Assembly: GCA_000002435.2 (NCBI GenBank)
Contig: CM018790.1
Direction: 5' to 3' (one strand)
Source of the DNA: Giardia intestinalis
Lineage: Eukaryota
Length of the DNA stretch: 64,000 nt
How positions within the stretch are numbered: the first letter of the stretch is position 1; every line of letters starts with the position of its first letter. The notes beneath the pieces were generated by a model, which saw only the letters and a list, made by a program, of their open reading frames with translations, was not told where the DNA came from and did no database searches. The translations under genes and the position numbers were made by a program. This document shows, piece after piece, positions 1 through 64,000 of the stretch.

Positions 1-10073: not shown

Positions 10074-12347
10074 ATGCCTCCTGTTCCCAAGCCCAGTACA
10101 CAAAAACCAGCCATGGTTAGACGCAGTGCCAGTAAGTCTTACCTAGACCAACCTCAAAACTCTCAACCGCCAGCAGATGCTGTGCGTCAGCCAATTCAAC
10201 TTCGACTAACAGATAAGGAATTAGAAGAAGAGCAAACCAGGATGCTTTCGGCCAATTGTCCCAGTGCTCCAGATAATATTATTCACTTTTCATATCGTGA
10301 CAAGATGTTTAAAGCTGACGGTTTAGTTTCTCAAACAGAATTTCATATATCTGTTGACGGACCGTATCTCTTTGCTGATGAATCTTACGGATATAATAAC
10401 TACAAACAGGAAGCTAAAAAAGAGGAACTGCAAAGAAATCAGTTCAACTTTAGTAACAGAGGGACGCAAGCATCGATTCCGCTACCTAAGGATCAATCTG
10501 TGGCCACGAATCCCCCGCCATCTGAAACCACAAAAGGAGAGTTTAATCGTAGTGTTATTTATGATCGTTATAAGGAACAAAAGCGTATGCAAGCGGAGGG
10601 CGATGCTGTTGGTGGGGATGGGAAAAAAGGAAAGAGCGCTGTGATCAGACAAATAGGGGATGAGCACGACGATCCGCTGGTATTCACCTCAGGTGAAGGG
10701 CTTTCGTTGGAGACTCAAGCGCTCACCTTGCAAAAGGCTTCAGATAATTCTATTTCTGCCATATGTTCACTGAGTGCAGCAGACTTGGCTTTAGTTAGTA
10801 ATGCACTTCTACTTGCAGAGCGATTGGTGGCAGAGATCCTCTTTGCAGATGTAGTGTCAGACTACAAATTTTGGTCAGATCCATCAGACAGCTACAAGCA
10901 AGAAGGATCTTTGCTACCCCTTTGGAAATTCGCTACAAACTTTAAGGAGGTTCTGGGAATAAAAACAGTAAAGCCTGTTTCTTGCATCCAATTCCACCCG
11001 AAGTTCCACGATCTTTTCGCTGCTGCCTATGGCTCCTTTGAGTTCCAATCTACAAGCGTCTTTCCACCTTCGTGTCTCAGTGTTTTTTCTCTCAAAAATC
11101 CATTTTATCCCGAAAGAATCATTAAAACCCCCGTGGATATCCTATGCCTCGATTGGCATCCGGAGCGCTCGGACCTGCTTCTTGTTGGACTCTATGATGG
11201 TAACATAGCTATGTACAATGCGGCTGATGGTACCCAGATTGTCATTTCAGATTCATCGACTGGCAAGCACACGGAGGCTGTTTGGAGCGTCAGATGGAGA
11301 AAGGATCTTGTGGGATCTAATTCCCTTGCCTTCTTTTCTGCATCTACGGATGGGTGCATATGCTCATGGACGCTTGTTAAAACCGATCTGCGTTTAGTAA
11401 GTAAGATTGATGTCAGAGACAATATGACGGACGCAGACGTAACTCAGCCAATTTCATCAGGGAAGGATGCTGGGCTAAGTGCTCAGGCAACTACCCAAGT
11501 GACAACAACCCGTCTTCACTCGGACCCTCTTAATCCCGATTTGGCGGCTGCGTATACGTCCGCCACCGAAAAGGCAAGCAAATCTACGCTGCACACCAAG
11601 CCCCAGATTCTTATAACACAAAAGAACGATTTTGATAGCCAAAAGCGCTCGGCCGAGATTGCAAACCAAACATCTCCTACTGCAGGGATTCTCTCCATTT
11701 CCTTCAATCCGAAATACGACTGGCTCTACGCTATAAGTACTGACTCAGGTATTGTTAGACTCTGCTCCACAGCATACCACAATACATATGTGCAGACGTT
11801 CTGTCAAAATGGGCATAGTATGCCTGTGTATGGGATTTCTTGGAACACTTTTAATCCAGATCTTCTCGTCAGTTGCAGTGAGGATTTCACTTGTAAGATA
11901 TGGAAGCGTGATAGAGCAACGCCTGTGTATACAGTTGACTTTGGAAGGACAGTTTCTGATGTAACTTTCAGCCCACATGTATCCACAGAGATCATTGCAG
12001 GAACAGCAGATGGCAAGATTGTCGTGTACGACTTCAACATCCGGAAAGAAACGCCCCTGTGCATTCAGACGGCTGTCCCAATAGCTGCGCGGCTTACAAA
12101 GATAGAGCTTTCGAAGAGCTTCCCGATCATCGCTGTTGGAGACTCTCAAGGAGTTGTCCGTGTCTTCAAGCTGAGTCCCAATTTACTTAGACGCCATGTT
12201 GTCGAACAGCCAAAGGCCAGGGGGCCGAATGTCAAGACCTATACTCAGGAAGAGTTAGCTCAACTGTCTCAAGAGGGTGAGGAGCAGAAACTTGAAGAAT
12301 TTGTTCGCTGGTGCATCAAGGCAAACTCTGCATCCGGAATAGACTAG
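10074..12347 (+). CDS. Axonemal dynein intermediate chain (WD-repeat)
   Basis: It carries the N-terminal dynein-IC hallmark NQFNFSNRGTQA (NQFNFxERxxQT motif). The C-terminal half has WD40 repeats (LLLVGLYDGNIAMYN; HTEAVWSVRW; LLVSCSEDFTCKIWKRD; IAGTADGKIVVYD). The real ATG is at 10074, whereas the listed 10065 is a TTG. An A-rich initiator (aaaaaaaatttggacaaaATG) precedes it, and AGTGAAT lies 24 nt after the stop. Confidence 0.85.
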   Translation: MPPVPKPSTQKPAMVRRSASKSYLDQPQNSQPPADAVRQPIQLRLTDKELEEEQTRMLSANCPSAPDNIIHFSYRDKMFKADGLVSQTEFHISVDGPYLFADESYGYNNYKQEAKKEELQRNQFNFSNRGTQASIPLPKDQSVATNPPPSETTKGEFNRSVIYDRYKEQKRMQAEGDAVGGDGKKGKSAVIRQIGDEHDDPLVFTSGEGLSLETQALTLQKASDNSISAICSLSAADLALVSNALLLAERLVAEILFADVVSDYKFWSDPSDSYKQEGSLLPLWKFATNFKEVLGIKTVKPVSCIQFHPKFHDLFAAAYGSFEFQSTSVFPPSCLSVFSLKNPFYPERIIKTPVDILCLDWHPERSDLLLVGLYDGNIAMYNAADGTQIVISDSSTGKHTEAVWSVRWRKDLVGSNSLAFFSASTDGCICSWTLVKTDLRLVSKIDVRDNMTDADVTQPISSGKDAGLSAQATTQVTTTRLHSDPLNPDLAAAYTSATEKASKSTLHTKPQILITQKNDFDSQKRSAEIANQTSPTAGILSISFNPKYDWLYAISTDSGIVRLCSTAYHNTYVQTFCQNGHSMPVYGISWNTFNPDLLVSCSEDFTCKIWKRDRATPVYTVDFGRTVSDVTFSPHVSTEIIAGTADGKIVVYDFNIRKETPLCIQTAVPIAARLTKIELSKSFPIIAVGDSQGVVRVFKLSPNLLRRHVVEQPKARGPNVKTYTQEELAQLSQEGEEQKLEEFVRWCIKANSASGID

Positions 12348-12431
12348 TTCCCTCTATCTGTGAGTGTGGGAGTGAATTTTGGAATACATTCTGTTCACTA
12401 CGCCCAAGTAACAACGTGATGCATGGCACAC

Positions 12432-13169
12432 CTATACAGTTGCTGGCAACCTCGCAATGAGCCCCTTGATTTCTTCTTCAGACAAAAGAGACTTGACAGG
12501 CGCTTTGTTAACAGGATCATAGCTGATAGTAGCCATTTCGACATTATCACCCCTTACTGTACTTTCCATTACGTCGCGGAGAATCTCGAGAGCAAGAAGC
12601 TTGGCATCATCGAGTGTCATGTCATCCCGGTAGCTATCTTGAAGAGTTTGCTGTGCCGTGGTGCTTCCAGCGCCTAATGAGCGTGCCATAGCCTCGGTCA
12701 CTGATCCGCTTGGTTCGGCACAAAATAGGCGGGGAGTGCTTCCGTCTAGTCCCCCAATAAGCAGAGAACATCCAAAAGGCCTACCAAGCTTCTTCTTTCC
12801 ACGGCCAAAGTTAATGAAAACCTCTGAGAGAGACTCAGAAAGTGCTTGGAGCGGCACAAATTCGTCGTAGAGAAAGCGATGAGACTGGGCCTCTGTGCGA
12901 GCAGACTGTAGAAGAAGCTTTGAATCGCTTGCGTGTCCTGCCACACACGCCATAGCATGATCATCGACGTGCATTATTCTTTCAAATCTCGTCTGGAGGC
13001 GGAGTGGAGATGATGTACGACGTTCAACAGCAAAGACTATGCCCGTATGCGTACGTATTGCCAGCGCCGTTGGTGAAAGCGTAACAGACTTCAGAGCATA
13101 TTCTATCTGGAAAATTCGTCCGTCGGGGCTAAATACGTTGGCATGTGTGTCGTGACTATTAGAGCTCAT
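12432..13169 (-). CDS. 20S proteasome alpha-type subunit
   Basis: It has the N-terminal alpha-subunit signature FSPDGRIFQIEYA, plus RPFGCSLLIGGLD and an overall alpha fold pattern. It is ATG-initiated. Confidence 0.92.
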   Translation of the reverse strand: MSSNSHDTHANVFSPDGRIFQIEYALKSVTLSPTALAIRTHTGIVFAVERRTSSPLRLQTRFERIMHVDDHAMACVAGHASDSKLLLQSARTEAQSHRFLYDEFVPLQALSESLSEVFINFGRGKKKLGRPFGCSLLIGGLDGSTPRLFCAEPSGSVTEAMARSLGAGSTTAQQTLQDSYRDDMTLDDAKLLALEILRDVMESTVRGDNVEMATISYDPVNKAPVKSLLSEEEIKGLIARLPATV

Positions 13170-13329
13170 TTTTAATTAGATCAGGATTAGACTAAGACCG
13201 ATTCAATAGAATTCACTTAGTCATGCAGCATAGTACAGACTAACCTTCAGGATAAGTGGATAGATGATCGTGCTAGTAGCAAGTCACCTGCGAGAAGTGA
13301 ATGGAACCGGAGGAAAAGGTGGCAATGGC

Positions 13330-15711
13330 TTACTCAGAAGTAGGTGTGGAAGTTATATTTATGACTGAGTTCCGCTCGCTGTCTGATTCCTTTTCAAAAC
13401 TTGCGCTGTCGTTAAAACGGATAATGCTTCTGCAGCTACCATTGAAATCTGATGTTGAGGTTGTGCATGAACATGTACAACTATCGCTTGACAAAGAGTC
13501 TGGGCCATTATCTAATGATGCTGATTTCAGCAGCTCTCGAGGCTGACGAAATGCATTGTGCTGAACAGACCCTGGGCTTCGAGTAGAGGATGACTTCGTA
13601 ACTGAATCGTCACTAAATTTAGTACTTGGTAACGTAATTGATGTAATTGTGTTCTTATTGCTGGACTCTTCCGGCGTCTTGCATGGTATCGGAAGTGCTT
13701 CTGAAGTGGACGTTGCTTTGTCTGTTTCAGTGTTATCCAGCAAGACTATACGCCTAGCAGTATTCATACCAGTAATAGGGGAGTCAATAGCGTCGTCACT
13801 AGACGTATTAGACGCTATTTGTTGACTGTTAGTATTATCACATTCCTCCGTTCTCTCTGGATTGTCTTCGACCAAAAGATGCTGTACACTGTTTTTCCGC
13901 TTTTTAAAGCCGGTCTCTTGCAAAGCAGGTTTAGAGTCGCGCACATCATCCTCAGGCAGACTATGGAAAGTAGCATCATCCTCTTGGTTGCAGATGTCCG
14001 TTGATGATCTGACTAAAGGATTACTCATATAAGCAAGTTGTAAACGATTCTGTGACGATAAGGTACCAACACAAGTGGCAGTAGAGACAGTAGTAGGGCC
14101 CGAAGGTGGAAGTTCTGCAGCAATACTACTCAAAGAAAGACAGCGCCTGTGAAACCCTGATTTAGATGCTGATCGCACGGTGATATCAGTTGACAGTATG
14201 GGAGAGAGGTGCATTGACACTACACTTATAGATTGTCGAGCTGAAAGAGAAGAACATGGCTCTGTTACAAGATCTTTGTTTGCCGGAGAATAGGGAACTT
14301 GAGGCTTGGGATATCGCTCCTCGAAGTCTACCCAACGCTTCACGTGCTGCAAGAAAGCAATGTCCGGCGTCATGCTCGAATAGGTTCTACATATATTAAT
14401 ATAATCGTGTACAGCCCAGAGATAGACTTTCTTTGAATAGTGATACACTAGTGCATATATACGTGACCGTGCTTCTGCAGAAAGGGAGCTTGTTTGATAC
14501 AACACATAGTCTAATAATGTTTGTGACTTATTACCCTCCATGTTTATGTGAGCGCGTTGTTGTCGTTGTTGATCGCTTGTTAATTCACCAATAGAAGAAT
14601 AACAAGCAGTATAGACATTACCCAGGTCAATGATCTGATCATCAGATGAGTGTCCCTCAAAGGAAGATCTGGTGGGAGAGCTGTCATCCTTGATCGAAAA
14701 TGCATTATTCGACGGTGTTCGCGCTAACTTGTCTGGCTTCACTGTGGGCTTGGGTATCGACTTATCATAGAGCAGCATCTGTGCAAGCCGATACTTGAGC
14801 ATGTATCCTTCATCAGTCTCTGCATGCCTGTCACACATAACCAAGAATATCGTTTCGAGTATCAGATATGATCCACTATCTATACAGTAATGCAGACAGC
14901 TTTTCCCTTCCTTAGAAAGTAGCACAAATTCATGATGTAACAGCATCAGATCCCCACTTTGCAAGATTGCAGCAGCGGCAGCAGATGCACGCATAGTGCA
15001 GAGGAGCATTAGTGCCGACATTGAGCTAGCGTTTTGCAGCTTTAGCATGGAGCTCAACTTCTTACTGTCTTTTCTCCGATCCCTGAGCCAATCAATAATG
15101 TACTTGGCCAGCTTAAAGTTTCTCCGTACTATTGCTATCATCAGAGCAGAAGACCCTTTGTCCAGAGTAAATGGTTGACTGTTGTTACTGCTTGGCGTCA
15201 TTGGGGAGCTACTAATATAGTCAAAGCGATCAGAAGACATGCAGCTTATGGAATGTATCGACAGAGTAGTACATGGTCGTAGTGACCGAAGATTTGTGTT
15301 TGTGTCAAAAATCTCAGTATGAGATACAGCGGATTGGTGAGACCAAATTTGAAGATTGCTTCTTTTTTGCTTAGTCTTTGCTTGCTTTTCGATGGGAGCA
15401 CCTGCACTGAAGTGAACACCATGAGGAGTATCCACTTCCATGGGAGTAGAATGTGAGGGTGGATAGATTAAAACGCTATACTGAGTTACTTTGTCGTATT
15501 CTAAATCGAGTAGGCTCCGAACAACATCTAAACGATCAAAATATGATGCGTAATGTAGACCCACGAATCCTTTAAAAATTGATCCGTTTCCTGACGAGGG
15601 TCGATTATCATAGATGCCCTTCTTTCGTGCCTTTAACCGCTCGACTAACGAAATGTCTCCTTGTGCACACGCCCTAAACCAATTATTACCGGATTGAGAA
15701 GAGCATGGCAT
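13330..15711 (-). CDS. Ankyrin-repeat protein of the Giardia 'Protein 21.1' type, 793 aa, with a Ser/Thr-rich C-terminal half
   Basis: It has the N-terminal module …KGFVGLHYASYFDRLDVVRSLLDLEYD… shared with the ORFs at 27099 and 32723. It contains ANK-like repeats (SALMIAIVRRNFKLAKYII… and others). It is ATG-initiated (atgccatgc). Confidence 0.78.
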   Translation of the reverse strand: MPCSSQSGNNWFRACAQGDISLVERLKARKKGIYDNRPSSGNGSIFKGFVGLHYASYFDRLDVVRSLLDLEYDKVTQYSVLIYPPSHSTPMEVDTPHGVHFSAGAPIEKQAKTKQKRSNLQIWSHQSAVSHTEIFDTNTNLRSLRPCTTLSIHSISCMSSDRFDYISSSPMTPSSNNSQPFTLDKGSSALMIAIVRRNFKLAKYIIDWLRDRRKDSKKLSSMLKLQNASSMSALMLLCTMRASAAAAAILQSGDLMLLHHEFVLLSKEGKSCLHYCIDSGSYLILETIFLVMCDRHAETDEGYMLKYRLAQMLLYDKSIPKPTVKPDKLARTPSNNAFSIKDDSSPTRSSFEGHSSDDQIIDLGNVYTACYSSIGELTSDQQRQQRAHINMEGNKSQTLLDYVLYQTSSLSAEARSRIYALVYHYSKKVYLWAVHDYINICRTYSSMTPDIAFLQHVKRWVDFEERYPKPQVPYSPANKDLVTEPCSSLSARQSISVVSMHLSPILSTDITVRSASKSGFHRRCLSLSSIAAELPPSGPTTVSTATCVGTLSSQNRLQLAYMSNPLVRSSTDICNQEDDATFHSLPEDDVRDSKPALQETGFKKRKNSVQHLLVEDNPERTEECDNTNSQQIASNTSSDDAIDSPITGMNTARRIVLLDNTETDKATSTSEALPIPCKTPEESSNKNTITSITLPSTKFSDDSVTKSSSTRSPGSVQHNAFRQPRELLKSASLDNGPDSLSSDSCTCSCTTSTSDFNGSCRSIIRFNDSASFEKESDSERNSVINITSTPTSE

Positions 15712-15775
15712 GCTTTTAATTTTTGAAGTGGGTGAAGTGGGTAGGGTTTACTGAGCGATGACAGCTGACGAACAA

Positions 15776-16834
15776 TTAAAGGCCATCACTAGGGATTTCA
15801 GAATCAGATAAGCTGTGGGCACCTTGGCCCTGATGCGTCTGCTTAGCGCCACCTCTCGAGAGTGTACCTGGCTCACGCAGTCGTCGCGGAAGTATCTTCT
15901 CTTCGCCTTCGCGTCGCGCAAAGTATTCGCCAGAAGCCAATTGCTGATCAACTTTTGATATTGCTGCCTCCTGCTTTTCGCGTTTACGCTTGGCAACCTT
16001 TGCTGGCTTGTAAGGCTTCGTGTTCTTCTTCTTAAACGTCGGAATAAACCTAGACCAGTCCTCGTTGGCCATCTCCGGGATCTTGGCGAGTTCTCGCTTA
16101 ATCATGAGTGTTTTGATGTGTTGAACTGGATGAATGTTCCGTTCAATGCAATCTGTGACTATATTACGCACGAGGCCAACTCCGCGACTTGCTCCCATGA
16201 CTGCAACAGTATTTCCCTGAACCTGGATCTTAGTGTCTGTGAGCAGCTCTATAGCCTTGAGTGTTTGAGCATTAGGGCCCACAAAGCGCGCTCGGCGCTT
16301 GATGAAGCTATCTTTGCGTGACGCCATGTTCTTAATCCGTATTATATCGCAATCAACCTCATTTTCGAAGCAGCGTTTAGCCTGTTCAAATGTCATTGAT
16401 CGCGAGAGCATCCAAATCATGTTTCGTGCCGACAAAATTGCGGCCGGATCCCATGTCTTGTCTGTTGTTTGAACGGTAATTGTCCCCTTCTGTAAGTCAA
16501 GCTCTGCAGCAATCCCATATTTGCTGCTCAGCATGTTAGCGAGATCCTTCCAGATACTAGTAATATACGGTTCACGGTACATTGGGAACAAGGTAGAGAA
16601 ACTAGAGACGTCGAGCAAAGCGCCTGACTTATTATCTTCCGGCCGAAACTCGGGCTCTCGCCAACCCTCGGGGACGTCAGTTCGCCCGGTCATATCCCTT
16701 TCCGGGTAGTTCCGCCTCTTTTCACGGCTAATCCGTTGGGGCTGGTCCATCTCGTCTTCCATCACTCTGCGTTGCGGTTGATGCCGGCCGACTTTTGGAG
16801 CCCTCTGGTGAAATACAAACCATTTTAAATTCAC
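15776..16834 (-). CDS. KRR1: KRR1 small-subunit processome component (KH-domain ribosome biogenesis factor)
   Basis: It aligns collinearly with Krr1: …EDNKSGALLDVSSFSTLFPMYREPYITSIW…CDIIRIKNM…RRARFVGPNAQTLKAIELLTDTKIQVQGNTVAVMGASRGVGLVRNIVTDCIERNIHPVQHIKTLMIKRELAKIP…FKKKN. The N-terminus is ~45 aa longer than yeast Krr1, so the true start could be an internal Met (aa 25, 29 or 48). Confidence 0.9.
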   Translation of the reverse strand: MNLKWFVFHQRAPKVGRHQPQRRVMEDEMDQPQRISREKRRNYPERDMTGRTDVPEGWREPEFRPEDNKSGALLDVSSFSTLFPMYREPYITSIWKDLANMLSSKYGIAAELDLQKGTITVQTTDKTWDPAAILSARNMIWMLSRSMTFEQAKRCFENEVDCDIIRIKNMASRKDSFIKRRARFVGPNAQTLKAIELLTDTKIQVQGNTVAVMGASRGVGLVRNIVTDCIERNIHPVQHIKTLMIKRELAKIPEMANEDWSRFIPTFKKKNTKPYKPAKVAKRKREKQEAAISKVDQQLASGEYFARREGEEKILPRRLREPGTLSRGGAKQTHQGQGAHSLSDSEIPSDGL

Positions 16835-16866
16835 TTTACTTTTATTCCAGAATGGAGAGATGAGAG
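16835..16866. promoter_or_regulatory. 32-bp A/T-rich divergent promoter/initiator region shared by KRR1 (-) and RPL5 (+)
   Basis: …ccattttaaattcactttacttttattccagaATG on the + side and revcomp …aaaagtaaagtgaatttaaaATG on the - side. Giardia promoters are short A/T-rich initiators adjacent to the ATG. Confidence 0.6.
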
Positions 16867-17760
16867 ATGGGCTGGGTTAAGGTTCAGAAGACGCGCTCCT
16901 ACTTCAAGCGCTTTCAGGTGCAGTTCCGCCGCCGCAGGGAGGGAAAGACTGATTATCAGGCCCGCAAGGCTCTGATCATTCAGGACAAAAACAAATATGC
17001 CACCCCGCGCTATCGCTTCGTGGTGCGCCGCACAAACAAGGATATCATCTGCCAGGTCACTGCAGCTGAGCTGACAAAGGACAGGGTCGTTTGTGCCGCC
17101 TACTCTCACGAGCTTCCCCGCTACGGGATCCCCGTGGGGCTGACAAACTATGCTGCTGCTTATGCCACAGGCCTCCTGTGCGGTCGCCGCCTCCTGGAGA
17201 AGCTCTCCGTCGGTATCAAGGAGAACGCTCTTGCGCAGCTTTATCCTGGATTAGACAAGGCGACAGGGGAAGAATATCACCCGGACGAGAACGAAAACGA
17301 GGAGGTCCACGCCTTCAAGGCGTTCCTTGACATTGGGCTTGCCCGTGCTAGCACGGGTGCTCGCGTCTTCGCAGCCATGAAGGGTGCCGTCGATGCCGGA
17401 CTGAACATCCCCCACAGTATGAAGCGCTTTCCAGGCTACTCGAAGGATGGCTTTGACTCCTCGGCTCTGAGGGATCGTATCATGGGGAAGCACGTAGGGG
17501 ACTACATGGCAGAGCTCAAAGCGGAGGATGAGGAGACCTACAGGAAGCGCTTCTCGAAGTACATAGCCGCCAAGGTCGAGCCGCTTAGACTTGAGGCCAT
17601 GTACACAAAGGCACATGCGGCTATTAGGGCCAACCCGCAAGCTGTCAAGGCGAAGTTTGAGATCAAGAAGCCGGTGCGACAGGCCAGACTCACGCTGAAG
17701 GAGCGAAAGGAAAGAATCGATGCCAAGAAGCTCGAGGCACTCAAGCAACTGACCAAGTAA
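16867..17760 (+). CDS. RPL5: 60S ribosomal protein L5 (uL18)
   Basis: MGWVKVQKTRSYFKRFQVQFRRRREGKTDYQARKALIIQDKNKYATPRYRFVVRRTNKDIICQ… is the canonical L5 N-terminus and matches full length. The stop TAA is embedded in AGTAAAT (17756–17762). Confidence 0.97.
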   Translation: MGWVKVQKTRSYFKRFQVQFRRRREGKTDYQARKALIIQDKNKYATPRYRFVVRRTNKDIICQVTAAELTKDRVVCAAYSHELPRYGIPVGLTNYAAAYATGLLCGRRLLEKLSVGIKENALAQLYPGLDKATGEEYHPDENENEEVHAFKAFLDIGLARASTGARVFAAMKGAVDAGLNIPHSMKRFPGYSKDGFDSSALRDRIMGKHVGDYMAELKAEDEETYRKRFSKYIAAKVEPLRLEAMYTKAHAAIRANPQAVKAKFEIKKPVRQARLTLKERKERIDAKKLEALKQLTK

Positions 17761-17810
17761 ATTCTTGACGCAGCTCTTCAATCTTTAGTCAATTACTGAT
17801 CGAATTTACT
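17756..17810. promoter_or_regulatory. Two opposed Giardia poly(A) signals in the 55-nt spacer between convergent RPL5 and CCP: AGTAAAT on + at 17756–17762, and AGTAAAT on - at 17804–17810
   Basis: Seen directly in the sequence. AGTRAAY is the established Giardia polyadenylation signal. Confidence 0.65.
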
Positions 17811-17814
17811 GGCC

Positions 17815-20800
17815 TCAACCGGGGCCCCGGGATCCAGGTTGTGCCTGAACAGATGCTCGCCCAGTAGGTCGCGTGCGAGTTGTGACTTGCGGAACACTTA
17901 CGAGACGAGCATGCGTTGGGCGCTGTGCCGTTGAACGCCAGCCTGTTGAAGAAACTACGGCCCGCTGAGAGGAGCCCGGTCTCCGTGGAGCTATGAATGG
18001 CCCTGCATCTGTACTGTCAGCATTCTCACCAAAGGCTTGTTCCTTCATTACTGAAAAGCTATTCTGAGAGTACGCAAACGAATGAGATGCAGGAATTGTG
18101 CCTGCTCGTGTCTGCGAATCATCCCACACCCGCGAGCTTGTTAACCCCTTCTGGAGTCTGCTTGCTATGTTTGCAGCAACGCGGTCAACCGGAAGATCTT
18201 CTGCTGTATGGGTGACAATAGAATATGTCGCTAGACGGCTTGTTGCTTGCATTGCCTCTTGCATGTACTCTCGCTTCTCTGGCAAAATCTTATAAGGATT
18301 CTTTGCCAGTCGAGAGAAGAGATCAGCTTGTGATGTCTTACGTGTGGCCTTTTCTGTGCCTCCTCCCCAACTTGTCTTAAAGCCTTCGGTGGGAAGAATG
18401 CCTTCCGAAAAATCAGTACTGGTAAGTCCGTCAAGTGTCCGGCCACCTTGCTTACTATATTGGTCTCTACCTGAAGTACCTCGACTAGTGCGATCTTGCC
18501 GTTTACGAGTTGCATCTTGTGGTACACTGTCATGTTTAGAAGAAATCTTGGATTTGGCTTTGGACTGAGATTCCGCCTCACTGCTTTTCTGCTCTGCATT
18601 GCCTAGTTGTTCTGATGACTGATCTGTGTTAGACGTGTCAGTGACTGCAGATCTCAATGGAAGAGATTTGTAGACAAGTTTGCCGAACTTCTTGACAGAA
18701 AGGCCCACGCTTGGCCTCTCAGCTTGCTCTCTAGTGTTTATTTCACTTTCGAGAGCATTCTCGAGTTGCGCCTCATCTGTTTGAGCGGCAATGATCTCTT
18801 TGGCTAATTGCTCTATGCCTTCTGGAGAAACAGATGATCGTGATCCCGACATGGGTAATCCTGTGCCGGAGGATGAAGAGAGTCTCTTGCGTTGAGGTTT
18901 TGACTTGCTTGGATTGATAACCTCCACCTGAACGTCGTCATCAGAGCTGTGCCCGTCTTGATCCGGTTTTTGTGATTTAGATGCAGAAATACTCAGAGTG
19001 GATGGCTCTGGTAAAAGGGAAGTGATGGCTTTGACTTGCTCTATGATGTAGAGGTCTTGGTGTAGATCGTTCTCTGTGTATATGTACGGAAGAGTGATGG
19101 TCGATCCTATTGGTGGAAGATTGAGGAGAGACGGTGACAGTTCAGATGAGCCATGCGTTTCATTTATGTTGAGCTCTTTCCCCAATTCTGAGGTACAGTG
19201 CTGTGCGTTAGATGCCGTATCGACATCCATATTGAAACACACGGTCTTCTTTTTCGACGGCCCACGCTTGACAGCAGATGGAGCGGGAGTCTCTACTTCC
19301 TCCTTTGACTTATTGTCAGGTTTTTCACAGCTCCCTTCCTGTAATACATTTTCATGCACCCAGTCACAAAATTGATTATAAGTCCCAGGATCATTGAGTA
19401 CCAGTGTTCTGGAAGCATTCGGTCTGGATGCCAGTATAGATTCTGATCCGAACCATTGAATTATAAAGTTCTTTGTCTCTGCATTGTATAGAAGCGAGTA
19501 CATTTGAACAAGGAACTCATCTGCAAAATGGTGAAGAGATGCTAGCTGCTCCCCCTCTAAATAGAGCATATTTTGTGCAAGATCCCGGCCAACCTCAAGG
19601 AAGTCCTTCTGACACATTTGTAGGCCAAATTTGGGGCTTCCAGCCTTTGTTATCCCCCCAAATGTGGTCTCTATGCAATAGGAACGCTGGATATGAAAGC
19701 TGTTGTATGACACAGCACGTTGTGTGCACTCCTTTTGCTTTCCAATCGAATATCTGCAATCCTTTATGCTAAAATATGGCGACAGCCTATTCAAAGCTTT
19801 AAAATAAAAGTGCTCTTCGCTGTCTCCGTAGCATGCATAGCCAAAGACATTTGTCTTACGAGAATGACCATGTAGATCTATGTTTGCTAAGATGGCCTTA
19901 TTTGTTATAACAGTGGCTCTATTCTCAGAGCTAACTGTGCTTGCACCAGACACATTGTCTATTCGTTTTGTTGATGGCTTGCAAGTTGCTGGCCGTGTCT
20001 GGGGACCAGATTTTGGCTGCCTCGGTGGCTTGATGCAGGCATCGTCCGCCACCACTAAATCATTGAAAGCAAGGTCTTCTGTTTGCCCTGAACAGGTCTG
20101 ATAGAGGTGTTTTCCATGAGCTTTCTCTACACAATCTTTTGAGCCCGAACTATCGAAGCTACTGGAGCTACCAGCGCTGTCAGAGCGCTGCTGCTCACAC
20201 TGAGTGGTGCTCTTTATCAAGCTACCAGATGGACAAGACACAAGTGAGAGGAGAACCTTTTTAAAGCCATAGACACATGTGTGCAGTGCCATAGATGGCT
20301 GTACACACCGCCGATTAAGATCTGCGCCAGCTAGGTTACACCGGTAATTTCCTAATATAACTCCATCTGGGTTGATCATTGGGAAAACCTTAAAGACATA
20401 TAGTTTGCGCAGCAGACATGCTATCGGGGCATCAGAGAGCAGATAGTCAACAAGCCCCTGACAGACATAGCTGGATTGTGCTTCGCCAGGGTGAATCCTT
20501 GCAGATACTACTACAATCTTTCGAGCCTTTAGTTCCTGCATTGAAGTGGATGAGGATGTAATCGTAAGCATGTCGACATCGTTTCCCCCTATCGATTTGG
20601 TAACAACCTTATGGCTAAGAATAGGTATGTCTATGTTCTTGTGATCTGCCGAAGCCAGAAGCTTGGCCACGATCTGGTAGTTTGGACTGCTCCTAAAAGC
20701 AGCTAGCTTTTGTAAAAACTTGACCTTCAGACGAGAATAAGCGTAGTATGCCTTTGCAAATTCTAGCGTATATGCCTTATCCAAAGATGATAGGCCTCCT

Positions 20801-22530
20801 CCCTCGACCGCGTTATCTTGTGGTAAACTGTCCAGCTCACTATCCAACAGCAATGCCTTATTAAGGGCAGCAGTTAAACGATTATTAATATGACGGCGTT
20901 GCAACATATTCTTATGAATCAAGGAGTTGATCCAGAGTTGTTCATGCTCGTAGGTGTAGGGATATGTGTGTGCAAAATAGACAATATCTCCCGCATATTT
21001 GAAAATGTAACTGAACGAAAGTGTGTAGTAGCTCCCAAGAAGGCAGGAAACAGGTTTTACATCGGGGCCTGCATTGGTATCTGTCTTTTGTGGCACTTTC
21101 GAAGTGGCAGGCGCCTGAGAGTCGTCTTGGGAGTCGTCATAATCGGAGTTCTTTGTTTTCTTATCTTGAACAGGAGTAGTTAATGAACCTGAATCTGCAT
21201 TTAGATACCGGCTATTTGAATAGTAAGCTACATCAAAGCCGCCCCTCTCCCAGCCCCGACCGGAGAGCATGTACTCTGTTTCACTAAATATAACCGGTGA
21301 CATGCCATCAGAATACTGAGAGGACGTCTTGGTGAAGTTAGCGATGAAGAAATTGTATCTAATTCCTGGAATTGTGTTTCCGACGGCAAAATAATACCAC
21401 TGGGTGTTTCCCGTTGAGTTGGTGTCTGGTCTAAGCATAAGAAAGTAGGTCTGATCCGCAGCACAGTACTTGGCGGTGACACCAGTAGCATTTGTTATGT
21501 ATTCTGTCTTGTAAGGAAACAAATCTGACTCTGGAGTTCCCATCTCCGTACACATTGGCAGTCTAGTTGCCTGCAGTAGGTTCCCACTCTCAAACCGAGA
21601 CTCAAAGCGCAGTGTAGTATCTGTTAGTGCCTGAAAGGTAGTGCTCTCTACATCACCAGTTTCTGGGCGTAAATTGTTAGGTAATAAGCTTGAATAAAGA
21701 AAGCCGTGGGCGCGTTCGTGTGCGTGCGCTTTAGCCCATTTCTTACAGGTAATAGAGTGTTCTGCTGAAAGAGAGGTGTCGATTAAAGCAAAGATTCCTG
21801 GAAATGCACTTACTGTATCTATGGCTGTCTCCGGAATGGATGCAGCCTCCTCTTTATGAGGTTGATGATGCTCTATACCCTGGTCAGTCAGGGATGACTT
21901 TGGACGGGGTGCTTCAGCATTGAAAACAGATGAATAGATAATTGAGACGGATGAATGTGTAAGATCGTAGAGCTTGTTCTGAGCACGCATGGTGCTAAGG
22001 TTAAGGGGATACCACCACTGATATGTATGCATGTTTTGGGGCTGACCAGGATGGTTGAGAGTGTCGTTTGGCTTTGTGGCTTCAGCTGCCTCGGTAGTCA
22101 CGGACGAATAAGGCCTTCTATAGTGATATACACAAACCCCTTTCTGCAGCCGATAATGGATTTGTTGAGCGCGCGTTAAATTTGCTACGGAAAGACAACC
22201 ACAGGGACACTTAAGATCTAGAGAGTAGTTTATAGATGGTTCTCGCTGAGATACCTCAGGCTTAGATTTGGCCATAGGCTTCGATTTGGTCTCGGGAAGT
22301 ATTAAGGGTTGACTGGTATCGTCCAGCTCCACGTGTATAAGAGGCTTCTTGTCTTGGTACTTGAATCCACAGTAGGAAATGGTAATGTCCTTCGGCCTGG
22401 AGCCCACATCATAAAGTGCATCGGGGGGAGGAGGCAGCTCCTTGACGGTACGAAGATGCTGAGAAATAATCGTCGAGAACTCCGTGTAGTTTTTCACTGT
22501 GACTTTCCTTAAGGCGGCATTTCCTTCCAT
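17815..22530 (-). CDS. Cytosolic carboxypeptidase (Nna1/CCP/AGBL family, M14 zinc carboxypeptidase), a likely tubulin deglutamylase, 1571 aa
   Basis: The N-domain motif [16 protein letters not shown] (FESGNL) is present. The M14 catalytic motifs are in order: [15 protein letters not shown] (HxxE zinc ligands), [44 protein letters not shown], and CIETTFGG (catalytic Glu, cf. LESTF). It is ATG-initiated (ATGGAAGGAAAT). Confidence 0.9.
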   Translation of the reverse strand: [1571 protein letters not shown]

Positions 22531-22595
22531 AAAGGGACAGAGGGATATGAAGGCCCGTTACCAGTTCCTTTTTTCAGAAAGCAACACAAACAAAT

Positions 22596-25500
22596 TCACA
22601 TAGATGGTAGACCTGGGGTAGCTGCGCACTTAATACATATGGCATGTAGTGCAAAGAACAGCGTTCTAATTGGGGTTATCATATTATAACCTTTCGAGCT
22701 TTCCACTGCAATCCCCTGCATATCTGAGAAGGCAGAATTGACTAATGAAGTAAAATCTTGGATACCAAGAGCCTGAACTGCTTCTAGAACCTGAAGGCGA
22801 AAGATGTCTTGGCGGAACTGCAGCCCCGCCACAGAAATATCTTCTATATCGACAAAAACAACGTGTAGAAGTGCAGCAGCCAAATCAGAGATAAGATCTT
22901 CGTCCTGGACGGTTGAGAAAACGCAGCAAATAAGCTTACCGATAGATTTCTCAATGACTTGCACGTAGGCCCGGTTAACCTGCTCCAGTTGATCAGAGTG
23001 CACATAGCTGCCAAGGAGAGCATTGACAAAGGTGGCTATGCAGCCAAACAATTTTATCTTTAAAGACACGTGCGTCGGCGACAGGTTATCTAGAAAATCA
23101 CAGAGAGCGGTTAGCATACGCGTTGCTTCCTCTTGCTCAAGGGTATCATTGCTCAAATTTAGGATCATTGTGATCATATCTACCATTTTTGTAATGTCAT
23201 GGTCGTCTACATGATTCAGGATTGGGGTAAAGCTAAGGATAATATTCAGAACATTTGAAAACAGGTGAGAAATAAAGCTCTTGTAATCATCGCCCCGGAG
23301 CGTCAGCAAAGAAGGAATATAATTTGTTATTTCGTACAACATATCTACGGCTACCACAGACGCAGCAAGAAATACCAAATACAGTTGCTCATGGCCAGAG
23401 AAGGCAACAGACGTCACATCTTCCCCCGAGTAAACGTGCTGCAAGCTAGAGCATCGCTCGGAAGAAACGCTAGCCCAGTCCATGGTAGTTTGAAGGCTAC
23501 GACACAGAAGTCCGAAGGAAGAATCAATTAGCCGCTTGAAGAAGGACGCTACTTGCGAACCTATGCATTTAAGCCACTTATCTATTGTGATCTTCGCAAA
23601 AAGAAAGATGTCCCTCACCAGAAACATAGCTGACAGTATGTAATTGGTTCCATTGGGCAAGGCCTCAAGGTAAGGCAGAACCACATCATATGCAGCAAAG
23701 ACCTTGTTCAGAAAAGCATTCTTTAGCCCAGCGCAGTCGTCGATGCTCATATTTTCTAATGCTGCCAGCCCGCCAGCGGAAGCAGACAGAAGAAGTGTTA
23801 GAATCTCTATTATCAAGCAAGGGTTAGTCGTCAATTTCTGGGCTCCTGCTGTTGCCACTACGGACAGTAGGGAATCAACATAAGCAGTGAGATGAAAGGT
23901 CTCGTCCGGTCTTACATGCTCGATGAGGAGACTACTAAAGGTTAAGACGTTACTTTTGTATTTGAGAAGAAAATTGGTGAAGTCGCAAGTACTAGCAACA
24001 GGAACTTCTCTGCACATCGTGTCCAATTTCTTAATAGCTCTCAAGACAACGTCCAAAGGAAAAGCTGGCCTCTTCTTTACGATGTTCATGGCGTCAATGC
24101 ATAGCAAAAGAGTGGAGATAATGGCATCATTTAGGAAGAGCGTAGAAAGATGAACATGCCCAGGAGAGTCGTGGACGCTCCCTATGCACTTTAACACAGC
24201 AATAATTGCTTCGGATATGGCTGCACACGAGGCTGCACTCAGGCATTCGCTATAACTGGTCGCACACTCACTGTCGTAAAGCATGTACTGTACCCACTGA
24301 ATGGCTATCTGAGTATAGAAGCATGCTCTAACCACAGTACCCCAATCACATTCGCCAGAAAGTCCACGAGCAATCAAGCAAATGGCGGTTGACGCCAGCC
24401 TACACTGCTGCGAGATAAGCATCTCTGTCGGTGCCATGCAAAGATAAATCGGCTGCGCGCCTACAAACTCCTCTTCGTTAAATGAAAATAGCTCGTCACG
24501 TATGCCAAAGAAGAGAACAGAATTCAACACTACGATTGCTAGGTTACTGTCCAGTTTGGATGGGTCAGCTAAGGGGAGCGCGTTGCCGTCACGTATCCTC
24601 TCAAATATGGCACTCTCTTGGCAGAATCGTACAAAGCTAAAGCGCGCTGGGTCATTATTCTCTGGCATAAAGCAGTAGCGTACAGCCGTATGTAGATTGA
24701 TAGAGAAGTCACGAATTAATTGAACGCAATTATTACTGCATTTTTGCACATTGTACAGCCTCATATTTCGTGGAGTCGGCTCCTTATTAACCAGCAGATC
24801 CAAACAGCTAGCCATATATATCTGTATCTGGGAAATATAAAGGGCTGCAGAAGTCACAGAGTATATTAACAATAAGAACGAGTTAAGTGTCAGTACAAGG
24901 GAAGAGTTTTGCGCATTGCCTGATGAGACCAGATTAAGCGACGGGCCAATGATACAGGCTTGGTAGCTGGCATGAACTATAGACATCAAGGAGCTGAGAT
25001 AAGAAACAATAAAGCCCAGTTCTTGAGATACGGTCATATGCACAAAAAAGATAGTGAACGAGAATTGACAGAGTAGCTTTGTCAACTGATTTTTGTTTAG
25101 TATAGAAAGCATGGTCACAGGACCATTGGCGAGAATCAGAGACTGTATGATTTGCAGCGGGAAAAAATCATCTTCGGGATTGTGGGGAATATTGAACCAT
25201 GTGTTAGAGCAAAAGAAATTGCCAGCTATAACAATAGGATTGTATTCAGAAGGTCTGTATTCAGAGATAGACGCGCCAAGATCAAGCTCAAGTGTAGCCA
25301 TCTCCAGCCTGGACAAAATGTCCTCTTCATCCATTCTAGACAGCTGAAACTGATAGAAGCGTATCAAAAGGGCGATAACAAACATGCAAATAATACTGGA
25401 GGATTTGGCCTTGCTGTAGGTAACCGTCGCTAATGCAAAGAACAACTCTTGGCAGCAACTATAGACTAACTCATCCTTCCTCAAAAAAGCTAGAAGAAAT

Positions 25501-26261
25501 AGTTTCGCAGACCTACTATACCATGCAGTTTCTAATAAGTTCAATAACTCTGGCAAAGGCTTAGCTTGTGTGTCAAAGAAAGCATCGTCGGAATTAGTAG
25601 AAAAGGCCGGGCAGGTCTTGCTGAGTGCTCCCCACTTAACGGAGATGGTTATGATCTTCAGATGGGCAATGATGAAAACTTGGTGATTGCCTTCATTAAA
25701 CTTTGGGGCAGTATTGGAGGTGCAATAGGCGTCCATAAGGCGGTCTAGAGAGTCCAGTACGTGGTTAACTAGCTTGATGACAGACTCTCTGATTACTGTA
25801 TCTTGTGCAGCAACCTGCTTGGCAACGGCGGCGGTAGCAATATGGAACAAAAGGTCTTCAACTACACTAAGTAAAAAAGGGACTTCTGTGAAACGCTCGG
25901 TAATAAGCACTGTGCAGAAAGTGTGAATTTCATCTGACGAAAAACAGGCCGGAACAACAAACGCTACAAGTTTAGAAAGCGTCTTCACGGCGATCCCCGT
26001 TGCCAAAAGCGTCCTTCCTGCATCGAGCAAACGTGGCACGTAAGCCTTAAGAGTGTGATAAAGCGAGGGTTTAGCTGTTCCCGCTGTAACAAGCAAGTTA
26101 AGACCATGAAAGACAAAAATGTCCTTCGACTGTAGAGAGTCTAAAAGGACGCTAGAGAACGCAAGATAATATGTCGGGTCCTGTAGAGCCGCCTGGATTT
26201 GTGTAAGTCCGGAATAGTCCCCTTTGGAGGCAGAGTCTACAGCAGACTCCAGCTCTTCCAT
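22596..26261 (-). CDS. Large (1221 aa) predominantly alpha-helical hypothetical protein, possibly HEAT/ARM-repeat and karyopherin-like. No diagnostic motif found.
   Basis: A long uninterrupted ATG-initiated ORF with leucine-rich amphipathic helical composition throughout. The karyopherin/exportin suggestion is inference from size and composition only. Confidence 0.6.
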   Translation of the reverse strand: MEELESAVDSASKGDYSGLTQIQAALQDPTYYLAFSSVLLDSLQSKDIFVFHGLNLLVTAGTAKPSLYHTLKAYVPRLLDAGRTLLATGIAVKTLSKLVAFVVPACFSSDEIHTFCTVLITERFTEVPFLLSVVEDLLFHIATAAVAKQVAAQDTVIRESVIKLVNHVLDSLDRLMDAYCTSNTAPKFNEGNHQVFIIAHLKIITISVKWGALSKTCPAFSTNSDDAFFDTQAKPLPELLNLLETAWYSRSAKLFLLAFLRKDELVYSCCQELFFALATVTYSKAKSSSIICMFVIALLIRFYQFQLSRMDEEDILSRLEMATLELDLGASISEYRPSEYNPIVIAGNFFCSNTWFNIPHNPEDDFFPLQIIQSLILANGPVTMLSILNKNQLTKLLCQFSFTIFFVHMTVSQELGFIVSYLSSLMSIVHASYQACIIGPSLNLVSSGNAQNSSLVLTLNSFLLLIYSVTSAALYISQIQIYMASCLDLLVNKEPTPRNMRLYNVQKCSNNCVQLIRDFSINLHTAVRYCFMPENNDPARFSFVRFCQESAIFERIRDGNALPLADPSKLDSNLAIVVLNSVLFFGIRDELFSFNEEEFVGAQPIYLCMAPTEMLISQQCRLASTAICLIARGLSGECDWGTVVRACFYTQIAIQWVQYMLYDSECATSYSECLSAASCAAISEAIIAVLKCIGSVHDSPGHVHLSTLFLNDAIISTLLLCIDAMNIVKKRPAFPLDVVLRAIKKLDTMCREVPVASTCDFTNFLLKYKSNVLTFSSLLIEHVRPDETFHLTAYVDSLLSVVATAGAQKLTTNPCLIIEILTLLLSASAGGLAALENMSIDDCAGLKNAFLNKVFAAYDVVLPYLEALPNGTNYILSAMFLVRDIFLFAKITIDKWLKCIGSQVASFFKRLIDSSFGLLCRSLQTTMDWASVSSERCSSLQHVYSGEDVTSVAFSGHEQLYLVFLAASVVAVDMLYEITNYIPSLLTLRGDDYKSFISHLFSNVLNIILSFTPILNHVDDHDITKMVDMITMILNLSNDTLEQEEATRMLTALCDFLDNLSPTHVSLKIKLFGCIATFVNALLGSYVHSDQLEQVNRAYVQVIEKSIGKLICCVFSTVQDEDLISDLAAALLHVVFVDIEDISVAGLQFRQDIFRLQVLEAVQALGIQDFTSLVNSAFSDMQGIAVESSKGYNMITPIRTLFFALHAICIKCAATPGLPSM

Positions 26262-26683
26262 CTACATTTTTAGGTACTGAAAATTATTGGCCATAGAACA
26301 TATTAATTTTAGAGTGAACCACAGGTCGAGAGCAGAAAGCTACAGAAAAGGTTATTACCAAGCTTACGATATAAGATCATGGTCTATGAAGATTTTGTCA
26401 GGATCTGTTTTCTACGATTAAGCAACGCGTAATATAGCACCAAAGTATAGTTCTGATTAAATTATACTGTCGTTTCCAGTGGGCATCAAGTTCCAGAGAT
26501 TTTAGATAACGAGCCTCTAGGTGCAAAAAACTGTCATATTACTATATTGGATACCACAGTATAACAGGATGGTGCAAACTTATTCAAAATACTACCGGCC
26601 TAATGCTTCCCACTTCAGTACGAAGACAAAGAAATCAAAGGAGTCAAAAAATTGAAAGTTGATTTCCGCTATCAGACGGCCGG

Positions 26684-27010
26684 ATGACGGGGAAGGAGAT
26701 CGATACAGCAGCACAGGAATATGAGAATCTTAAGGGGCACGCACAAGCGCTACAAGAGAAGTTAGTGCACGTGACAAATGACCTCCGGGAGCACAAGCGT
26801 GTTCTGGAGACGATAGAAGATATCGATTCAGACCGAGTGGCCTATCGCCTTGTGGGCGAGGTTCTCATTAAAGAAACAGTTAAGGAGGTGAAGCCATATC
26901 TGAGCAATACGATCTCATCGCTCCAAGAGGTCGTTAAAAAGTTAGAGGAGCAGCTTGCTGGAACAGAGAAGCAGCTACTTGAGTTGCGTGACAAGATTGA
27001 GACAAAGTGA
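26684..27010 (+). CDS. Prefoldin beta-type subunit (PFD2/GIM4-like)
   Basis: It is 108 aa with a coiled-coil–hairpin–coiled-coil layout. The central …AYRLVGEVLIKETVKEVKPYLSNTISSLQEVVKKLEEQL… matches the prefoldin-2 core (CYRMVGGVLVERTVKEVLPAL…). Confidence 0.8.
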   Translation: MTGKEIDTAAQEYENLKGHAQALQEKLVHVTNDLREHKRVLETIEDIDSDRVAYRLVGEVLIKETVKEVKPYLSNTISSLQEVVKKLEEQLAGTEKQLLELRDKIETK

Positions 27011-27098
27011 ATTCCTAGGCTCTTTGGTGTAATTTTTATTGTTTGCGGCCATTCCCTGCACCATTCCCGGCGCAGGGAGATTGTTTTGCTAATTTAAA

Positions 27099-28493
27099 AT
27101 GAACATTTGTTCCAGGCCCAGGAAATCCGGGGCTGCCCGGGGAGCAGATCCATCGTGGTTTTCCGCGTGCTCGGATAATAAAACAGACGTCGTCAAGGCC
27201 CAATTAGGTAAATGCAAGAGGTCATTTGACAGACGCGACACAGACTTCAACGTCAAGGTTTACAAGGGGTTCTCTGGTCTCCATTATGCTTGTATGACTG
27301 GAGCCCTCAATGTGGTAACGACGCTCCTAGAGTATGAATATGATCTCTATACTCAGGTTGAAGCCGTCCTCACGATGGCAACAATGTCTTCAGGAGATAC
27401 GAAATTCAAGTGTGCAGCTGGAACTTCGCCTCTTATGATCGCAATAATATCAGGTAACATGGATGTGGCTCTTACCATCTTGAACTTTGCCAGTTCAAAG
27501 GGGGAAGATGTTCTCAAGCGTATGGTGGGCATTCAGAATGAGCGAGGCCAAACTGCTCTTATGTGCTTCTGCATGATAGATTCTACTAACGTATTAACGT
27601 TTTTGTATGCACACCAAAAGCTTCTTATGCGCTACGAGATAGGCGCTGAGACGATAGAAGGCCTTACGGCCCTCCAGATTGCAGCTACCTTCGGGAGAAA
27701 TTATGTGCTTGACAGTGTTTGTAAGACTCTTCTAAAATTGGACACGTCGAGTCTTTCAGATTTAGAGTTTAAGATGGATTTTGTTAAGGCTCTGCTGAAA
27801 CGCGATAGATCTGGACGCGATATTTTTTATTATGTTGAGAATACAGTCCAATATGAGCACTTTTCAACAAGCCTCCAAAACAAGCAAGCATGCAAAGTCA
27901 CCCTGCTGTCAGTCTTCAAGGACGTGGTTTTGTGGCTGATCACAAACCCTGTAGAGAAGGCCAAAGAGCTTATCAACTCGGGAACTCGTGTAGATTATTC
28001 GGTGTGCTATTTAAATGACGCCTTAATAATTAATGCCACTAATGAGGACTTCTTTATTAACAGTAAGATGACAACCGATCAACGGGTGCTGGACTTGGCT
28101 AATAAGCTGGATTGTTATGTTAATTGTTGTCAGTTATTGAACCAGAATCCTGATGAGATTCTCTTGGGAATAGCCAGAACATACTTAGATGAAAACGGAA
28201 ACCTTGTTATTAAGCCGGACCTCTCTGTAGTACCCGCGGCTATATTCGGTCAACAAGAAGCCGGACAAGATCGGGCAAATATAAGGCATGTTCGGCAGGA
28301 AAGCGGGCTGTCTACTGCCTCGGAAGATAGTCACACTATGAGTAGCTTTGATATCATTAGGAATGCAACTAGTCACAGACTGTACTTGAACGAAAATGGG
28401 ATGCTGGTGCTCCAGAGTCCACAAGGAAACGATATTTCGCTTAATGCCAGTTGCATCAGCCACCATCAGACTATAGACGATTTAGATAGCTAA
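27099..28493 (+). CDS. Ankyrin-repeat protein (Protein 21.1-like paralog), 464 aa
   Basis: N-terminal module …KVYKGFSGLHYACMTGALNVVTTLLEYEYDLYTQ…, ANK repeat (TSPLMIAIISGNMDVALTILNF…), and a CxC/Cys-containing C-terminal region. My own base count around the ATG differed by 1 nt from the track, so I use the track coordinates. Confidence 0.8.
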   Translation: MNICSRPRKSGAARGADPSWFSACSDNKTDVVKAQLGKCKRSFDRRDTDFNVKVYKGFSGLHYACMTGALNVVTTLLEYEYDLYTQVEAVLTMATMSSGDTKFKCAAGTSPLMIAIISGNMDVALTILNFASSKGEDVLKRMVGIQNERGQTALMCFCMIDSTNVLTFLYAHQKLLMRYEIGAETIEGLTALQIAATFGRNYVLDSVCKTLLKLDTSSLSDLEFKMDFVKALLKRDRSGRDIFYYVENTVQYEHFSTSLQNKQACKVTLLSVFKDVVLWLITNPVEKAKELINSGTRVDYSVCYLNDALIINATNEDFFINSKMTTDQRVLDLANKLDCYVNCCQLLNQNPDEILLGIARTYLDENGNLVIKPDLSVVPAAIFGQQEAGQDRANIRHVRQESGLSTASEDSHTMSSFDIIRNATSHRLYLNENGMLVLQSPQGNDISLNASCISHHQTIDDLDS

Positions 28494-28555
28494 CTGTAAA
28501 TGCTGAGCACTAGTAAGACTAGTAAGCAAAGTCATGTCTGGACGAACGGTGAAAA

Positions 28556-29086
28556 ATGTCGAGGACTAATCTTCTCACCAAATTCAAGCATCTTCATTCA
28601 CCTGATCAGGGTATGGATGCTGCTGACCCTGTATTAGCATTATCAGAACACCTTCAAGAGGTTCCACAACTTTTAGACAGAGTGATTTCAAACCATGAGC
28701 GTTTGGTGCGTAGCAGACCTCTAGATTGTTCCCAACCCGAGTTTACTGACAGCTCCAAGATTCAGGAGCTCGTATCTATAGTCCAGGACGTGTCTATGCG
28801 TTTTCGTACTATCACAGACTGTTCCACGTGCCTTAATATGACCGTTAAAGAAGCCTTGAGACAAGGCTGCATCTATGCCCGAGGACAGATGAAGGAACTC
28901 TTTGGTGGACTCAAAGCGCTTGCAGAACTTCCGGAAGCTCTAGAGTCTATCCGTGGCAACCTTCTCTCTTGTGAGCGCGATATCCAGAGTGCCCGTGCTG
29001 AAGCCTCCAAGACAGCCCACTTATTTTTTACCATAGCAGATAGCAATCTGTCTGTGGTGCGTTCAGACAAGGCCCTGCTGGGATAG
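28556..29086 (+). CDS. Hypothetical protein, 176 aa
   Basis: ATG-initiated ORF sitting in the gap between flanking genes, in a compact gene-dense context. No recognisable motif. Confidence 0.5.
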   Translation: MSRTNLLTKFKHLHSPDQGMDAADPVLALSEHLQEVPQLLDRVISNHERLVRSRPLDCSQPEFTDSSKIQELVSIVQDVSMRFRTITDCSTCLNMTVKEALRQGCIYARGQMKELFGGLKALAELPEALESIRGNLLSCERDIQSARAEASKTAHLFFTIADSNLSVVRSDKALLG

Positions 29087-29136
29087 AGCAAACTGCGTAA
29101 ATAGTTAATTAAAATCGGCTCGCGGGCTGTGGTCGA

Positions 29137-31365
29137 ATGACCTTCTCTCACAATTTATGGTTCACATCTAACATAACCCTTCAGTCGAATCAGAAACCTT
29201 ACAAGGTCAGTGAGGGCGTCTACAGGGTGGACAGTGAATACCTTCGGATGCACGAGGCGAGAGACCCTGCTTACATTGGTGAGTTACTGCAAAAAGCGGT
29301 TTATAGAGAACCCTCGGTAAAGCCACTTATCATGCATGCAACGTACCAGGTGCTTGTCTATAGCGGGTACATGGTGATGGATGGCTCTGGATATTGCTGT
29401 GACTATGTCGTCTACCAACCCAATCAAGATCATTCTCTCACATGTGTTCATGTCCTGCCATCGCCGGTGATTTCTGTGCACTCTCTAGTCCAGTATGTTC
29501 GCAGAGCTCAATCAGTTAAAAAGGTGACATGTTTAGCCTTTTGTTCGCCTAACCGTCAAGATTGTGCCCAGACAGTCGCACCTGCACCTACAGATGCAGA
29601 TACAGTATCACCCCCCTCATTCTTCATAGCTCCTCATATGCGTACTAATATACCTATCAAGTCAATTAAACGCACCGAAGCAGCCAATACTTTTGAGATC
29701 TCCGCCGACTACGGCTCCTTTTTCCTCCGCTTCCTTTTTATAGAGCACGTCTCAAAACGTGTGCACAAGGCAAAGGTCACTACAGATGCTGTCATACGAA
29801 TTGACAACGGGAAGACTATCCTACGTAGTAGTTCAAGAAACGATTCCACCTACTATCAATCCCCAGACGGTGTCGTGAGCTTTGGCTCTCAGTGTGCGAC
29901 TGTACTACCCATGCATTACATAGATCCTGTATCCATAGGAGAAGATGTAGCGTACCACAATTCGGTGCACGAATACTACAGGGTGATCCGCGAAATAAAC
30001 CGGTCTACGCACACGTTTCCCCGATGTCTGCATACTATCACCTGCGCAGAGCCCAACTCCTTTTACCGTTGGCTCGAGCAGAGAGAACTTGCCAGGCTGA
30101 CACCCAAGTCTCATTCTGACCTTCTTAGGGGAGTGATAGTGGAAGACGCTTTGGAGGCATATGATCGTGGACTAGGGTACACTCCACAACCTAACTGCCT
30201 GCCAAGCAATCTCATTGAGCAGTTTAGAGGCTATATACTTTACAAGTACCTGTGCAGTGGTAGTGTGTGGTCGTATCCATCGGGCGTGAAACTGGAGTGG
30301 GCTGCAACGCAGGACACAGGCCAGCGTGGTAGTGACTCTAATATGATGCTCACTTCTGCTGCAGCTGGAACTCTCAGAGAGATTGCCAAATCAATGGTTG
30401 TCTCTGAAGTTCTTTCGCTTGGTGTTCCACGGATGGAGATAGCAGGATACGTAAGTGCTCAAAAGACTTTACATGTGCATTGCTGTGCTCCTTCTTGTAA
30501 CCTGCTCTTTTCTACCTGTCCCGCTCATCTGTTTGACCGCCAGTCTTCTTCTCAAACTCTGTACAAGGATCTCTGCCCACTTAGTAAGCACATCCTCACA
30601 CACTTCCCGACATTCCCAACATGGCGCCCCTTTTGCTGCATTCACTGCATTGGTGCACTACTGGAAGCTTCTAGAGGGTCTATGAATCAGCCTGCTTTCC
30701 CCATAGACGAAAGTGATATGGTCAGTCACGCCAAGTCGACTCTTGGAGGCCCCATTCAGGAGGACATGGGCACAAATCAAAACATAACCGATGATCAAGA
30801 TAGAGATATCAATGGTGACGACGAAAACAGCTCTCCTTCTAGCTCTGCAGAACCCACGGAGACTCGACGCAAGCGTGGTCCGAAGTCTCTCGTCTATAGA
30901 GGTGATAGTTCGAAGAATGAAGCTCGCATGCCCATGATACCAGAAGCCGCCGTGTACTTGGAGTCTCTGGCTGATGCTCCCAGGACCAAAGGTGGCCAGC
31001 TGGTGGACGTGGACTTCATTAAATTTTATTTTTCTACGATTGCTGAATACACACTACATTTACAATTACACGGAATAATTACTCATAAGGGCCACTTTTC
31101 AAGGCTTGGTGAAGAAGAGCTCCTCACCACTTGGCGCTCGGGCATGTCACTGAGTCAGCACTACATCCCCTATCTTTGTCCTGTTTGTCACTTCAGTAAC
31201 ACTGACTACGACTCTGTCCTAGAGCATTTGCTTCTCCACCCCACGTGCAGCGCGCTCTTGGAGTCACCGGAGGCAATCCTTTCCCAACTTGCAATCAAGA
31301 ACTATAAAACTCACAAGAAAAAACTATTTATTTCGCGCCGCGCAGAGAAGAACGCCGACTCCTAA
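29137..31365 (+). CDS. Hypothetical protein, 742 aa, with a C-terminal C2H2-like zinc-finger motif
   Basis: A long ATG-initiated ORF. The C-terminal YLCPVCHFSNTDYDSVLEHLLLH fits C-x2-C-x12-H-x3-H, and HVHCCAPSCNLLFSTCPAHLF is Cys/His-rich. The rest has no recognisable domain. Confidence 0.65.
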   Translation: MTFSHNLWFTSNITLQSNQKPYKVSEGVYRVDSEYLRMHEARDPAYIGELLQKAVYREPSVKPLIMHATYQVLVYSGYMVMDGSGYCCDYVVYQPNQDHSLTCVHVLPSPVISVHSLVQYVRRAQSVKKVTCLAFCSPNRQDCAQTVAPAPTDADTVSPPSFFIAPHMRTNIPIKSIKRTEAANTFEISADYGSFFLRFLFIEHVSKRVHKAKVTTDAVIRIDNGKTILRSSSRNDSTYYQSPDGVVSFGSQCATVLPMHYIDPVSIGEDVAYHNSVHEYYRVIREINRSTHTFPRCLHTITCAEPNSFYRWLEQRELARLTPKSHSDLLRGVIVEDALEAYDRGLGYTPQPNCLPSNLIEQFRGYILYKYLCSGSVWSYPSGVKLEWAATQDTGQRGSDSNMMLTSAAAGTLREIAKSMVVSEVLSLGVPRMEIAGYVSAQKTLHVHCCAPSCNLLFSTCPAHLFDRQSSSQTLYKDLCPLSKHILTHFPTFPTWRPFCCIHCIGALLEASRGSMNQPAFPIDESDMVSHAKSTLGGPIQEDMGTNQNITDDQDRDINGDDENSSPSSSAEPTETRRKRGPKSLVYRGDSSKNEARMPMIPEAAVYLESLADAPRTKGGQLVDVDFIKFYFSTIAEYTLHLQLHGIITHKGHFSRLGEEELLTTWRSGMSLSQHYIPYLCPVCHFSNTDYDSVLEHLLLHPTCSALLESPEAILSQLAIKNYKTHKKKLFISRRAEKNADS

Positions 31366-31413
31366 TCAAAAACACCACAAAGTATACAAAAGAGAACAGC
31401 TTCTGTTTTGATC

Positions 31414-32577
31414 TTAATCTTGTTTTTTATTCTTACTGCGGCTGTTTGCACCAAACACCTTCATGATCTTTGACTCGAGCACGCTAACGGTTAGGCCCGT
31501 GAAGGTAAGCCCTATCCCTATCCAGTTCTGCGTGGTAGGCTTAGTATTTGTCATGAACATAGAGATGACAACAGTTATTAATTTTCGTACGGTACTAATG
31601 ATGCCAGTCAGTAGTGAACCATACAGCTTCAAGCTGTAGATGATTGGTATGAGTCCCAGGGTCAAGAATATGCTTGCTAAATTCTGCTTAACAATCCACG
31701 AGGTGGTATGAGAGAGCATCACTATGTCGTTTATAGAATTATAGATTCCAGTCATAATTATCCCGGCAATGAGAGTGCAGACACCGCTAGCTAGCTGGAT
31801 AATGTTGGTCTTGATGAGCATACCCGTCTCCCGCTTGCACTGCATCACGGAGATGTCCTGGTATGTGCACCCAAACCCATTGCACAGCTCAGACAAGAGC
31901 ATGAGGATGTAGCCTAGGATGGGGTGTGGTGTAGTGCCGTTGTAGCTTCGCAACTCAGCATGGCTATAAACAAGTGACCCAGATACTATCGCAATTACGG
32001 TCAGGATCCTCAATGGTGTGATGTGCTGCACATTCCCCAGCAGCAATGCAGTCATTAAGATCCCCAAGGTTTTAGAGGATTTGAAGACCATAGAGGTTGT
32101 GTAAGAGACGTATTTCAGTGCCAGAAGAGAGAATACCTTGCCTAGAGCGAGCAGAATCTCGCAGACGATCAGAGACTGCGCCCATTTTAGCTCCGAATCC
32201 GGATGCGCAAGAGCGTGGAAAAACTCGTGCACACGTAGGGTTTTGCGCGTGGTTTTGCTCGTGGTGTGTTCGACAACTCCTGAGACATTAACGCTGTTGC
32301 TATTAGATGGCGCAGGTTCACCTCTGGCACCATCCTTCGCACTGTCTTCAACTCCACCCTCGGTCTTTTTAGCCCCATAGCCGTCGTATGCTTTACTGAC
32401 CATGCGATACACCTCTGCAAAGATAATGCTCCAGACACCCTCAAAGATCAGCCCGATCCATCGGACGTCAATTTTGTGGGGAGGAGACGTATAGAGCGTC
32501 TCTGCCAAGTAAGAGTTAGCAACATGGCAGACATAGATGCTCCCGACTATCAGAAGGAAACGGACAGTCTCGTTCAT
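31414..32577 (-). CDS. Nucleotide-sugar transporter of the UAA/SLC35B family (multi-TM)
   Basis: About 10 predicted TM helices. …ALKYVSYTTSMVFKSSKTLGILMTALLLG… matches the SLC35B core [23 protein letters not shown]. It is ATG-initiated and has a hydrophilic loop after TM2. Confidence 0.78.
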   Translation of the reverse strand: MNETVRFLLIVGSIYVCHVANSYLAETLYTSPPHKIDVRWIGLIFEGVWSIIFAEVYRMVSKAYDGYGAKKTEGGVEDSAKDGARGEPAPSNSNSVNVSGVVEHTTSKTTRKTLRVHEFFHALAHPDSELKWAQSLIVCEILLALGKVFSLLALKYVSYTTSMVFKSSKTLGILMTALLLGNVQHITPLRILTVIAIVSGSLVYSHAELRSYNGTTPHPILGYILMLLSELCNGFGCTYQDISVMQCKRETGMLIKTNIIQLASGVCTLIAGIIMTGIYNSINDIVMLSHTTSWIVKQNLASIFLTLGLIPIIYSLKLYGSLLTGIISTVRKLITVVISMFMTNTKPTTQNWIGIGLTFTGLTVSVLESKIMKVFGANSRSKNKKQD

Positions 32578-32722
32578 TTCCTATCTCTCTGCCAATTTTA
32601 TAAGTCGGGCCTGTTTACTTTTAAGCTTTTACTTTTAAGCTTTTGTCAAATCAACTTTAAATGGCAAAGTTCTTTCAATTGCGGATTCAAAAGCTAAAAA
32701 ACAAAAAGATAAAAATTAAAAA

Positions 32723-34051
32723 ATGTGTTGCGGTGGGAAGAAGGACGACCTCGCCAACTGGATAAAGGCGGCGTCCACCGGCAACTTGACTGTTATAAAC
32801 AAACAACTCTCGAAGATGAAGGGGAAGCGTGATACAAGGGCAACCAACACGGATGGTAGCATCTTCAATAGCTTTACCGCCATGCACTACGCTTGCTACT
32901 TTAACCATCTGCAGGTTGTCCAGAAGCTTTTTGACTTTGAATATATGATTAAGACTGGGGACACTGTCAGGATTAAGTCCAAGTTCAGTTCTGCAGATGT
33001 AGAGATGAACCTCGGCAAAGATTCTACTCCTCTCATGATTGCCATTGCACGCGGAAGCATCCCGGTCGCGAAGTTCCTCCTTGAAAAGGCCAGTACTAGC
33101 GGCGGCGCCGTCTCCCGACAGATTCTTGGAGTTAGCAATGCATCAGGTCTTACGGCCCTTGGAATGGCCTGCTCTTCAGCAAACAAGGAGATGATCGACC
33201 TCATTCTCTTAAAGGACGCCGTGCTTCTTAAGACGGAACTCCACATGACGGCCGTCACGGGAACGAATGCAATACATCACCTGGCCTTGTTTGCGCGCAC
33301 AGAGGTCTTCGACAAGCTTACTAAATATATCTTTGACTCCGCTGAGACATCTCCGGAGAATAAGAAGCTTCGCATACAGTTCGTGGAGAAGCTCATGAGC
33401 AGGGACTCAAACCAGAACAGTGTCTTCGACATGGTCTATCAGAAAGCCATTGGCAAGAAGTTTGGGGTGACTGATGATCACAAGGATGCTATGTATAAAT
33501 CGCTTAGGACGATGGTGAGACGCGTGTATATCTGGGCGCTTCAGCTTAAGCACAACGAACTGGAGATCGCCAACGGCTTCCTGGGTGCCCCGTATGAAGA
33601 GATCTGCAAAGATGTGAGTCACGAGGTTAGTAAGGAGTTCCTTGAACGGTGCACAAAGGCCAGTACAGACCCAGAGACAGACGACACGTTGTATTTGATG
33701 CAGCAGCTGATTGATCAGTACTCTTCCAGCGTTAGCGTCAAGACTACGTCCCCTGTGCAGGAGGCCATGGAGTCTAGCCAGATATCGAGGAAGAGCGTGA
33801 GCAACAAGCCCATATCTACCACGGCCTCAGCTGTCGAATCTACGCGTGCGTCCCAGGCGCTTGAGGAGGGCTCGAAGACTGTTACGGGCCAAGCTTCCTC
33901 TGGAGATTACGAGAATATCCTCGTTGATAGTGCAGAAATTCCGTCGCACACCCCACAGGTAACTGGTACTGTTGAGACCGCTCAGCCCACCGAGACGATC
34001 GAAGATTCACTAGTCATCGATCCAACCGTGCTACCGCCGAGCCTAGCTTAG
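32723..34051 (+). CDS. Ankyrin-repeat protein (Protein 21.1-like paralog), 442 aa
   Basis: N-terminal module …FNSFTAMHYACYFNHLQVVQKLFDFEYMIKT…, ANK repeats (STPLMIAIARGSIPVAKFLLEKA; LTALGMACSSANKEMIDLIL), and a Ser/Thr-rich C-terminus. Confidence 0.8.
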   Translation: MCCGGKKDDLANWIKAASTGNLTVINKQLSKMKGKRDTRATNTDGSIFNSFTAMHYACYFNHLQVVQKLFDFEYMIKTGDTVRIKSKFSSADVEMNLGKDSTPLMIAIARGSIPVAKFLLEKASTSGGAVSRQILGVSNASGLTALGMACSSANKEMIDLILLKDAVLLKTELHMTAVTGTNAIHHLALFARTEVFDKLTKYIFDSAETSPENKKLRIQFVEKLMSRDSNQNSVFDMVYQKAIGKKFGVTDDHKDAMYKSLRTMVRRVYIWALQLKHNELEIANGFLGAPYEEICKDVSHEVSKEFLERCTKASTDPETDDTLYLMQQLIDQYSSSVSVKTTSPVQEAMESSQISRKSVSNKPISTTASAVESTRASQALEEGSKTVTGQASSGDYENILVDSAEIPSHTPQVTGTVETAQPTETIEDSLVIDPTVLPPSLA

Positions 34052-34138
34052 CTTACTAGTTCCACATTGTAAATTGATTCATATCCATCTATTCCTTTGC
34101 TTGCTGTTGGGTTGCTCTTCTGATTTTCGATTTGGAAA

Positions 34139-36982
34139 ATGTCTGCGCAGCAGGACGAGGCGTGGTTTGCGGCAATAGAGCACGGTGACATTGAGACCGT
34201 GCGTTCATATGCTGCTGCTATGTCCAAAGTCACCGACGAGCAGGGCGTCACGTCTCTGATGAAGGCTGCTACAAAAGGCAATGTTACTATCATTCAGCTT
34301 TTACTTTCTGATGGGGTCAAGCGAAGAGACAGATGGGGACGCACCGCGCTCATGTTCGCCGCCATGAGTGGCTGTGCTGTCGCAGTGGAGATTCTCATTC
34401 CACACGAAGCTACACTCACTGATAGCGACGGCATGACAGGGTTAATGTATGCAGCCTTTCACGGTAACACAGATATTGTCCGCTTGCTCCTGCCCCACGA
34501 GCGTGGATATGCGACGCGTCACGAATCAGTCTTGCAGCTAGGCACCCAGACCTATGAAATAGGCGTCTCTGTCACAGCACTAATGATTTCTGTGCTTACA
34601 AAGCACGCGGAATGTGTTGAACTTCTCGTCGATAGTGAGGCAGGAAAAGTAGATTGTAAAGGCGAAACGGCACTGTACAAGGCTGTTGCATCTAACTTCC
34701 TGCCCGCTGTCAAGGTTCTTGCAGTCTTAGAGGCTGAACATAGAACGATAAGCGGCCAGTCGCCTATCTACTTGGCTGTGAAGACAGGTTTTCTGGATGC
34801 TATAGAGTGTCTAGTAACATATGAAGACGATGATAAGCGATACGGAAACGCTAAGGAGACCGTCCTGATGGCTGCTGTTGCTCAAAGAGACGCTCGAGCT
34901 GTGTCTATACTTGCCCCAACCTTGCACTCGGAGTTTTCTAAAGAAGGGATGACTGCGCTTATTCTTGCGGCACAGGACAACTTGGTAGAAATATGTAGCA
35001 TACTTATTTCATACGAATTTGGACTGACAACTCACCACGGTAAAAAGACGGCGTTAATGTTTGCAGCAGAGCTGGGAAACGTGGAATGTGTTCGATTGCT
35101 CGCCAATAAGGAGGCTGGCATGCGCACAGATGCTGGTGAGACGGCTCTCATGCTTGCCGCTCGAAGAGGCCAGCTTGAGTGTGTGGCCGAACTTATACCT
35201 TATGAAAAGTGTGCCGTTAGCAAGAACTATCACACTGCGCTTATGCTGGCGGTTATGAATGACCACATCTCTTTAGCTTCGCTTTTAGTCGAGCACGAGC
35301 AACGGATCCAGAACGAGAAAGGACAGACGTCGCTCATGCTTGCAGTACTCCGCCGGAACGCACCGCTTGTCACTGTACTTGCACCCTATGAGGCCGGGGT
35401 CTTCGATGCACAGCATCAAACGGCCCTCATCTTGGCAACAATAGACAATGAATACGACTTGGTTGAGATCCTTGTCAACTACGAAGCATGCTTAGCAGAC
35501 TGTGACGCCAGAACGTCTCTGATGCTGGCTGCCGAGAAAAACTATATGAGTCTTATTCCTCTCCTCTGTGAGAAGGAGTTCGGAAGGCTAGATCGCTTCG
35601 GAAGAAGTGCTCTATTCATAGCAGCACAGAATGGTAATGCTCACATTGTCAAGGAGCTGGTCTGTAAAGAAAAGAAGATGATTACGACCCGCAGGTTCCG
35701 TGTCGAGCACAATACACAAATATACATTGAGTTGGGCTCCACTGCTCTCATATATGCCACTCTATATGATAAGTTAGAAATAGTCCAGCTTCTTGCAGCC
35801 CACGAGTCAGGACTGCTTGACAATACAGGTCACTGTGCGCTGCACTATGCCATCCGTAGAAAGAATGCAGATCTCACCAGAATATTGCTTCAATATGAGC
35901 ACTACATTACTGATAAAGATGGGAACACGCCGCTAATGCTTCTAATAAAAGCTGGCATGGACCAGTTCATACCAGGGTTAGTACAGAGGTTATTAGGAGA
36001 AAGCTCTCAAGACACAAGCTCTATTATTGCCCAAAATAACAATGGAGACACTGCACTCTCTATCGCCTTGATACATAAGTCCTACTTAGCCGTGTGTGCA
36101 TTGTATAGCAACCCGCAGTTATCTTTTCAATTCTACGATAATACCGGAGCTTCACTTCTTGAGCAGTGCGAGGCCGTCGGAGATGACCCCATGATGCAAG
36201 TATTTTTGACATACTTTGTTGCAAGGCTGGCGTTTTCATCTGATCTAGTGAGCACGTTTTACCACGGGCTATCATCTGCTCTGCTAAATGAATATAGTGA
36301 TGCTGAGGATTGCAACTTCATCCTGCATTTTCTTGATTGTGTTTTCAATTATATTTTTATCAACGACCCTACTTGTGTCCATCTCCACAATCCGCTGAGC
36401 TCTCCAGGCTTCGAGGAAATATCAACTATGATAAGCGAGCAGATAGACCTGCAAGAAGGGGCGTGTAATATATGTTACAGTGATCTGGCAGTAGTGCTCT
36501 GCTTCCCATGCAAGCATGTGGTAACCTGCAAATCTTGTTGGAAGCAGCTTAATAATACACGACACAAGCGAGACGCCCTGCGCTGTCCTGTGTGCCGCGA
36601 GGCTATAAGCCACAATATAGTTCTCACCCAACTGGATGACTGTATCCTATCCCAGAAGGGCAAGCATGGTACAGGCTCCTTGAGTCTCCAGAGCGCGACA
36701 GAGCTAGTCTCCAAAAGATCGTTAGCTGCACAGATAGGACCAGGTGAGGATGGCGGGAACTCTAGTGCACTAACGTACCAGTTGATACCGACCTATGCAT
36801 CTGTCTCCGGTGTTCCCTCGGGCCAGATCATATGCCGGAATGTCTTACAATACGCAGAGTCTTTTGCTGAGATAGACGAGAGTAGTGAGGTTCCAGAGTT
36901 GGCAGACATGTACGAGAATGGGGAAGGTACAGCATGGAATGAAGACATTGATAATATTGAAGTAGAAGCGTTCTACAAGTAA
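34139..36982 (+). CDS. Ankyrin-repeat + C-terminal RING (C3HC4, IAP/MIB-type) putative E3 ubiquitin ligase, 947 aa
   Basis: More than 15 tandem ANK repeats (G.T.LM.AA..G……LL). The C-terminal CNICYSDLAVVLCFPCKHVVTCKSCWKQL…RCPVCRE matches the zf-C3HC4_3 spacing of XIAP/MIB (CKIC…PCGHLVTCKQC…CPMC). Confidence 0.88.
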   Translation: MSAQQDEAWFAAIEHGDIETVRSYAAAMSKVTDEQGVTSLMKAATKGNVTIIQLLLSDGVKRRDRWGRTALMFAAMSGCAVAVEILIPHEATLTDSDGMTGLMYAAFHGNTDIVRLLLPHERGYATRHESVLQLGTQTYEIGVSVTALMISVLTKHAECVELLVDSEAGKVDCKGETALYKAVASNFLPAVKVLAVLEAEHRTISGQSPIYLAVKTGFLDAIECLVTYEDDDKRYGNAKETVLMAAVAQRDARAVSILAPTLHSEFSKEGMTALILAAQDNLVEICSILISYEFGLTTHHGKKTALMFAAELGNVECVRLLANKEAGMRTDAGETALMLAARRGQLECVAELIPYEKCAVSKNYHTALMLAVMNDHISLASLLVEHEQRIQNEKGQTSLMLAVLRRNAPLVTVLAPYEAGVFDAQHQTALILATIDNEYDLVEILVNYEACLADCDARTSLMLAAEKNYMSLIPLLCEKEFGRLDRFGRSALFIAAQNGNAHIVKELVCKEKKMITTRRFRVEHNTQIYIELGSTALIYATLYDKLEIVQLLAAHESGLLDNTGHCALHYAIRRKNADLTRILLQYEHYITDKDGNTPLMLLIKAGMDQFIPGLVQRLLGESSQDTSSIIAQNNNGDTALSIALIHKSYLAVCALYSNPQLSFQFYDNTGASLLEQCEAVGDDPMMQVFLTYFVARLAFSSDLVSTFYHGLSSALLNEYSDAEDCNFILHFLDCVFNYIFINDPTCVHLHNPLSSPGFEEISTMISEQIDLQEGACNICYSDLAVVLCFPCKHVVTCKSCWKQLNNTRHKRDALRCPVCREAISHNIVLTQLDDCILSQKGKHGTGSLSLQSATELVSKRSLAAQIGPGEDGGNSSALTYQLIPTYASVSGVPSGQIICRNVLQYAESFAEIDESSEVPELADMYENGEGTAWNEDIDNIEVEAFYK

Positions 36983-37100
36983 TACTAGATTTATACGCCT
37001 TATATGGGTCGCCCGCATATTTTTTTATTCTGCATTTTTCAATTGTTATTTTTTAATTTCAAAAAATTGATTTGATTGAAATTGTTATAACCAAGGATTG

Positions 37101-37703
37101 ATGCACTTGAGTTTCCGGGGTTTTCTTTACTTAACAGTCACACTTATTATTGCGCTTCAGATATACTTTCGATTGCTGGCTACAGACAAAGTTTTGGTCG
37201 TCCTTGGAAGTGGAGGCCACACAGCAGAAATGACTTACGTTCTCAACATGCCGGGCGTACTTGAACGTTTACAGCCTGCCCACTACCTTATTGCCAGGGG
37301 TGACGGTCATTCTAGAGCCGCTGCACTTCGACTTCCTGCCTCATCCCAGGCCAACATCCATTGTGTGACAAGGGCGCGCCGAGTACACCAGCCCTATCAC
37401 ACAGCTATTTTCACCACTCTTCTCGCCTCGTTAGAGACTGCGTGGCTACTCATTTGTCTCCGCCCACGACTTGTGCTTGCAAATGGTCCTGGGACCGCTT
37501 TCCCACCTCTTTGCCTGGCCTACCTATTTCGATCTCTGTTTGGGCTATCCGTTACTACTGTGTATATTGAATCATTCACTCGTGTCAGGCGTCTCTCTGC
37601 TACAGCGCGGTTATCTTCATGGGCGATAGACGCTCTAATCGTCAATTGGGAGCAGCTTGCAACGCAGAAGAATATGCTCCACATTCCTCTATATCATTTG
37701 TAG
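37101..37703 (+). CDS. ALG14: ALG14, the membrane-anchor subunit of UDP-GlcNAc transferase for N-glycan synthesis
   Basis: N-terminal TM anchor, then VLVVLGSGGHTAEM (the ALG14 hallmark GSGGHT.EM), ANGPGT, and ESFTRVRRLSATARL. The real ATG is at 37101; the listed 37098 is a TTG. Confidence 0.85.
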   Translation: MHLSFRGFLYLTVTLIIALQIYFRLLATDKVLVVLGSGGHTAEMTYVLNMPGVLERLQPAHYLIARGDGHSRAAALRLPASSQANIHCVTRARRVHQPYHTAIFTTLLASLETAWLLICLRPRLVLANGPGTAFPPLCLAYLFRSLFGLSVTTVYIESFTRVRRLSATARLSSWAIDALIVNWEQLATQKNMLHIPLYHL

Positions 37704-37735
37704 CTTGATGCTTCGGTTTATCAGTAGAGGTATTA

Positions 37736-40700
37736 TCAGTAGAGATAGCCTGTACTGCAGTATGCCCCCTTAATGGAGACGTCAAGAGGTTGGAGGCCTG
37801 TTTTGTTTCTTAGGAACAACTGCATCCCACTGATGGTGCCCTCGATGATTACTGGAATGGACACGAAGCACGTTGCATGCTCATTTTCTTCTGCTGAGCA
37901 GTACGATGCTCCATCTATCCCTATCAGATCGTCAATCCCGTCTTCTGCGTCCAATGCATCGCCTGTCTTATTTGCATCTCCCATTTCAGTAGTTGTTCCA
38001 ACTAGGCCAGATTTATACATGTCCAGTGCTGTTTTGAGGTCGCTTCTATTCAGGCAACTGTTGTTATGCTCACAGTAATCAGTGTCTACCAAGACAGCGT
38101 AGAAAGTATATGATTGAGTATAGCCAAGAACAGACTCTGGTGTAGCGTCAGCGACGGTGTCCTCTATAGGGTCGTAAGCGATATTGAACAGTCGGAAGCC
38201 AGTTAGCTTTATCATGAATAAATCGGTGCTTGGTTTCTCACGCGCTTTCTTATCAAGTTTTTTCTTTTTGGCAACGTTAATTGAAAAGACAAGATTATTC
38301 TGGCAATCTATTTTATATTGTTGGATTGCGGTTGGTCTGCTGGCCAGTAGCACAAAGGTCTTCCGTTCTCTGTCCCTGCCTTTCCCAGTTGACTGGTGGA
38401 GGAGCATTGCCCATTTGAGAATGTTCCCTAACACGGATTGGTAGATATCTACCCTAAGCTCCCAATACATGTCGCTATATATCTTAAAGACGGGCGCACG
38501 CTCTGTGAGGGATGTTCTGAAGTAGGGAAGGGTGGTTCTCCTGGTCTGACAGTAGCCATCTGAAAGATACAAGATTGTCCTAATGCTCTTCAGCAAGTCT
38601 GCCTCTTCTTGTTGAATAGTAGTGTCTGCAAACATATTCTTATACACGGGATGGCCATCTAGGTATGTCATTACCTCCTGGGAAAGACCAATAGTAAAGA
38701 TCTCCCGGTACATTCTATTACAGAGGGAATTGTCGTATGTGATAGGCACCATATTAAAGACTTGGTATTTGAGCGCTTCAAGAGATGAAAGATCGCTAGC
38801 CGTTAGTTGCGTTAGCCGCTCTGCCTCAGCTGGGGACCTTTCCTTCTGAGAACTGTCCTTTAAAATGATGTTATGCTCATACCGCTTAATCGTCTTCAAT
38901 ATGCGCTCGATGGCCAATGCCCCCTCTTCATTGGGAAGCCTAAGGAAGGACGCTGTCTTGCTATCACAGGACACCTTTTCAATCTGCCTGGTTCTAGGTA
39001 CAATCTTCGTCAGCTCGGTGGCAGTAACTTCAAGCCTATTCTCCAGCAGTGTGGCATCATCGTTTAAGGCCTGTCTGGTAAGAACACTTGTCCCCTCGCT
39101 TGTATGCGTGTTTTGAGTTGATAGTGCAGAGCTGGTACTACCTACGCTTGACATAGACAGGGAGCTAAGGGCCTCTGATGATTCATCGCACTGTGCGTTT
39201 CTAATATCTAGAAGGATGTCCTCGATCTCACTGGTGTCAGCCTCAACTGATGCCCGTCCTAACCTAGCCCTGGCAATAGTCAATGCAAGCGATGCCTGGT
39301 CAAATTTGCCATCTAGTATGAGATGCACAGAGGACGCATCTGCAAGCCACTTACAGGGCATACCGAAGAGCATTTTAGGAACATTGTGACTGTAGTAAGT
39401 GCTTAAAAATGCCACTGTTGGGCCCGAGATTGCTGGATGCGGGCCAAAAAAGTTGCAATATATGGATAGGTGGGCTTCCCGATCTGACTGATGAATGTCC
39501 AAAGCCGGTGACACATTACCAGCTTTCTTTGCGCTGATAGAGGCTTCATCTTGGCTCCTAGCAGCAAGTATATACTCTGATATAAGCTGCGATGACAAGG
39601 AAAGCATTCCTTCAGCCTTTTTCATCCCAATAAGATGTAGCAGAGACGTTAGAAATCTTGAGTCTGAATACATACGTCCACGATCGCTTTTCAGCAGTGC
39701 ATTCTGAAGTAGTAGCGAGCAGTATAGCGCAAAACTCTTGCTATTTAGGCTGGAAAGGTCCAAATCGTGCTTTTTAAAGACGCACAGGGAGATTGTCACT
39801 AGATACACCACAGCGTCTGAAAGTGTCTTTGGGCCTTCTATATAGTAACGAGAGCCATTAGATATAGACATAAATACTCCCAACGAATAGCTGAGACTAT
39901 TGTATTGCACCTGGGGATTGCTGGCGGCCATATGGTGGGTGTCTGCTTCATTTTCTAAGAGCCTTGAGCGCTGCTCCTTACGAGATATAGCTTCCTCGGC
40001 ATAGAATTGGCCTACGTGGACGGGAATCAGCACAATCAGTAGGCTTGCTGCCCTCCATCCTTTGTTATACATCGTTATGAGCCTGTCAATTGTTTCCTTT
40101 GTGTCAATAGAAGCATCAACAATAACCGTTTTTGTTCGGAAATCATCCTCGGTCGGCCTAGACGTTATTACGCATGGAGCCAACTTGAGCTCATCGAAGA
40201 GACTACGTTCCAACCTGTCAATGACAAGGTCCAGTATGCTCATACCTTCCTCATAGAAGATAACAAGAGTGCAAGAGCCTATTCCATCGGCATAACTCCT
40301 TGACGACATCTTCCGCTCGTAGCGTGTGTCTGTAGTGAGCATAGGCTTAATGCAATGAGCGGGATCGTAGGTGTGGGAACTTTTCCCTATGGTTGCTATA
40401 TCGGGAATGTATCCACACACCATTATGATGTACCAGACTATCCCTATCACTGCTGGATACGTCAATTCAGGAATGAGGTTTTGGTTTTTACAATATGCTT
40501 CGTGTGCTTCTTTGAGGATGGTATCTCTATGTTGTATTTCGTTTCTGAAGCTACATAACCTATTGGCTGTGCCAAAAAGCTTGAAGTTTTGAGACAAATG
40601 TAACTGTGTGATTGATAAGCTAAAGACCAACGACTGGAGCACGTTATTATAGCATGGAACCTGCAAGTCAGTAGGAAGAGGGAGCTCCGCATTGCTATGG

Positions 40701-43700
40701 TATATATTCTCACACTCTTCCGTAAACAGAGGCGTGATGTAGGACTGCTCGGATACATTACCAGTCTTATCTGTGGTGGATGCATGAGCCTTCTGAGATT
40801 CCTTGAAGATGTAATGGCCAAGTATCATTTTGTATGGATCTAAGCTTGTCACTAGACTGACAAACATAAAGTTGTTGCTTGTGAAGTAGTCCAGCCACGA
40901 GAGTACTCGCTCTGAATGGGGGTAAAGTAGTGAGATGTTCCTCCATGTATAATTAGTTGCTATGGATGCCTGAAATGAAAATGGTGCTGTATCCATGAGG
41001 TCTCTGGCTCGCTGACACCGCTCGTCGTGGATGTTATAGAATGGGCTAACTCGAATAGCCTTTTCTCGCAAATCCGAGCTTAAAATGAACCTGAGAAGAA
41101 ATAGGTTATCTATGGAACATTCGCTGAGAGCACACGAAAAGATAAGGCTCATCAAGTCGCAGACAGGCATTCCCCAGGCCTTTGGAACCATTCGGTATAC
41201 TCTGGCGTTAATATAAGGAAGAAGAATATGGGATATTACGTGGGAAAGAGGTACACCCTTCCACTGAGGCGTTTCCAGTTGCTCATCTAGGTACAGGAAG
41301 AAGTGCGCAAAGAAATGATCGGTGAAGATTCGTGCTAAGGTAGGCATCACACAGCTCAGCTTCTGGCATATGATGAGAATGGAAACCATGCCCCTTGCAC
41401 AATGCTTGGCAAACTCTGCTTTAGATGCTAGTTCAGTCGCCTCATGCTCAAGCTGTAGCCGAAAGTTTGCAAGAGCAATAGATCGCTCACAGAGGCGCAT
41501 AGCCAACTCTAAGTCAAAATATGAAACGGGTGTGGTCAGAAGGAACGTCATCTCATCACAAGTATCGTGGTTCAGACAGTTTCTTCGCTGCTTGCCTAAC
41601 CTTTGACCGGAGGAGACATCGTCTTCATTCTCATCCAGCAGGTGAACGAATGTCCCTGGATTCATGATTGCCTTTTTCAGATGGGTCCCATGCTTCTCAA
41701 TGACAAACTTACTGTTGATTTCACTGCTTCTCTTCAGCAATCTCATGAGATCAGCTGTGGAAAAAAGAAGACGATGTCCCATCATTGGTCGCGTCTTCTC
41801 CAGTGGAGTGGTGAGATACAAGAGAACGTTCTGCAGGTGAGCTTCTGTAAAACTGTATGTTTGTACCACTTGTAGTTCAAGAGCACTTGGAGTCTGTAGT
41901 TCTAAATATTTTAGATATAGATTGATATTGGAATACTTTGGCTGGATCAAGATAGAAGAGTTAATCACTTCAAAGCTCATGATCCCAGAGGCCACAATTG
42001 AGCTGAACTTTGTCCCCTGAGATAGACCAATATAGTACCTGTATTCATGAAGAGGACGCACGGGGGTGATAGATATGCCGTTCAATTTAATGGGGGACTT
42101 CTTGTCTGACACACGAGATCCAACTAACTTGAAGAGCGCCATGAGAGTGCGCATGTTGAGGACGGAGATTTCGCTTTCATGGGCGTTCGTCTGATGCACG
42201 TTAATTTGAGTGATATTTTCAAAGAGCACGTTTGTAAACCCTATCGCCTTGTCTTGGGAGAAGGCCTTGGCCAGCTCCAAGTTGAATGTGGCAACGTTCT
42301 GTGCTGCATTTATCCAATAAATGATCCCGACAAGGCTTTCCAGAGTGTACCGCCCATCGTTTCCGCGGCATGCTGCTAGCTCTTCCTTGCGCTCTTCATA
42401 TTCCTGAGGAGTCGTTGTAATGAAGTGGAGCTCAGAAGCGATAGCAAGCGGAAGTGCGAGAGCCTTTTCAATGAAACACAAACGTGTCCCCAGAGAAATT
42501 GCAAGGATCAGGCTTAGTATTTCTTGTAGCACCGTAGCGTTTGCAAAGAAGATGAACCGCGTCAAGTAGCATGCTGCGCCCACATCCCATTGCGGATAGA
42601 AGGAGTCTAGACAGATCCCTAAAAAGGCAGATGGAAAGGCGGTGAGGTTAAAGGGCAGTGTACTGTTGCGGGCCATGAGTATCTCTGAATAATTCTTTCC
42701 TGGTGGAGGAGCGTTTGCCTTAAACACTTCGCTTGATTGGTGAGCCTCAGCAAACGGTACATCACAATCATCGAACATACACGTGATAGTATCTATGATG
42801 TCACGTAGATACGTATCTGTGATGACATCTAGACCCGCTTTGCTAGACCCAAACAAGGTATCTGCAAAGCCCCCAGTTCCTGCATTATGAATAATTGATA
42901 GCCTATCAAATCCAGTTGTCTTAAGATGTTGAGAAAGAGCTGTTTCAAATGCTTCATCAGAGGCGATTGCGTCCTTACGGAGTGATCCGGCATATACACG
43001 TGCTACAGCTGCAGGGCAGTCACAGGGGGCGTTGCGAAGTAACACAAGTGCACGTTTGTAATAAGGATAGAGATAGTTCTTCAGAAGTGTTAAATTATCT
43101 TTGTACGCTATGATATTTTCGCGTATCGTTGGAGAAAACATTTGGCAATAGATTCCCGTGTTTAGCAACTTGATTGTTTGCAAAAGAATATCACAAGAAT
43201 GTAGAAATGCAGTGTAGTATCTCACACGCTGCTCGTACAGTAGTTTTGAGAGCTCTGCGAACCTTTCAAAGGTCAGAAAAATCGAGTCCGGAAGAAGATT
43301 GGCGGTGACAAATAAATAGACATGCAGTGTAGCTGCTGCGACCGCCTCTGTAGTAGCTAGAATATGAATGTAGCGGACTCCTCGATACCTCTTGCCCTGT
43401 GCATCGAGGCCGGCAATGTCCTGTTTGTATCCAGCTGCTAGTGTAAAATAGTTGCGATTTAGCGAAAAGTAGCGCTGATTCTCCGAGAGTAAGAGCAGGG
43501 GAATACTACTCAAGACAGACTTCCGTACCAAAGATGTGTTAGCAATAGAGAAGCTCACTGCACGAGACATAGACGAAGAACCATGAGCAGCAGCCGTGTC
43601 TTCTGTCCCAGACTGCATTGAGATAGCACTGATGTCTGTTGCAAAGTGCCTTAGCACCGGGCTTTCCGGGAGCTTCATACCAATTGGGGTAGGCATGTCC

Positions 43701-46700
43701 GCAATAAGGAGGATGGCTAAATTGCGAGACGCTATACTAATTAGTGTACTAGTATCTATGACGACACCCAATTTGTGACGCTCGCTAGCTAAAAGGCAGA
43801 GAGTAACTAGCTCAGCTGGTGTAAATAACCGTAAAGAAATGTTTCCAGCATGGCCCAAGGACGACAAGCCATGAATGACCTTAAGAGAGTCTACGTGCTG
43901 CAGATGCGCAAGGGAACTGACCACGAAGAAGGAGTATGTTGGTTCAATCCAGACATGCTCGAGAGACGAGATGTTATAAATGGCGAAGAACTCACGCAAA
44001 TGGGCATCAAGTATATTGCTGGAGATTATGTCTGGGTTCACCCCGTTGTTGACCTTGCAAAACTGCAGGGCCTCCATGAACGTTATTGACTTTAGCGCGA
44101 GTATGGGATTGATCTGTAAGGCCAATAAGAAGACTCCTCGAAGAAGGTAGTATACCATCTGCGACTCTCCGCGACGACCTACATTGCTTATCAAGGATTT
44201 GATGAACTCATCAAATATACTGGACGGTACTTGGGAGGGGGTTAACTTTTCTGTAGAGATGCTCAGCCCCGAAGAAGAGTTTTTGGCAGCCTGTACTACA
44301 TCATCGCTCAAGTCCAGGTTTTGCTGAGTCAAGAACACGTCTACACTCAGAATAATCTTGTATGTTTTTCTATCAAGAGACTCGTCTGCTGATTGTGTCT
44401 GTGTCGTATCATCTATATCAAAAGCAGAATACTTCTCTAGTTGACGCTCTATTTCTAAGCTATCGCGGACCTTTATATCTAGGTGTTGCGCCAGCTTAGT
44501 TTTAGTGATCAATGTAGAAGATGACGACTGCGTCCGGTCCTTGCTTGCAGCGTCCTTTTTCACAGAGCCTAGGGCTGCAGCTATAGCGGCACGTGTACTG
44601 TCATCATTAACCTCCTTGGCACCTGTTGAAGCAGTGCTTTCTTTGTAAACCTGAGTGTCTAGCGTTGCCGGACCAAGGGTGTATTCCATTCCACTAGATG
44701 GAACGCGGAGAAGGAGCTTGATGAGCGCTCTACCGCCGTACAGCTTGTAGCCCCCAAACGAAGCCAGCATAAGAACAATATCTAGTAGAGAGCTGCTAAT
44801 ATCTTGCTTTCGAAGAATTGTGGTAATTATATCCAGCTGTAGCCGGGAGAAGTATTCCAGTGCACTATCTCCATGCTGCTTTCGGAACCCGTGTGGATTG
44901 CGCAGGCTTTGGAGCATCATTAAGACGCTTTTCTCACGCAGCTCTAGATCATATTGAATGGTTAGGTGCACGGTGAAAATTCTGTTGGCCAAGCCTGGTG
45001 AACACCTTGTCACTACATACTTGGTGAAGGCGTGAATATACGCCTTGAAGACTTCACTACTACTCTGTCTTAATCCTAGAGATGTCTGGGAGCTTATTTT
45101 CACGCCTCTGAAAGCTTTTAATCCGAGAAGAATCTTTAGCTTCTTCCGCATTTCTATGTAGCCCCGCATCTGCACACACAGAGATGGCACAACGCAGCTC
45201 TCCTCAAACTTTGTTAAGGACGGATCTGTTGCGGTTTTTTGTGACTGTTTTTCTGGTTTGGGGCCATCTACTCGTAAAATTGCTGGAGGCTGACGAAGGT
45301 GAGGTTTAAAGGAAGAATAGGACCCTGCCACCTCCGAAAGACTTTGATCGTTGCTTGCTTCAGATGTATCACAGGTACCATCTATGACTGTGTCACTGTC
45401 AGACGCTTCTGAGTCTTCCAGGATCTGCGAGTTTTCGCGCGCAATTCGAAGAGTTTCGGTTTCCCATGACAGCTCCATTTGTAACTTTGTTACCCCGCAG
45501 AGTTCTAATAGCTTATTAGCCTTTGCAAAAGCAGCCGTATCAGAGCTAGTAAGAATACCCCAGGGACCGATTGGACTCAGCTTGCCCATAGCGAGTGATC
45601 CACGTAGGGCATCTATAATGTTGATTATGGTTGGGGCTGTGATTTCAGAAATGAAACGAAGCGCCAAGAAGACAGAAGACGCAGTAAAAAGCCGCATTTG
45701 GATGTCCTGGACTTGATCTGTGGAGAAAATGCTGAGCCGTTTCATCTCTGCAAGCAGGCGAAGAAGGCTTACAGGTATTTGATCTTTTACGAGCAAGAGA
45801 CCGTCAATGAGTTGCTTGATCCATGTGGCAGAAAGCTCATTTAATGAAGTTATGGCTTGATCTGTGGTCAAGTTGAATCCAGGAGCTATCTTCGTAGTTT
45901 CATTAGCACTAGCTTCTTCTTGGCAATTTAATCCGGGATACACTCTAGTAAGTATGGAGGAGATGTCGAGATATCGTCTTTGGTTTAGCAAGAGATCAAT
46001 CAGGAAAGCGCGTCCAGTGTCAGGAACCACTATGTTAATTAGTTGGCTGCACTGGAGTTGCGGTGGATAAAATTCGCTCTCAAAGGTAATAGAAAGGGTT
46101 GGTGCGTCAACGGTTCCTAAGAGGGATTGGTGACTATCGCCCTCTGGAGATATTGATATATTGCCGGGAGAATTGAGAGAGAGAACACGTTCTCCCAGGA
46201 AAAGAGCGACTATATCTAGACCGGCGTGCTTTGTAAGCTCGTCGAGCACACTTTCTTGGGCCTGCTCAAACTTGCCATTGTCTAGAAAAAGAACGGTAAA
46301 GTGCATATGGAGGATCTGTCGGCCTGGAAACCTGAGTTCGTTGCCGTTGGTCAGATACAATTCACGGGCTGCATCTGCCAAAAAGATCTTATTTTCCTCA
46401 CAACTGCTGGGTAGGTAGAGCTGCATCACAGAATATTCATGGATGAGAGCATGTGCAGCTTGAATCAGCGTTGTCTTTCCAGAATAACGAGGACCGAGCA
46501 GGTGGACGGAGACACCGCCCAGAATGCAGATTGCAATGAAGAAAATAAGCTGAGAGCGAAGCATGTCAAAGTGTAGAGCAAGCTTGTGTACAGATGTCGG
46601 CTTCAGATAGTTGTCCGTCTGAGAGCTGGTCATCAAACTCTGGCCAAACTTGTAAGGAAGAAACTTTAGATAAGTGTAGTGGTTTGTCTGCTCTTTTATA

Positions 46701-49700
46701 GCTGAAGATGTGCGAGAGGATTGCTTAGCAAGAGGGCCTGTCGTCAACGGAGGAACTACAGCCCCGGCACTTGCATTGCCATCACGTTTGTGCTTTGCTG
46801 ACTTCAGTATAGGGTTTGTTGATCGCTTGTTAGGCATATTTCCATGTGCCCTGTTTGCAGAGGTGTACTGCATGTATGATCCTTTCTCAGTTACAACCGC
46901 CAAGTATGCATACTTATGTTGCTCGTAAGGATACTCTGGCGGTAGCGTCTCTTCAATGTGCGTAAGACACACCTCCAGGCTCTTCTGAAGAAGCTTGTCA
47001 TTAGAGAACCTACTGAGAAGAAGGGGGATGGTATGCTTGCTGTGAAAGCTAAGGTACTTCATCCAGAGTTTAGAGAGCCTGTGCACTTTCCCTCTTATGT
47101 ACTGAACGTATGCCAAAGACACGCTAGTCCAGACAGCAGCGAAGACAGGACATAGGAGATTGAAACATGCCTGCTCATAAGATTCGGCCCTATAAACATA
47201 CTCTATAAGGAACTCATCCGACAGAGAAATATCAAAGAAGGTAAATCGGCGCTCTCCAAACATGGCCAAAGCGCTGGAGAATGAGCCAATATGCTCGGCA
47301 CACCAAACATGCGACAGATTGATCGTTGTATGTGCCGAAAACTGAAGCTCAGCCTCTGGTTTTAGACTATTCATCAGATCCATGTTGGTCCCTTTTGGAG
47401 TCTTTGAAGGGTCTGTTTGCGTAGTTGGGCTCTTCATGCTAGGTGTCCTTGGGATAATGGTAAGGTCATGTCGTGTGGATAACGAGGATAAGGAAGGATT
47501 GATCAGGTTGGTTAATCGCGCAGTTCTGTTAGTATTGCAGCTGGCGACAGTACCTGCATCTCCACGTCTTGAACTGATGCCTCCGAGGCCCTTGCTTGAC
47601 GGGCTTTGAAGGGCTGGCGGTTTGCTTTGAGTAGTAATAGAAGACTGGTGCTGAGGCTTACGTGTTAGCTGCTGATTGGTAGCCACCAATCGTTCTGCTA
47701 GTTGCTCTGCTGTGAACGAGCGCACATCTGGGGGCTTGAACACACATACCTTGCAGCAAACAAGATAGTAGTAGAATGTGCTGCGAAGGATCCTCCAGCC
47801 CCGCAGGTCTGGCGCCATCGAAAAGACCGCTGTTGCTTGGTCGAAATAATGTAATACTAAGATATAGAACAAACTGCTAATAAATCGTAGTCGTCGCAGG
47901 CCCATCTGCAGGGCCGACGCCTCATCTGTACACGGTGGTGTGCACATCTTACGGAAGTACTCCTTTGCCGTGTCTAGGTTTTCAATATTGTCTATGGTGC
48001 ATTGAGTCATCTTTTCGTGAATATAGTCAAGCATGTGATTGGCAGTAGCAGAAGATAGCTTAAAAGAGTTTAGCACAAGCAATTTAATAAGGGCCTCTGT
48101 ACGCATGACGGACGAGTCTATGACGATTCGGTGAGGGATCAACCCCATTGGTGTGGCCAACATTTTGTCCTCCAAAAATGATCCTGTGGTGATAACTAGA
48201 ACCTTAGGGCGTCCATACTTACTGACAAGAGAGTCTCCAGTGTGAGAAGCATTGAACATTGCCGACAACTCGCAATCTAGCTCTACTCCATTCGTCATCG
48301 AGAGGTGTGGTACTGGGTTCATAAACGCTAACAAGGCGCCATACAGGCTCGGTCCCAGATTCCCTGTTGTATCATTGATAAGAAGAACAACAAGAGCAGA
48401 TGACCCCAAACGGCGAATAGTATCACTGTGGTGATGTAAGTCGTTGATGGAATGGACAAAGAAGGGCTGCAAGCGTCCAAATTTGGAGAGTATTGTTGCA
48501 TAACACTCTAGCACTTGTACGCTCTGATTGTTTGAGAAAAGGGCGCAAGGTCCTAATTGTAGAAACTCCAGGCAGACGAGAAGCAGATCTGTGCCCAGAG
48601 GACCTATTATATTGACCTGCTCTGATGCTGCCTCGCAGAACTGTACATACTGTGATGATAATGTTTGCTTGATGCAAGCCCAGATGTTCTGGCTCAATGA
48701 GGCAGTTGGGCTTCTGGTATAATTTATCTTAAAAGTGTCTGCTTCAGCCTGAACATTAGTAAGTTGGTTATCTTCCTGCTCACTATCATGCTGCTTATCT
48801 TGCTTCTGCGCGGTACTGTGGTCTGCTGAAGTATCATATACATGTGACCGAGATGCAGGTATATCACGCGCTAGAGCCTTCTTGAGGACGGGTTCTTCAG
48901 TACTAAGATTAAGTAACTTGTTTAGGCTAGCGACTATCTTGTGAATGTGGCTGACTTGAGCACTTGTGAGTCGAAAGGCAAAGGCAACTACCTTGATAAG
49001 AAAATCCCTTATTGAGAGGGAATAGACCTGTCCAATCAGCAAAAGAGCAGTAGTAATGGCCACACTGAAAGTGTTTGTCGTGTCACGAGCTCGTTTATAT
49101 ATGATATCAATATCGTCTGGATACAGTTTTGGACACGCGCTCTGCATGGCATTGAGAAGGAGAGATATCTCATAGAAGGACTCTGCGTGAGCTTCCCCCT
49201 TCTTCTTAAAGAGGTGGTAAAGAACGTGGTTGCTTGGGATAGGCATCAAGACCTCAGCGTTAGGAAGACACTTGAAGGTAGTCCGCACAAGTGTAGGGTC
49301 AAAGTGTACAATTCCGAGAAAATCCGTAAGAATGGCCCCATACAGCTGCGCCATAATCTTACAGCGGGGCTTTCCTTCCGGTAAGTCACCGCGTTCATTA
49401 GTCAACCGCGTACCTGGGGGCTGCCTGCTGCCAGTTGGTAAAGACACGGAAAGATTGCAAAGAGCCCCTGTAAGGAGGGTGTTCAATTTGGTGGCAGAAG
49501 TGGCCAAACTAGAACCAAAACTGTCAAGAAAAGCTTCTATTTTTGCCTGGTTGAATAGGCTATTCATATTACGACCAGTTGTCGAGAGGCTAATCGATCC
49601 ATCTTCATGATATATGAGTTCAGGAAGGATGATGACGATGTACCCTGTGAACATGCATGTTGAAAAGTCATTCAGAGCAAGCTCTCCTGGTACCGATCCA

Positions 49701-52700
49701 CCGCTCTGGTACTTGACAATCGGAAAGCTCCCCCGAGCAAGGTATATGGTGTTGAAGCAGTCAATCAAGCGCGCATGGTGCTCTGTTGATAAAAACTCCA
49801 GGCCATGCAGGTAGACCCCGTATCCAGCCATGAAATAGGAGATAATCTGAAGAATTATAAGGTTCGCTGGGGAATAACTGGTCAGCGAGAGAAAGATGTG
49901 CCGCGTACAGAGTAATCGACTGGTGTATTGTGCTATGATCTTAGTATCTAGAAGGTTGTATCCACGCAGCTTGTCAGAGTAGATGAATATAGGCTTGCGC
50001 TGAACAAACCCCACTATTATCTTAGCAACGACGGCTAGCTGCTTATAGTTAAGCGGCAAAGAATCCAAGATAGTCGCCTTTCCCAGATAGTGTGGGCCCA
50101 GATTGACCATGGATGACCCCACAAAGAGCTTGCAATCCTGTGTAAATGTTATAGACCCTGTAGTCCTGTGAGAATCCACGGAGACCTTTTCTTCTGAATC
50201 TCTTGCTCTAGAAGCACTGGCGGCAGAGTTAACAATATTGACTGCTGCCTTTCCAAAGCCCCGTGTCGCACACCGAAGAGTGGCATCCTCTGCAGTCATC
50301 ATTACCCTTGTCGGAGGAGCAGAAGACATCTGGGATGGTTTGATGAATGCATCTGTAGTGTCGTCTCTTAGCACGGAGGAAGAAATGAACCCATAAGCAA
50401 GGCTACTTAAAATCTTATTTGTCTCCACATTAAGACTGCATCCAGCGCTCGTTAGTATGGACCGATGTATTTTTGAGTGATGGATCTGCACAAAGATCTC
50501 TCGAAGTTTGGAAATTGTTTCCATCGATAACGCCTTTGCAAAGTCCGGCTGTGAGATGGCCTCAATCCTTATACTCTTTGCCTTCTTGCGAGATCCCTTT
50601 AACGCAGCAATCTCTGCATCTGCATAGTGGTCATTATAGTATTCTATTGTTTGGTGTATAATGAGGTTTAAAAGCTGATCGTATTCGAAGACACGGGCAG
50701 CAATTGCCTTGAAGCAAAGGTATCTTTGACAGCGCCGCTGTTTGTAGTACTGTATTTTGGCAACCTTCTCTACGCTCTTTGCCAATAGCTCATCATCATT
50801 AGACATCGGCCCTGTCAACCCGAAAAGCTCTCGGCGGATGGTATTGATATAAGTCTCGGGTATTTTGTAATCTGACGAAAGCAAGGTATAGTCAACCTTT
50901 TGCTCTAAGCTGTCGTGGAGTTCTGGGCTTACCAAGTGACGCTTTAGCTGCTCGAAAATGGTAAACTTCAAAGTAAAGAAGTGGTCAACATTCCCATCCA
51001 GGTGTAGGCAAAAGACAACAGTCAGTGCATAGATTATGCTCTGGTAGAGACACTGGCAGAGAAGCTCAGAGATCCTGAGAGATATAAGAAGAAGAACCGC
51101 TCGCTTGTGTTCGCGAAGCAGACCCTCTCGATGGAGCCGCATATCATTTAGCATTCCAGAAAGAAGGAAAAGTTCTTGCGGTGCTCTGAGTCCATACTCA
51201 AAATACAGACGCTCAAAACCTGATTCTAAACCAACAATGATGATATCGGAAGGGCTAAGATGAGGAAGCGCGTGCATACTAGACTTCTTATTGAATCCTA
51301 CCTCACAGTAGCTCATATTCCTGGGGTTGCCCAGGAGTACGCGATCAAAGTTAGGGAGCACTGACTGATAGACTGCAGGGCAGTAGTATAGTGTGTTGAG
51401 ATTTTCTTGGAGAGAAAAGATGCTATAGAAGATGGAGGGAATCTTTGGAAGAAGAAGGGCACAGGCCACAGGCTTACCGTTGTAATGAGGAATCATCGGA
51501 ATAGATAACACATGCGTGTATACATTTTCTAGAATGCTACTTAAGTCATGTGTGCAGTGGGCAAGCTGTGTGAATAACTGAGGCTTGCCAGTGATCAACG
51601 CCAGAAACGATCCCGGACCAGGGTTCACACTAGATAGCTTGTTTGCTTCACGGAGGACGTTTAGGGTGTTAAAAATGGTCCGTTTGTAGTCTCCAAAATC
51701 ATTATACAAGCTAAGAAAGGACATATCTTGAACCCCGTTCCTGACAATGGTTAGTCGAGGTAGAATATATAGGAGTTCAGGGAGCAGCATAGAAACCCGA
51801 CTAATAGAGATAAGTGCGCTGCGCAAGAGAAGAAGCTGTACCTCCAGTTGGCGAGCTCTTGCCTGGACTGTATGAGGGTGCTTACGAGAAAGGATGTCAG
51901 CCACGAAAAAAAGGGCCTCCCGAATGACTTTCAGCAACCCCGAGTGTACCTGGATGAAAGGTAGCACAGTTTTGCTTGCGTGCGAGAGCATACTATTAGG
52001 TGTCATGGAGCCTGCAGTGGAGGTCGGGGCACCGGAGGTACTTGCAAGCAAATTTTCCTTTGAGCCCGAACTCCAGTGGGATATTATAATACCAGATGTT
52101 TCAGGTGTTTCTTCCGCAGTTGATAATTCGTCCACATTTAGTTTGAGAGAACTAAGACGTGAAAATGCACGGGCTTTGGGACCTTTTGGCGCATTGGAGG
52201 AAGAACTGGAGGCATTCTGCTTATTCTTATCATCAGGCTCGTTGTTGGGCTGAGCCGACAGAGCCAGACTTAGCTTGCTTCCACGACGACTGGTCCCACG
52301 AGGTGGAACAGCAGATAGCTGAATTGGTGCCGTCTGGGGCTCGTCTAAGTCCTGATTCTGTTGATCCTCTTCTAGAGTAGCCATGGAGTCGGAGTTCTGC
52401 CATTTATTAAACAGTACCCCTAGCTCATTAGACAGATTGATGTGGATAACAAGTTCGCAGGGGAAGATCTGAAGGTTCTGAAGAAAGGTATCGATTTCGG
52501 CCAGCTGCAGAAGCGTCTGTGTGCTCTTTTCCGCTCGAGTAAAGATCATTCTGGCCAAACGAAGTGCATAATCAAAATCAGAAATGTCGAGAAGTTGGGC
52601 ATTTGGAATCAACTTATCTTCTGTGAGGGGAAGCGAAAGTTCCTCAGCCAGCTGTTTGAAGTCAGCAGCCATGAGGGTAGGGGAACTAAGGCAGTGCAAG

Positions 52701-55700
52701 TAGAAAACCTTGGGGCCCAGCGTTAGTAAGTCTGCCTCAGCGGCTTGAATGGTGTCTGCCCAGAGACGAAAAGAGGGATTCTGCTTTCCTATAACGATGG
52801 CCTGAGCGGCTTCAGACAAAAGGGTCATGAAATCTTGAACGTTGGTATCTTTCAGGAGGATTGTTTGCAGATGTAAGTACCGCTGCTTTATGCTATACAG
52901 TGAAGTAATGAGTACAGATGCGGGATGAATGATGGATACAATCTCATTCGGATTGTCCGCCAAATTAAGTGTCACTCCGAGGCAGTCGGCCCAGCGGAGA
53001 GCCACTTGATGGATTTGATGCAGCACGTCGCTTATGTACAGTAGCTCATTGAAAATTTCAAATACGTTATAGAATAGATTCGGACATTCTGCTAGGGAAG
53101 TTGCGTTTTCTTCAGTATCGCATGCGGTTCTTAAATCTGCAATTTTAAGAGGTGCCGAAGATGCTGAGAGAGGGCGTGTGTCGCAAGTGCTTTCTGTTAA
53201 TGCTTGAGCCAGTTCATTAGCAGAGGAACTGGATGGTCCTCCTTCTTGATTAAAAGTTAGTTTGAATAACTCTGCATCATTTATGTCAAGAGTAGACTCG
53301 TCGCTGCTTGTAACGTTACGGATAAGCATAGCTTCGGCTGGGCGAAAGTATTGAGCCATAAATCGACGACTATGGGGGCCAGAATGCAGAGAGTCCTGGA
53401 TAGCAGCTGTGCGAATGGTTGCACGTGTCAATGGTTGTGTCATGCGGAGACGAGACCGCTCAACTGGGGAACGGAGCAGCTGAAACCCTTTAACGTAAGC
53501 CTGGATTGACTCAAGAAATTCCATAACAAGCTCATCTTCTAAAACCTCGAAGTTATCGTCGAGGAAGGATATATTCAAATCTTTTGTAAGGAAGAAAAAG
53601 GACTGCTTGAATTGGCGAGGGTAGAACCGTGCTATGAAGATGTCCCGATAGCTCATCCGCAGTACCTCCTTGCAGTATTCATGTAGCAGTACTGTTGTAT
53701 CAGAGACCCAATCACTTAACTTTAGTAGGTGCCTTGCAAATGTACGTGTGTGAGATTTTATTATGTGCCGTGCAATCTTCTGAAGACCTGTTATCTTAAA
53801 AATTTTAACTAATAGAGCGTGTACATTGAACGATCGGTGGGGAGCATTGTTGAAGTAGTCTAGTGTGACAGCAAACTCAGAATCGTTAGTAGCATCAGAG
53901 GCGGGTGCAGAAGGGTCAACCGCTGCGAAGCAAGAAAGCAGATCTGCAGACAGTGGAGGCAGAACATCGTTAGGAACATTATCTGGTGTATTAGTGCATA
54001 CTTGCTCTGTATGGGGATTACAGTCCGCTCGAATAGATTGCACATCTGTGCCTGAGCCATCTTCTAGTGTGTTATTCTGTACAGGTGCGCTGCTCTCACT
54101 ACTGTATAAAGCCGAAAAGGATCCCCATACACAAGAAGCATCGGGAGCAGGCTTAGCCACTTGAACAGAAAGAAAGTCCAAATACCCGCTTTCTAGAAGA
54201 CGCATTTCCATAAGCAGATCCACCAATACTAGACCTGTTGGTATCCACGACTTTACAAAATTGTCGTAACATTCGAGGCCATTGATCATTAAGGCAAGGT
54301 CATCCGGAGACTTGGGTTCTTTCCCCATGATAGACTCTGTCAAAACGACTATTCGAAAGAGATGCGAAGTAACCGTTCTCACTATGAGATGGGTATGATC
54401 AGCTACAGTCCTGCGAAGGGTACACATGGCCTTGATGACTGCTGCCTTGAACTGCAGGTTGTTAAATCGAATAACCTTATTCCCAATTAGCGAAGGAAGC
54501 GATATAATATGATTGAGAAGAAAATTATCTATTTTAGATGTTAGGATAGTAGCATTGTGAACGAGCTTCATTAGAACCGAGGGCTTCTGATGTAGTAATA
54601 TTTCAACATCGTTGAACGTCAATAGCCGAGGCTGCAAGGAATCGGCACTAGGATCAGTAGTACTTTCTACACCTTCTACACTATATACCACTAATGCGTC
54701 TTCCGAACTGTCTTGGATTTCAGTCTTAAGACTGACTCCTTGGGTCTTTGAAACATCTATAGCGGCAACATCATCTCTGGACAAAAATAGCAAATTATAA
54801 CCACCAATATCTAAATTAAATATAATCTGTGGTGGAAGAGATATTGGTTGCGGGGCTTCGAGGATAGGGCAGGTCTGCTGAAGAACGGTTTTATCTGCAA
54901 GCTTCCGCAACTCTTTAAGCCCAACCTCATCAATAAGAATATCACATGCTAGCCGTATGACGCCAATAAGCGAGTCGAATAGATCTCCAAAAAGTCCTTT
55001 AGTAGGCTCTGAAGCTGGAGACACAGAAATCTTATGATCACACTCCGAGCACATATCTAGAAACGGCTTGCATCCATAGATGTCATCATTAGTCAGGGCT
55101 ACCTTTTGGTAGGATTGGTTTTCGTGATCTAGTTGATATTGGAAGATTGTCTCTACCCACTCAGCAAGAAGAGCCTTTCGGCGAGCCAAGAGCCCAGCAA
55201 TTAACTGGGAGTCTGTCTTGCTAAGTCGTGTATACTCCAACATATCTGTCTCTGAAATAAGCCCAGAATATGCAGAGAAAATCTCCTTAGCCAGATCTAC
55301 ATCGTTTGTAGAACGTGGTCTTTGCTGAGAGACACTAACCATATTGGCACCATGTGCGCCTTTCCAACCTGGAGCACTTATGAACGGCGTCTTCTTGGCC
55401 TGGGCCTCTTGCTGCACTTTCGTGAGTGTGCTTGAGATAATCTTATCTAGTGGTGCACTCCTCAATGGAGCTAAAATCTGTGCCTCAAGCGCCCTATATT
55501 CTTCAAGCACCTTTGTGGAACCCACATCTGCTGATAAGAAGACCAGATCGTCCCTAGGGATAATGCCTCTTGCAACGTAGGTTTTAAAGAACTCCTTGAT
55601 AATTATGTAGAGATAGTTTGAGCTATCGAGTGCACAGAAAAATAGCTCACGGAGAGAATCGATAATTGCCTCAGGAGGCGGATTGGTGTACAATCCCGTT

Positions 55701-57955
55701 ATGTCTGTCTTACTCTGGTTGATATCTGCTACAAAATCCAGTTCAATTTGCAGTACGTTGGCAAGGGTGTCCTGCTCCTCATCAACTGGAAATAATCCTA
55801 GTGTTTCAAGGCGCTCCAGAAGTGAACTCTTGACGAGCCCATCGGGATGAGCCAAAGGTCGTTGATCGGAAACTGCTCTGCCGCTCATGACGTCCATGTA
55901 TTCGAGCATGTCTGTCTGCCACTTCAATGCTGCATCTGCGTATTCATCTGCGCAAATATTGGCTAGGATGCGCACAAAGAGCATATAGACCTTTATGATA
56001 TCCTCCGGGCATCTCAATGTGGACTGCTGTGCTTCGTTTGCTCGCATCGTTCGAACGTACTCCTCACACATGATGCAGGCAACAGAGGACAAGAGCCGCT
56101 CTACAAGGAACTTATTCAGATGTGTGTAGAACTGAGCCTTCCTGAGCTTCACTCCTCTCTTTTGTCTATTTCTAGACGATACCACTGCCTTTTTTAATCG
56201 CACAATCAGTTCTGTTTTGTAAGTGGGTAGCTGCTCTTCCTTAATCAATGAGGCAATAGCACTTGCAATCCTGGAATTAGACGATAAATCTTTAGTAGTA
56301 CATATTAGATTGTAAAGGTTAGACCCTAGAACAAAGTGTATAAAGTCCACATAGGTGGATGGTACCAAGCAGTCTGAGAATAGAACCACTAGATCCACTA
56401 CTTCTTCCCGAAGACTATCTAGGAAAGGAACGATATTATAAAACGGATGTGTCTGTAGCGAGTTAGTCTCAAGGAACTGGAATATACAAATGAGGGCATC
56501 GATCAGGGTGTGAAGGTCGGTGTCTCCGATGGATCCCAAAGACAATACAAATAGATGTATCTTTGGAAGAAGAACTGCAAGGTATTTGTTTAGAATTCTC
56601 TGGAATTGCTTTTCAAACTTGGTGGACGAAGTTAGGGCAGCGTAACAAGTTCTGAATCGTTCTCTACTATTAGATTTGTTGATTGCACGGTCATAATCAT
56701 CTTCAAGATGCTTCAGGAGTGCATCGCAATTACAGGATACTCGTTGATAGAGGTCTCCGATGTCCACAAGATTATCTTGAGCGCAGGTTGCAAACAGGCT
56801 AAGACCTGATTGTAATAAGAGCGTATCACAGACAAATGCATTCTTCGTTGTTGACATGTCCAAAGCGTTTTTCACTGCCGTCAACGAAAGAAGGTATTCC
56901 TCTGAAAGGTTCTTCAAGAGACGTTTCTTCAGTCCCACCAGATCAGAGCCATCAGGGAATCTCAGTCGCCTGAGCTCACGGTCTACGAGGTCACTTAAGC
57001 ATGTATAAGCTTTGTGGTGGAAAAGAGGATTGTACCGTGAAAAGTAAAGATCACCTATGCAAATAACCAGTGGCTTCCTTGCATGATTCTTAGCACCGCC
57101 ACTAAGGGAAGCCGATACTTCTGAAACCACATCGCTGTACTCTGTGTCAAGTATTCCCGAAGCTTCTGTGGGCTCATCGTCTGCGACATCGTATCCTGGC
57201 TGCCTTATGCCCATGTGTGACAGCTCAGTCGGTGTCAAGGCGCCCAGAAACGCCTGATTGCATCGCGGTGGAACAACCAGCTTCTGGACCAGATTCGTTT
57301 CTGCGGTCTGAAGAGTCTGGCATATGGTCTTCGCAGCAGACTCTGTTTCCTCTACAATTCTGACTGCCATGCCACTATCAGCAGCCACGGAGGATTGCAG
57401 CAAGTCACGAGGGAGCTTGGTCTCCTTCAAATAGGCAGAGTAGGCCAGCGTCCCAAGTGTCCCGACGAGGCCACCCTGTCGAAAGTGAGGCACAAGCATC
57501 AACGCGCTCGTCGGAACAGTCACAAAGAGCTCCAGCAACTCTGCATTATACGCCGACGGGACTCGAACGACGGCTTGCCTCGTTCGTGGGCTGATGGAAA
57601 GGAGATAAGCAGGCAGAATACCATGCGCGCTGTAACGATAGAGAACCGGCAGGCCACCACAGAGCCTGTCCATGTCTGCCACGAATATGGAGCACACGTG
57701 CGGAGAGGGGGCCACAGCATTGCTCTTGTCCCATTGTGTGCATGAACTATTCAATGGAATCGCTGACGAGCTCGATCTGTGCTCTCCGACTGGGCGGGCC
57801 TGCGGTGGCAACTCGACGTTAACACCTGACCCACCTGCGCTAGAAGCTGTCTTGCTCGGCGCTTTATGCAGTTCTTTATGTTCTGGCTTAATATGTTCAC
57901 TCTTCTTAAGGGATTCGCCACCCAGCATCGCTGGTACACGAAGTGGCTGGGTCAT
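37736..57955 (-). CDS. Giant hypothetical protein, 6,739 aa and 20.2 kb uninterrupted. It is largely helical, with one central Walker-A P-loop (GPRYSGKTT) and a possible Walker B.
   Basis: ATG-initiated. A 20-kb open frame cannot arise by chance at ~47% GC. The P-loop …ILGGVSVHLLGPRYSGKTTLIQAAHAL… maps to about 46469–46495 (- strand), near residue 3,820, followed by …HFTVLFLDNGKF…. No other GKT/GKS motifs were found, so it is not a dynein heavy chain or midasin (multi-AAA). No RING, WD or VWA domains were seen. Confidence 0.85.
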   Translation of the reverse strand: MTQPLRVPAMLGGESLKKSEHIKPEHKELHKAPSKTASSAGGSGVNVELPPQARPVGEHRSSSSAIPLNSSCTQWDKSNAVAPSPHVCSIFVADMDRLCGGLPVLYRYSAHGILPAYLLSISPRTRQAVVRVPSAYNAELLELFVTVPTSALMLVPHFRQGGLVGTLGTLAYSAYLKETKLPRDLLQSSVAADSGMAVRIVEETESAAKTICQTLQTAETNLVQKLVVPPRCNQAFLGALTPTELSHMGIRQPGYDVADDEPTEASGILDTEYSDVVSEVSASLSGGAKNHARKPLVICIGDLYFSRYNPLFHHKAYTCLSDLVDRELRRLRFPDGSDLVGLKKRLLKNLSEEYLLSLTAVKNALDMSTTKNAFVCDTLLLQSGLSLFATCAQDNLVDIGDLYQRVSCNCDALLKHLEDDYDRAINKSNSRERFRTCYAALTSSTKFEKQFQRILNKYLAVLLPKIHLFVLSLGSIGDTDLHTLIDALICIFQFLETNSLQTHPFYNIVPFLDSLREEVVDLVVLFSDCLVPSTYVDFIHFVLGSNLYNLICTTKDLSSNSRIASAIASLIKEEQLPTYKTELIVRLKKAVVSSRNRQKRGVKLRKAQFYTHLNKFLVERLLSSVACIMCEEYVRTMRANEAQQSTLRCPEDIIKVYMLFVRILANICADEYADAALKWQTDMLEYMDVMSGRAVSDQRPLAHPDGLVKSSLLERLETLGLFPVDEEQDTLANVLQIELDFVADINQSKTDITGLYTNPPPEAIIDSLRELFFCALDSSNYLYIIIKEFFKTYVARGIIPRDDLVFLSADVGSTKVLEEYRALEAQILAPLRSAPLDKIISSTLTKVQQEAQAKKTPFISAPGWKGAHGANMVSVSQQRPRSTNDVDLAKEIFSAYSGLISETDMLEYTRLSKTDSQLIAGLLARRKALLAEWVETIFQYQLDHENQSYQKVALTNDDIYGCKPFLDMCSECDHKISVSPASEPTKGLFGDLFDSLIGVIRLACDILIDEVGLKELRKLADKTVLQQTCPILEAPQPISLPPQIIFNLDIGGYNLLFLSRDDVAAIDVSKTQGVSLKTEIQDSSEDALVVYSVEGVESTTDPSADSLQPRLLTFNDVEILLHQKPSVLMKLVHNATILTSKIDNFLLNHIISLPSLIGNKVIRFNNLQFKAAVIKAMCTLRRTVADHTHLIVRTVTSHLFRIVVLTESIMGKEPKSPDDLALMINGLECYDNFVKSWIPTGLVLVDLLMEMRLLESGYLDFLSVQVAKPAPDASCVWGSFSALYSSESSAPVQNNTLEDGSGTDVQSIRADCNPHTEQVCTNTPDNVPNDVLPPLSADLLSCFAAVDPSAPASDATNDSEFAVTLDYFNNAPHRSFNVHALLVKIFKITGLQKIARHIIKSHTRTFARHLLKLSDWVSDTTVLLHEYCKEVLRMSYRDIFIARFYPRQFKQSFFFLTKDLNISFLDDNFEVLEDELVMEFLESIQAYVKGFQLLRSPVERSRLRMTQPLTRATIRTAAIQDSLHSGPHSRRFMAQYFRPAEAMLIRNVTSSDESTLDINDAELFKLTFNQEGGPSSSSANELAQALTESTCDTRPLSASSAPLKIADLRTACDTEENATSLAECPNLFYNVFEIFNELLYISDVLHQIHQVALRWADCLGVTLNLADNPNEIVSIIHPASVLITSLYSIKQRYLHLQTILLKDTNVQDFMTLLSEAAQAIVIGKQNPSFRLWADTIQAAEADLLTLGPKVFYLHCLSSPTLMAADFKQLAEELSLPLTEDKLIPNAQLLDISDFDYALRLARMIFTRAEKSTQTLLQLAEIDTFLQNLQIFPCELVIHINLSNELGVLFNKWQNSDSMATLEEDQQNQDLDEPQTAPIQLSAVPPRGTSRRGSKLSLALSAQPNNEPDDKNKQNASSSSSNAPKGPKARAFSRLSSLKLNVDELSTAEETPETSGIIISHWSSGSKENLLASTSGAPTSTAGSMTPNSMLSHASKTVLPFIQVHSGLLKVIREALFFVADILSRKHPHTVQARARQLEVQLLLLRSALISISRVSMLLPELLYILPRLTIVRNGVQDMSFLSLYNDFGDYKRTIFNTLNVLREANKLSSVNPGPGSFLALITGKPQLFTQLAHCTHDLSSILENVYTHVLSIPMIPHYNGKPVACALLLPKIPSIFYSIFSLQENLNTLYYCPAVYQSVLPNFDRVLLGNPRNMSYCEVGFNKKSSMHALPHLSPSDIIIVGLESGFERLYFEYGLRAPQELFLLSGMLNDMRLHREGLLREHKRAVLLLISLRISELLCQCLYQSIIYALTVVFCLHLDGNVDHFFTLKFTIFEQLKRHLVSPELHDSLEQKVDYTLLSSDYKIPETYINTIRRELFGLTGPMSNDDELLAKSVEKVAKIQYYKQRRCQRYLCFKAIAARVFEYDQLLNLIIHQTIEYYNDHYADAEIAALKGSRKKAKSIRIEAISQPDFAKALSMETISKLREIFVQIHHSKIHRSILTSAGCSLNVETNKILSSLAYGFISSSVLRDDTTDAFIKPSQMSSAPPTRVMMTAEDATLRCATRGFGKAAVNIVNSAASASRARDSEEKVSVDSHRTTGSITFTQDCKLFVGSSMVNLGPHYLGKATILDSLPLNYKQLAVVAKIIVGFVQRKPIFIYSDKLRGYNLLDTKIIAQYTSRLLCTRHIFLSLTSYSPANLIILQIISYFMAGYGVYLHGLEFLSTEHHARLIDCFNTIYLARGSFPIVKYQSGGSVPGELALNDFSTCMFTGYIVIILPELIYHEDGSISLSTTGRNMNSLFNQAKIEAFLDSFGSSLATSATKLNTLLTGALCNLSVSLPTGSRQPPGTRLTNERGDLPEGKPRCKIMAQLYGAILTDFLGIVHFDPTLVRTTFKCLPNAEVLMPIPSNHVLYHLFKKKGEAHAESFYEISLLLNAMQSACPKLYPDDIDIIYKRARDTTNTFSVAITTALLLIGQVYSLSIRDFLIKVVAFAFRLTSAQVSHIHKIVASLNKLLNLSTEEPVLKKALARDIPASRSHVYDTSADHSTAQKQDKQHDSEQEDNQLTNVQAEADTFKINYTRSPTASLSQNIWACIKQTLSSQYVQFCEAASEQVNIIGPLGTDLLLVCLEFLQLGPCALFSNNQSVQVLECYATILSKFGRLQPFFVHSINDLHHHSDTIRRLGSSALVVLLINDTTGNLGPSLYGALLAFMNPVPHLSMTNGVELDCELSAMFNASHTGDSLVSKYGRPKVLVITTGSFLEDKMLATPMGLIPHRIVIDSSVMRTEALIKLLVLNSFKLSSATANHMLDYIHEKMTQCTIDNIENLDTAKEYFRKMCTPPCTDEASALQMGLRRLRFISSLFYILVLHYFDQATAVFSMAPDLRGWRILRSTFYYYLVCCKVCVFKPPDVRSFTAEQLAERLVATNQQLTRKPQHQSSITTQSKPPALQSPSSKGLGGISSRRGDAGTVASCNTNRTARLTNLINPSLSSLSTRHDLTIIPRTPSMKSPTTQTDPSKTPKGTNMDLMNSLKPEAELQFSAHTTINLSHVWCAEHIGSFSSALAMFGERRFTFFDISLSDEFLIEYVYRAESYEQACFNLLCPVFAAVWTSVSLAYVQYIRGKVHRLSKLWMKYLSFHSKHTIPLLLSRFSNDKLLQKSLEVCLTHIEETLPPEYPYEQHKYAYLAVVTEKGSYMQYTSANRAHGNMPNKRSTNPILKSAKHKRDGNASAGAVVPPLTTGPLAKQSSRTSSAIKEQTNHYTYLKFLPYKFGQSLMTSSQTDNYLKPTSVHKLALHFDMLRSQLIFFIAICILGGVSVHLLGPRYSGKTTLIQAAHALIHEYSVMQLYLPSSCEENKIFLADAARELYLTNGNELRFPGRQILHMHFTVLFLDNGKFEQAQESVLDELTKHAGLDIVALFLGERVLSLNSPGNISISPEGDSHQSLLGTVDAPTLSITFESEFYPPQLQCSQLINIVVPDTGRAFLIDLLLNQRRYLDISSILTRVYPGLNCQEEASANETTKIAPGFNLTTDQAITSLNELSATWIKQLIDGLLLVKDQIPVSLLRLLAEMKRLSIFSTDQVQDIQMRLFTASSVFLALRFISEITAPTIINIIDALRGSLAMGKLSPIGPWGILTSSDTAAFAKANKLLELCGVTKLQMELSWETETLRIARENSQILEDSEASDSDTVIDGTCDTSEASNDQSLSEVAGSYSSFKPHLRQPPAILRVDGPKPEKQSQKTATDPSLTKFEESCVVPSLCVQMRGYIEMRKKLKILLGLKAFRGVKISSQTSLGLRQSSSEVFKAYIHAFTKYVVTRCSPGLANRIFTVHLTIQYDLELREKSVLMMLQSLRNPHGFRKQHGDSALEYFSRLQLDIITTILRKQDISSSLLDIVLMLASFGGYKLYGGRALIKLLLRVPSSGMEYTLGPATLDTQVYKESTASTGAKEVNDDSTRAAIAAALGSVKKDAASKDRTQSSSSTLITKTKLAQHLDIKVRDSLEIERQLEKYSAFDIDDTTQTQSADESLDRKTYKIILSVDVFLTQQNLDLSDDVVQAAKNSSSGLSISTEKLTPSQVPSSIFDEFIKSLISNVGRRGESQMVYYLLRGVFLLALQINPILALKSITFMEALQFCKVNNGVNPDIISSNILDAHLREFFAIYNISSLEHVWIEPTYSFFVVSSLAHLQHVDSLKVIHGLSSLGHAGNISLRLFTPAELVTLCLLASERHKLGVVIDTSTLISIASRNLAILLIADMPTPIGMKLPESPVLRHFATDISAISMQSGTEDTAAAHGSSSMSRAVSFSIANTSLVRKSVLSSIPLLLLSENQRYFSLNRNYFTLAAGYKQDIAGLDAQGKRYRGVRYIHILATTEAVAAATLHVYLFVTANLLPDSIFLTFERFAELSKLLYEQRVRYYTAFLHSCDILLQTIKLLNTGIYCQMFSPTIRENIIAYKDNLTLLKNYLYPYYKRALVLLRNAPCDCPAAVARVYAGSLRKDAIASDEAFETALSQHLKTTGFDRLSIIHNAGTGGFADTLFGSSKAGLDVITDTYLRDIIDTITCMFDDCDVPFAEAHQSSEVFKANAPPPGKNYSEILMARNSTLPFNLTAFPSAFLGICLDSFYPQWDVGAACYLTRFIFFANATVLQEILSLILAISLGTRLCFIEKALALPLAIASELHFITTTPQEYEERKEELAACRGNDGRYTLESLVGIIYWINAAQNVATFNLELAKAFSQDKAIGFTNVLFENITQINVHQTNAHESEISVLNMRTLMALFKLVGSRVSDKKSPIKLNGISITPVRPLHEYRYYIGLSQGTKFSSIVASGIMSFEVINSSILIQPKYSNINLYLKYLELQTPSALELQVVQTYSFTEAHLQNVLLYLTTPLEKTRPMMGHRLLFSTADLMRLLKRSSEINSKFVIEKHGTHLKKAIMNPGTFVHLLDENEDDVSSGQRLGKQRRNCLNHDTCDEMTFLLTTPVSYFDLELAMRLCERSIALANFRLQLEHEATELASKAEFAKHCARGMVSILIICQKLSCVMPTLARIFTDHFFAHFFLYLDEQLETPQWKGVPLSHVISHILLPYINARVYRMVPKAWGMPVCDLMSLIFSCALSECSIDNLFLLRFILSSDLREKAIRVSPFYNIHDERCQRARDLMDTAPFSFQASIATNYTWRNISLLYPHSERVLSWLDYFTSNNFMFVSLVTSLDPYKMILGHYIFKESQKAHASTTDKTGNVSEQSYITPLFTEECENIYHSNAELPLPTDLQVPCYNNVLQSLVFSLSITQLHLSQNFKLFGTANRLCSFRNEIQHRDTILKEAHEAYCKNQNLIPELTYPAVIGIVWYIIMVCGYIPDIATIGKSSHTYDPAHCIKPMLTTDTRYERKMSSRSYADGIGSCTLVIFYEEGMSILDLVIDRLERSLFDELKLAPCVITSRPTEDDFRTKTVIVDASIDTKETIDRLITMYNKGWRAASLLIVLIPVHVGQFYAEEAISRKEQRSRLLENEADTHHMAASNPQVQYNSLSYSLGVFMSISNGSRYYIEGPKTLSDAVVYLVTISLCVFKKHDLDLSSLNSKSFALYCSLLLQNALLKSDRGRMYSDSRFLTSLLHLIGMKKAEGMLSLSSQLISEYILAARSQDEASISAKKAGNVSPALDIHQSDREAHLSIYCNFFGPHPAISGPTVAFLSTYYSHNVPKMLFGMPCKWLADASSVHLILDGKFDQASLALTIARARLGRASVEADTSEIEDILLDIRNAQCDESSEALSSLSMSSVGSTSSALSTQNTHTSEGTSVLTRQALNDDATLLENRLEVTATELTKIVPRTRQIEKVSCDSKTASFLRLPNEEGALAIERILKTIKRYEHNIILKDSSQKERSPAEAERLTQLTASDLSSLEALKYQVFNMVPITYDNSLCNRMYREIFTIGLSQEVMTYLDGHPVYKNMFADTTIQQEEADLLKSIRTILYLSDGYCQTRRTTLPYFRTSLTERAPVFKIYSDMYWELRVDIYQSVLGNILKWAMLLHQSTGKGRDRERKTFVLLASRPTAIQQYKIDCQNNLVFSINVAKKKKLDKKAREKPSTDLFMIKLTGFRLFNIAYDPIEDTVADATPESVLGYTQSYTFYAVLVDTDYCEHNNSCLNRSDLKTALDMYKSGLVGTTTEMGDANKTGDALDAEDGIDDLIGIDGASYCSAEENEHATCFVSIPVIIEGTISGMQLFLRNKTGLQPLDVSIKGAYCSTGYLY

Positions 57956-58381
57956 TCTATTTTAACTCTGCCTTGAGGATGCCCAGGTATCAGAAAGACC
58001 GCCTTCAGAACGCAGCCACAAGGCAGCAGGGCCTCCATGGCGGCATTCCTGGGCTCTCTGGCTGTCTGTCCAAATCCATCCTTTTTGAAATCGGTTGATC
58101 GGGCACCCCACATGAATCTCAGAGACCTGCCACCTCAGCATAACGAAGGACAGAGGGGTCTTGGAAGTCTCATGCATTCAGCGCAGTAACAGAGTTGCGA
58201 AAACAGAACTTCATTCTCAGCACAATGCCACGGGCAGCACTTACATGCTCTGCGCACCGTGGCGTTCCAAAGCACTCAATGGGTTCTGTAACTATTAAAC
58301 TAATCCTTTTATGCACCTTATGATATTCGTAAGTATCTTTAGTATTTTTGAAAAATCAATTCGGCAGGAAATCAATTCCAG

Positions 58382-61300
58382 ATGTCCGCTTCCGAGACAC
58401 TTTCGTCAGGTGCCGTGCAGGACGGGCAGAAGCAGGCAGCAGGGCACGTCAGGAAGGGGTGTTGCACTAAGAATTACCCTCCTCCACCATCAGACTTTGA
58501 CAAGGCCAACTTCAGCACCAAGCGTCCGCTGCAGAGCCTGTACTGCAGCTGCCTGAACCCCTTTTTCACGTTCATGTCCCCGATAATCAAGAGGTCCGGC
58601 CGCCAGGGAACCCTCTACCTGTCCGACCTCCACCCTCCGGTTGACCGGCACTGCCCTCAGATCGCTGCGACAGACTTTGTACGGGAGTGGAATAAAAAGG
58701 TATACAAGGGGAAGCAGCCCAGCATCATACTGTCGGTCATCAGGGCCTCCATGGGCAGGTTTATTACTGCCTGCATCATGATCCTGTTCTTCGTCGCTGC
58801 ACAGATGGTCGCCCCGTTCACAATCCAACGGATTAGCAATCACCTCATTACAACTGTTCCTGGCAGCATCGGTCAGCAGAAAAATACCTGGGACGCCATT
58901 GTCGCCGTTTTGCAGATTACATACCCATACATTCTAGCCGTGTTCTTTGGGCAGCTCATTTACGCTCTTTCCGACTCGATCCTGTGGTATTTGCTATCAG
59001 ACATGGTGTCGCGCTTCCTGGGCGGGACCCTGGACATCCTGTACAACAAGATGCTGTCTCTTTCGGACATCACCCGCCAAAATTCTGCCGCCGGCAACCT
59101 GGTCAACCTCCTCTTCGCAGACACGATGAGGATCTCGAACTTTATGCTTTTGCTCATCTTCGTGATGACGATGCCGCTGATGTTTGTCTGCTACCTGGTC
59201 TACATGGCCATCGAGATCGACCCCAAAGGGATTGGAGGCCTGATTGCTCTCTTCATCATCCTGCCGATTGTTGGACTGATCCTGTTTGCCTTTACCCGGC
59301 TCCTCTTTTCCTTGCTCAGCATGACAGACCTGCGTGTCAAGAAGATCTCTGAGGTCCTCAACGGAATGAAGGTCGTCAAGCTCTTCGGAATGGAGGATGT
59401 CCAAGAGGCGCGAGTGATGAACATCCGCAACAAGGAGATAGGGATGATTTTCCGCTTTGGCATCATTCTCTCCGGCTTTGGTCTTGTCGTCAACGGCGCT
59501 GCACCGTTGATGTCCCTCTTTGGGTTCCTCTTCTTCATGACCAGCTCAAGCTTTGACGTTGCCAACGCATACACCGCGGTGTTCGTATACAACATGCTGG
59601 GCCTGGTGTTTGTCTTCATGCCACTGATGATGTCCGGGATTTCCGAGTCGAAGATAAGCTCCAAGCGCATCCTGACCTTTATAACGCTTCCGCAGCCGGA
59701 CTACGGGGTCGTCACCCGCGAGAGGTCCTATACCCTTACCAAGGGCGAGACGGTGCCCTACGCAATCAAAACGTCCAACCAGCCCAGCTTCTGCTGGGGC
59801 CTGAGGGAGGACTCCATTATACCGCCGCTCCTGGACCCGATGTTCAAGGACAACATGAAGAAGCAGAGGCAGGTCTTGCAGCTCTATCCCCGATTTAAGA
59901 AGCACTACGAGAAAAAGGTCAAGGAGTACAAGGCGTGGAAGACAAAGAACCCCTCCGTATCCGTGGACGCCACCGAGGAAGACATCCTGCTGAATCGATT
60001 CGACTCTATCGATGTTACCGACAAGGAGGCCGATGCGATGCGCTACATCGACTCGTGGGTCATTGAGTTCGGCCTCCTACCGCCCGACAAGGTGACGTCG
60101 TTCGGCGCCTACATTCCCCAGGCCTACCAGGCGTCCCCGGACGATAACCCCTACCAGGTGCTGAAGAAGACGTTCCTGCACCGGATTGTGGTACGGGGTC
60201 TCTACGACCTGGCCGCCGAGCAGAACCAAGTGTCGCGCGACCTCAAGAAGTACAGGAAAGACCCTGCCAGGTGCAAGCAGATCATTGACGCGCAGCTCGA
60301 CAAGAACCCCAACCACGTTGATCTGCCTCCACGCATCAAGAACCTCGACCTCAGCATACCGAAGGGCTACCTCGTGGGGATCTGCGGGCCTGTTGGCGCC
60401 GGCAAGACCACGCTGTTCTCTGCTCTGCTGGGCGAGCTGCGCCTGGTGAGAGAGCAGCGTGCAAAGCTGGACTCCTACAAGTTTAACAACCTGGAGATCA
60501 AGTTCGACTACCAGACCGGCTTAACGCCTCCTACCTCGTTCGTCGAGAAGTACTCGACGGAGGACCCCAGGTTCGACCCACAGATCCCCCACGTCCACAT
60601 CTACGGGTCCGTCGCGTACTTTGCCCAGTCGTCCTGCATCTTCTCTGGCACCCTGCGTGACAACATCGTCTTCTACCGGCCCTTCGACCGTGCTCGCTAC
60701 GAAAAGGTGCTCGACATCTGCTGCCTGATACCCGACCTCAAGCTCTTCAAGGCGGGCGACCTGACAGAGATCGGTGAAAAGGGCGTCTCTCTGTCGGGCG
60801 GGCAGAAGGCGCGCGTCGCTCTGGCCCGGGCCGTGTACTCGGGCTGTGACATCCTGCTCCTTGACGACCCCCTCTCCGCCGTCGACTCGCACGTCGGGCA
60901 GAGGCTGTGGAACGAGGTCATTTGTGGATTCCTGAAGGAGCAGGGGACCACCGTCTTGATAGCGTCCCACCAGACGCAGTACTTCGGAAACTGCGACCTT
61001 GTCATCAGGATCGAGGACGGGGAGATCGTCCACAGCGACACGCCGGACAACCTGATGAACAAGGGCATCGACTTCGGATTTTCCCGCACCACGTCCGTGG
61101 CCAGCGGGCTAAACAATGCCGGACGCATCGAGAGCGTGGCGAGCCAGCTCGTTATTCCAACCCAGACCGACGAGGAGAAGAGGCGCGACCTGGCGCTGGT
61201 GACCGATGACGGCAACGAGGCCAAGGGGAAGCTCATGCTTGCAGAGGCCTTTGCTCAGCAGGGGTCCGTCTCAGGGACGTTCTACAAGCGCTGGTTCAGG

Positions 61301-63178
61301 TCCGGGTCTCGCTGCAGCCTCCTCTGCTACCTCGTGTTTGTCTTGCTATGGCAGGGATCCACCCAATACCAGGGCGTGTTGATCAATCACTGGGTTAAGG
61401 ACCAGTATCATTTCAAACTGTCTGACACCGATAAGTCGTACAACTACAAGTACATCGGGATTTACGCCGGAATGACCGTGTCTACGATGCTTATGGCCTA
61501 CCTGTCGTCTGTCTTCCTCGTCTCGTTCATTAATTCTGCCGCGCGCGCACTCTTCAAGAAGATGCTCCGATCTATCTTCAGATCGCCGATGTCGTTCTTT
61601 GACACAACTCCGACGGGGCGGATCCTCAACCGCTTCAGCAAGGACACAGACTCCATGGACATCCAGGTGATGCGGTTCATAAACCAGGCGCTGGGGAATG
61701 GCGCGTCGCTGGTAGGGATGCTCGTAATGATATGCGTCCTGGCCTGGCCGGCCCTTATAGTCGTCATCCCGACGATCATCCTCTACGCTGTCATCTTCTT
61801 CATGTTCCGCCGCGTTGCCCCGCAGGTGAAGCGACTGGAGAGCATAACCAAGTCCCCGGTCATCAACATCTGCACAGAGAGCCTTGGGGCTCTGCCGTCG
61901 ATTCGTGCGTACAGCTTCGAGTCCCACTTCATCGCCAAGGCCCGGGAACAGATAACGATCAACTCGTCGGCATACTGGATGCAGATCTCTCTCCCCCGCT
62001 GGCTGAGCTTCCGACTGAACGTCATTGGGGCCTTCTTTTGCGGCTTCATCGCTCTTATCAGCTGCGTCATTGCGCCTGTCAACATCGGCGGGATACAGTT
62101 CATTCAGTATGCGGGCCTGATACTGTCGTACTCCTTCAACATCCAAATGATACTCAGTCAATTCGTCACGGCGTGGGTCCAGGCGGAGGCCGAGGTCACA
62201 TCCATAGAGCGCGTCATGGAGTACGGCGACCTGCCTGCAGAGGACTTGAGCGATAGGGCTAACAAGATCATTGAGTCATGCACGCTGGCGAGCGAACTTT
62301 GGCCCCGTGCTCCAGAGGCGGGAATCAAGGTCAAAAATCTCAACTTCCGCTACCGCCCCGATCTGGATCTAACGCTCAGGGACTGCAACTTTGAGATCCT
62401 GCCCGGCGAGCACGTCGGGGTGGTCGGGCGCACAGGGGCAGGGAAATCGTCGCTGACCGTCGCGTTCTTCCGCCTTGCAGAGCCGGACGCCGGCAGCTCC
62501 ATCGTCATCGACAACGTCAACCTGCTGGCGGATGTTGGCCTTCACCAGGCCCGCCAAGCGATCGCCATCATTCCCCAGGAGCCCTTCCTGTTTTCAGGCA
62601 CGCTGCGCCAGTCCCTCTGTGCTTACTCTGCTTCCGTTGCAGAGGGACTGCAGCCGGGGCCTGGCGTTGAGAAAGTTCCGGACGAGAAGCTCTGGCGGGT
62701 GCTCGAGCAGGTCCGCATGCGCGAGTACTTCGAGAAGCAACCCGGCGGACTCGACGCCAAGATCGCAGCCAATGGGGACAACCTCTCTGCAGGTCAGCGT
62801 CAGCTTGTCTGCGTGGCTCGCGCACTGGTTCGAGAGCCCCGCTGCGTCGTGCTCGACGAGGCCACCGCCCAGGTCGACCGGGAAAACGACCGACTCATCC
62901 AGGACGCTATTCGGGAAAACCTGGCCGACACGACAATCTTCTCGATTGCTCACCGCCTCGACACTATCATAGACTTCGACCGCATTCTCGTCGTTGACGC
63001 AGGTAGAATTGCTGAGTACGACACTCCTGCCAACCTCCTCCGCAGGGAAAACTCCATCTTCAGTCACCTTGTCGCCAAGACGGGGGAGGAGACCGCTGGG
63101 AAGCTCAGAGCCGCGGCCTTCTTGGCGGAGCAGCAACGTGCGAAGGGCGAGAAGGTGGACATCTCTGCGTACTTTTAG
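58382..63178 (+). CDS. ABC transporter, ABCC/MRP-like full transporter (TMD-NBD-TMD-NBD), 1598 aa
   Basis: NBD1 has GICGPVGAGKTTLFSALLGEL (Walker A), LSGGQKARVALARAV (signature) and ILLLDDPLSAVD (Walker B). NBD2 has GVVGRTGAGKSSLTVAFFRL, LSAGQRQLVCVARAL and VVLDEATAQVD. There are two multi-helix TMDs. It is ATG-initiated at 58382, and AGTAAAC lies 28 nt after the stop. Confidence 0.95.
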   Translation: MSASETLSSGAVQDGQKQAAGHVRKGCCTKNYPPPPSDFDKANFSTKRPLQSLYCSCLNPFFTFMSPIIKRSGRQGTLYLSDLHPPVDRHCPQIAATDFVREWNKKVYKGKQPSIILSVIRASMGRFITACIMILFFVAAQMVAPFTIQRISNHLITTVPGSIGQQKNTWDAIVAVLQITYPYILAVFFGQLIYALSDSILWYLLSDMVSRFLGGTLDILYNKMLSLSDITRQNSAAGNLVNLLFADTMRISNFMLLLIFVMTMPLMFVCYLVYMAIEIDPKGIGGLIALFIILPIVGLILFAFTRLLFSLLSMTDLRVKKISEVLNGMKVVKLFGMEDVQEARVMNIRNKEIGMIFRFGIILSGFGLVVNGAAPLMSLFGFLFFMTSSSFDVANAYTAVFVYNMLGLVFVFMPLMMSGISESKISSKRILTFITLPQPDYGVVTRERSYTLTKGETVPYAIKTSNQPSFCWGLREDSIIPPLLDPMFKDNMKKQRQVLQLYPRFKKHYEKKVKEYKAWKTKNPSVSVDATEEDILLNRFDSIDVTDKEADAMRYIDSWVIEFGLLPPDKVTSFGAYIPQAYQASPDDNPYQVLKKTFLHRIVVRGLYDLAAEQNQVSRDLKKYRKDPARCKQIIDAQLDKNPNHVDLPPRIKNLDLSIPKGYLVGICGPVGAGKTTLFSALLGELRLVREQRAKLDSYKFNNLEIKFDYQTGLTPPTSFVEKYSTEDPRFDPQIPHVHIYGSVAYFAQSSCIFSGTLRDNIVFYRPFDRARYEKVLDICCLIPDLKLFKAGDLTEIGEKGVSLSGGQKARVALARAVYSGCDILLLDDPLSAVDSHVGQRLWNEVICGFLKEQGTTVLIASHQTQYFGNCDLVIRIEDGEIVHSDTPDNLMNKGIDFGFSRTTSVASGLNNAGRIESVASQLVIPTQTDEEKRRDLALVTDDGNEAKGKLMLAEAFAQQGSVSGTFYKRWFRSGSRCSLLCYLVFVLLWQGSTQYQGVLINHWVKDQYHFKLSDTDKSYNYKYIGIYAGMTVSTMLMAYLSSVFLVSFINSAARALFKKMLRSIFRSPMSFFDTTPTGRILNRFSKDTDSMDIQVMRFINQALGNGASLVGMLVMICVLAWPALIVVIPTIILYAVIFFMFRRVAPQVKRLESITKSPVINICTESLGALPSIRAYSFESHFIAKAREQITINSSAYWMQISLPRWLSFRLNVIGAFFCGFIALISCVIAPVNIGGIQFIQYAGLILSYSFNIQMILSQFVTAWVQAEAEVTSIERVMEYGDLPAEDLSDRANKIIESCTLASELWPRAPEAGIKVKNLNFRYRPDLDLTLRDCNFEILPGEHVGVVGRTGAGKSSLTVAFFRLAEPDAGSSIVIDNVNLLADVGLHQARQAIAIIPQEPFLFSGTLRQSLCAYSASVAEGLQPGPGVEKVPDEKLWRVLEQVRMREYFEKQPGGLDAKIAANGDNLSAGQRQLVCVARALVREPRCVVLDEATAQVDRENDRLIQDAIRENLADTTIFSIAHRLDTIIDFDRILVVDAGRIAEYDTPANLLRRENSIFSHLVAKTGEETAGKLRAAAFLAEQQRAKGEKVDISAYF

Positions 63179-63193
63179 TCCGAGTGCACCCGT

Positions 63194-63212
63194 GTTTACT
63201 TACTGAGTAAAC
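63194..63212. promoter_or_regulatory. Inverted repeat gtttact-tactg-agtaaac that supplies AGTAAAC poly(A) signals on both strands for the convergent ABC (+) and WD-repeat (-) genes
   Basis: Seen directly in the sequence. The - strand signal overlaps the TAA stop of the WD gene (taAGTAAAC), as is typical for Giardia. Confidence 0.6.
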
Positions 63213-64000
63213 GAGAAGTAGCTATAGCTCATGTCGATTAGGGCACAGTCTGCGCGAAGGAGCTGGATCTTCCTCAGGTAGTTACTCATGAGCCGGGCCA
63301 GCTCCTCGACTGTGCTGGCGATGCGATCCCCATATGCAGAGACGATGGCACCTACCGGATAAGCACGGAATGTCGCTAGCAAGAGGATGGAGCCTAGCCT
63401 CGAGAGACGTCCGTTACGCATCCAAATCTGTGCCAGATGAAGCAGCTCTGGTACACGAATAAGACCTGTGGCCTCGATAGCCTCCGCCAGAAATCTCATT
63501 TGGTCCTCAGAATCGCATACCTTTGCTATGATCTTTTGCAAGTAAATGTCTGCATCTCTGACAGATCGTGCTGTATGTGGGACCGTGTCTATTCGATTCT
63601 TTGATGTATAAATGTTGAGAGCTAATCGAAAAGCCTTGACAACAGCATCTCGGTCTAATGAGGAGCCAACAAGTACGCTTTCAACCTCTTCCTTCTGGAG
63701 GATACAGAGGCTTTCCGCTTCTTTCTCCTTTTGTCGCACCTCCTCTGTGTTATCGACATACCAGCGTATAATACCGTCGCTATCTCCGGTAATACAAGCG
63801 CGGCCATCATCTAAAACTATGAGGCCCCACATTTTCCTGAGACTCTCTGTGCCATACAGATGGTCAACTTCAAGACCGAGGTCGCGGATCTTCCGTGCAT
63901 TTTGTAAGGACAACACACAGTCTGCTGTCTCCAAATTCCAGACCTTTATTAAACCGTCTGCTCCAACAGATACAAGCTGCTGCCCATGAGACATGAAGCA
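63200..64000 (-). CDS. C-terminal part of a WD-repeat protein; the N-terminus lies beyond the right window edge
   Basis: The translation begins mid-WD repeat (…GADGLIKVWNLETADCVLSL…), followed by a ~200-aa helical C-terminal domain. The frame is still open at nt 64000 (…CF upstream of the listed Met). Confidence 0.7.
   Translation of the reverse strand, partial: CFMSHGQQLVSVGADGLIKVWNLETADCVLSLQNARKIRDLGLEVDHLYGTESLRKMWGLIVLDDGRACITGDSDGIIRWYVDNTEEVRQKEKEAESLCILQKEEVESVLVGSSLDRDAVVKAFRLALNIYTSKNRIDTVPHTARSVRDADIYLQKIIAKVCDSEDQMRFLAEAIEATGLIRVPELLHLAQIWMRNGRLSRLGSILLLATFRAYPVGAIVSAYGDRIASTVEELARLMSNYLRKIQLLRADCALIDMSYSYFSFTQ

What the first reader, a model, noticed from the sequence alone, without database searches (positions are those of the whole stretch)
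17815..22530. Nna1/CCP-type tubulin deglutamylase with an ~90-aa Ser-rich insertion inside the catalytic domain and a ~450-aa Ser/Thr-rich low-complexity tail
All M14 catalytic residues are present (HPGE, NPDG…GNYR, HGHS, IETTF). The spacing between the NRR substrate-binding motif (about aa 741) and the HGHS zinc ligand (about aa 888) is ~145 aa instead of the usual ~60. The extra segment (about nt 19920–20270) is Ser/Cys-rich. The C-terminal third (about nt 17815–19230) is S/T/Q-rich and likely disordered or phosphoregulated. A flagellated organism with eight axonemes relies heavily on the tubulin polyglutamylation code. This gene sits 5 kb from an axonemal dynein IC and among ankyrin '21.1' cytoskeletal proteins.
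Basis: partly seen in the sequence, partly recalled or inferred. Interest (0 to 1): 0.5.

Follow-up and report, generated by a model that had tools for sequence, protein, structure and literature searches.

The report
Annotated Giardia cytosolic carboxypeptidase, floppy insertions
This is the already-annotated Giardia homologue of the Nna1/CCP enzymes that trim glutamates from tubulin; the extra stretch inside its catalytic domain is real, but it looks like a fast-evolving disordered loop at a site where human CCP5 also carries a long loop, so the finding is largely ordinary.

Summary
The ORF 17815-22530 (-) is real. It encodes 1571 aa and is identical to XP_001706233.1 / UniProt A8BM27, "Nuclear ATP/GTP-binding protein" (the old Nna1 name) of Giardia intestinalis WB. 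All CCP-type M14 residues are present: H680/E683/H887 (zinc), R730, N739/R740, E954, and the acidic-specificity pair K933/R938.

The insertion is real and larger than stated. The NR-to-HGH spacing is 148 aa, against 33-43 (mode 37) in 136 of 141 nearest cluster representatives, which gives about 110 extra residues (aa 766-875).
- It is one of four diplomonad-specific insertions.
- It is present but variable (93-150 aa spacing) in every diplomonad orthologue found.
- It is the least conserved segment (51% identity to assemblage B against 85-90% in the flanks; dN/dS 0.28 against 0.03-0.05).
- AlphaFold2 pLDDT is about 30.
- Human CCP5 has an independent ~86-aa loop at the same site, replaced by a GS linker in crystallised constructs.

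A "lid" role is therefore not supported.

The tail is S/T/Q-enriched and mostly predicted disordered, but it is not low-complexity. Its last 171 aa are the most constrained part of the protein (dN/dS 0.02).

The protein groups with CCP1-4, not CCP5.

Verdict: known gene, known family, ordinary lineage-specific decoration.

The parts
17815..22530 (-). Complete ORF, 1571 aa. It is identical to XP_001706233.1 / A8BM27, 'Nuclear ATP/GTP-binding protein', Giardia intestinalis WB.
21631..22530 (-). N-terminal region, aa 1-300. It is conserved only among diplomonad orthologues and has no TPR_CCP1_N domain. It contains a CxCxC...H...CxxH pattern at aa 105-138.
20953..21630 (-). CCP N-domain (beta-sandwich; FESRFESGNL 309-318, YPYTY 523). 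It is interrupted by insertions I1 (aa 327-355, nt 21466-21552) and I2 (aa 448-493, nt 21052-21189).
   Evidence: pLDDT 76-96 outside the insertions
20656..20952 (-). Insertion I3, aa 527-625, between the N-domain and the carboxypeptidase domain. It is predicted as long helices with pLDDT 55-78.
19531..20655 (-). M14 carboxypeptidase domain, aa 626-1000. Key residues: H680, E683, R730, N739, R740, H887, H889/R891/K892, K933, R938, E954.
   Evidence: residue roles from PMC4230590
19906..20235 (-). Insertion I4, aa 766-875. This is the insertion of the finding. It is Ser-rich, has pLDDT of about 30, dN/dS 0.28, and is the least conserved segment.
17818..19230 (-). C-terminal tail, aa 1101-1571. 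It is S/T/Q-enriched and mostly predicted disordered.
18661..18990 (-). Conserved tail block, aa 1181-1290. It holds the SSDDD acidic motif, a basic KPQRKR stretch, a predicted helix at 1236-1271 and a beta-hairpin at 1276-1288. dN/dS is 0.07.
17818..18330 (-). Conserved basic C-terminal block, aa 1401-1571. Net charge is +9 and dN/dS is 0.02, the most constrained segment of the gene.

Best explanation
The gene encodes the Giardia (diplomonad) orthologue of the cytosolic carboxypeptidase (CCP/Nna1) family. The protein has a CCP-type beta-sandwich N-domain followed by a zinc M14 carboxypeptidase domain.

Shown: the fold-level architecture and every catalytic and specificity residue are conserved.
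- Zinc is held by H680, E683 and H887.
- E954 is the general base.
- R730, N739 and R740 bind the substrate C-terminus.
- K933 and R938 (CPA positions 250 and 255), together with the basic HGHSRK stretch, make the S1'/S1-S3 pockets positively charged.

Inferred: the enzyme should remove C-terminal acidic residues, most plausibly glutamates from polyglutamate side chains or from the ends of tubulin tails.

The ~110-aa segment in the catalytic domain (aa 766-875) is a clade-specific, rapidly evolving, intrinsically disordered surface loop. It sits between the helix that follows the NR motif and the strand that leads to H887. It is one of four such insertions and is probably not needed for catalysis. 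At most it carries short linear motifs: an acidic Ser-rich patch followed by a basic KPPRQPK...CKPSxKR patch.

The long tail is mostly disordered. It carries two strongly constrained modules, and the basic C-terminal module is the best candidate for targeting or microtubule binding (inferred).
For: - Identity: the protein is an exact match to the annotated Giardia WB protein.
- Family: Pfam M14. The best solved-structure matches by sequence are human CCP5 and bacterial CCPs, and the N-domain aligns as well.
- Model: the AlphaFold2 model has 431 of 721 residues at pLDDT >= 70. Its best Foldseek hits are CCP5 (E = 1e-31, TM on target 0.70-0.74) and bacterial CCPs (TM 0.77-0.81).
- Residues: catalytic and specificity residues are invariant in the 47-sequence alignment. 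They map to the roles given in PMC4230590; HGHSRK is identical to the hCCP3 H462/R464/K465 pattern.
- Insertion is real and clade-wide: spacing is 148-150 aa in G. intestinalis assemblages, 101 in G. muris, and 121 and 93 in two unnamed diplomonad-like sequences, against 37 elsewhere.
- Insertion is disordered and relaxed: pLDDT about 30; 51% identity to assemblage B and 15% to G. muris while the flanks keep 85-90% and 62%; dN/dS 0.28 against 0.03-0.05; 5 of 23 within-assemblage substitutions fall in it.
- Precedent: human CCP5 spacing is 123 aa (H252 and H434 in 8v3q), and the loop is replaced by SGSGGSG in 8v3m. Only 501 of the 605 residues of 8v3q are modelled.
- Tail: pLDDT 40; dN/dS is 0.07 for aa 1181-1290 and 0.02 for aa 1401-1571.
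Against: - No enzymatic, localisation or knock-down data for this protein were found in the searchable literature. Activity and substrate are therefore inferred from conservation only.
- dN/dS of the insertion is below 1, and two short patches are kept within the G. intestinalis complex. The loop is thus not entirely unconstrained and may have a regulatory or binding role.
- AlphaFold2 low confidence is only indirect evidence of disorder. The tail model used only 7 sequences.
- I had no model coordinates, so the position of the loop relative to the active site is inferred from secondary-structure topology, not measured.
Confidence: 0.8

Rival explanations
1. The insertion aa 766-875 is a functional regulatory element, such as an autoinhibitory lid or phospho-switch that gates access of tubulin tails to the active site.
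For: - An insertion is kept at this site in all diplomonad orthologues.
- dN/dS is 0.28, below 1.
- An acidic Ser-rich patch (QRSDSAGSSSSFDSSGSKD) and a basic patch (KPPRQPK...RPxTCKPSxKR) are conserved among G. intestinalis assemblages.
- An acidic phospho-Ser patch could in principle mimic a glutamate-rich tubulin tail in the basic substrate groove (inference).
Against: - Length and sequence are not conserved beyond the G. intestinalis complex (15% identity to G. muris, 46 gap positions).
- It has the lowest conservation and the highest dN/dS of all segments.
- pLDDT is about 30 with no predicted secondary structure.
- It is one of four insertions of similar character.
- The analogous CCP5 loop could be replaced by a GS linker and the protein still crystallised with transition-state analogues bound (entry titles).
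Confidence: 0.15
2. The protein is a CCP5 orthologue (branch-point deglutamylase), because it shares CCP5's hallmark long loop between the NR motif and the HGH motif.
For: - The best solved-structure hit is human CCP5.
- The insertion site is the same.
- There is also an insertion after FESGNL in both proteins.
Against: - CCP5 is the only eukaryotic CCP in the PDB hit lists, so 'best hit' is not discriminating.
- A CCP2-like protein (P0009) scores higher against CCP5 (139 bits) than the Giardia protein does (112 bits). The Giardia protein scores 200-225 bits against CCP2-like/CCP1-4-type proteins.
- The NJ tree places diplomonads with the CCP1-4 group, excluding CCP5 and the Diplonema sequence, in 99.5% of bootstraps.
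- Signature motifs (FESRFESGNL, GNTQWYYF, HGHSRK) are of the CCP1-4 type.
Confidence: 0.05
3. The 'insertion' is not protein. It is an unspliced intron or an assembly or annotation artefact.
For: Giardia does have a few introns, and the segment is compositionally distinct.
Against: - The segment is in frame without stops in six independent lineages with different lengths.
- The identical protein is seen on 33 contigs.
- dS in the segment (0.33) is comparable with the rest of the gene, and dN/dS is below 1.
- No Giardia-type branch/3' splice motif lies in nt 19906-20235. The 6 window matches against 4.2 expected by chance all lie elsewhere.
Confidence: 0.02
4. The enzyme is active, but its main substrate is not polyglutamylated tubulin. 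It may act on other acidic-tailed proteins, or, less likely, on polyglycine chains, which are abundant in Giardia.
For: - Mammalian CCPs also act on non-tubulin substrates and on gene-encoded acidic C-termini (PMC4230590).
- No tubulin deglycylase is known. The only known deglycylases are the Giardia M20 enzymes acting on 14-3-3 (PMC4230590).
Against: - R938 and K933 (positions 255 and 250) predict acidic, not glycine, specificity.
- CCP2 and CCP3, once considered deglycylase candidates, were shown to be deglutamylases (PMC4230590).
Confidence: 0.1

Closest known systems
Metazoan and protist CCP1-4-type cytosolic carboxypeptidases (AGBL2/CCP2, AGBL3/CCP3, AGTPBP1/Nna1/CCP1)
   Same: - The N-domain plus M14 architecture is the same.
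- FESRFESGNL, GNTQWYYF, YPYTY, HPGE, NPDGV, GNYRC, DLNR, DLHGHSRK, KExTxRV and E-[AT]-[TS]-F motifs are shared.
- Identity is 35-40% over the ~428-aa canonical core.
- An acidic Ser/Asp patch followed by basic residues lies downstream of the catalytic domain.
- The tree groups the protein with this set.
   Different: - About 293 extra residues lie in four insertions inside the core (721 against 428 aa).
- The N-terminal 300 aa and the C-terminal 470 aa are diplomonad-specific.
- There is no TPR_CCP1_N domain, so the architecture is not CCP1/4-like.
- Placement between CCP1/4 and CCP2/3 is unresolved (47% bootstrap for sister to both).
Human CCP5 (AGBL5; PDB 8v3m-8v3s, 8v4k-m)
   Same: - It is the best structural match.
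- It carries a long, largely unmodelled loop at exactly the same site. NR-to-HGH is 123 aa, and the loop is replaced by a GS linker in 8v3m.
- It also has an insertion after the FxSGNL strand of the N-domain.
   Different: - The sequence is more distant (112 bits against 200-225 bits for the CCP1-4 type).
- The tree excludes it.
- The loops share no detectable similarity, so the insertions are most likely independent (inference).
Bacterial CCPs (Pseudomonas aeruginosa 4a37, Burkholderia 3k2k/4b6z, Shewanella 3l2n)
   Same: The two-domain fold is the same, with TM-score on target 0.76-0.81.
   Different: They are minimal ~380-aa proteins without any of the insertions, N-terminal region or tail.

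Membership tests
M14 metallocarboxypeptidases (Pfam PF00246) | HxxE ... H zinc triad and catalytic Glu (CPA H69, E72, H196, E270) | tested here: met
   H680, E683, H887 and E954 are invariant in 47-sequence alignment A3. Pfam E = 4e-24, 86 bits against a cut-off of 21.6.
M14 metallocarboxypeptidases (Pfam PF00246) | Substrate C-terminus anchoring residues (CPA R127, N144, R145) | tested here: met
   R730, N739 and R740 are invariant.
Cytosolic carboxypeptidase (CCP/Nna1) subfamily M14D | CCP-specific beta-sandwich N-domain with the FESGNL motif directly upstream of the carboxypeptidase domain | tested here: met
   FESRFESGNL lies at 309-318. phmmer aligns aa 307-414 to the CCP5 N-domain. AlphaFold2 strands have pLDDT 76-96. 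Foldseek covers both domains of CCP5 and bacterial CCPs. The Pfam PF18027 model itself does not reach threshold, probably because insertion I1 splits it.
Cytosolic carboxypeptidase (CCP/Nna1) subfamily M14D | Basic S1' pocket: Arg at CPA position 255 and Lys/Arg at position 250, giving acidic specificity (PMC4230590) | tested here: met
   R938 is invariant, and K933 lies five residues upstream in KECTQR.
Cytosolic carboxypeptidase (CCP/Nna1) subfamily M14D | Deglutamylase activity on tubulin or other glutamylated proteins | not testable with these tools
   No experimental report was found for this protein.
CCP1/CCP4 (Nna1 proper) | N-terminal TPR/ARM-like domain (Pfam PF25571 TPR_CCP1_N) | tested here: not met
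   There is no Pfam hit at E <= 1 outside PF00246. The N-terminal region of the CCP1-like P0055 finds only P0269 and P0213, not the diplomonad proteins.
CCP5 | Phylogenetic grouping with CCP5 | tested here: not met
   NJ bootstrap of 99.5% separates CCP5 plus the Diplonema sequence from diplomonads plus the CCP1-4 type. This is an NJ tree only, with one CCP5 reference.
CCP5 | Long loop between the NR and HGH motifs | tested here: met
   148 aa here against 123 aa in human CCP5. The loop is shared in position only, not in sequence.
CCP2/CCP3 | Phylogenetic grouping with vertebrate AGBL2/AGBL3 | tested here: inconclusive
   The nearest named hits are CCP2/3-like. In the tree, diplomonads branch outside both the CCP1-like and CCP2/3-like sets, with 47% support.

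The most novel reading that the evidence does not exclude
The diplomonad CCP has acquired lineage-specific modules that adapt a generic deglutamylase to Giardia's unusual microtubule organelles.
- The ultra-conserved basic C-terminal block (aa 1401-1571, dN/dS 0.02) would act as a microtubule- or axoneme-targeting domain.
- The helical I3 insertion would act as an oligomerisation or docking element.
- The Ser-rich acidic patch of I4 would act as a phospho-regulated pseudo-substrate that occupies the basic substrate groove.
Probability: 0.15. Interest if true: 0.45.

Novelty: already known. Interest (0 to 1): 0.2.

Why it matters
Giardia depends on eight axonemes, a ventral disc and a median body, all built from heavily modified tubulin. 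The enzymes that erase polyglutamylation there have not been studied, as far as the searchable literature shows. This gene is an obvious candidate eraser and would be a reasonable target for tagging or knock-down.

Large disordered insertions at this loop are precedented in human CCP5, and long disordered tails are common in CCPs.

The one point that could guide experiments is that the extreme C-terminus, not the catalytic-domain insertion, is the non-catalytic part under the strongest constraint.

Tried and rejected
- Literature: searches for any study of this Giardia protein gave only passing mentions of Giardia. The CCP5 structure paper (Chen et al., Nature 2024) and the CCP phylogeny paper (Rodriguez de la Vega Otazo 2013) are not held. 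Statements about the CCP5 loop therefore rest on PDB sequences and entry titles only.
- Third homologue search, on tail aa 1181-1571: it returned no hit at all, not even the orthologues. The candidate list was probably swamped by Ser-rich words, so the result is uninformative.
- Intron hypothesis: no Giardia branch/3' splice motif lies in the insertion.
- CCP5 orthology: rejected by score comparison and by the tree.
- Length polymorphism of the insertion within assemblage A: none. Length differences among cluster members are start-codon calls or truncations.
- Giardia CCP paralogues: none appeared. Those lists show only the best matches, so this is not a test.
- Distance from the insertion to the zinc site: I could not measure it because model coordinates are not exposed.
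Full report
**Observation**

The window carries one uninterrupted ORF at 17815-22530 on the minus strand, encoding 1571 aa. Pfam finds a single family, Peptidase_M14, over aa 628-983 (E = 4e-24). The exact protein is in public databases as XP_001706233.1 / KAE8302244.1 / UniProt A8BM27. There it is called 'Nuclear ATP/GTP-binding protein' (the historical name of Nna1/AGTPBP1) of Giardia intestinalis ATCC 50803 (WB). Other isolates annotate it as 'Metallocarboxypeptidase, M14 family protein'. The gene and its family assignment are therefore already annotated.

**Is the insertion real?**

Yes.
- In all close non-diplomonad relatives returned by the first search, the distance from the N of the NR motif to the first H of HGH is 37 aa. 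HxxE-to-NR is a constant 59 aa.
- In the exhaustive phmmer search of 1.84 billion cluster representatives, 6420 hits had E < 1e-3. Of the 150 best, 136 of 141 scorable have 33-43 aa.
- The exceptions are this protein (148), Giardia muris (101), two unnamed diplomonad-like sequences from Logan assemblies (P0006, 121; P0166, 93) and one unrelated sequence (P0268, 68).
- An alignment of trimmed cores places it at aa 766-875 (nt 19906-20235). This lies between the helix that follows the NR motif (VYGFKKVLLSL) and the strand ILANIDLHGHS.

The same alignment shows that this is only one of four diplomonad-specific insertions:
- I1, aa 327-355, in the N-domain.
- I2, aa 448-493, in the N-domain.
- I3, aa 527-625, between the two domains.
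- I4, aa 766-875, in the catalytic domain.

The canonical core is about 428 aa; here it is 721 aa.

**Nature of the insertion**

- Composition is S 17.3% and C 5.5%, against 9.4% and 2.1% in the other large ORFs of the window.
- Conservation by segment: I4 keeps 84%, 51%, 50% and 15% identity to assemblage E, assemblage B, another Giardia lineage and G. muris. The flanking catalytic halves keep 94-96%, 85-90%, 82-87% and 62%.
- Using the assemblage E (P15) gene DNA (L001), Nei-Gojobori dN/dS is 0.28 for I4, the highest of all segments. The catalytic flanks give 0.05 and 0.03, and the whole gene gives 0.11.
- Within assemblage A, 5 of the 23 substitutions between the window and P0001 fall in I4, and there are no indels.
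- An AlphaFold2 model of aa 296-1016, built with a 47-sequence alignment, gives pLDDT above 90 for most of both domains. It gives about 30 with no secondary structure for core residues 486-580, which are aa 781-875. I1 and I2 are also below 50. I3 is modelled as long helices at pLDDT 55-78.
- Two short patches are kept among G. intestinalis assemblages: an acidic Ser-rich one (QRSDSAGSSSSFDSSGSKD) and a basic Pro-rich one (KPPRQPK...RPxTCKPSxKR). G. muris keeps only the general character.
- No Giardia-type intron signal lies in the segment. It also stays in frame in six lineages with different lengths, so it is translated sequence.

**Precedent**

- The best solved-structure matches are human CCP5 entries.
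- The PDB holds two CCP5 chain sequences, of 605 aa (8v3q and others) and 524 aa (8v3m and others).
- In the longer chain, HPGE starts at 252 and HGH at 434. With the constant 59-aa offset, NR-to-HGH is 123 aa, about 86 aa more than canonical.
- In the shorter chain the same place reads ...LLYHHVSGSGGSGVAYYVDLHGH. The native loop was replaced by a Gly-Ser linker, and those constructs were solved with transition-state analogues bound (entry titles).
- Only 501 of the 605 residues of 8v3q are modelled.
- A Diplonema CCP (P0057) has 88 aa at this site.

The loop between the NR helix and the HGH strand is thus a recurrent site for long insertions in the family, and these appear to be disordered.

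**Position relative to the active site (inference)**

In the model, the N-terminal anchor is the end of a 15-residue helix that starts shortly after N739/R740. The C-terminal anchor is the start of a 10-residue strand that carries H887 near its far end. Both anchors therefore lie roughly 20-30 Å from the zinc site, on the opposite edge of the sheet. A 95-residue flexible loop could still reach the cleft, but it is not placed as a lid. I could not measure this because coordinates are not exposed.

**What the protein is**

- Catalytic and binding residues are invariant in the 47-sequence alignment: H680, E683, R730, N739, R740, H887, H889, R938, E954.
- According to PMC4230590, Arg at CPA position 255 and Lys/Arg at position 250 set acidic specificity in all six mammalian CCPs. 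The same paper states that positions 198, 200 and 201 (H462, R464, K465 in hCCP3) shape the basic S1-S3 subsites.
- Here these residues are R938, K933, and H889/R891/K892, in an identical HGHSRK motif.
- The N-domain is present: FESRFESGNL, an alignment to the CCP5 N-domain, and confident beta-strands.
- The most likely activity is therefore zinc-dependent removal of C-terminal glutamates (deglutamylation). This is inferred, not shown. No experimental paper on this protein was found.

**Subfamily**

- The Giardia protein scores 200-225 bits against CCP2-like/CCP1-4-type proteins and 112 bits against human CCP5. A CCP2-like control (P0009) scores 139 bits against CCP5.
- A profile search returned vertebrate AGBL2 and AGBL3 among the best named hits, although that profile was dominated by CCP2-like sequences.
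- The protein lacks the TPR_CCP1_N domain that marks CCP1-like proteins.
- I built an NJ tree on 362 core columns. The human CCP5 sequence was reconstructed from the printed alignments, and three TPR-bearing CCP1-like sequences were included.
- In that tree, diplomonads are monophyletic (100%). They group with the CCP1-4 set to the exclusion of CCP5 and the Diplonema sequence (99.5%). Their position relative to the CCP1-like and CCP2/3-like clades is unresolved (sister to both in 47%).
- 'Nna1/CCP-type' is correct. 'CCP5 orthologue' is rejected. CCP1/4 against CCP2/3 remains open.

**Tail**

- Aa 1101-1571 has S+T+Q at 30% against about 20% background, but only 7% of residues lie in low-entropy windows.
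- AlphaFold2 on aa 957-1571, with 7 sequences, gives mean pLDDT 40. A helix at aa 1236-1271 (~70) and a hairpin at 1276-1288 are the only moderately confident elements.
- Conservation is mosaic. Aa 1181-1290 (SSDDD acidic motif, KPQRKR, helix, hairpin) has dN/dS 0.07. Aa 1401-1571 (net charge +9) has dN/dS 0.02, with 4 non-synonymous against 46 synonymous differences. That is the lowest in the gene.
- A few anchors (SxDD, LATY, PRRP) persist in all diplomonad sequences.
- 'Likely disordered' is therefore supported, while 'low-complexity' is not. The C-terminal block is a better candidate functional add-on than I4.
- A search for homologues of the tail elsewhere returned nothing, not even the orthologues, and is uninformative.

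**Context**

- 10065-12347 (+) is an orthologue of outer-arm dynein IC1/IC78 (E = 3e-93).
- Ankyrin-repeat ORFs lie at 13330-15711, 27099-28493, 32723-34051 and 34139-36982.
- The immediate neighbours are KRR1 (15776-16834), ribosomal protein L5 (16867-17760) and a 1221-aa protein without Pfam domains (22596-26261). The same neighbours flank the gene in assemblage E.
- Nothing indicates functional clustering.

**Verdict**

The family assignment is right and already annotated. The proposed special role of the insertion is not supported. It behaves as a fast-evolving disordered loop at a site where such loops recur in the family. Interest is low. The only mildly new point is the strong constraint on the basic C-terminal block.

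Noticed in passing
window 17818-18330 (-), aa 1401-1571 of the CCP: The last 171 aa are the most constrained segment of the whole gene between assemblages A and E: dN/dS 0.02, with 4 non-synonymous against 46 synonymous differences. This holds although the segment is basic (+9), S/T/R/P-rich and predicted disordered. It has no Pfam family.
   Followed up: partly
window 22117-22218 (-), aa 105-138 of the CCP: A CxCxC...H...CxxH pattern (LKCPCGC...HYRLQKGVCVYHYR) is kept in G. muris and in the diplomonad-like P0006. It may be a small zinc-binding knuckle in the diplomonad-specific N-terminal region.
   Followed up: no
window 20656-20952 (-), aa 527-625 of the CCP: Insertion I3, between the N-domain and the catalytic domain, is predicted as a pair of long helices (pLDDT 55-78). 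The other three insertions are predicted disordered.
   Followed up: no
window 37736-57955 (-): An uninterrupted 6739-aa ORF has no Pfam match at E <= 1e-5 in either part scanned.
   Followed up: partly
window 10065-12347 (+): A 760-aa WD40 protein is a clear orthologue of axonemal outer-arm dynein intermediate chain 1 (DNAI1/IC78), E = 3e-93 to chains in solved axoneme structures.
   Followed up: yes
window 34139-36982 (+): A 947-aa protein has many ankyrin repeats plus a C-terminal C3HC4 RING finger. It is a putative ankyrin-repeat E3 ligase among the '21.1'-type ankyrin genes.
   Followed up: no
window 22596-26261 (-): The 1221-aa upstream neighbour of the CCP gene has no Pfam family at E <= 0.001. 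The same gene precedes the CCP in assemblage E (L001).
   Followed up: no
PDB chains 8v3m/8v3q (human CCP5), seen: The deposited CCP5 sequences read Ala (YTLACNY) at the position aligned with the catalytic Glu (E954 here). This is presumably an inactivating mutation used for substrate complexes. The 524-aa construct replaces the native loop with SGSGGSG.
   Followed up: partly
P0165 (2168 aa) and P0167 (1509 aa) from the representative library: Each predicted protein contains three or four tandem CCP units (repeated FESGN/YPY/NPDG motifs), several lacking HPGE or HGH. They are either fused tandem gene copies or gene-model artefacts in some eukaryote.
   Followed up: no

What the first reader, a model, noticed from the sequence alone, without database searches (positions are those of the whole stretch)
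37736..57955. A 6,739-aa single-exon ORF with one central P-loop, a giant protein of unknown class
It is ATG-initiated, 20.2 kb with no stops, and flanked at 32 nt by a convergent gene and at 426 nt by a divergent gene, so it is clearly a real gene. I found only one NTP-binding motif, GPRYSGKTT at about nt 46469–46495 (near aa 3,820), followed by a hhhhDNG Walker-B-like segment. This excludes dynein heavy chain and midasin (multiple AAA modules). I found no RING, WD, VWA, BEACH or kinase signatures. The rest looks helical-repeat. A single AAA+/STAND-like NTPase embedded mid-way in a >700-kDa scaffold is an unusual architecture. It could be a lineage-specific cytoskeletal/flagellar giant, or a very divergent homolog of a known giant (e.g. 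RNF213-like without the RING).
Basis: partly seen in the sequence, partly recalled or inferred. Interest (0 to 1): 0.6.

Follow-up and report, generated by a model that had tools for sequence, protein, structure and literature searches.

The report
Cryptic degenerate dynein-like giant of Giardia
The 6,739-residue 'hypothetical protein' of Giardia (GL50803_15485) is real and keeps a single ATP-binding loop, but predicted folds show several decayed AAA+ modules that best match a dynein motor, so it is most likely a non-motile dynein relic and not a new class of giant protein.

Summary
Window 37736-57955 (-) is one uninterrupted 6,739-codon ORF, ATG-initiated, with an in-frame stop 9 nt upstream. 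It has exactly one strict Walker A, GPRYSGKTT, at aa 3821-3829. It is Giardia intestinalis GL50803_15485, annotated 'hypothetical protein', and it is transcribed. Full-length collinear orthologues exist in G. muris and in two unnamed assemblies, and all keep that P-loop.

The best reading is a diplomonad-lineage, catalytically dead dynein-like heavy chain with one retained nucleotide pocket that probably binds but does not hydrolyse. It is analogous to DNHD1 and DNAHX. Linker, stalk/microtubule-binding domain, AAA4-6 and localisation remain unproven. This is a new variant of a known kind, of moderate interest.

The parts
37736..57955 (-). Whole ORF, 6,739 codons plus stop. It is Giardia intestinalis GL50803_15485 (XP_001706225.1, UniProt A8BM14), annotated 'hypothetical protein'.
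57956..57975 (-). Immediate upstream region: AT-rich 'GTTAAAATAGA' abutting the ATG, and an in-frame TAA 9 nt upstream. This fixes the start codon. Reading it as a promoter/initiator is my inference from what is known of Giardia promoters.
   Evidence: sequence read directly
50048..57955 (-). N-terminal 2,636 aa (aa 1-2636). Conserved and collinear in the orthologues, but with no detectable domain. By position it would be the tail plus linker of a dynein-like chain; this is not shown.
   Evidence: hhalign against the dynein linker profile gives no signal
50072..50098 (-). 'GPHYLGKAT' (aa 2620-2628), a pseudo-P-loop. The orthologues have GHYLGKAT / GHYIGMPC / GEYTGKAT. In the model it lies N-terminal to the first helix of the first AAA+ domain, not between a strand and a helix.
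49571..50047 (-). First AAA+-type alpha/beta domain (aa 2637-2795), AAA1-like. Order of elements: helix, strand PIFIYS, loop, helix, strand, helix, strand GVYLHG, helix, strand.
49955..49993 (-). Strand plus loop where a Walker A would sit in the AAA1-like domain (PIFIYSDKLRGYN, aa 2655-2667). There is no GK[ST] here in any of the four orthologues.
49787..49825 (-). Walker-B-position strand of the AAA1-like domain (GYGVYLHGLEFLS, aa 2711-2723). G, V, Y, G and E are invariant in the four orthologues; the Asp of a canonical hhhhDE is absent.
   Evidence: (invariant G132 V135 Y136 G139 E141)
48911..49231 (-). Helical bundle (aa 2909-3015) between the two alpha/beta domains, the best-predicted part of the model. 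It is in the position of an AAA small (lid) domain.
   Evidence: pLDDT 79-89
48119..48697 (-). Second AAA+-type alpha/beta domain (aa 3087-3279), AAA2-like, with no Walker A.
   Evidence: (pLDDT 68-90)
45956..46558 (-). Third nucleotide-binding-type module (about aa 3800-4000). It carries the only P-loop and matches dynein AAA3 best.
   Evidence: hhalign (AAA3 E 6.9e-7 and prob 92%; AAA2 8.9e-6; AAA4 1.5e-4; AAA1 3.3e-3)
46469..46495 (-). Walker A GPRYSGKTT (aa 3821-3829). Conserved as GPRYSGKTT / GPPCSGKST / GLPFTGKTT in the orthologues.
46274..46297 (-). Walker-B-like TVLFLDNG (aa 3887-3894). The D-N pair is present only in the two named Giardia species and is not conserved in the two distant orthologues.
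41948..42538 (-). A further alpha/beta domain (aa 5140-5336) in the C-terminal half. It is AAA-like by topology; which AAA module it corresponds to is not established.
   Evidence: AlphaFold model, (local pLDDT 50-82; whole model poor); Foldseek (top 17 hits are dynein motors but E >= 1.4e-3)
37739..41947 (-). C-terminal about 1,400 aa (aa 5337-6739). Conserved in the orthologues; fold not determined.

Best explanation
GL50803_15485 is an extremely diverged, dynein-heavy-chain-type tandem-AAA+ protein confined to the Giardia/diplomonad lineage. After an N-terminal region of about 2,600 residues come at least four alpha/beta (AAA+-like) modules spread over about 2,700 residues and interrupted by low-complexity insertions. 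The module in the AAA1 position, which is the motor ATPase of every motile dynein, has no Walker A in any orthologue. The protein therefore cannot run the canonical AAA1-driven powerstroke (inferred). Only the third module, which matches dynein AAA3 best, keeps a canonical Walker A. This Walker A is conserved in all four orthologues, whereas the catalytic Walker-B glutamate is Asn in Giardia and not conserved elsewhere. I infer that this pocket binds nucleotide as a structural or regulatory cofactor and does not turn it over. That would be like ATP in AAA2 of dynein and RNF213, and it would stiffen a catalytically dead ring. The protein would then act as a static scaffold or regulator, most plausibly on microtubule or axoneme structures or paired with a bona fide dynein heavy chain, as proposed for the non-motile dyneins DNAHX and DNHD1. 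Shown here: the gene is real and conserved; there are AAA+ folds upstream of the P-loop with dynein as best structural match; the AAA1 and AAA2 P-loops are lost; one P-loop is conserved. Inferred: ring closure, nucleotide binding without hydrolysis, non-motility, and cellular location.
For: 1) Reality and conservation. An exhaustive phmmer search of 1.84e9 representatives finds only three full-length relatives (6408, 5911 and 7203 aa), collinear over the whole length. The G. muris orthologue and identical copies in other isolates are in public records. The gene is transcribed.
2) Fold. The AlphaFold model of aa 2580-3400 has two beta-alpha-beta domains with AAA+ strand order plus a helical bundle.
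3) Foldseek against PDB. All top 50 hits are dynein heavy-chain motor domains (cytoplasmic 1 and 2, axonemal), with E 2.8e-6 to 6e-5, prob 0.97-1.0 and 710-930 aligned columns; 110 hits have E<=1e-3.
5) Sequence profiles. hhalign of the family profile aa 2580-4400 against a profile of 15 real cytoplasmic dyneins gives E 5.4e-5. Controls give 0.17 (reversed), 0.68 (N tile) and 0.4 (C tile).
6) P-loop assignment. The P-loop module scores best on AAA3 (prob 92%, E 6.9e-7), and it is the third alpha/beta module in order.
7) C-terminal half. The poor model of aa 4600-5700 still returns dynein motors as its top 17 Foldseek hits.
8) Layout. A long N-terminal region followed by AAA modules running towards the C-terminus, with disordered insertions, matches dynein and the described non-motile dyneins.
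Confidence: 0.68

Rival explanations
1. It is a tandem-AAA+ giant of the dynein/midasin/MoxR clade that is not derived from a dynein heavy chain. It would be either an independent lineage-specific invention or a relative of midasin or RNF213 that has lost its C-terminal effector (MIDAS or E3).
Confidence: 0.2
2. It is still an active mechano-enzyme, a dynein-like motor or remodeller that uses the single surviving AAA3-type site as its catalytic site.
For: The Walker A is intact and conserved in all four orthologues, which implies selection for nucleotide binding. An Asp is present in the Giardia Walker B (LFLDNG).
Against: The residue in the place of the catalytic Glu is Asn in both named Giardia species, and the whole Walker B is unconserved in the two distant orthologues. 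The AAA1 site that drives all known dynein motility is gone. No canonical stalk coiled coil is detected.
Confidence: 0.1
3. One reading: a single AAA+/STAND-like NTPase embedded in an otherwise helical-repeat scaffold, representing a giant protein of a new class.
For: There is only one Walker A. No family is assigned by any sequence method. The family is restricted to four sequences among 1.84e9 representatives.
Confidence: 0.05

Closest known systems
Canonical dynein heavy chains (cytoplasmic dynein-1/-2, axonemal DHCs)
   Different: No detectable sequence similarity to any Pfam dynein model. AAA1, AAA2 and (apparently) AAA4 Walker A motifs are absent. About 2,000 residues longer than typical, with many low-complexity insertions. 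No recognisable stalk coiled coils, microtubule-binding domain, linker or tail motifs.
Non-motile 'orphan' dyneins DNHD1 and DNAHX (bioRxiv 10.1101/2025.01.18.633724)
   Same: Dynein heavy-chain derivatives with a degenerate AAA1 catalytic site and multiple insertions in the motor domain, proposed to be non-motile scaffolds or regulators. This is the closest functional analogy.
   Different: DNAHX is an animal-specific offshoot of the outer-arm alpha heavy chain and is reported absent from protists. It is still recognisable by sequence and keeps a stalk (with insertions). The Giardia protein is far more diverged, is restricted to a diplomonad lineage, and keeps only one P-loop. Any relationship would be convergent.
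RNF213 (PMC7311170)
   Same: A giant protein whose six-unit dynein-like AAA core was largely invisible to sequence analysis. AAA1 lacks Walker A and B. A non-hydrolysed ATP acts as 'molecular glue' between units. It has a long N-terminal arm.
   Different: RNF213 carries a RING-containing E3 module after a compact AAA ring of about 1,600 residues and has two competent sites (AAA3 and AAA4). No RING or E3 module is found here, and RNF213 chains do not appear among the best structural matches.
Midasin (Rea1/Mdn1)
   Different: Midasin has its ring near the N-terminus, several intact P-loops, a D/E-rich region and a C-terminal MIDAS (VWA) domain. None of these is seen here.
'Orphan diplomonad dynein' mentioned by Kollmar 2016 (PMC5100056)
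   Same: A diplomonad dynein heavy chain that fits none of the 17 classes and whose tail cannot be aligned to known classes.
   Different: That study assembled its set by motor-domain sequence similarity, which this protein lacks. I could not check identity, because no supplement is held. It may or may not be the same gene.

Membership tests
Dynein heavy chain | Several (six) AAA+ modules in tandem in one polypeptide | tested here: inconclusive
   Two AAA+ folds at aa 2637-2795 and 3087-3279, a P-loop module at about aa 3800-4000, and another alpha/beta domain at aa 5140-5336 make at least four modules. Six modules and ring closure are not shown.
Dynein heavy chain | Structural similarity of the AAA modules to the dynein motor domain above other AAA+ families | tested here: met
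Dynein heavy chain | Sequence match to the Pfam dynein models (DHC_N1/N2, AAA_6-9, MT, Dynein_heavy_C and others) | tested here: not met
   No hit at E<=1 in the Giardia protein or in two orthologues. phmmer and hmmsearch against PDB are negative.
Dynein heavy chain | Catalytic AAA1 site (Walker A GPAGTGKT and Walker B DE) | tested here: not met
   No GK[ST] follows the first strand of the AAA1-like domain in any of the four orthologues. Only the Glu of the Walker-B position is invariant.
Dynein heavy chain | Nucleotide-binding AAA3 module | tested here: met
   The Walker A is conserved in all four. hhalign scores best on dynein AAA3 (prob 92%, E 6.9e-7), ahead of AAA2, AAA4 and AAA1. Caveat: the signal spans 47 columns around the P-loop.
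Dynein heavy chain | Antiparallel coiled-coil stalk with microtubule-binding domain, and buttress | tested here: not met
   A crude heptad scorer finds CC1, CC2 and the buttress (63-85 aa, scores 1.5-1.78) in 4 of 4 real dyneins but finds no comparable segment at a position shared by the family members. hhalign against the stalk region is no better than the reversed control. The model of this region is unreliable. The method is crude, so a short or aberrant stalk is not excluded.
Dynein heavy chain | Linker domain N-terminal to AAA1 and a tail with dimerisation and accessory-chain sites | tested here: inconclusive
   hhalign of aa 1-2680 tiles against a dynein linker profile gives no signal.
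Non-motile dynein derivatives (DNHD1 / DNAHX type) | Dynein-type motor fold with a degenerate AAA1 site and insertions in the motor domain | tested here: met
   Low-complexity insertions lie at aa about 3401-3500 and 3701-3800. This is a functional category, not a clade; orthology to DNHD1 or DNAHX was not tested and is unlikely.
Midasin | C-terminal MIDAS/VWA domain preceded by a D/E-rich region; AAA ring near the N-terminus | tested here: not met
   No VWA hit. No strongly acidic block. The AAA modules start at aa about 2637.
RNF213 | RING-containing E3 module C-terminal to the AAA core | tested here: not met
STAND NTPases (NACHT / NB-ARC) | Single NACHT/NB-ARC module with winged-helix and helical extensions plus repeat sensor domains | tested here: not met

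The most novel reading that the evidence does not exclude
Diplomonads independently evolved their own 'pseudo-dynein'. This would be a heavy chain stripped of motor ATPase, stalk and all recognisable sequence motifs, keeping only an AAA3-type nucleotide pocket as a structural glue site, and enlarged to 6-7 thousand residues. It would serve as a static building block or regulator of a lineage-specific microtubule structure, or as an inhibitory partner of true dyneins during assembly of Giardia's eight flagella. That would be a second, protist origin of non-motile dyneins, parallel to animal DNAHX and DNHD1.
Probability: 0.35. Interest if true: 0.7.

Novelty: new variant of a known kind. Interest (0 to 1): 0.5.

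Why it matters
Public records name the protein and its G. muris orthologue only as 'hypothetical', and no Pfam family hits it or its relatives. Placing it in the dynein-type AAA+ family gives a testable hypothesis for what may be the longest ORF in the Giardia genome (not checked here). It would also add a protist example to the newly recognised category of non-motile dynein derivatives, which the DNAHX study describes as arising after animal multicellularity. It would show how far a dynein motor can decay while one nucleotide pocket stays under selection. Practically, it is another case, like RNF213, where counting Walker A motifs misleads and fold-level comparison is needed.

Tried and rejected
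1) Sequence searches with no result:
- Pfam on three tiles of the giant and on the motor regions of two orthologues.
- phmmer against PDB on both halves and on the P-loop tile.
- Family profiles A1, A4 and A3 against PDB. These gave only a spurious tektin match and generic P-loop matches.

2) The search for homologous proteins. That tool listed only proteins shorter than about 1,950 aa in the dynein searches, which probably explains the missing self-hit.

3) My by-eye matches.
- AAA1: the 'EYLG...PLTDRCY' and 'GAWGCFDEFNR' register is reproduced by hhalign when the search is restricted to the AAA1 region, and it agrees with the model's secondary structure. It is not statistically significant (E 0.25 versus 0.56 reversed). 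An unrestricted run chose a register shifted by one beta-alpha unit.
- Stalk base, microtubule-binding-domain H1 and AAA5: these by-eye matches got no support at all, and I dropped them.

4) Other negative tests.
- Linker and tail homology: no signal.
- Internal repeats by self-BLAST: none.
- Tandem DNA repeats: none.
- Literature search for the gene identifiers: nothing in main texts.
- Two proteomics supplements do not list the gene. The supplement files of the metronidazole-resistance study were marked as cut when stored, so a missing entry in its proteomics table is not informative.

5) Readings rejected.
- The 'GPHYLGKAT' motif as a second P-loop: rejected.
- Midasin, RNF213 and STAND readings: rejected or down-weighted as set out in the membership table.

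Full report
**Observation**

Window 37736-57955 on the minus strand is a single ORF of 6,739 codons. It starts at ATG and has no internal stop. An in-frame TAA lies 9 nt upstream of the ATG, so the start cannot be further 5'. An AT-rich 'GTTAAAATAGA' abuts the ATG. The gene ends 32 nt from the convergent Alg14 gene (ends 37703). It starts 426 nt from a divergent ABC-transporter gene (starts 58382).

A strict Walker A pattern occurs once: GPRYSGKTT at aa 3821-3829, nt 46469-46495. It is followed 58 residues later by TVLFLDNG.

**Organism and gene identity**

The neighbours are a VSP gene, many ankyrin-repeat proteins and intronless tightly packed genes. They point to Giardia. An exact look-up identifies the protein as GL50803_15485 (GL50803_0015485, XP_001706225.1, UniProt A8BM14) of Giardia intestinalis WB, named 'hypothetical protein'. 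Identical-length copies exist in other isolates.

No paper in the searchable library mentions the identifiers in its main text. An RNA-seq supplement lists the gene at logCPM 8.06, so it is transcribed in trophozoites (PMC8866875).

**Sequence-level searches**

Pfam finds nothing on three overlapping tiles except AAA_14 at E = 0.13 on the P-loop. phmmer against all PDB sequences finds nothing.

An exhaustive phmmer search of aa 3700-4899 against 1.84 billion representative proteins returned four hits only:
- a 6,408-aa protein, 43% identical, later identified as G. muris GMRT_14745, also 'hypothetical';
- a 5,911-aa protein and a 7,203-aa protein (26-28% identical) from unnamed read-archive assemblies;
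- a 59-aa fragment.

No dynein, midasin or other known protein reached E <= 1e-3.

The four long proteins align collinearly from end to end. The Walker A is kept in all of them: GPRYSGKTT, GPRYSGKTT, GPPCSGKST, GLPFTGKTT. The relaxed motif GPHYLGKAT at aa 2620 is not conserved as a P-loop, since the orthologues have GHYIGMPC and GEYTGKAT. The family is thus real, under purifying selection over its full length, and phylogenetically narrow.

**Fold-level evidence**

I modelled aa 2580-3400 with AlphaFold2, using the four-sequence alignment (A1). The model is only moderately confident overall (mean pLDDT 51.8). It has three well-formed parts:
- a beta-alpha-beta domain at aa 2637-2795;
- a helical bundle at aa 2909-3015 (pLDDT 79-89);
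- a second beta-alpha-beta domain at aa 3087-3279 (pLDDT 68-90).

Foldseek against 350,542 PDB chains gave 110 hits at E <= 1e-3. All 50 best are dynein heavy-chain motor domains: cytoplasmic dynein-1 and -2, and axonemal dyneins from bovine sperm and Leishmania. Their values are E 2.8e-6 to 6.4e-5, probability 0.97-1.0, and 710-930 aligned columns.

So two further AAA+ modules sit 550-1,200 residues upstream of the P-loop. They lack Walker A motifs, and their nearest structural relatives are dynein motors.

A second model, aa 4600-5700, was poor (mean pLDDT 38.7). It contains another alpha/beta domain at aa 5140-5336. Its Foldseek matches do not reach E 1e-3, but the first 17 are again all dynein motor domains. 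I treat this as weak corroboration only.

**Which module keeps the P-loop?**

I obtained real cytoplasmic dynein fragments from the protein database and built profiles from them.

hhalign of the family profile aa 2580-4400 against the dynein AAA1-AAA4 profile gave E 5.4e-5. The controls gave 0.17 (reversed query), 0.68 (N-terminal tile) and 0.4 (C-terminal tile).

The only confidently aligned stretch puts '...VHLLGPRYSGKTTLIQAAHALIHEYSVMQLYLPSSCEE' on dynein AAA3 '...[39 protein letters not shown]'.

Against separately excised modules the P-loop tile scores as follows:

| Dynein module | Probability | E-value |
|---|---|---|
| AAA3 | 92% | 6.9e-7 |
| AAA2 | 83% | 8.9e-6 |
| AAA4 | 52% | 1.5e-4 |
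| AAA1 | 10% | 3.3e-3 |

The P-loop module is also the third alpha/beta module in order. Taken together, I assign it to the AAA3 position, with moderate confidence.

In the AAA1-like domain, the strand-loop where a Walker A should be reads PIFIYSDKLRGYN, with no GK[ST] in any orthologue. The Walker-B-position strand GYGVYLHGLEFLS keeps an invariant Glu but not the Asp.

The AAA3-like Walker B is LFLDNG in the two named Giardia species and is unconserved in the two distant orthologues.

**What could not be shown**

- No sequence signal exists for a dynein linker, or for stalk, microtubule-binding domain, AAA5, AAA6 or the C-terminal domain.
- Several attractive by-eye matches in those regions did no better than reversed controls, and I withdraw them.
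- A crude heptad scorer picks out CC1, CC2 and the buttress in four of four real dyneins. It finds no comparable coiled coil at a position shared by the family members. A canonical stalk is therefore probably missing or unrecognisable.
- Six modules and a closed ring are not demonstrated.

**Interpretation**

The most economical reading is a dynein-heavy-chain-type tandem-AAA+ protein that has lost the AAA1 motor ATPase. It retains one nucleotide pocket that is selected for binding (Walker A conserved) but not for hydrolysis (Walker B Glu is Asn or absent).

There is precedent for both features. In RNF213 only two of six AAA units were visible by sequence, AAA1 lacks Walker A and B, and a non-hydrolysed ATP in AAA2 glues neighbouring units (PMC7311170). 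DNAHX and DNHD1 are dynein heavy chains with degenerate AAA1 sites and multiple insertions, proposed to be non-motile regulators or scaffolds (bioRxiv 10.1101/2025.01.18.633724).

I therefore propose that the Giardia protein is a static, nucleotide-stiffened dynein-like scaffold or regulator. A microtubule or axonemal location is a guess by analogy.

The rivals are:
- an independent or midasin/RNF213-like tandem-AAA+ giant (about 0.2);
- a still-active enzyme using the AAA3-type site (about 0.1);

**Relation to prior knowledge**

Kollmar (2016) mentions an 'orphan diplomonad dynein' whose tail aligns with no known class (PMC5100056). I could not determine whether that is this gene. Because that survey relied on motor-domain sequence similarity, which this protein lacks, it may not be. 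Public records call both the G. intestinalis and G. muris proteins hypothetical.

**Verdict**

The explicit exclusion of dynein is contradicted by fold-level evidence. Novelty: a new variant of a known kind, namely degenerate and probably non-motile dynein-type AAA+ giants. Interest is moderate (0.5). It would be higher if localisation or structure confirmed an independently evolved protist pseudo-dynein.

Noticed in passing
window 15-1163 (+): ORF cut by the window start that matches the Giardia variant-specific surface protein family (Pfam VSP, E 4e-70).
   Followed up: partly
window about 1164-8334: About 7 kb with no ORF of 220 aa or more, in an otherwise tightly packed genome. GC falls to 0.39 at 2001-4000 and rises to 0.56-0.59 at 4001-8000. 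Only a weak 43-nt inverted repeat (4305-4347 / 7118-7160) was found. The nature of the region is unexplained.
   Followed up: partly
window 7711-7785 (-): tRNA-Asp (GTC), the only Rfam/ARAGORN RNA gene in the window. It lies inside the ORF-poor region.
   Followed up: yes
window 8335-9888 (-): 517-aa GTG-initiated ORF carrying only the C-terminal half of an Upf1-like helicase (AAA_11 profile positions 195-254 plus AAA_12). Only about 180 nt separate it from the next gene. It may be a truncated or frameshifted helicase gene.
   Followed up: no
window 17815-22530 (-): 1,571-aa protein with a Peptidase_M14 domain in the middle. It may be a cytosolic-carboxypeptidase (tubulin deglutamylase) type enzyme, which would be relevant to a flagellate cytoskeleton.
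   Followed up: no
window 22596-26261 (-): 1,221-aa ATG-initiated ORF with no Pfam hit. This is another uncharacterised large protein next to the M14 peptidase gene.
   Followed up: no
window 34139-36982 (+): 947-aa protein with at least nine ankyrin-repeat stretches plus a C3HC4 RING finger, two genes downstream of the giant's stop codon. The RING belongs to this separate gene, not to the giant.
   Followed up: partly
proteins P0002 (5,911 aa) and P0003 (7,203 aa): The two distant orthologues come from unnamed read-archive (Logan) assemblies and have no public annotation. Their uninterrupted ORFs under the standard code argue against Hexamitinae, which read TAA/TAG as Gln (own knowledge). They may belong to unsequenced Giardia-related or other fornicate lineages.
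   Followed up: no
tool behaviour: the search for homologous proteins listed only proteins shorter than about 1,950 aa, even for dynein queries. Giant proteins therefore appear to be invisible to it. The absence of a self-hit is a property of the tool, not a biological result.
   Followed up: partly
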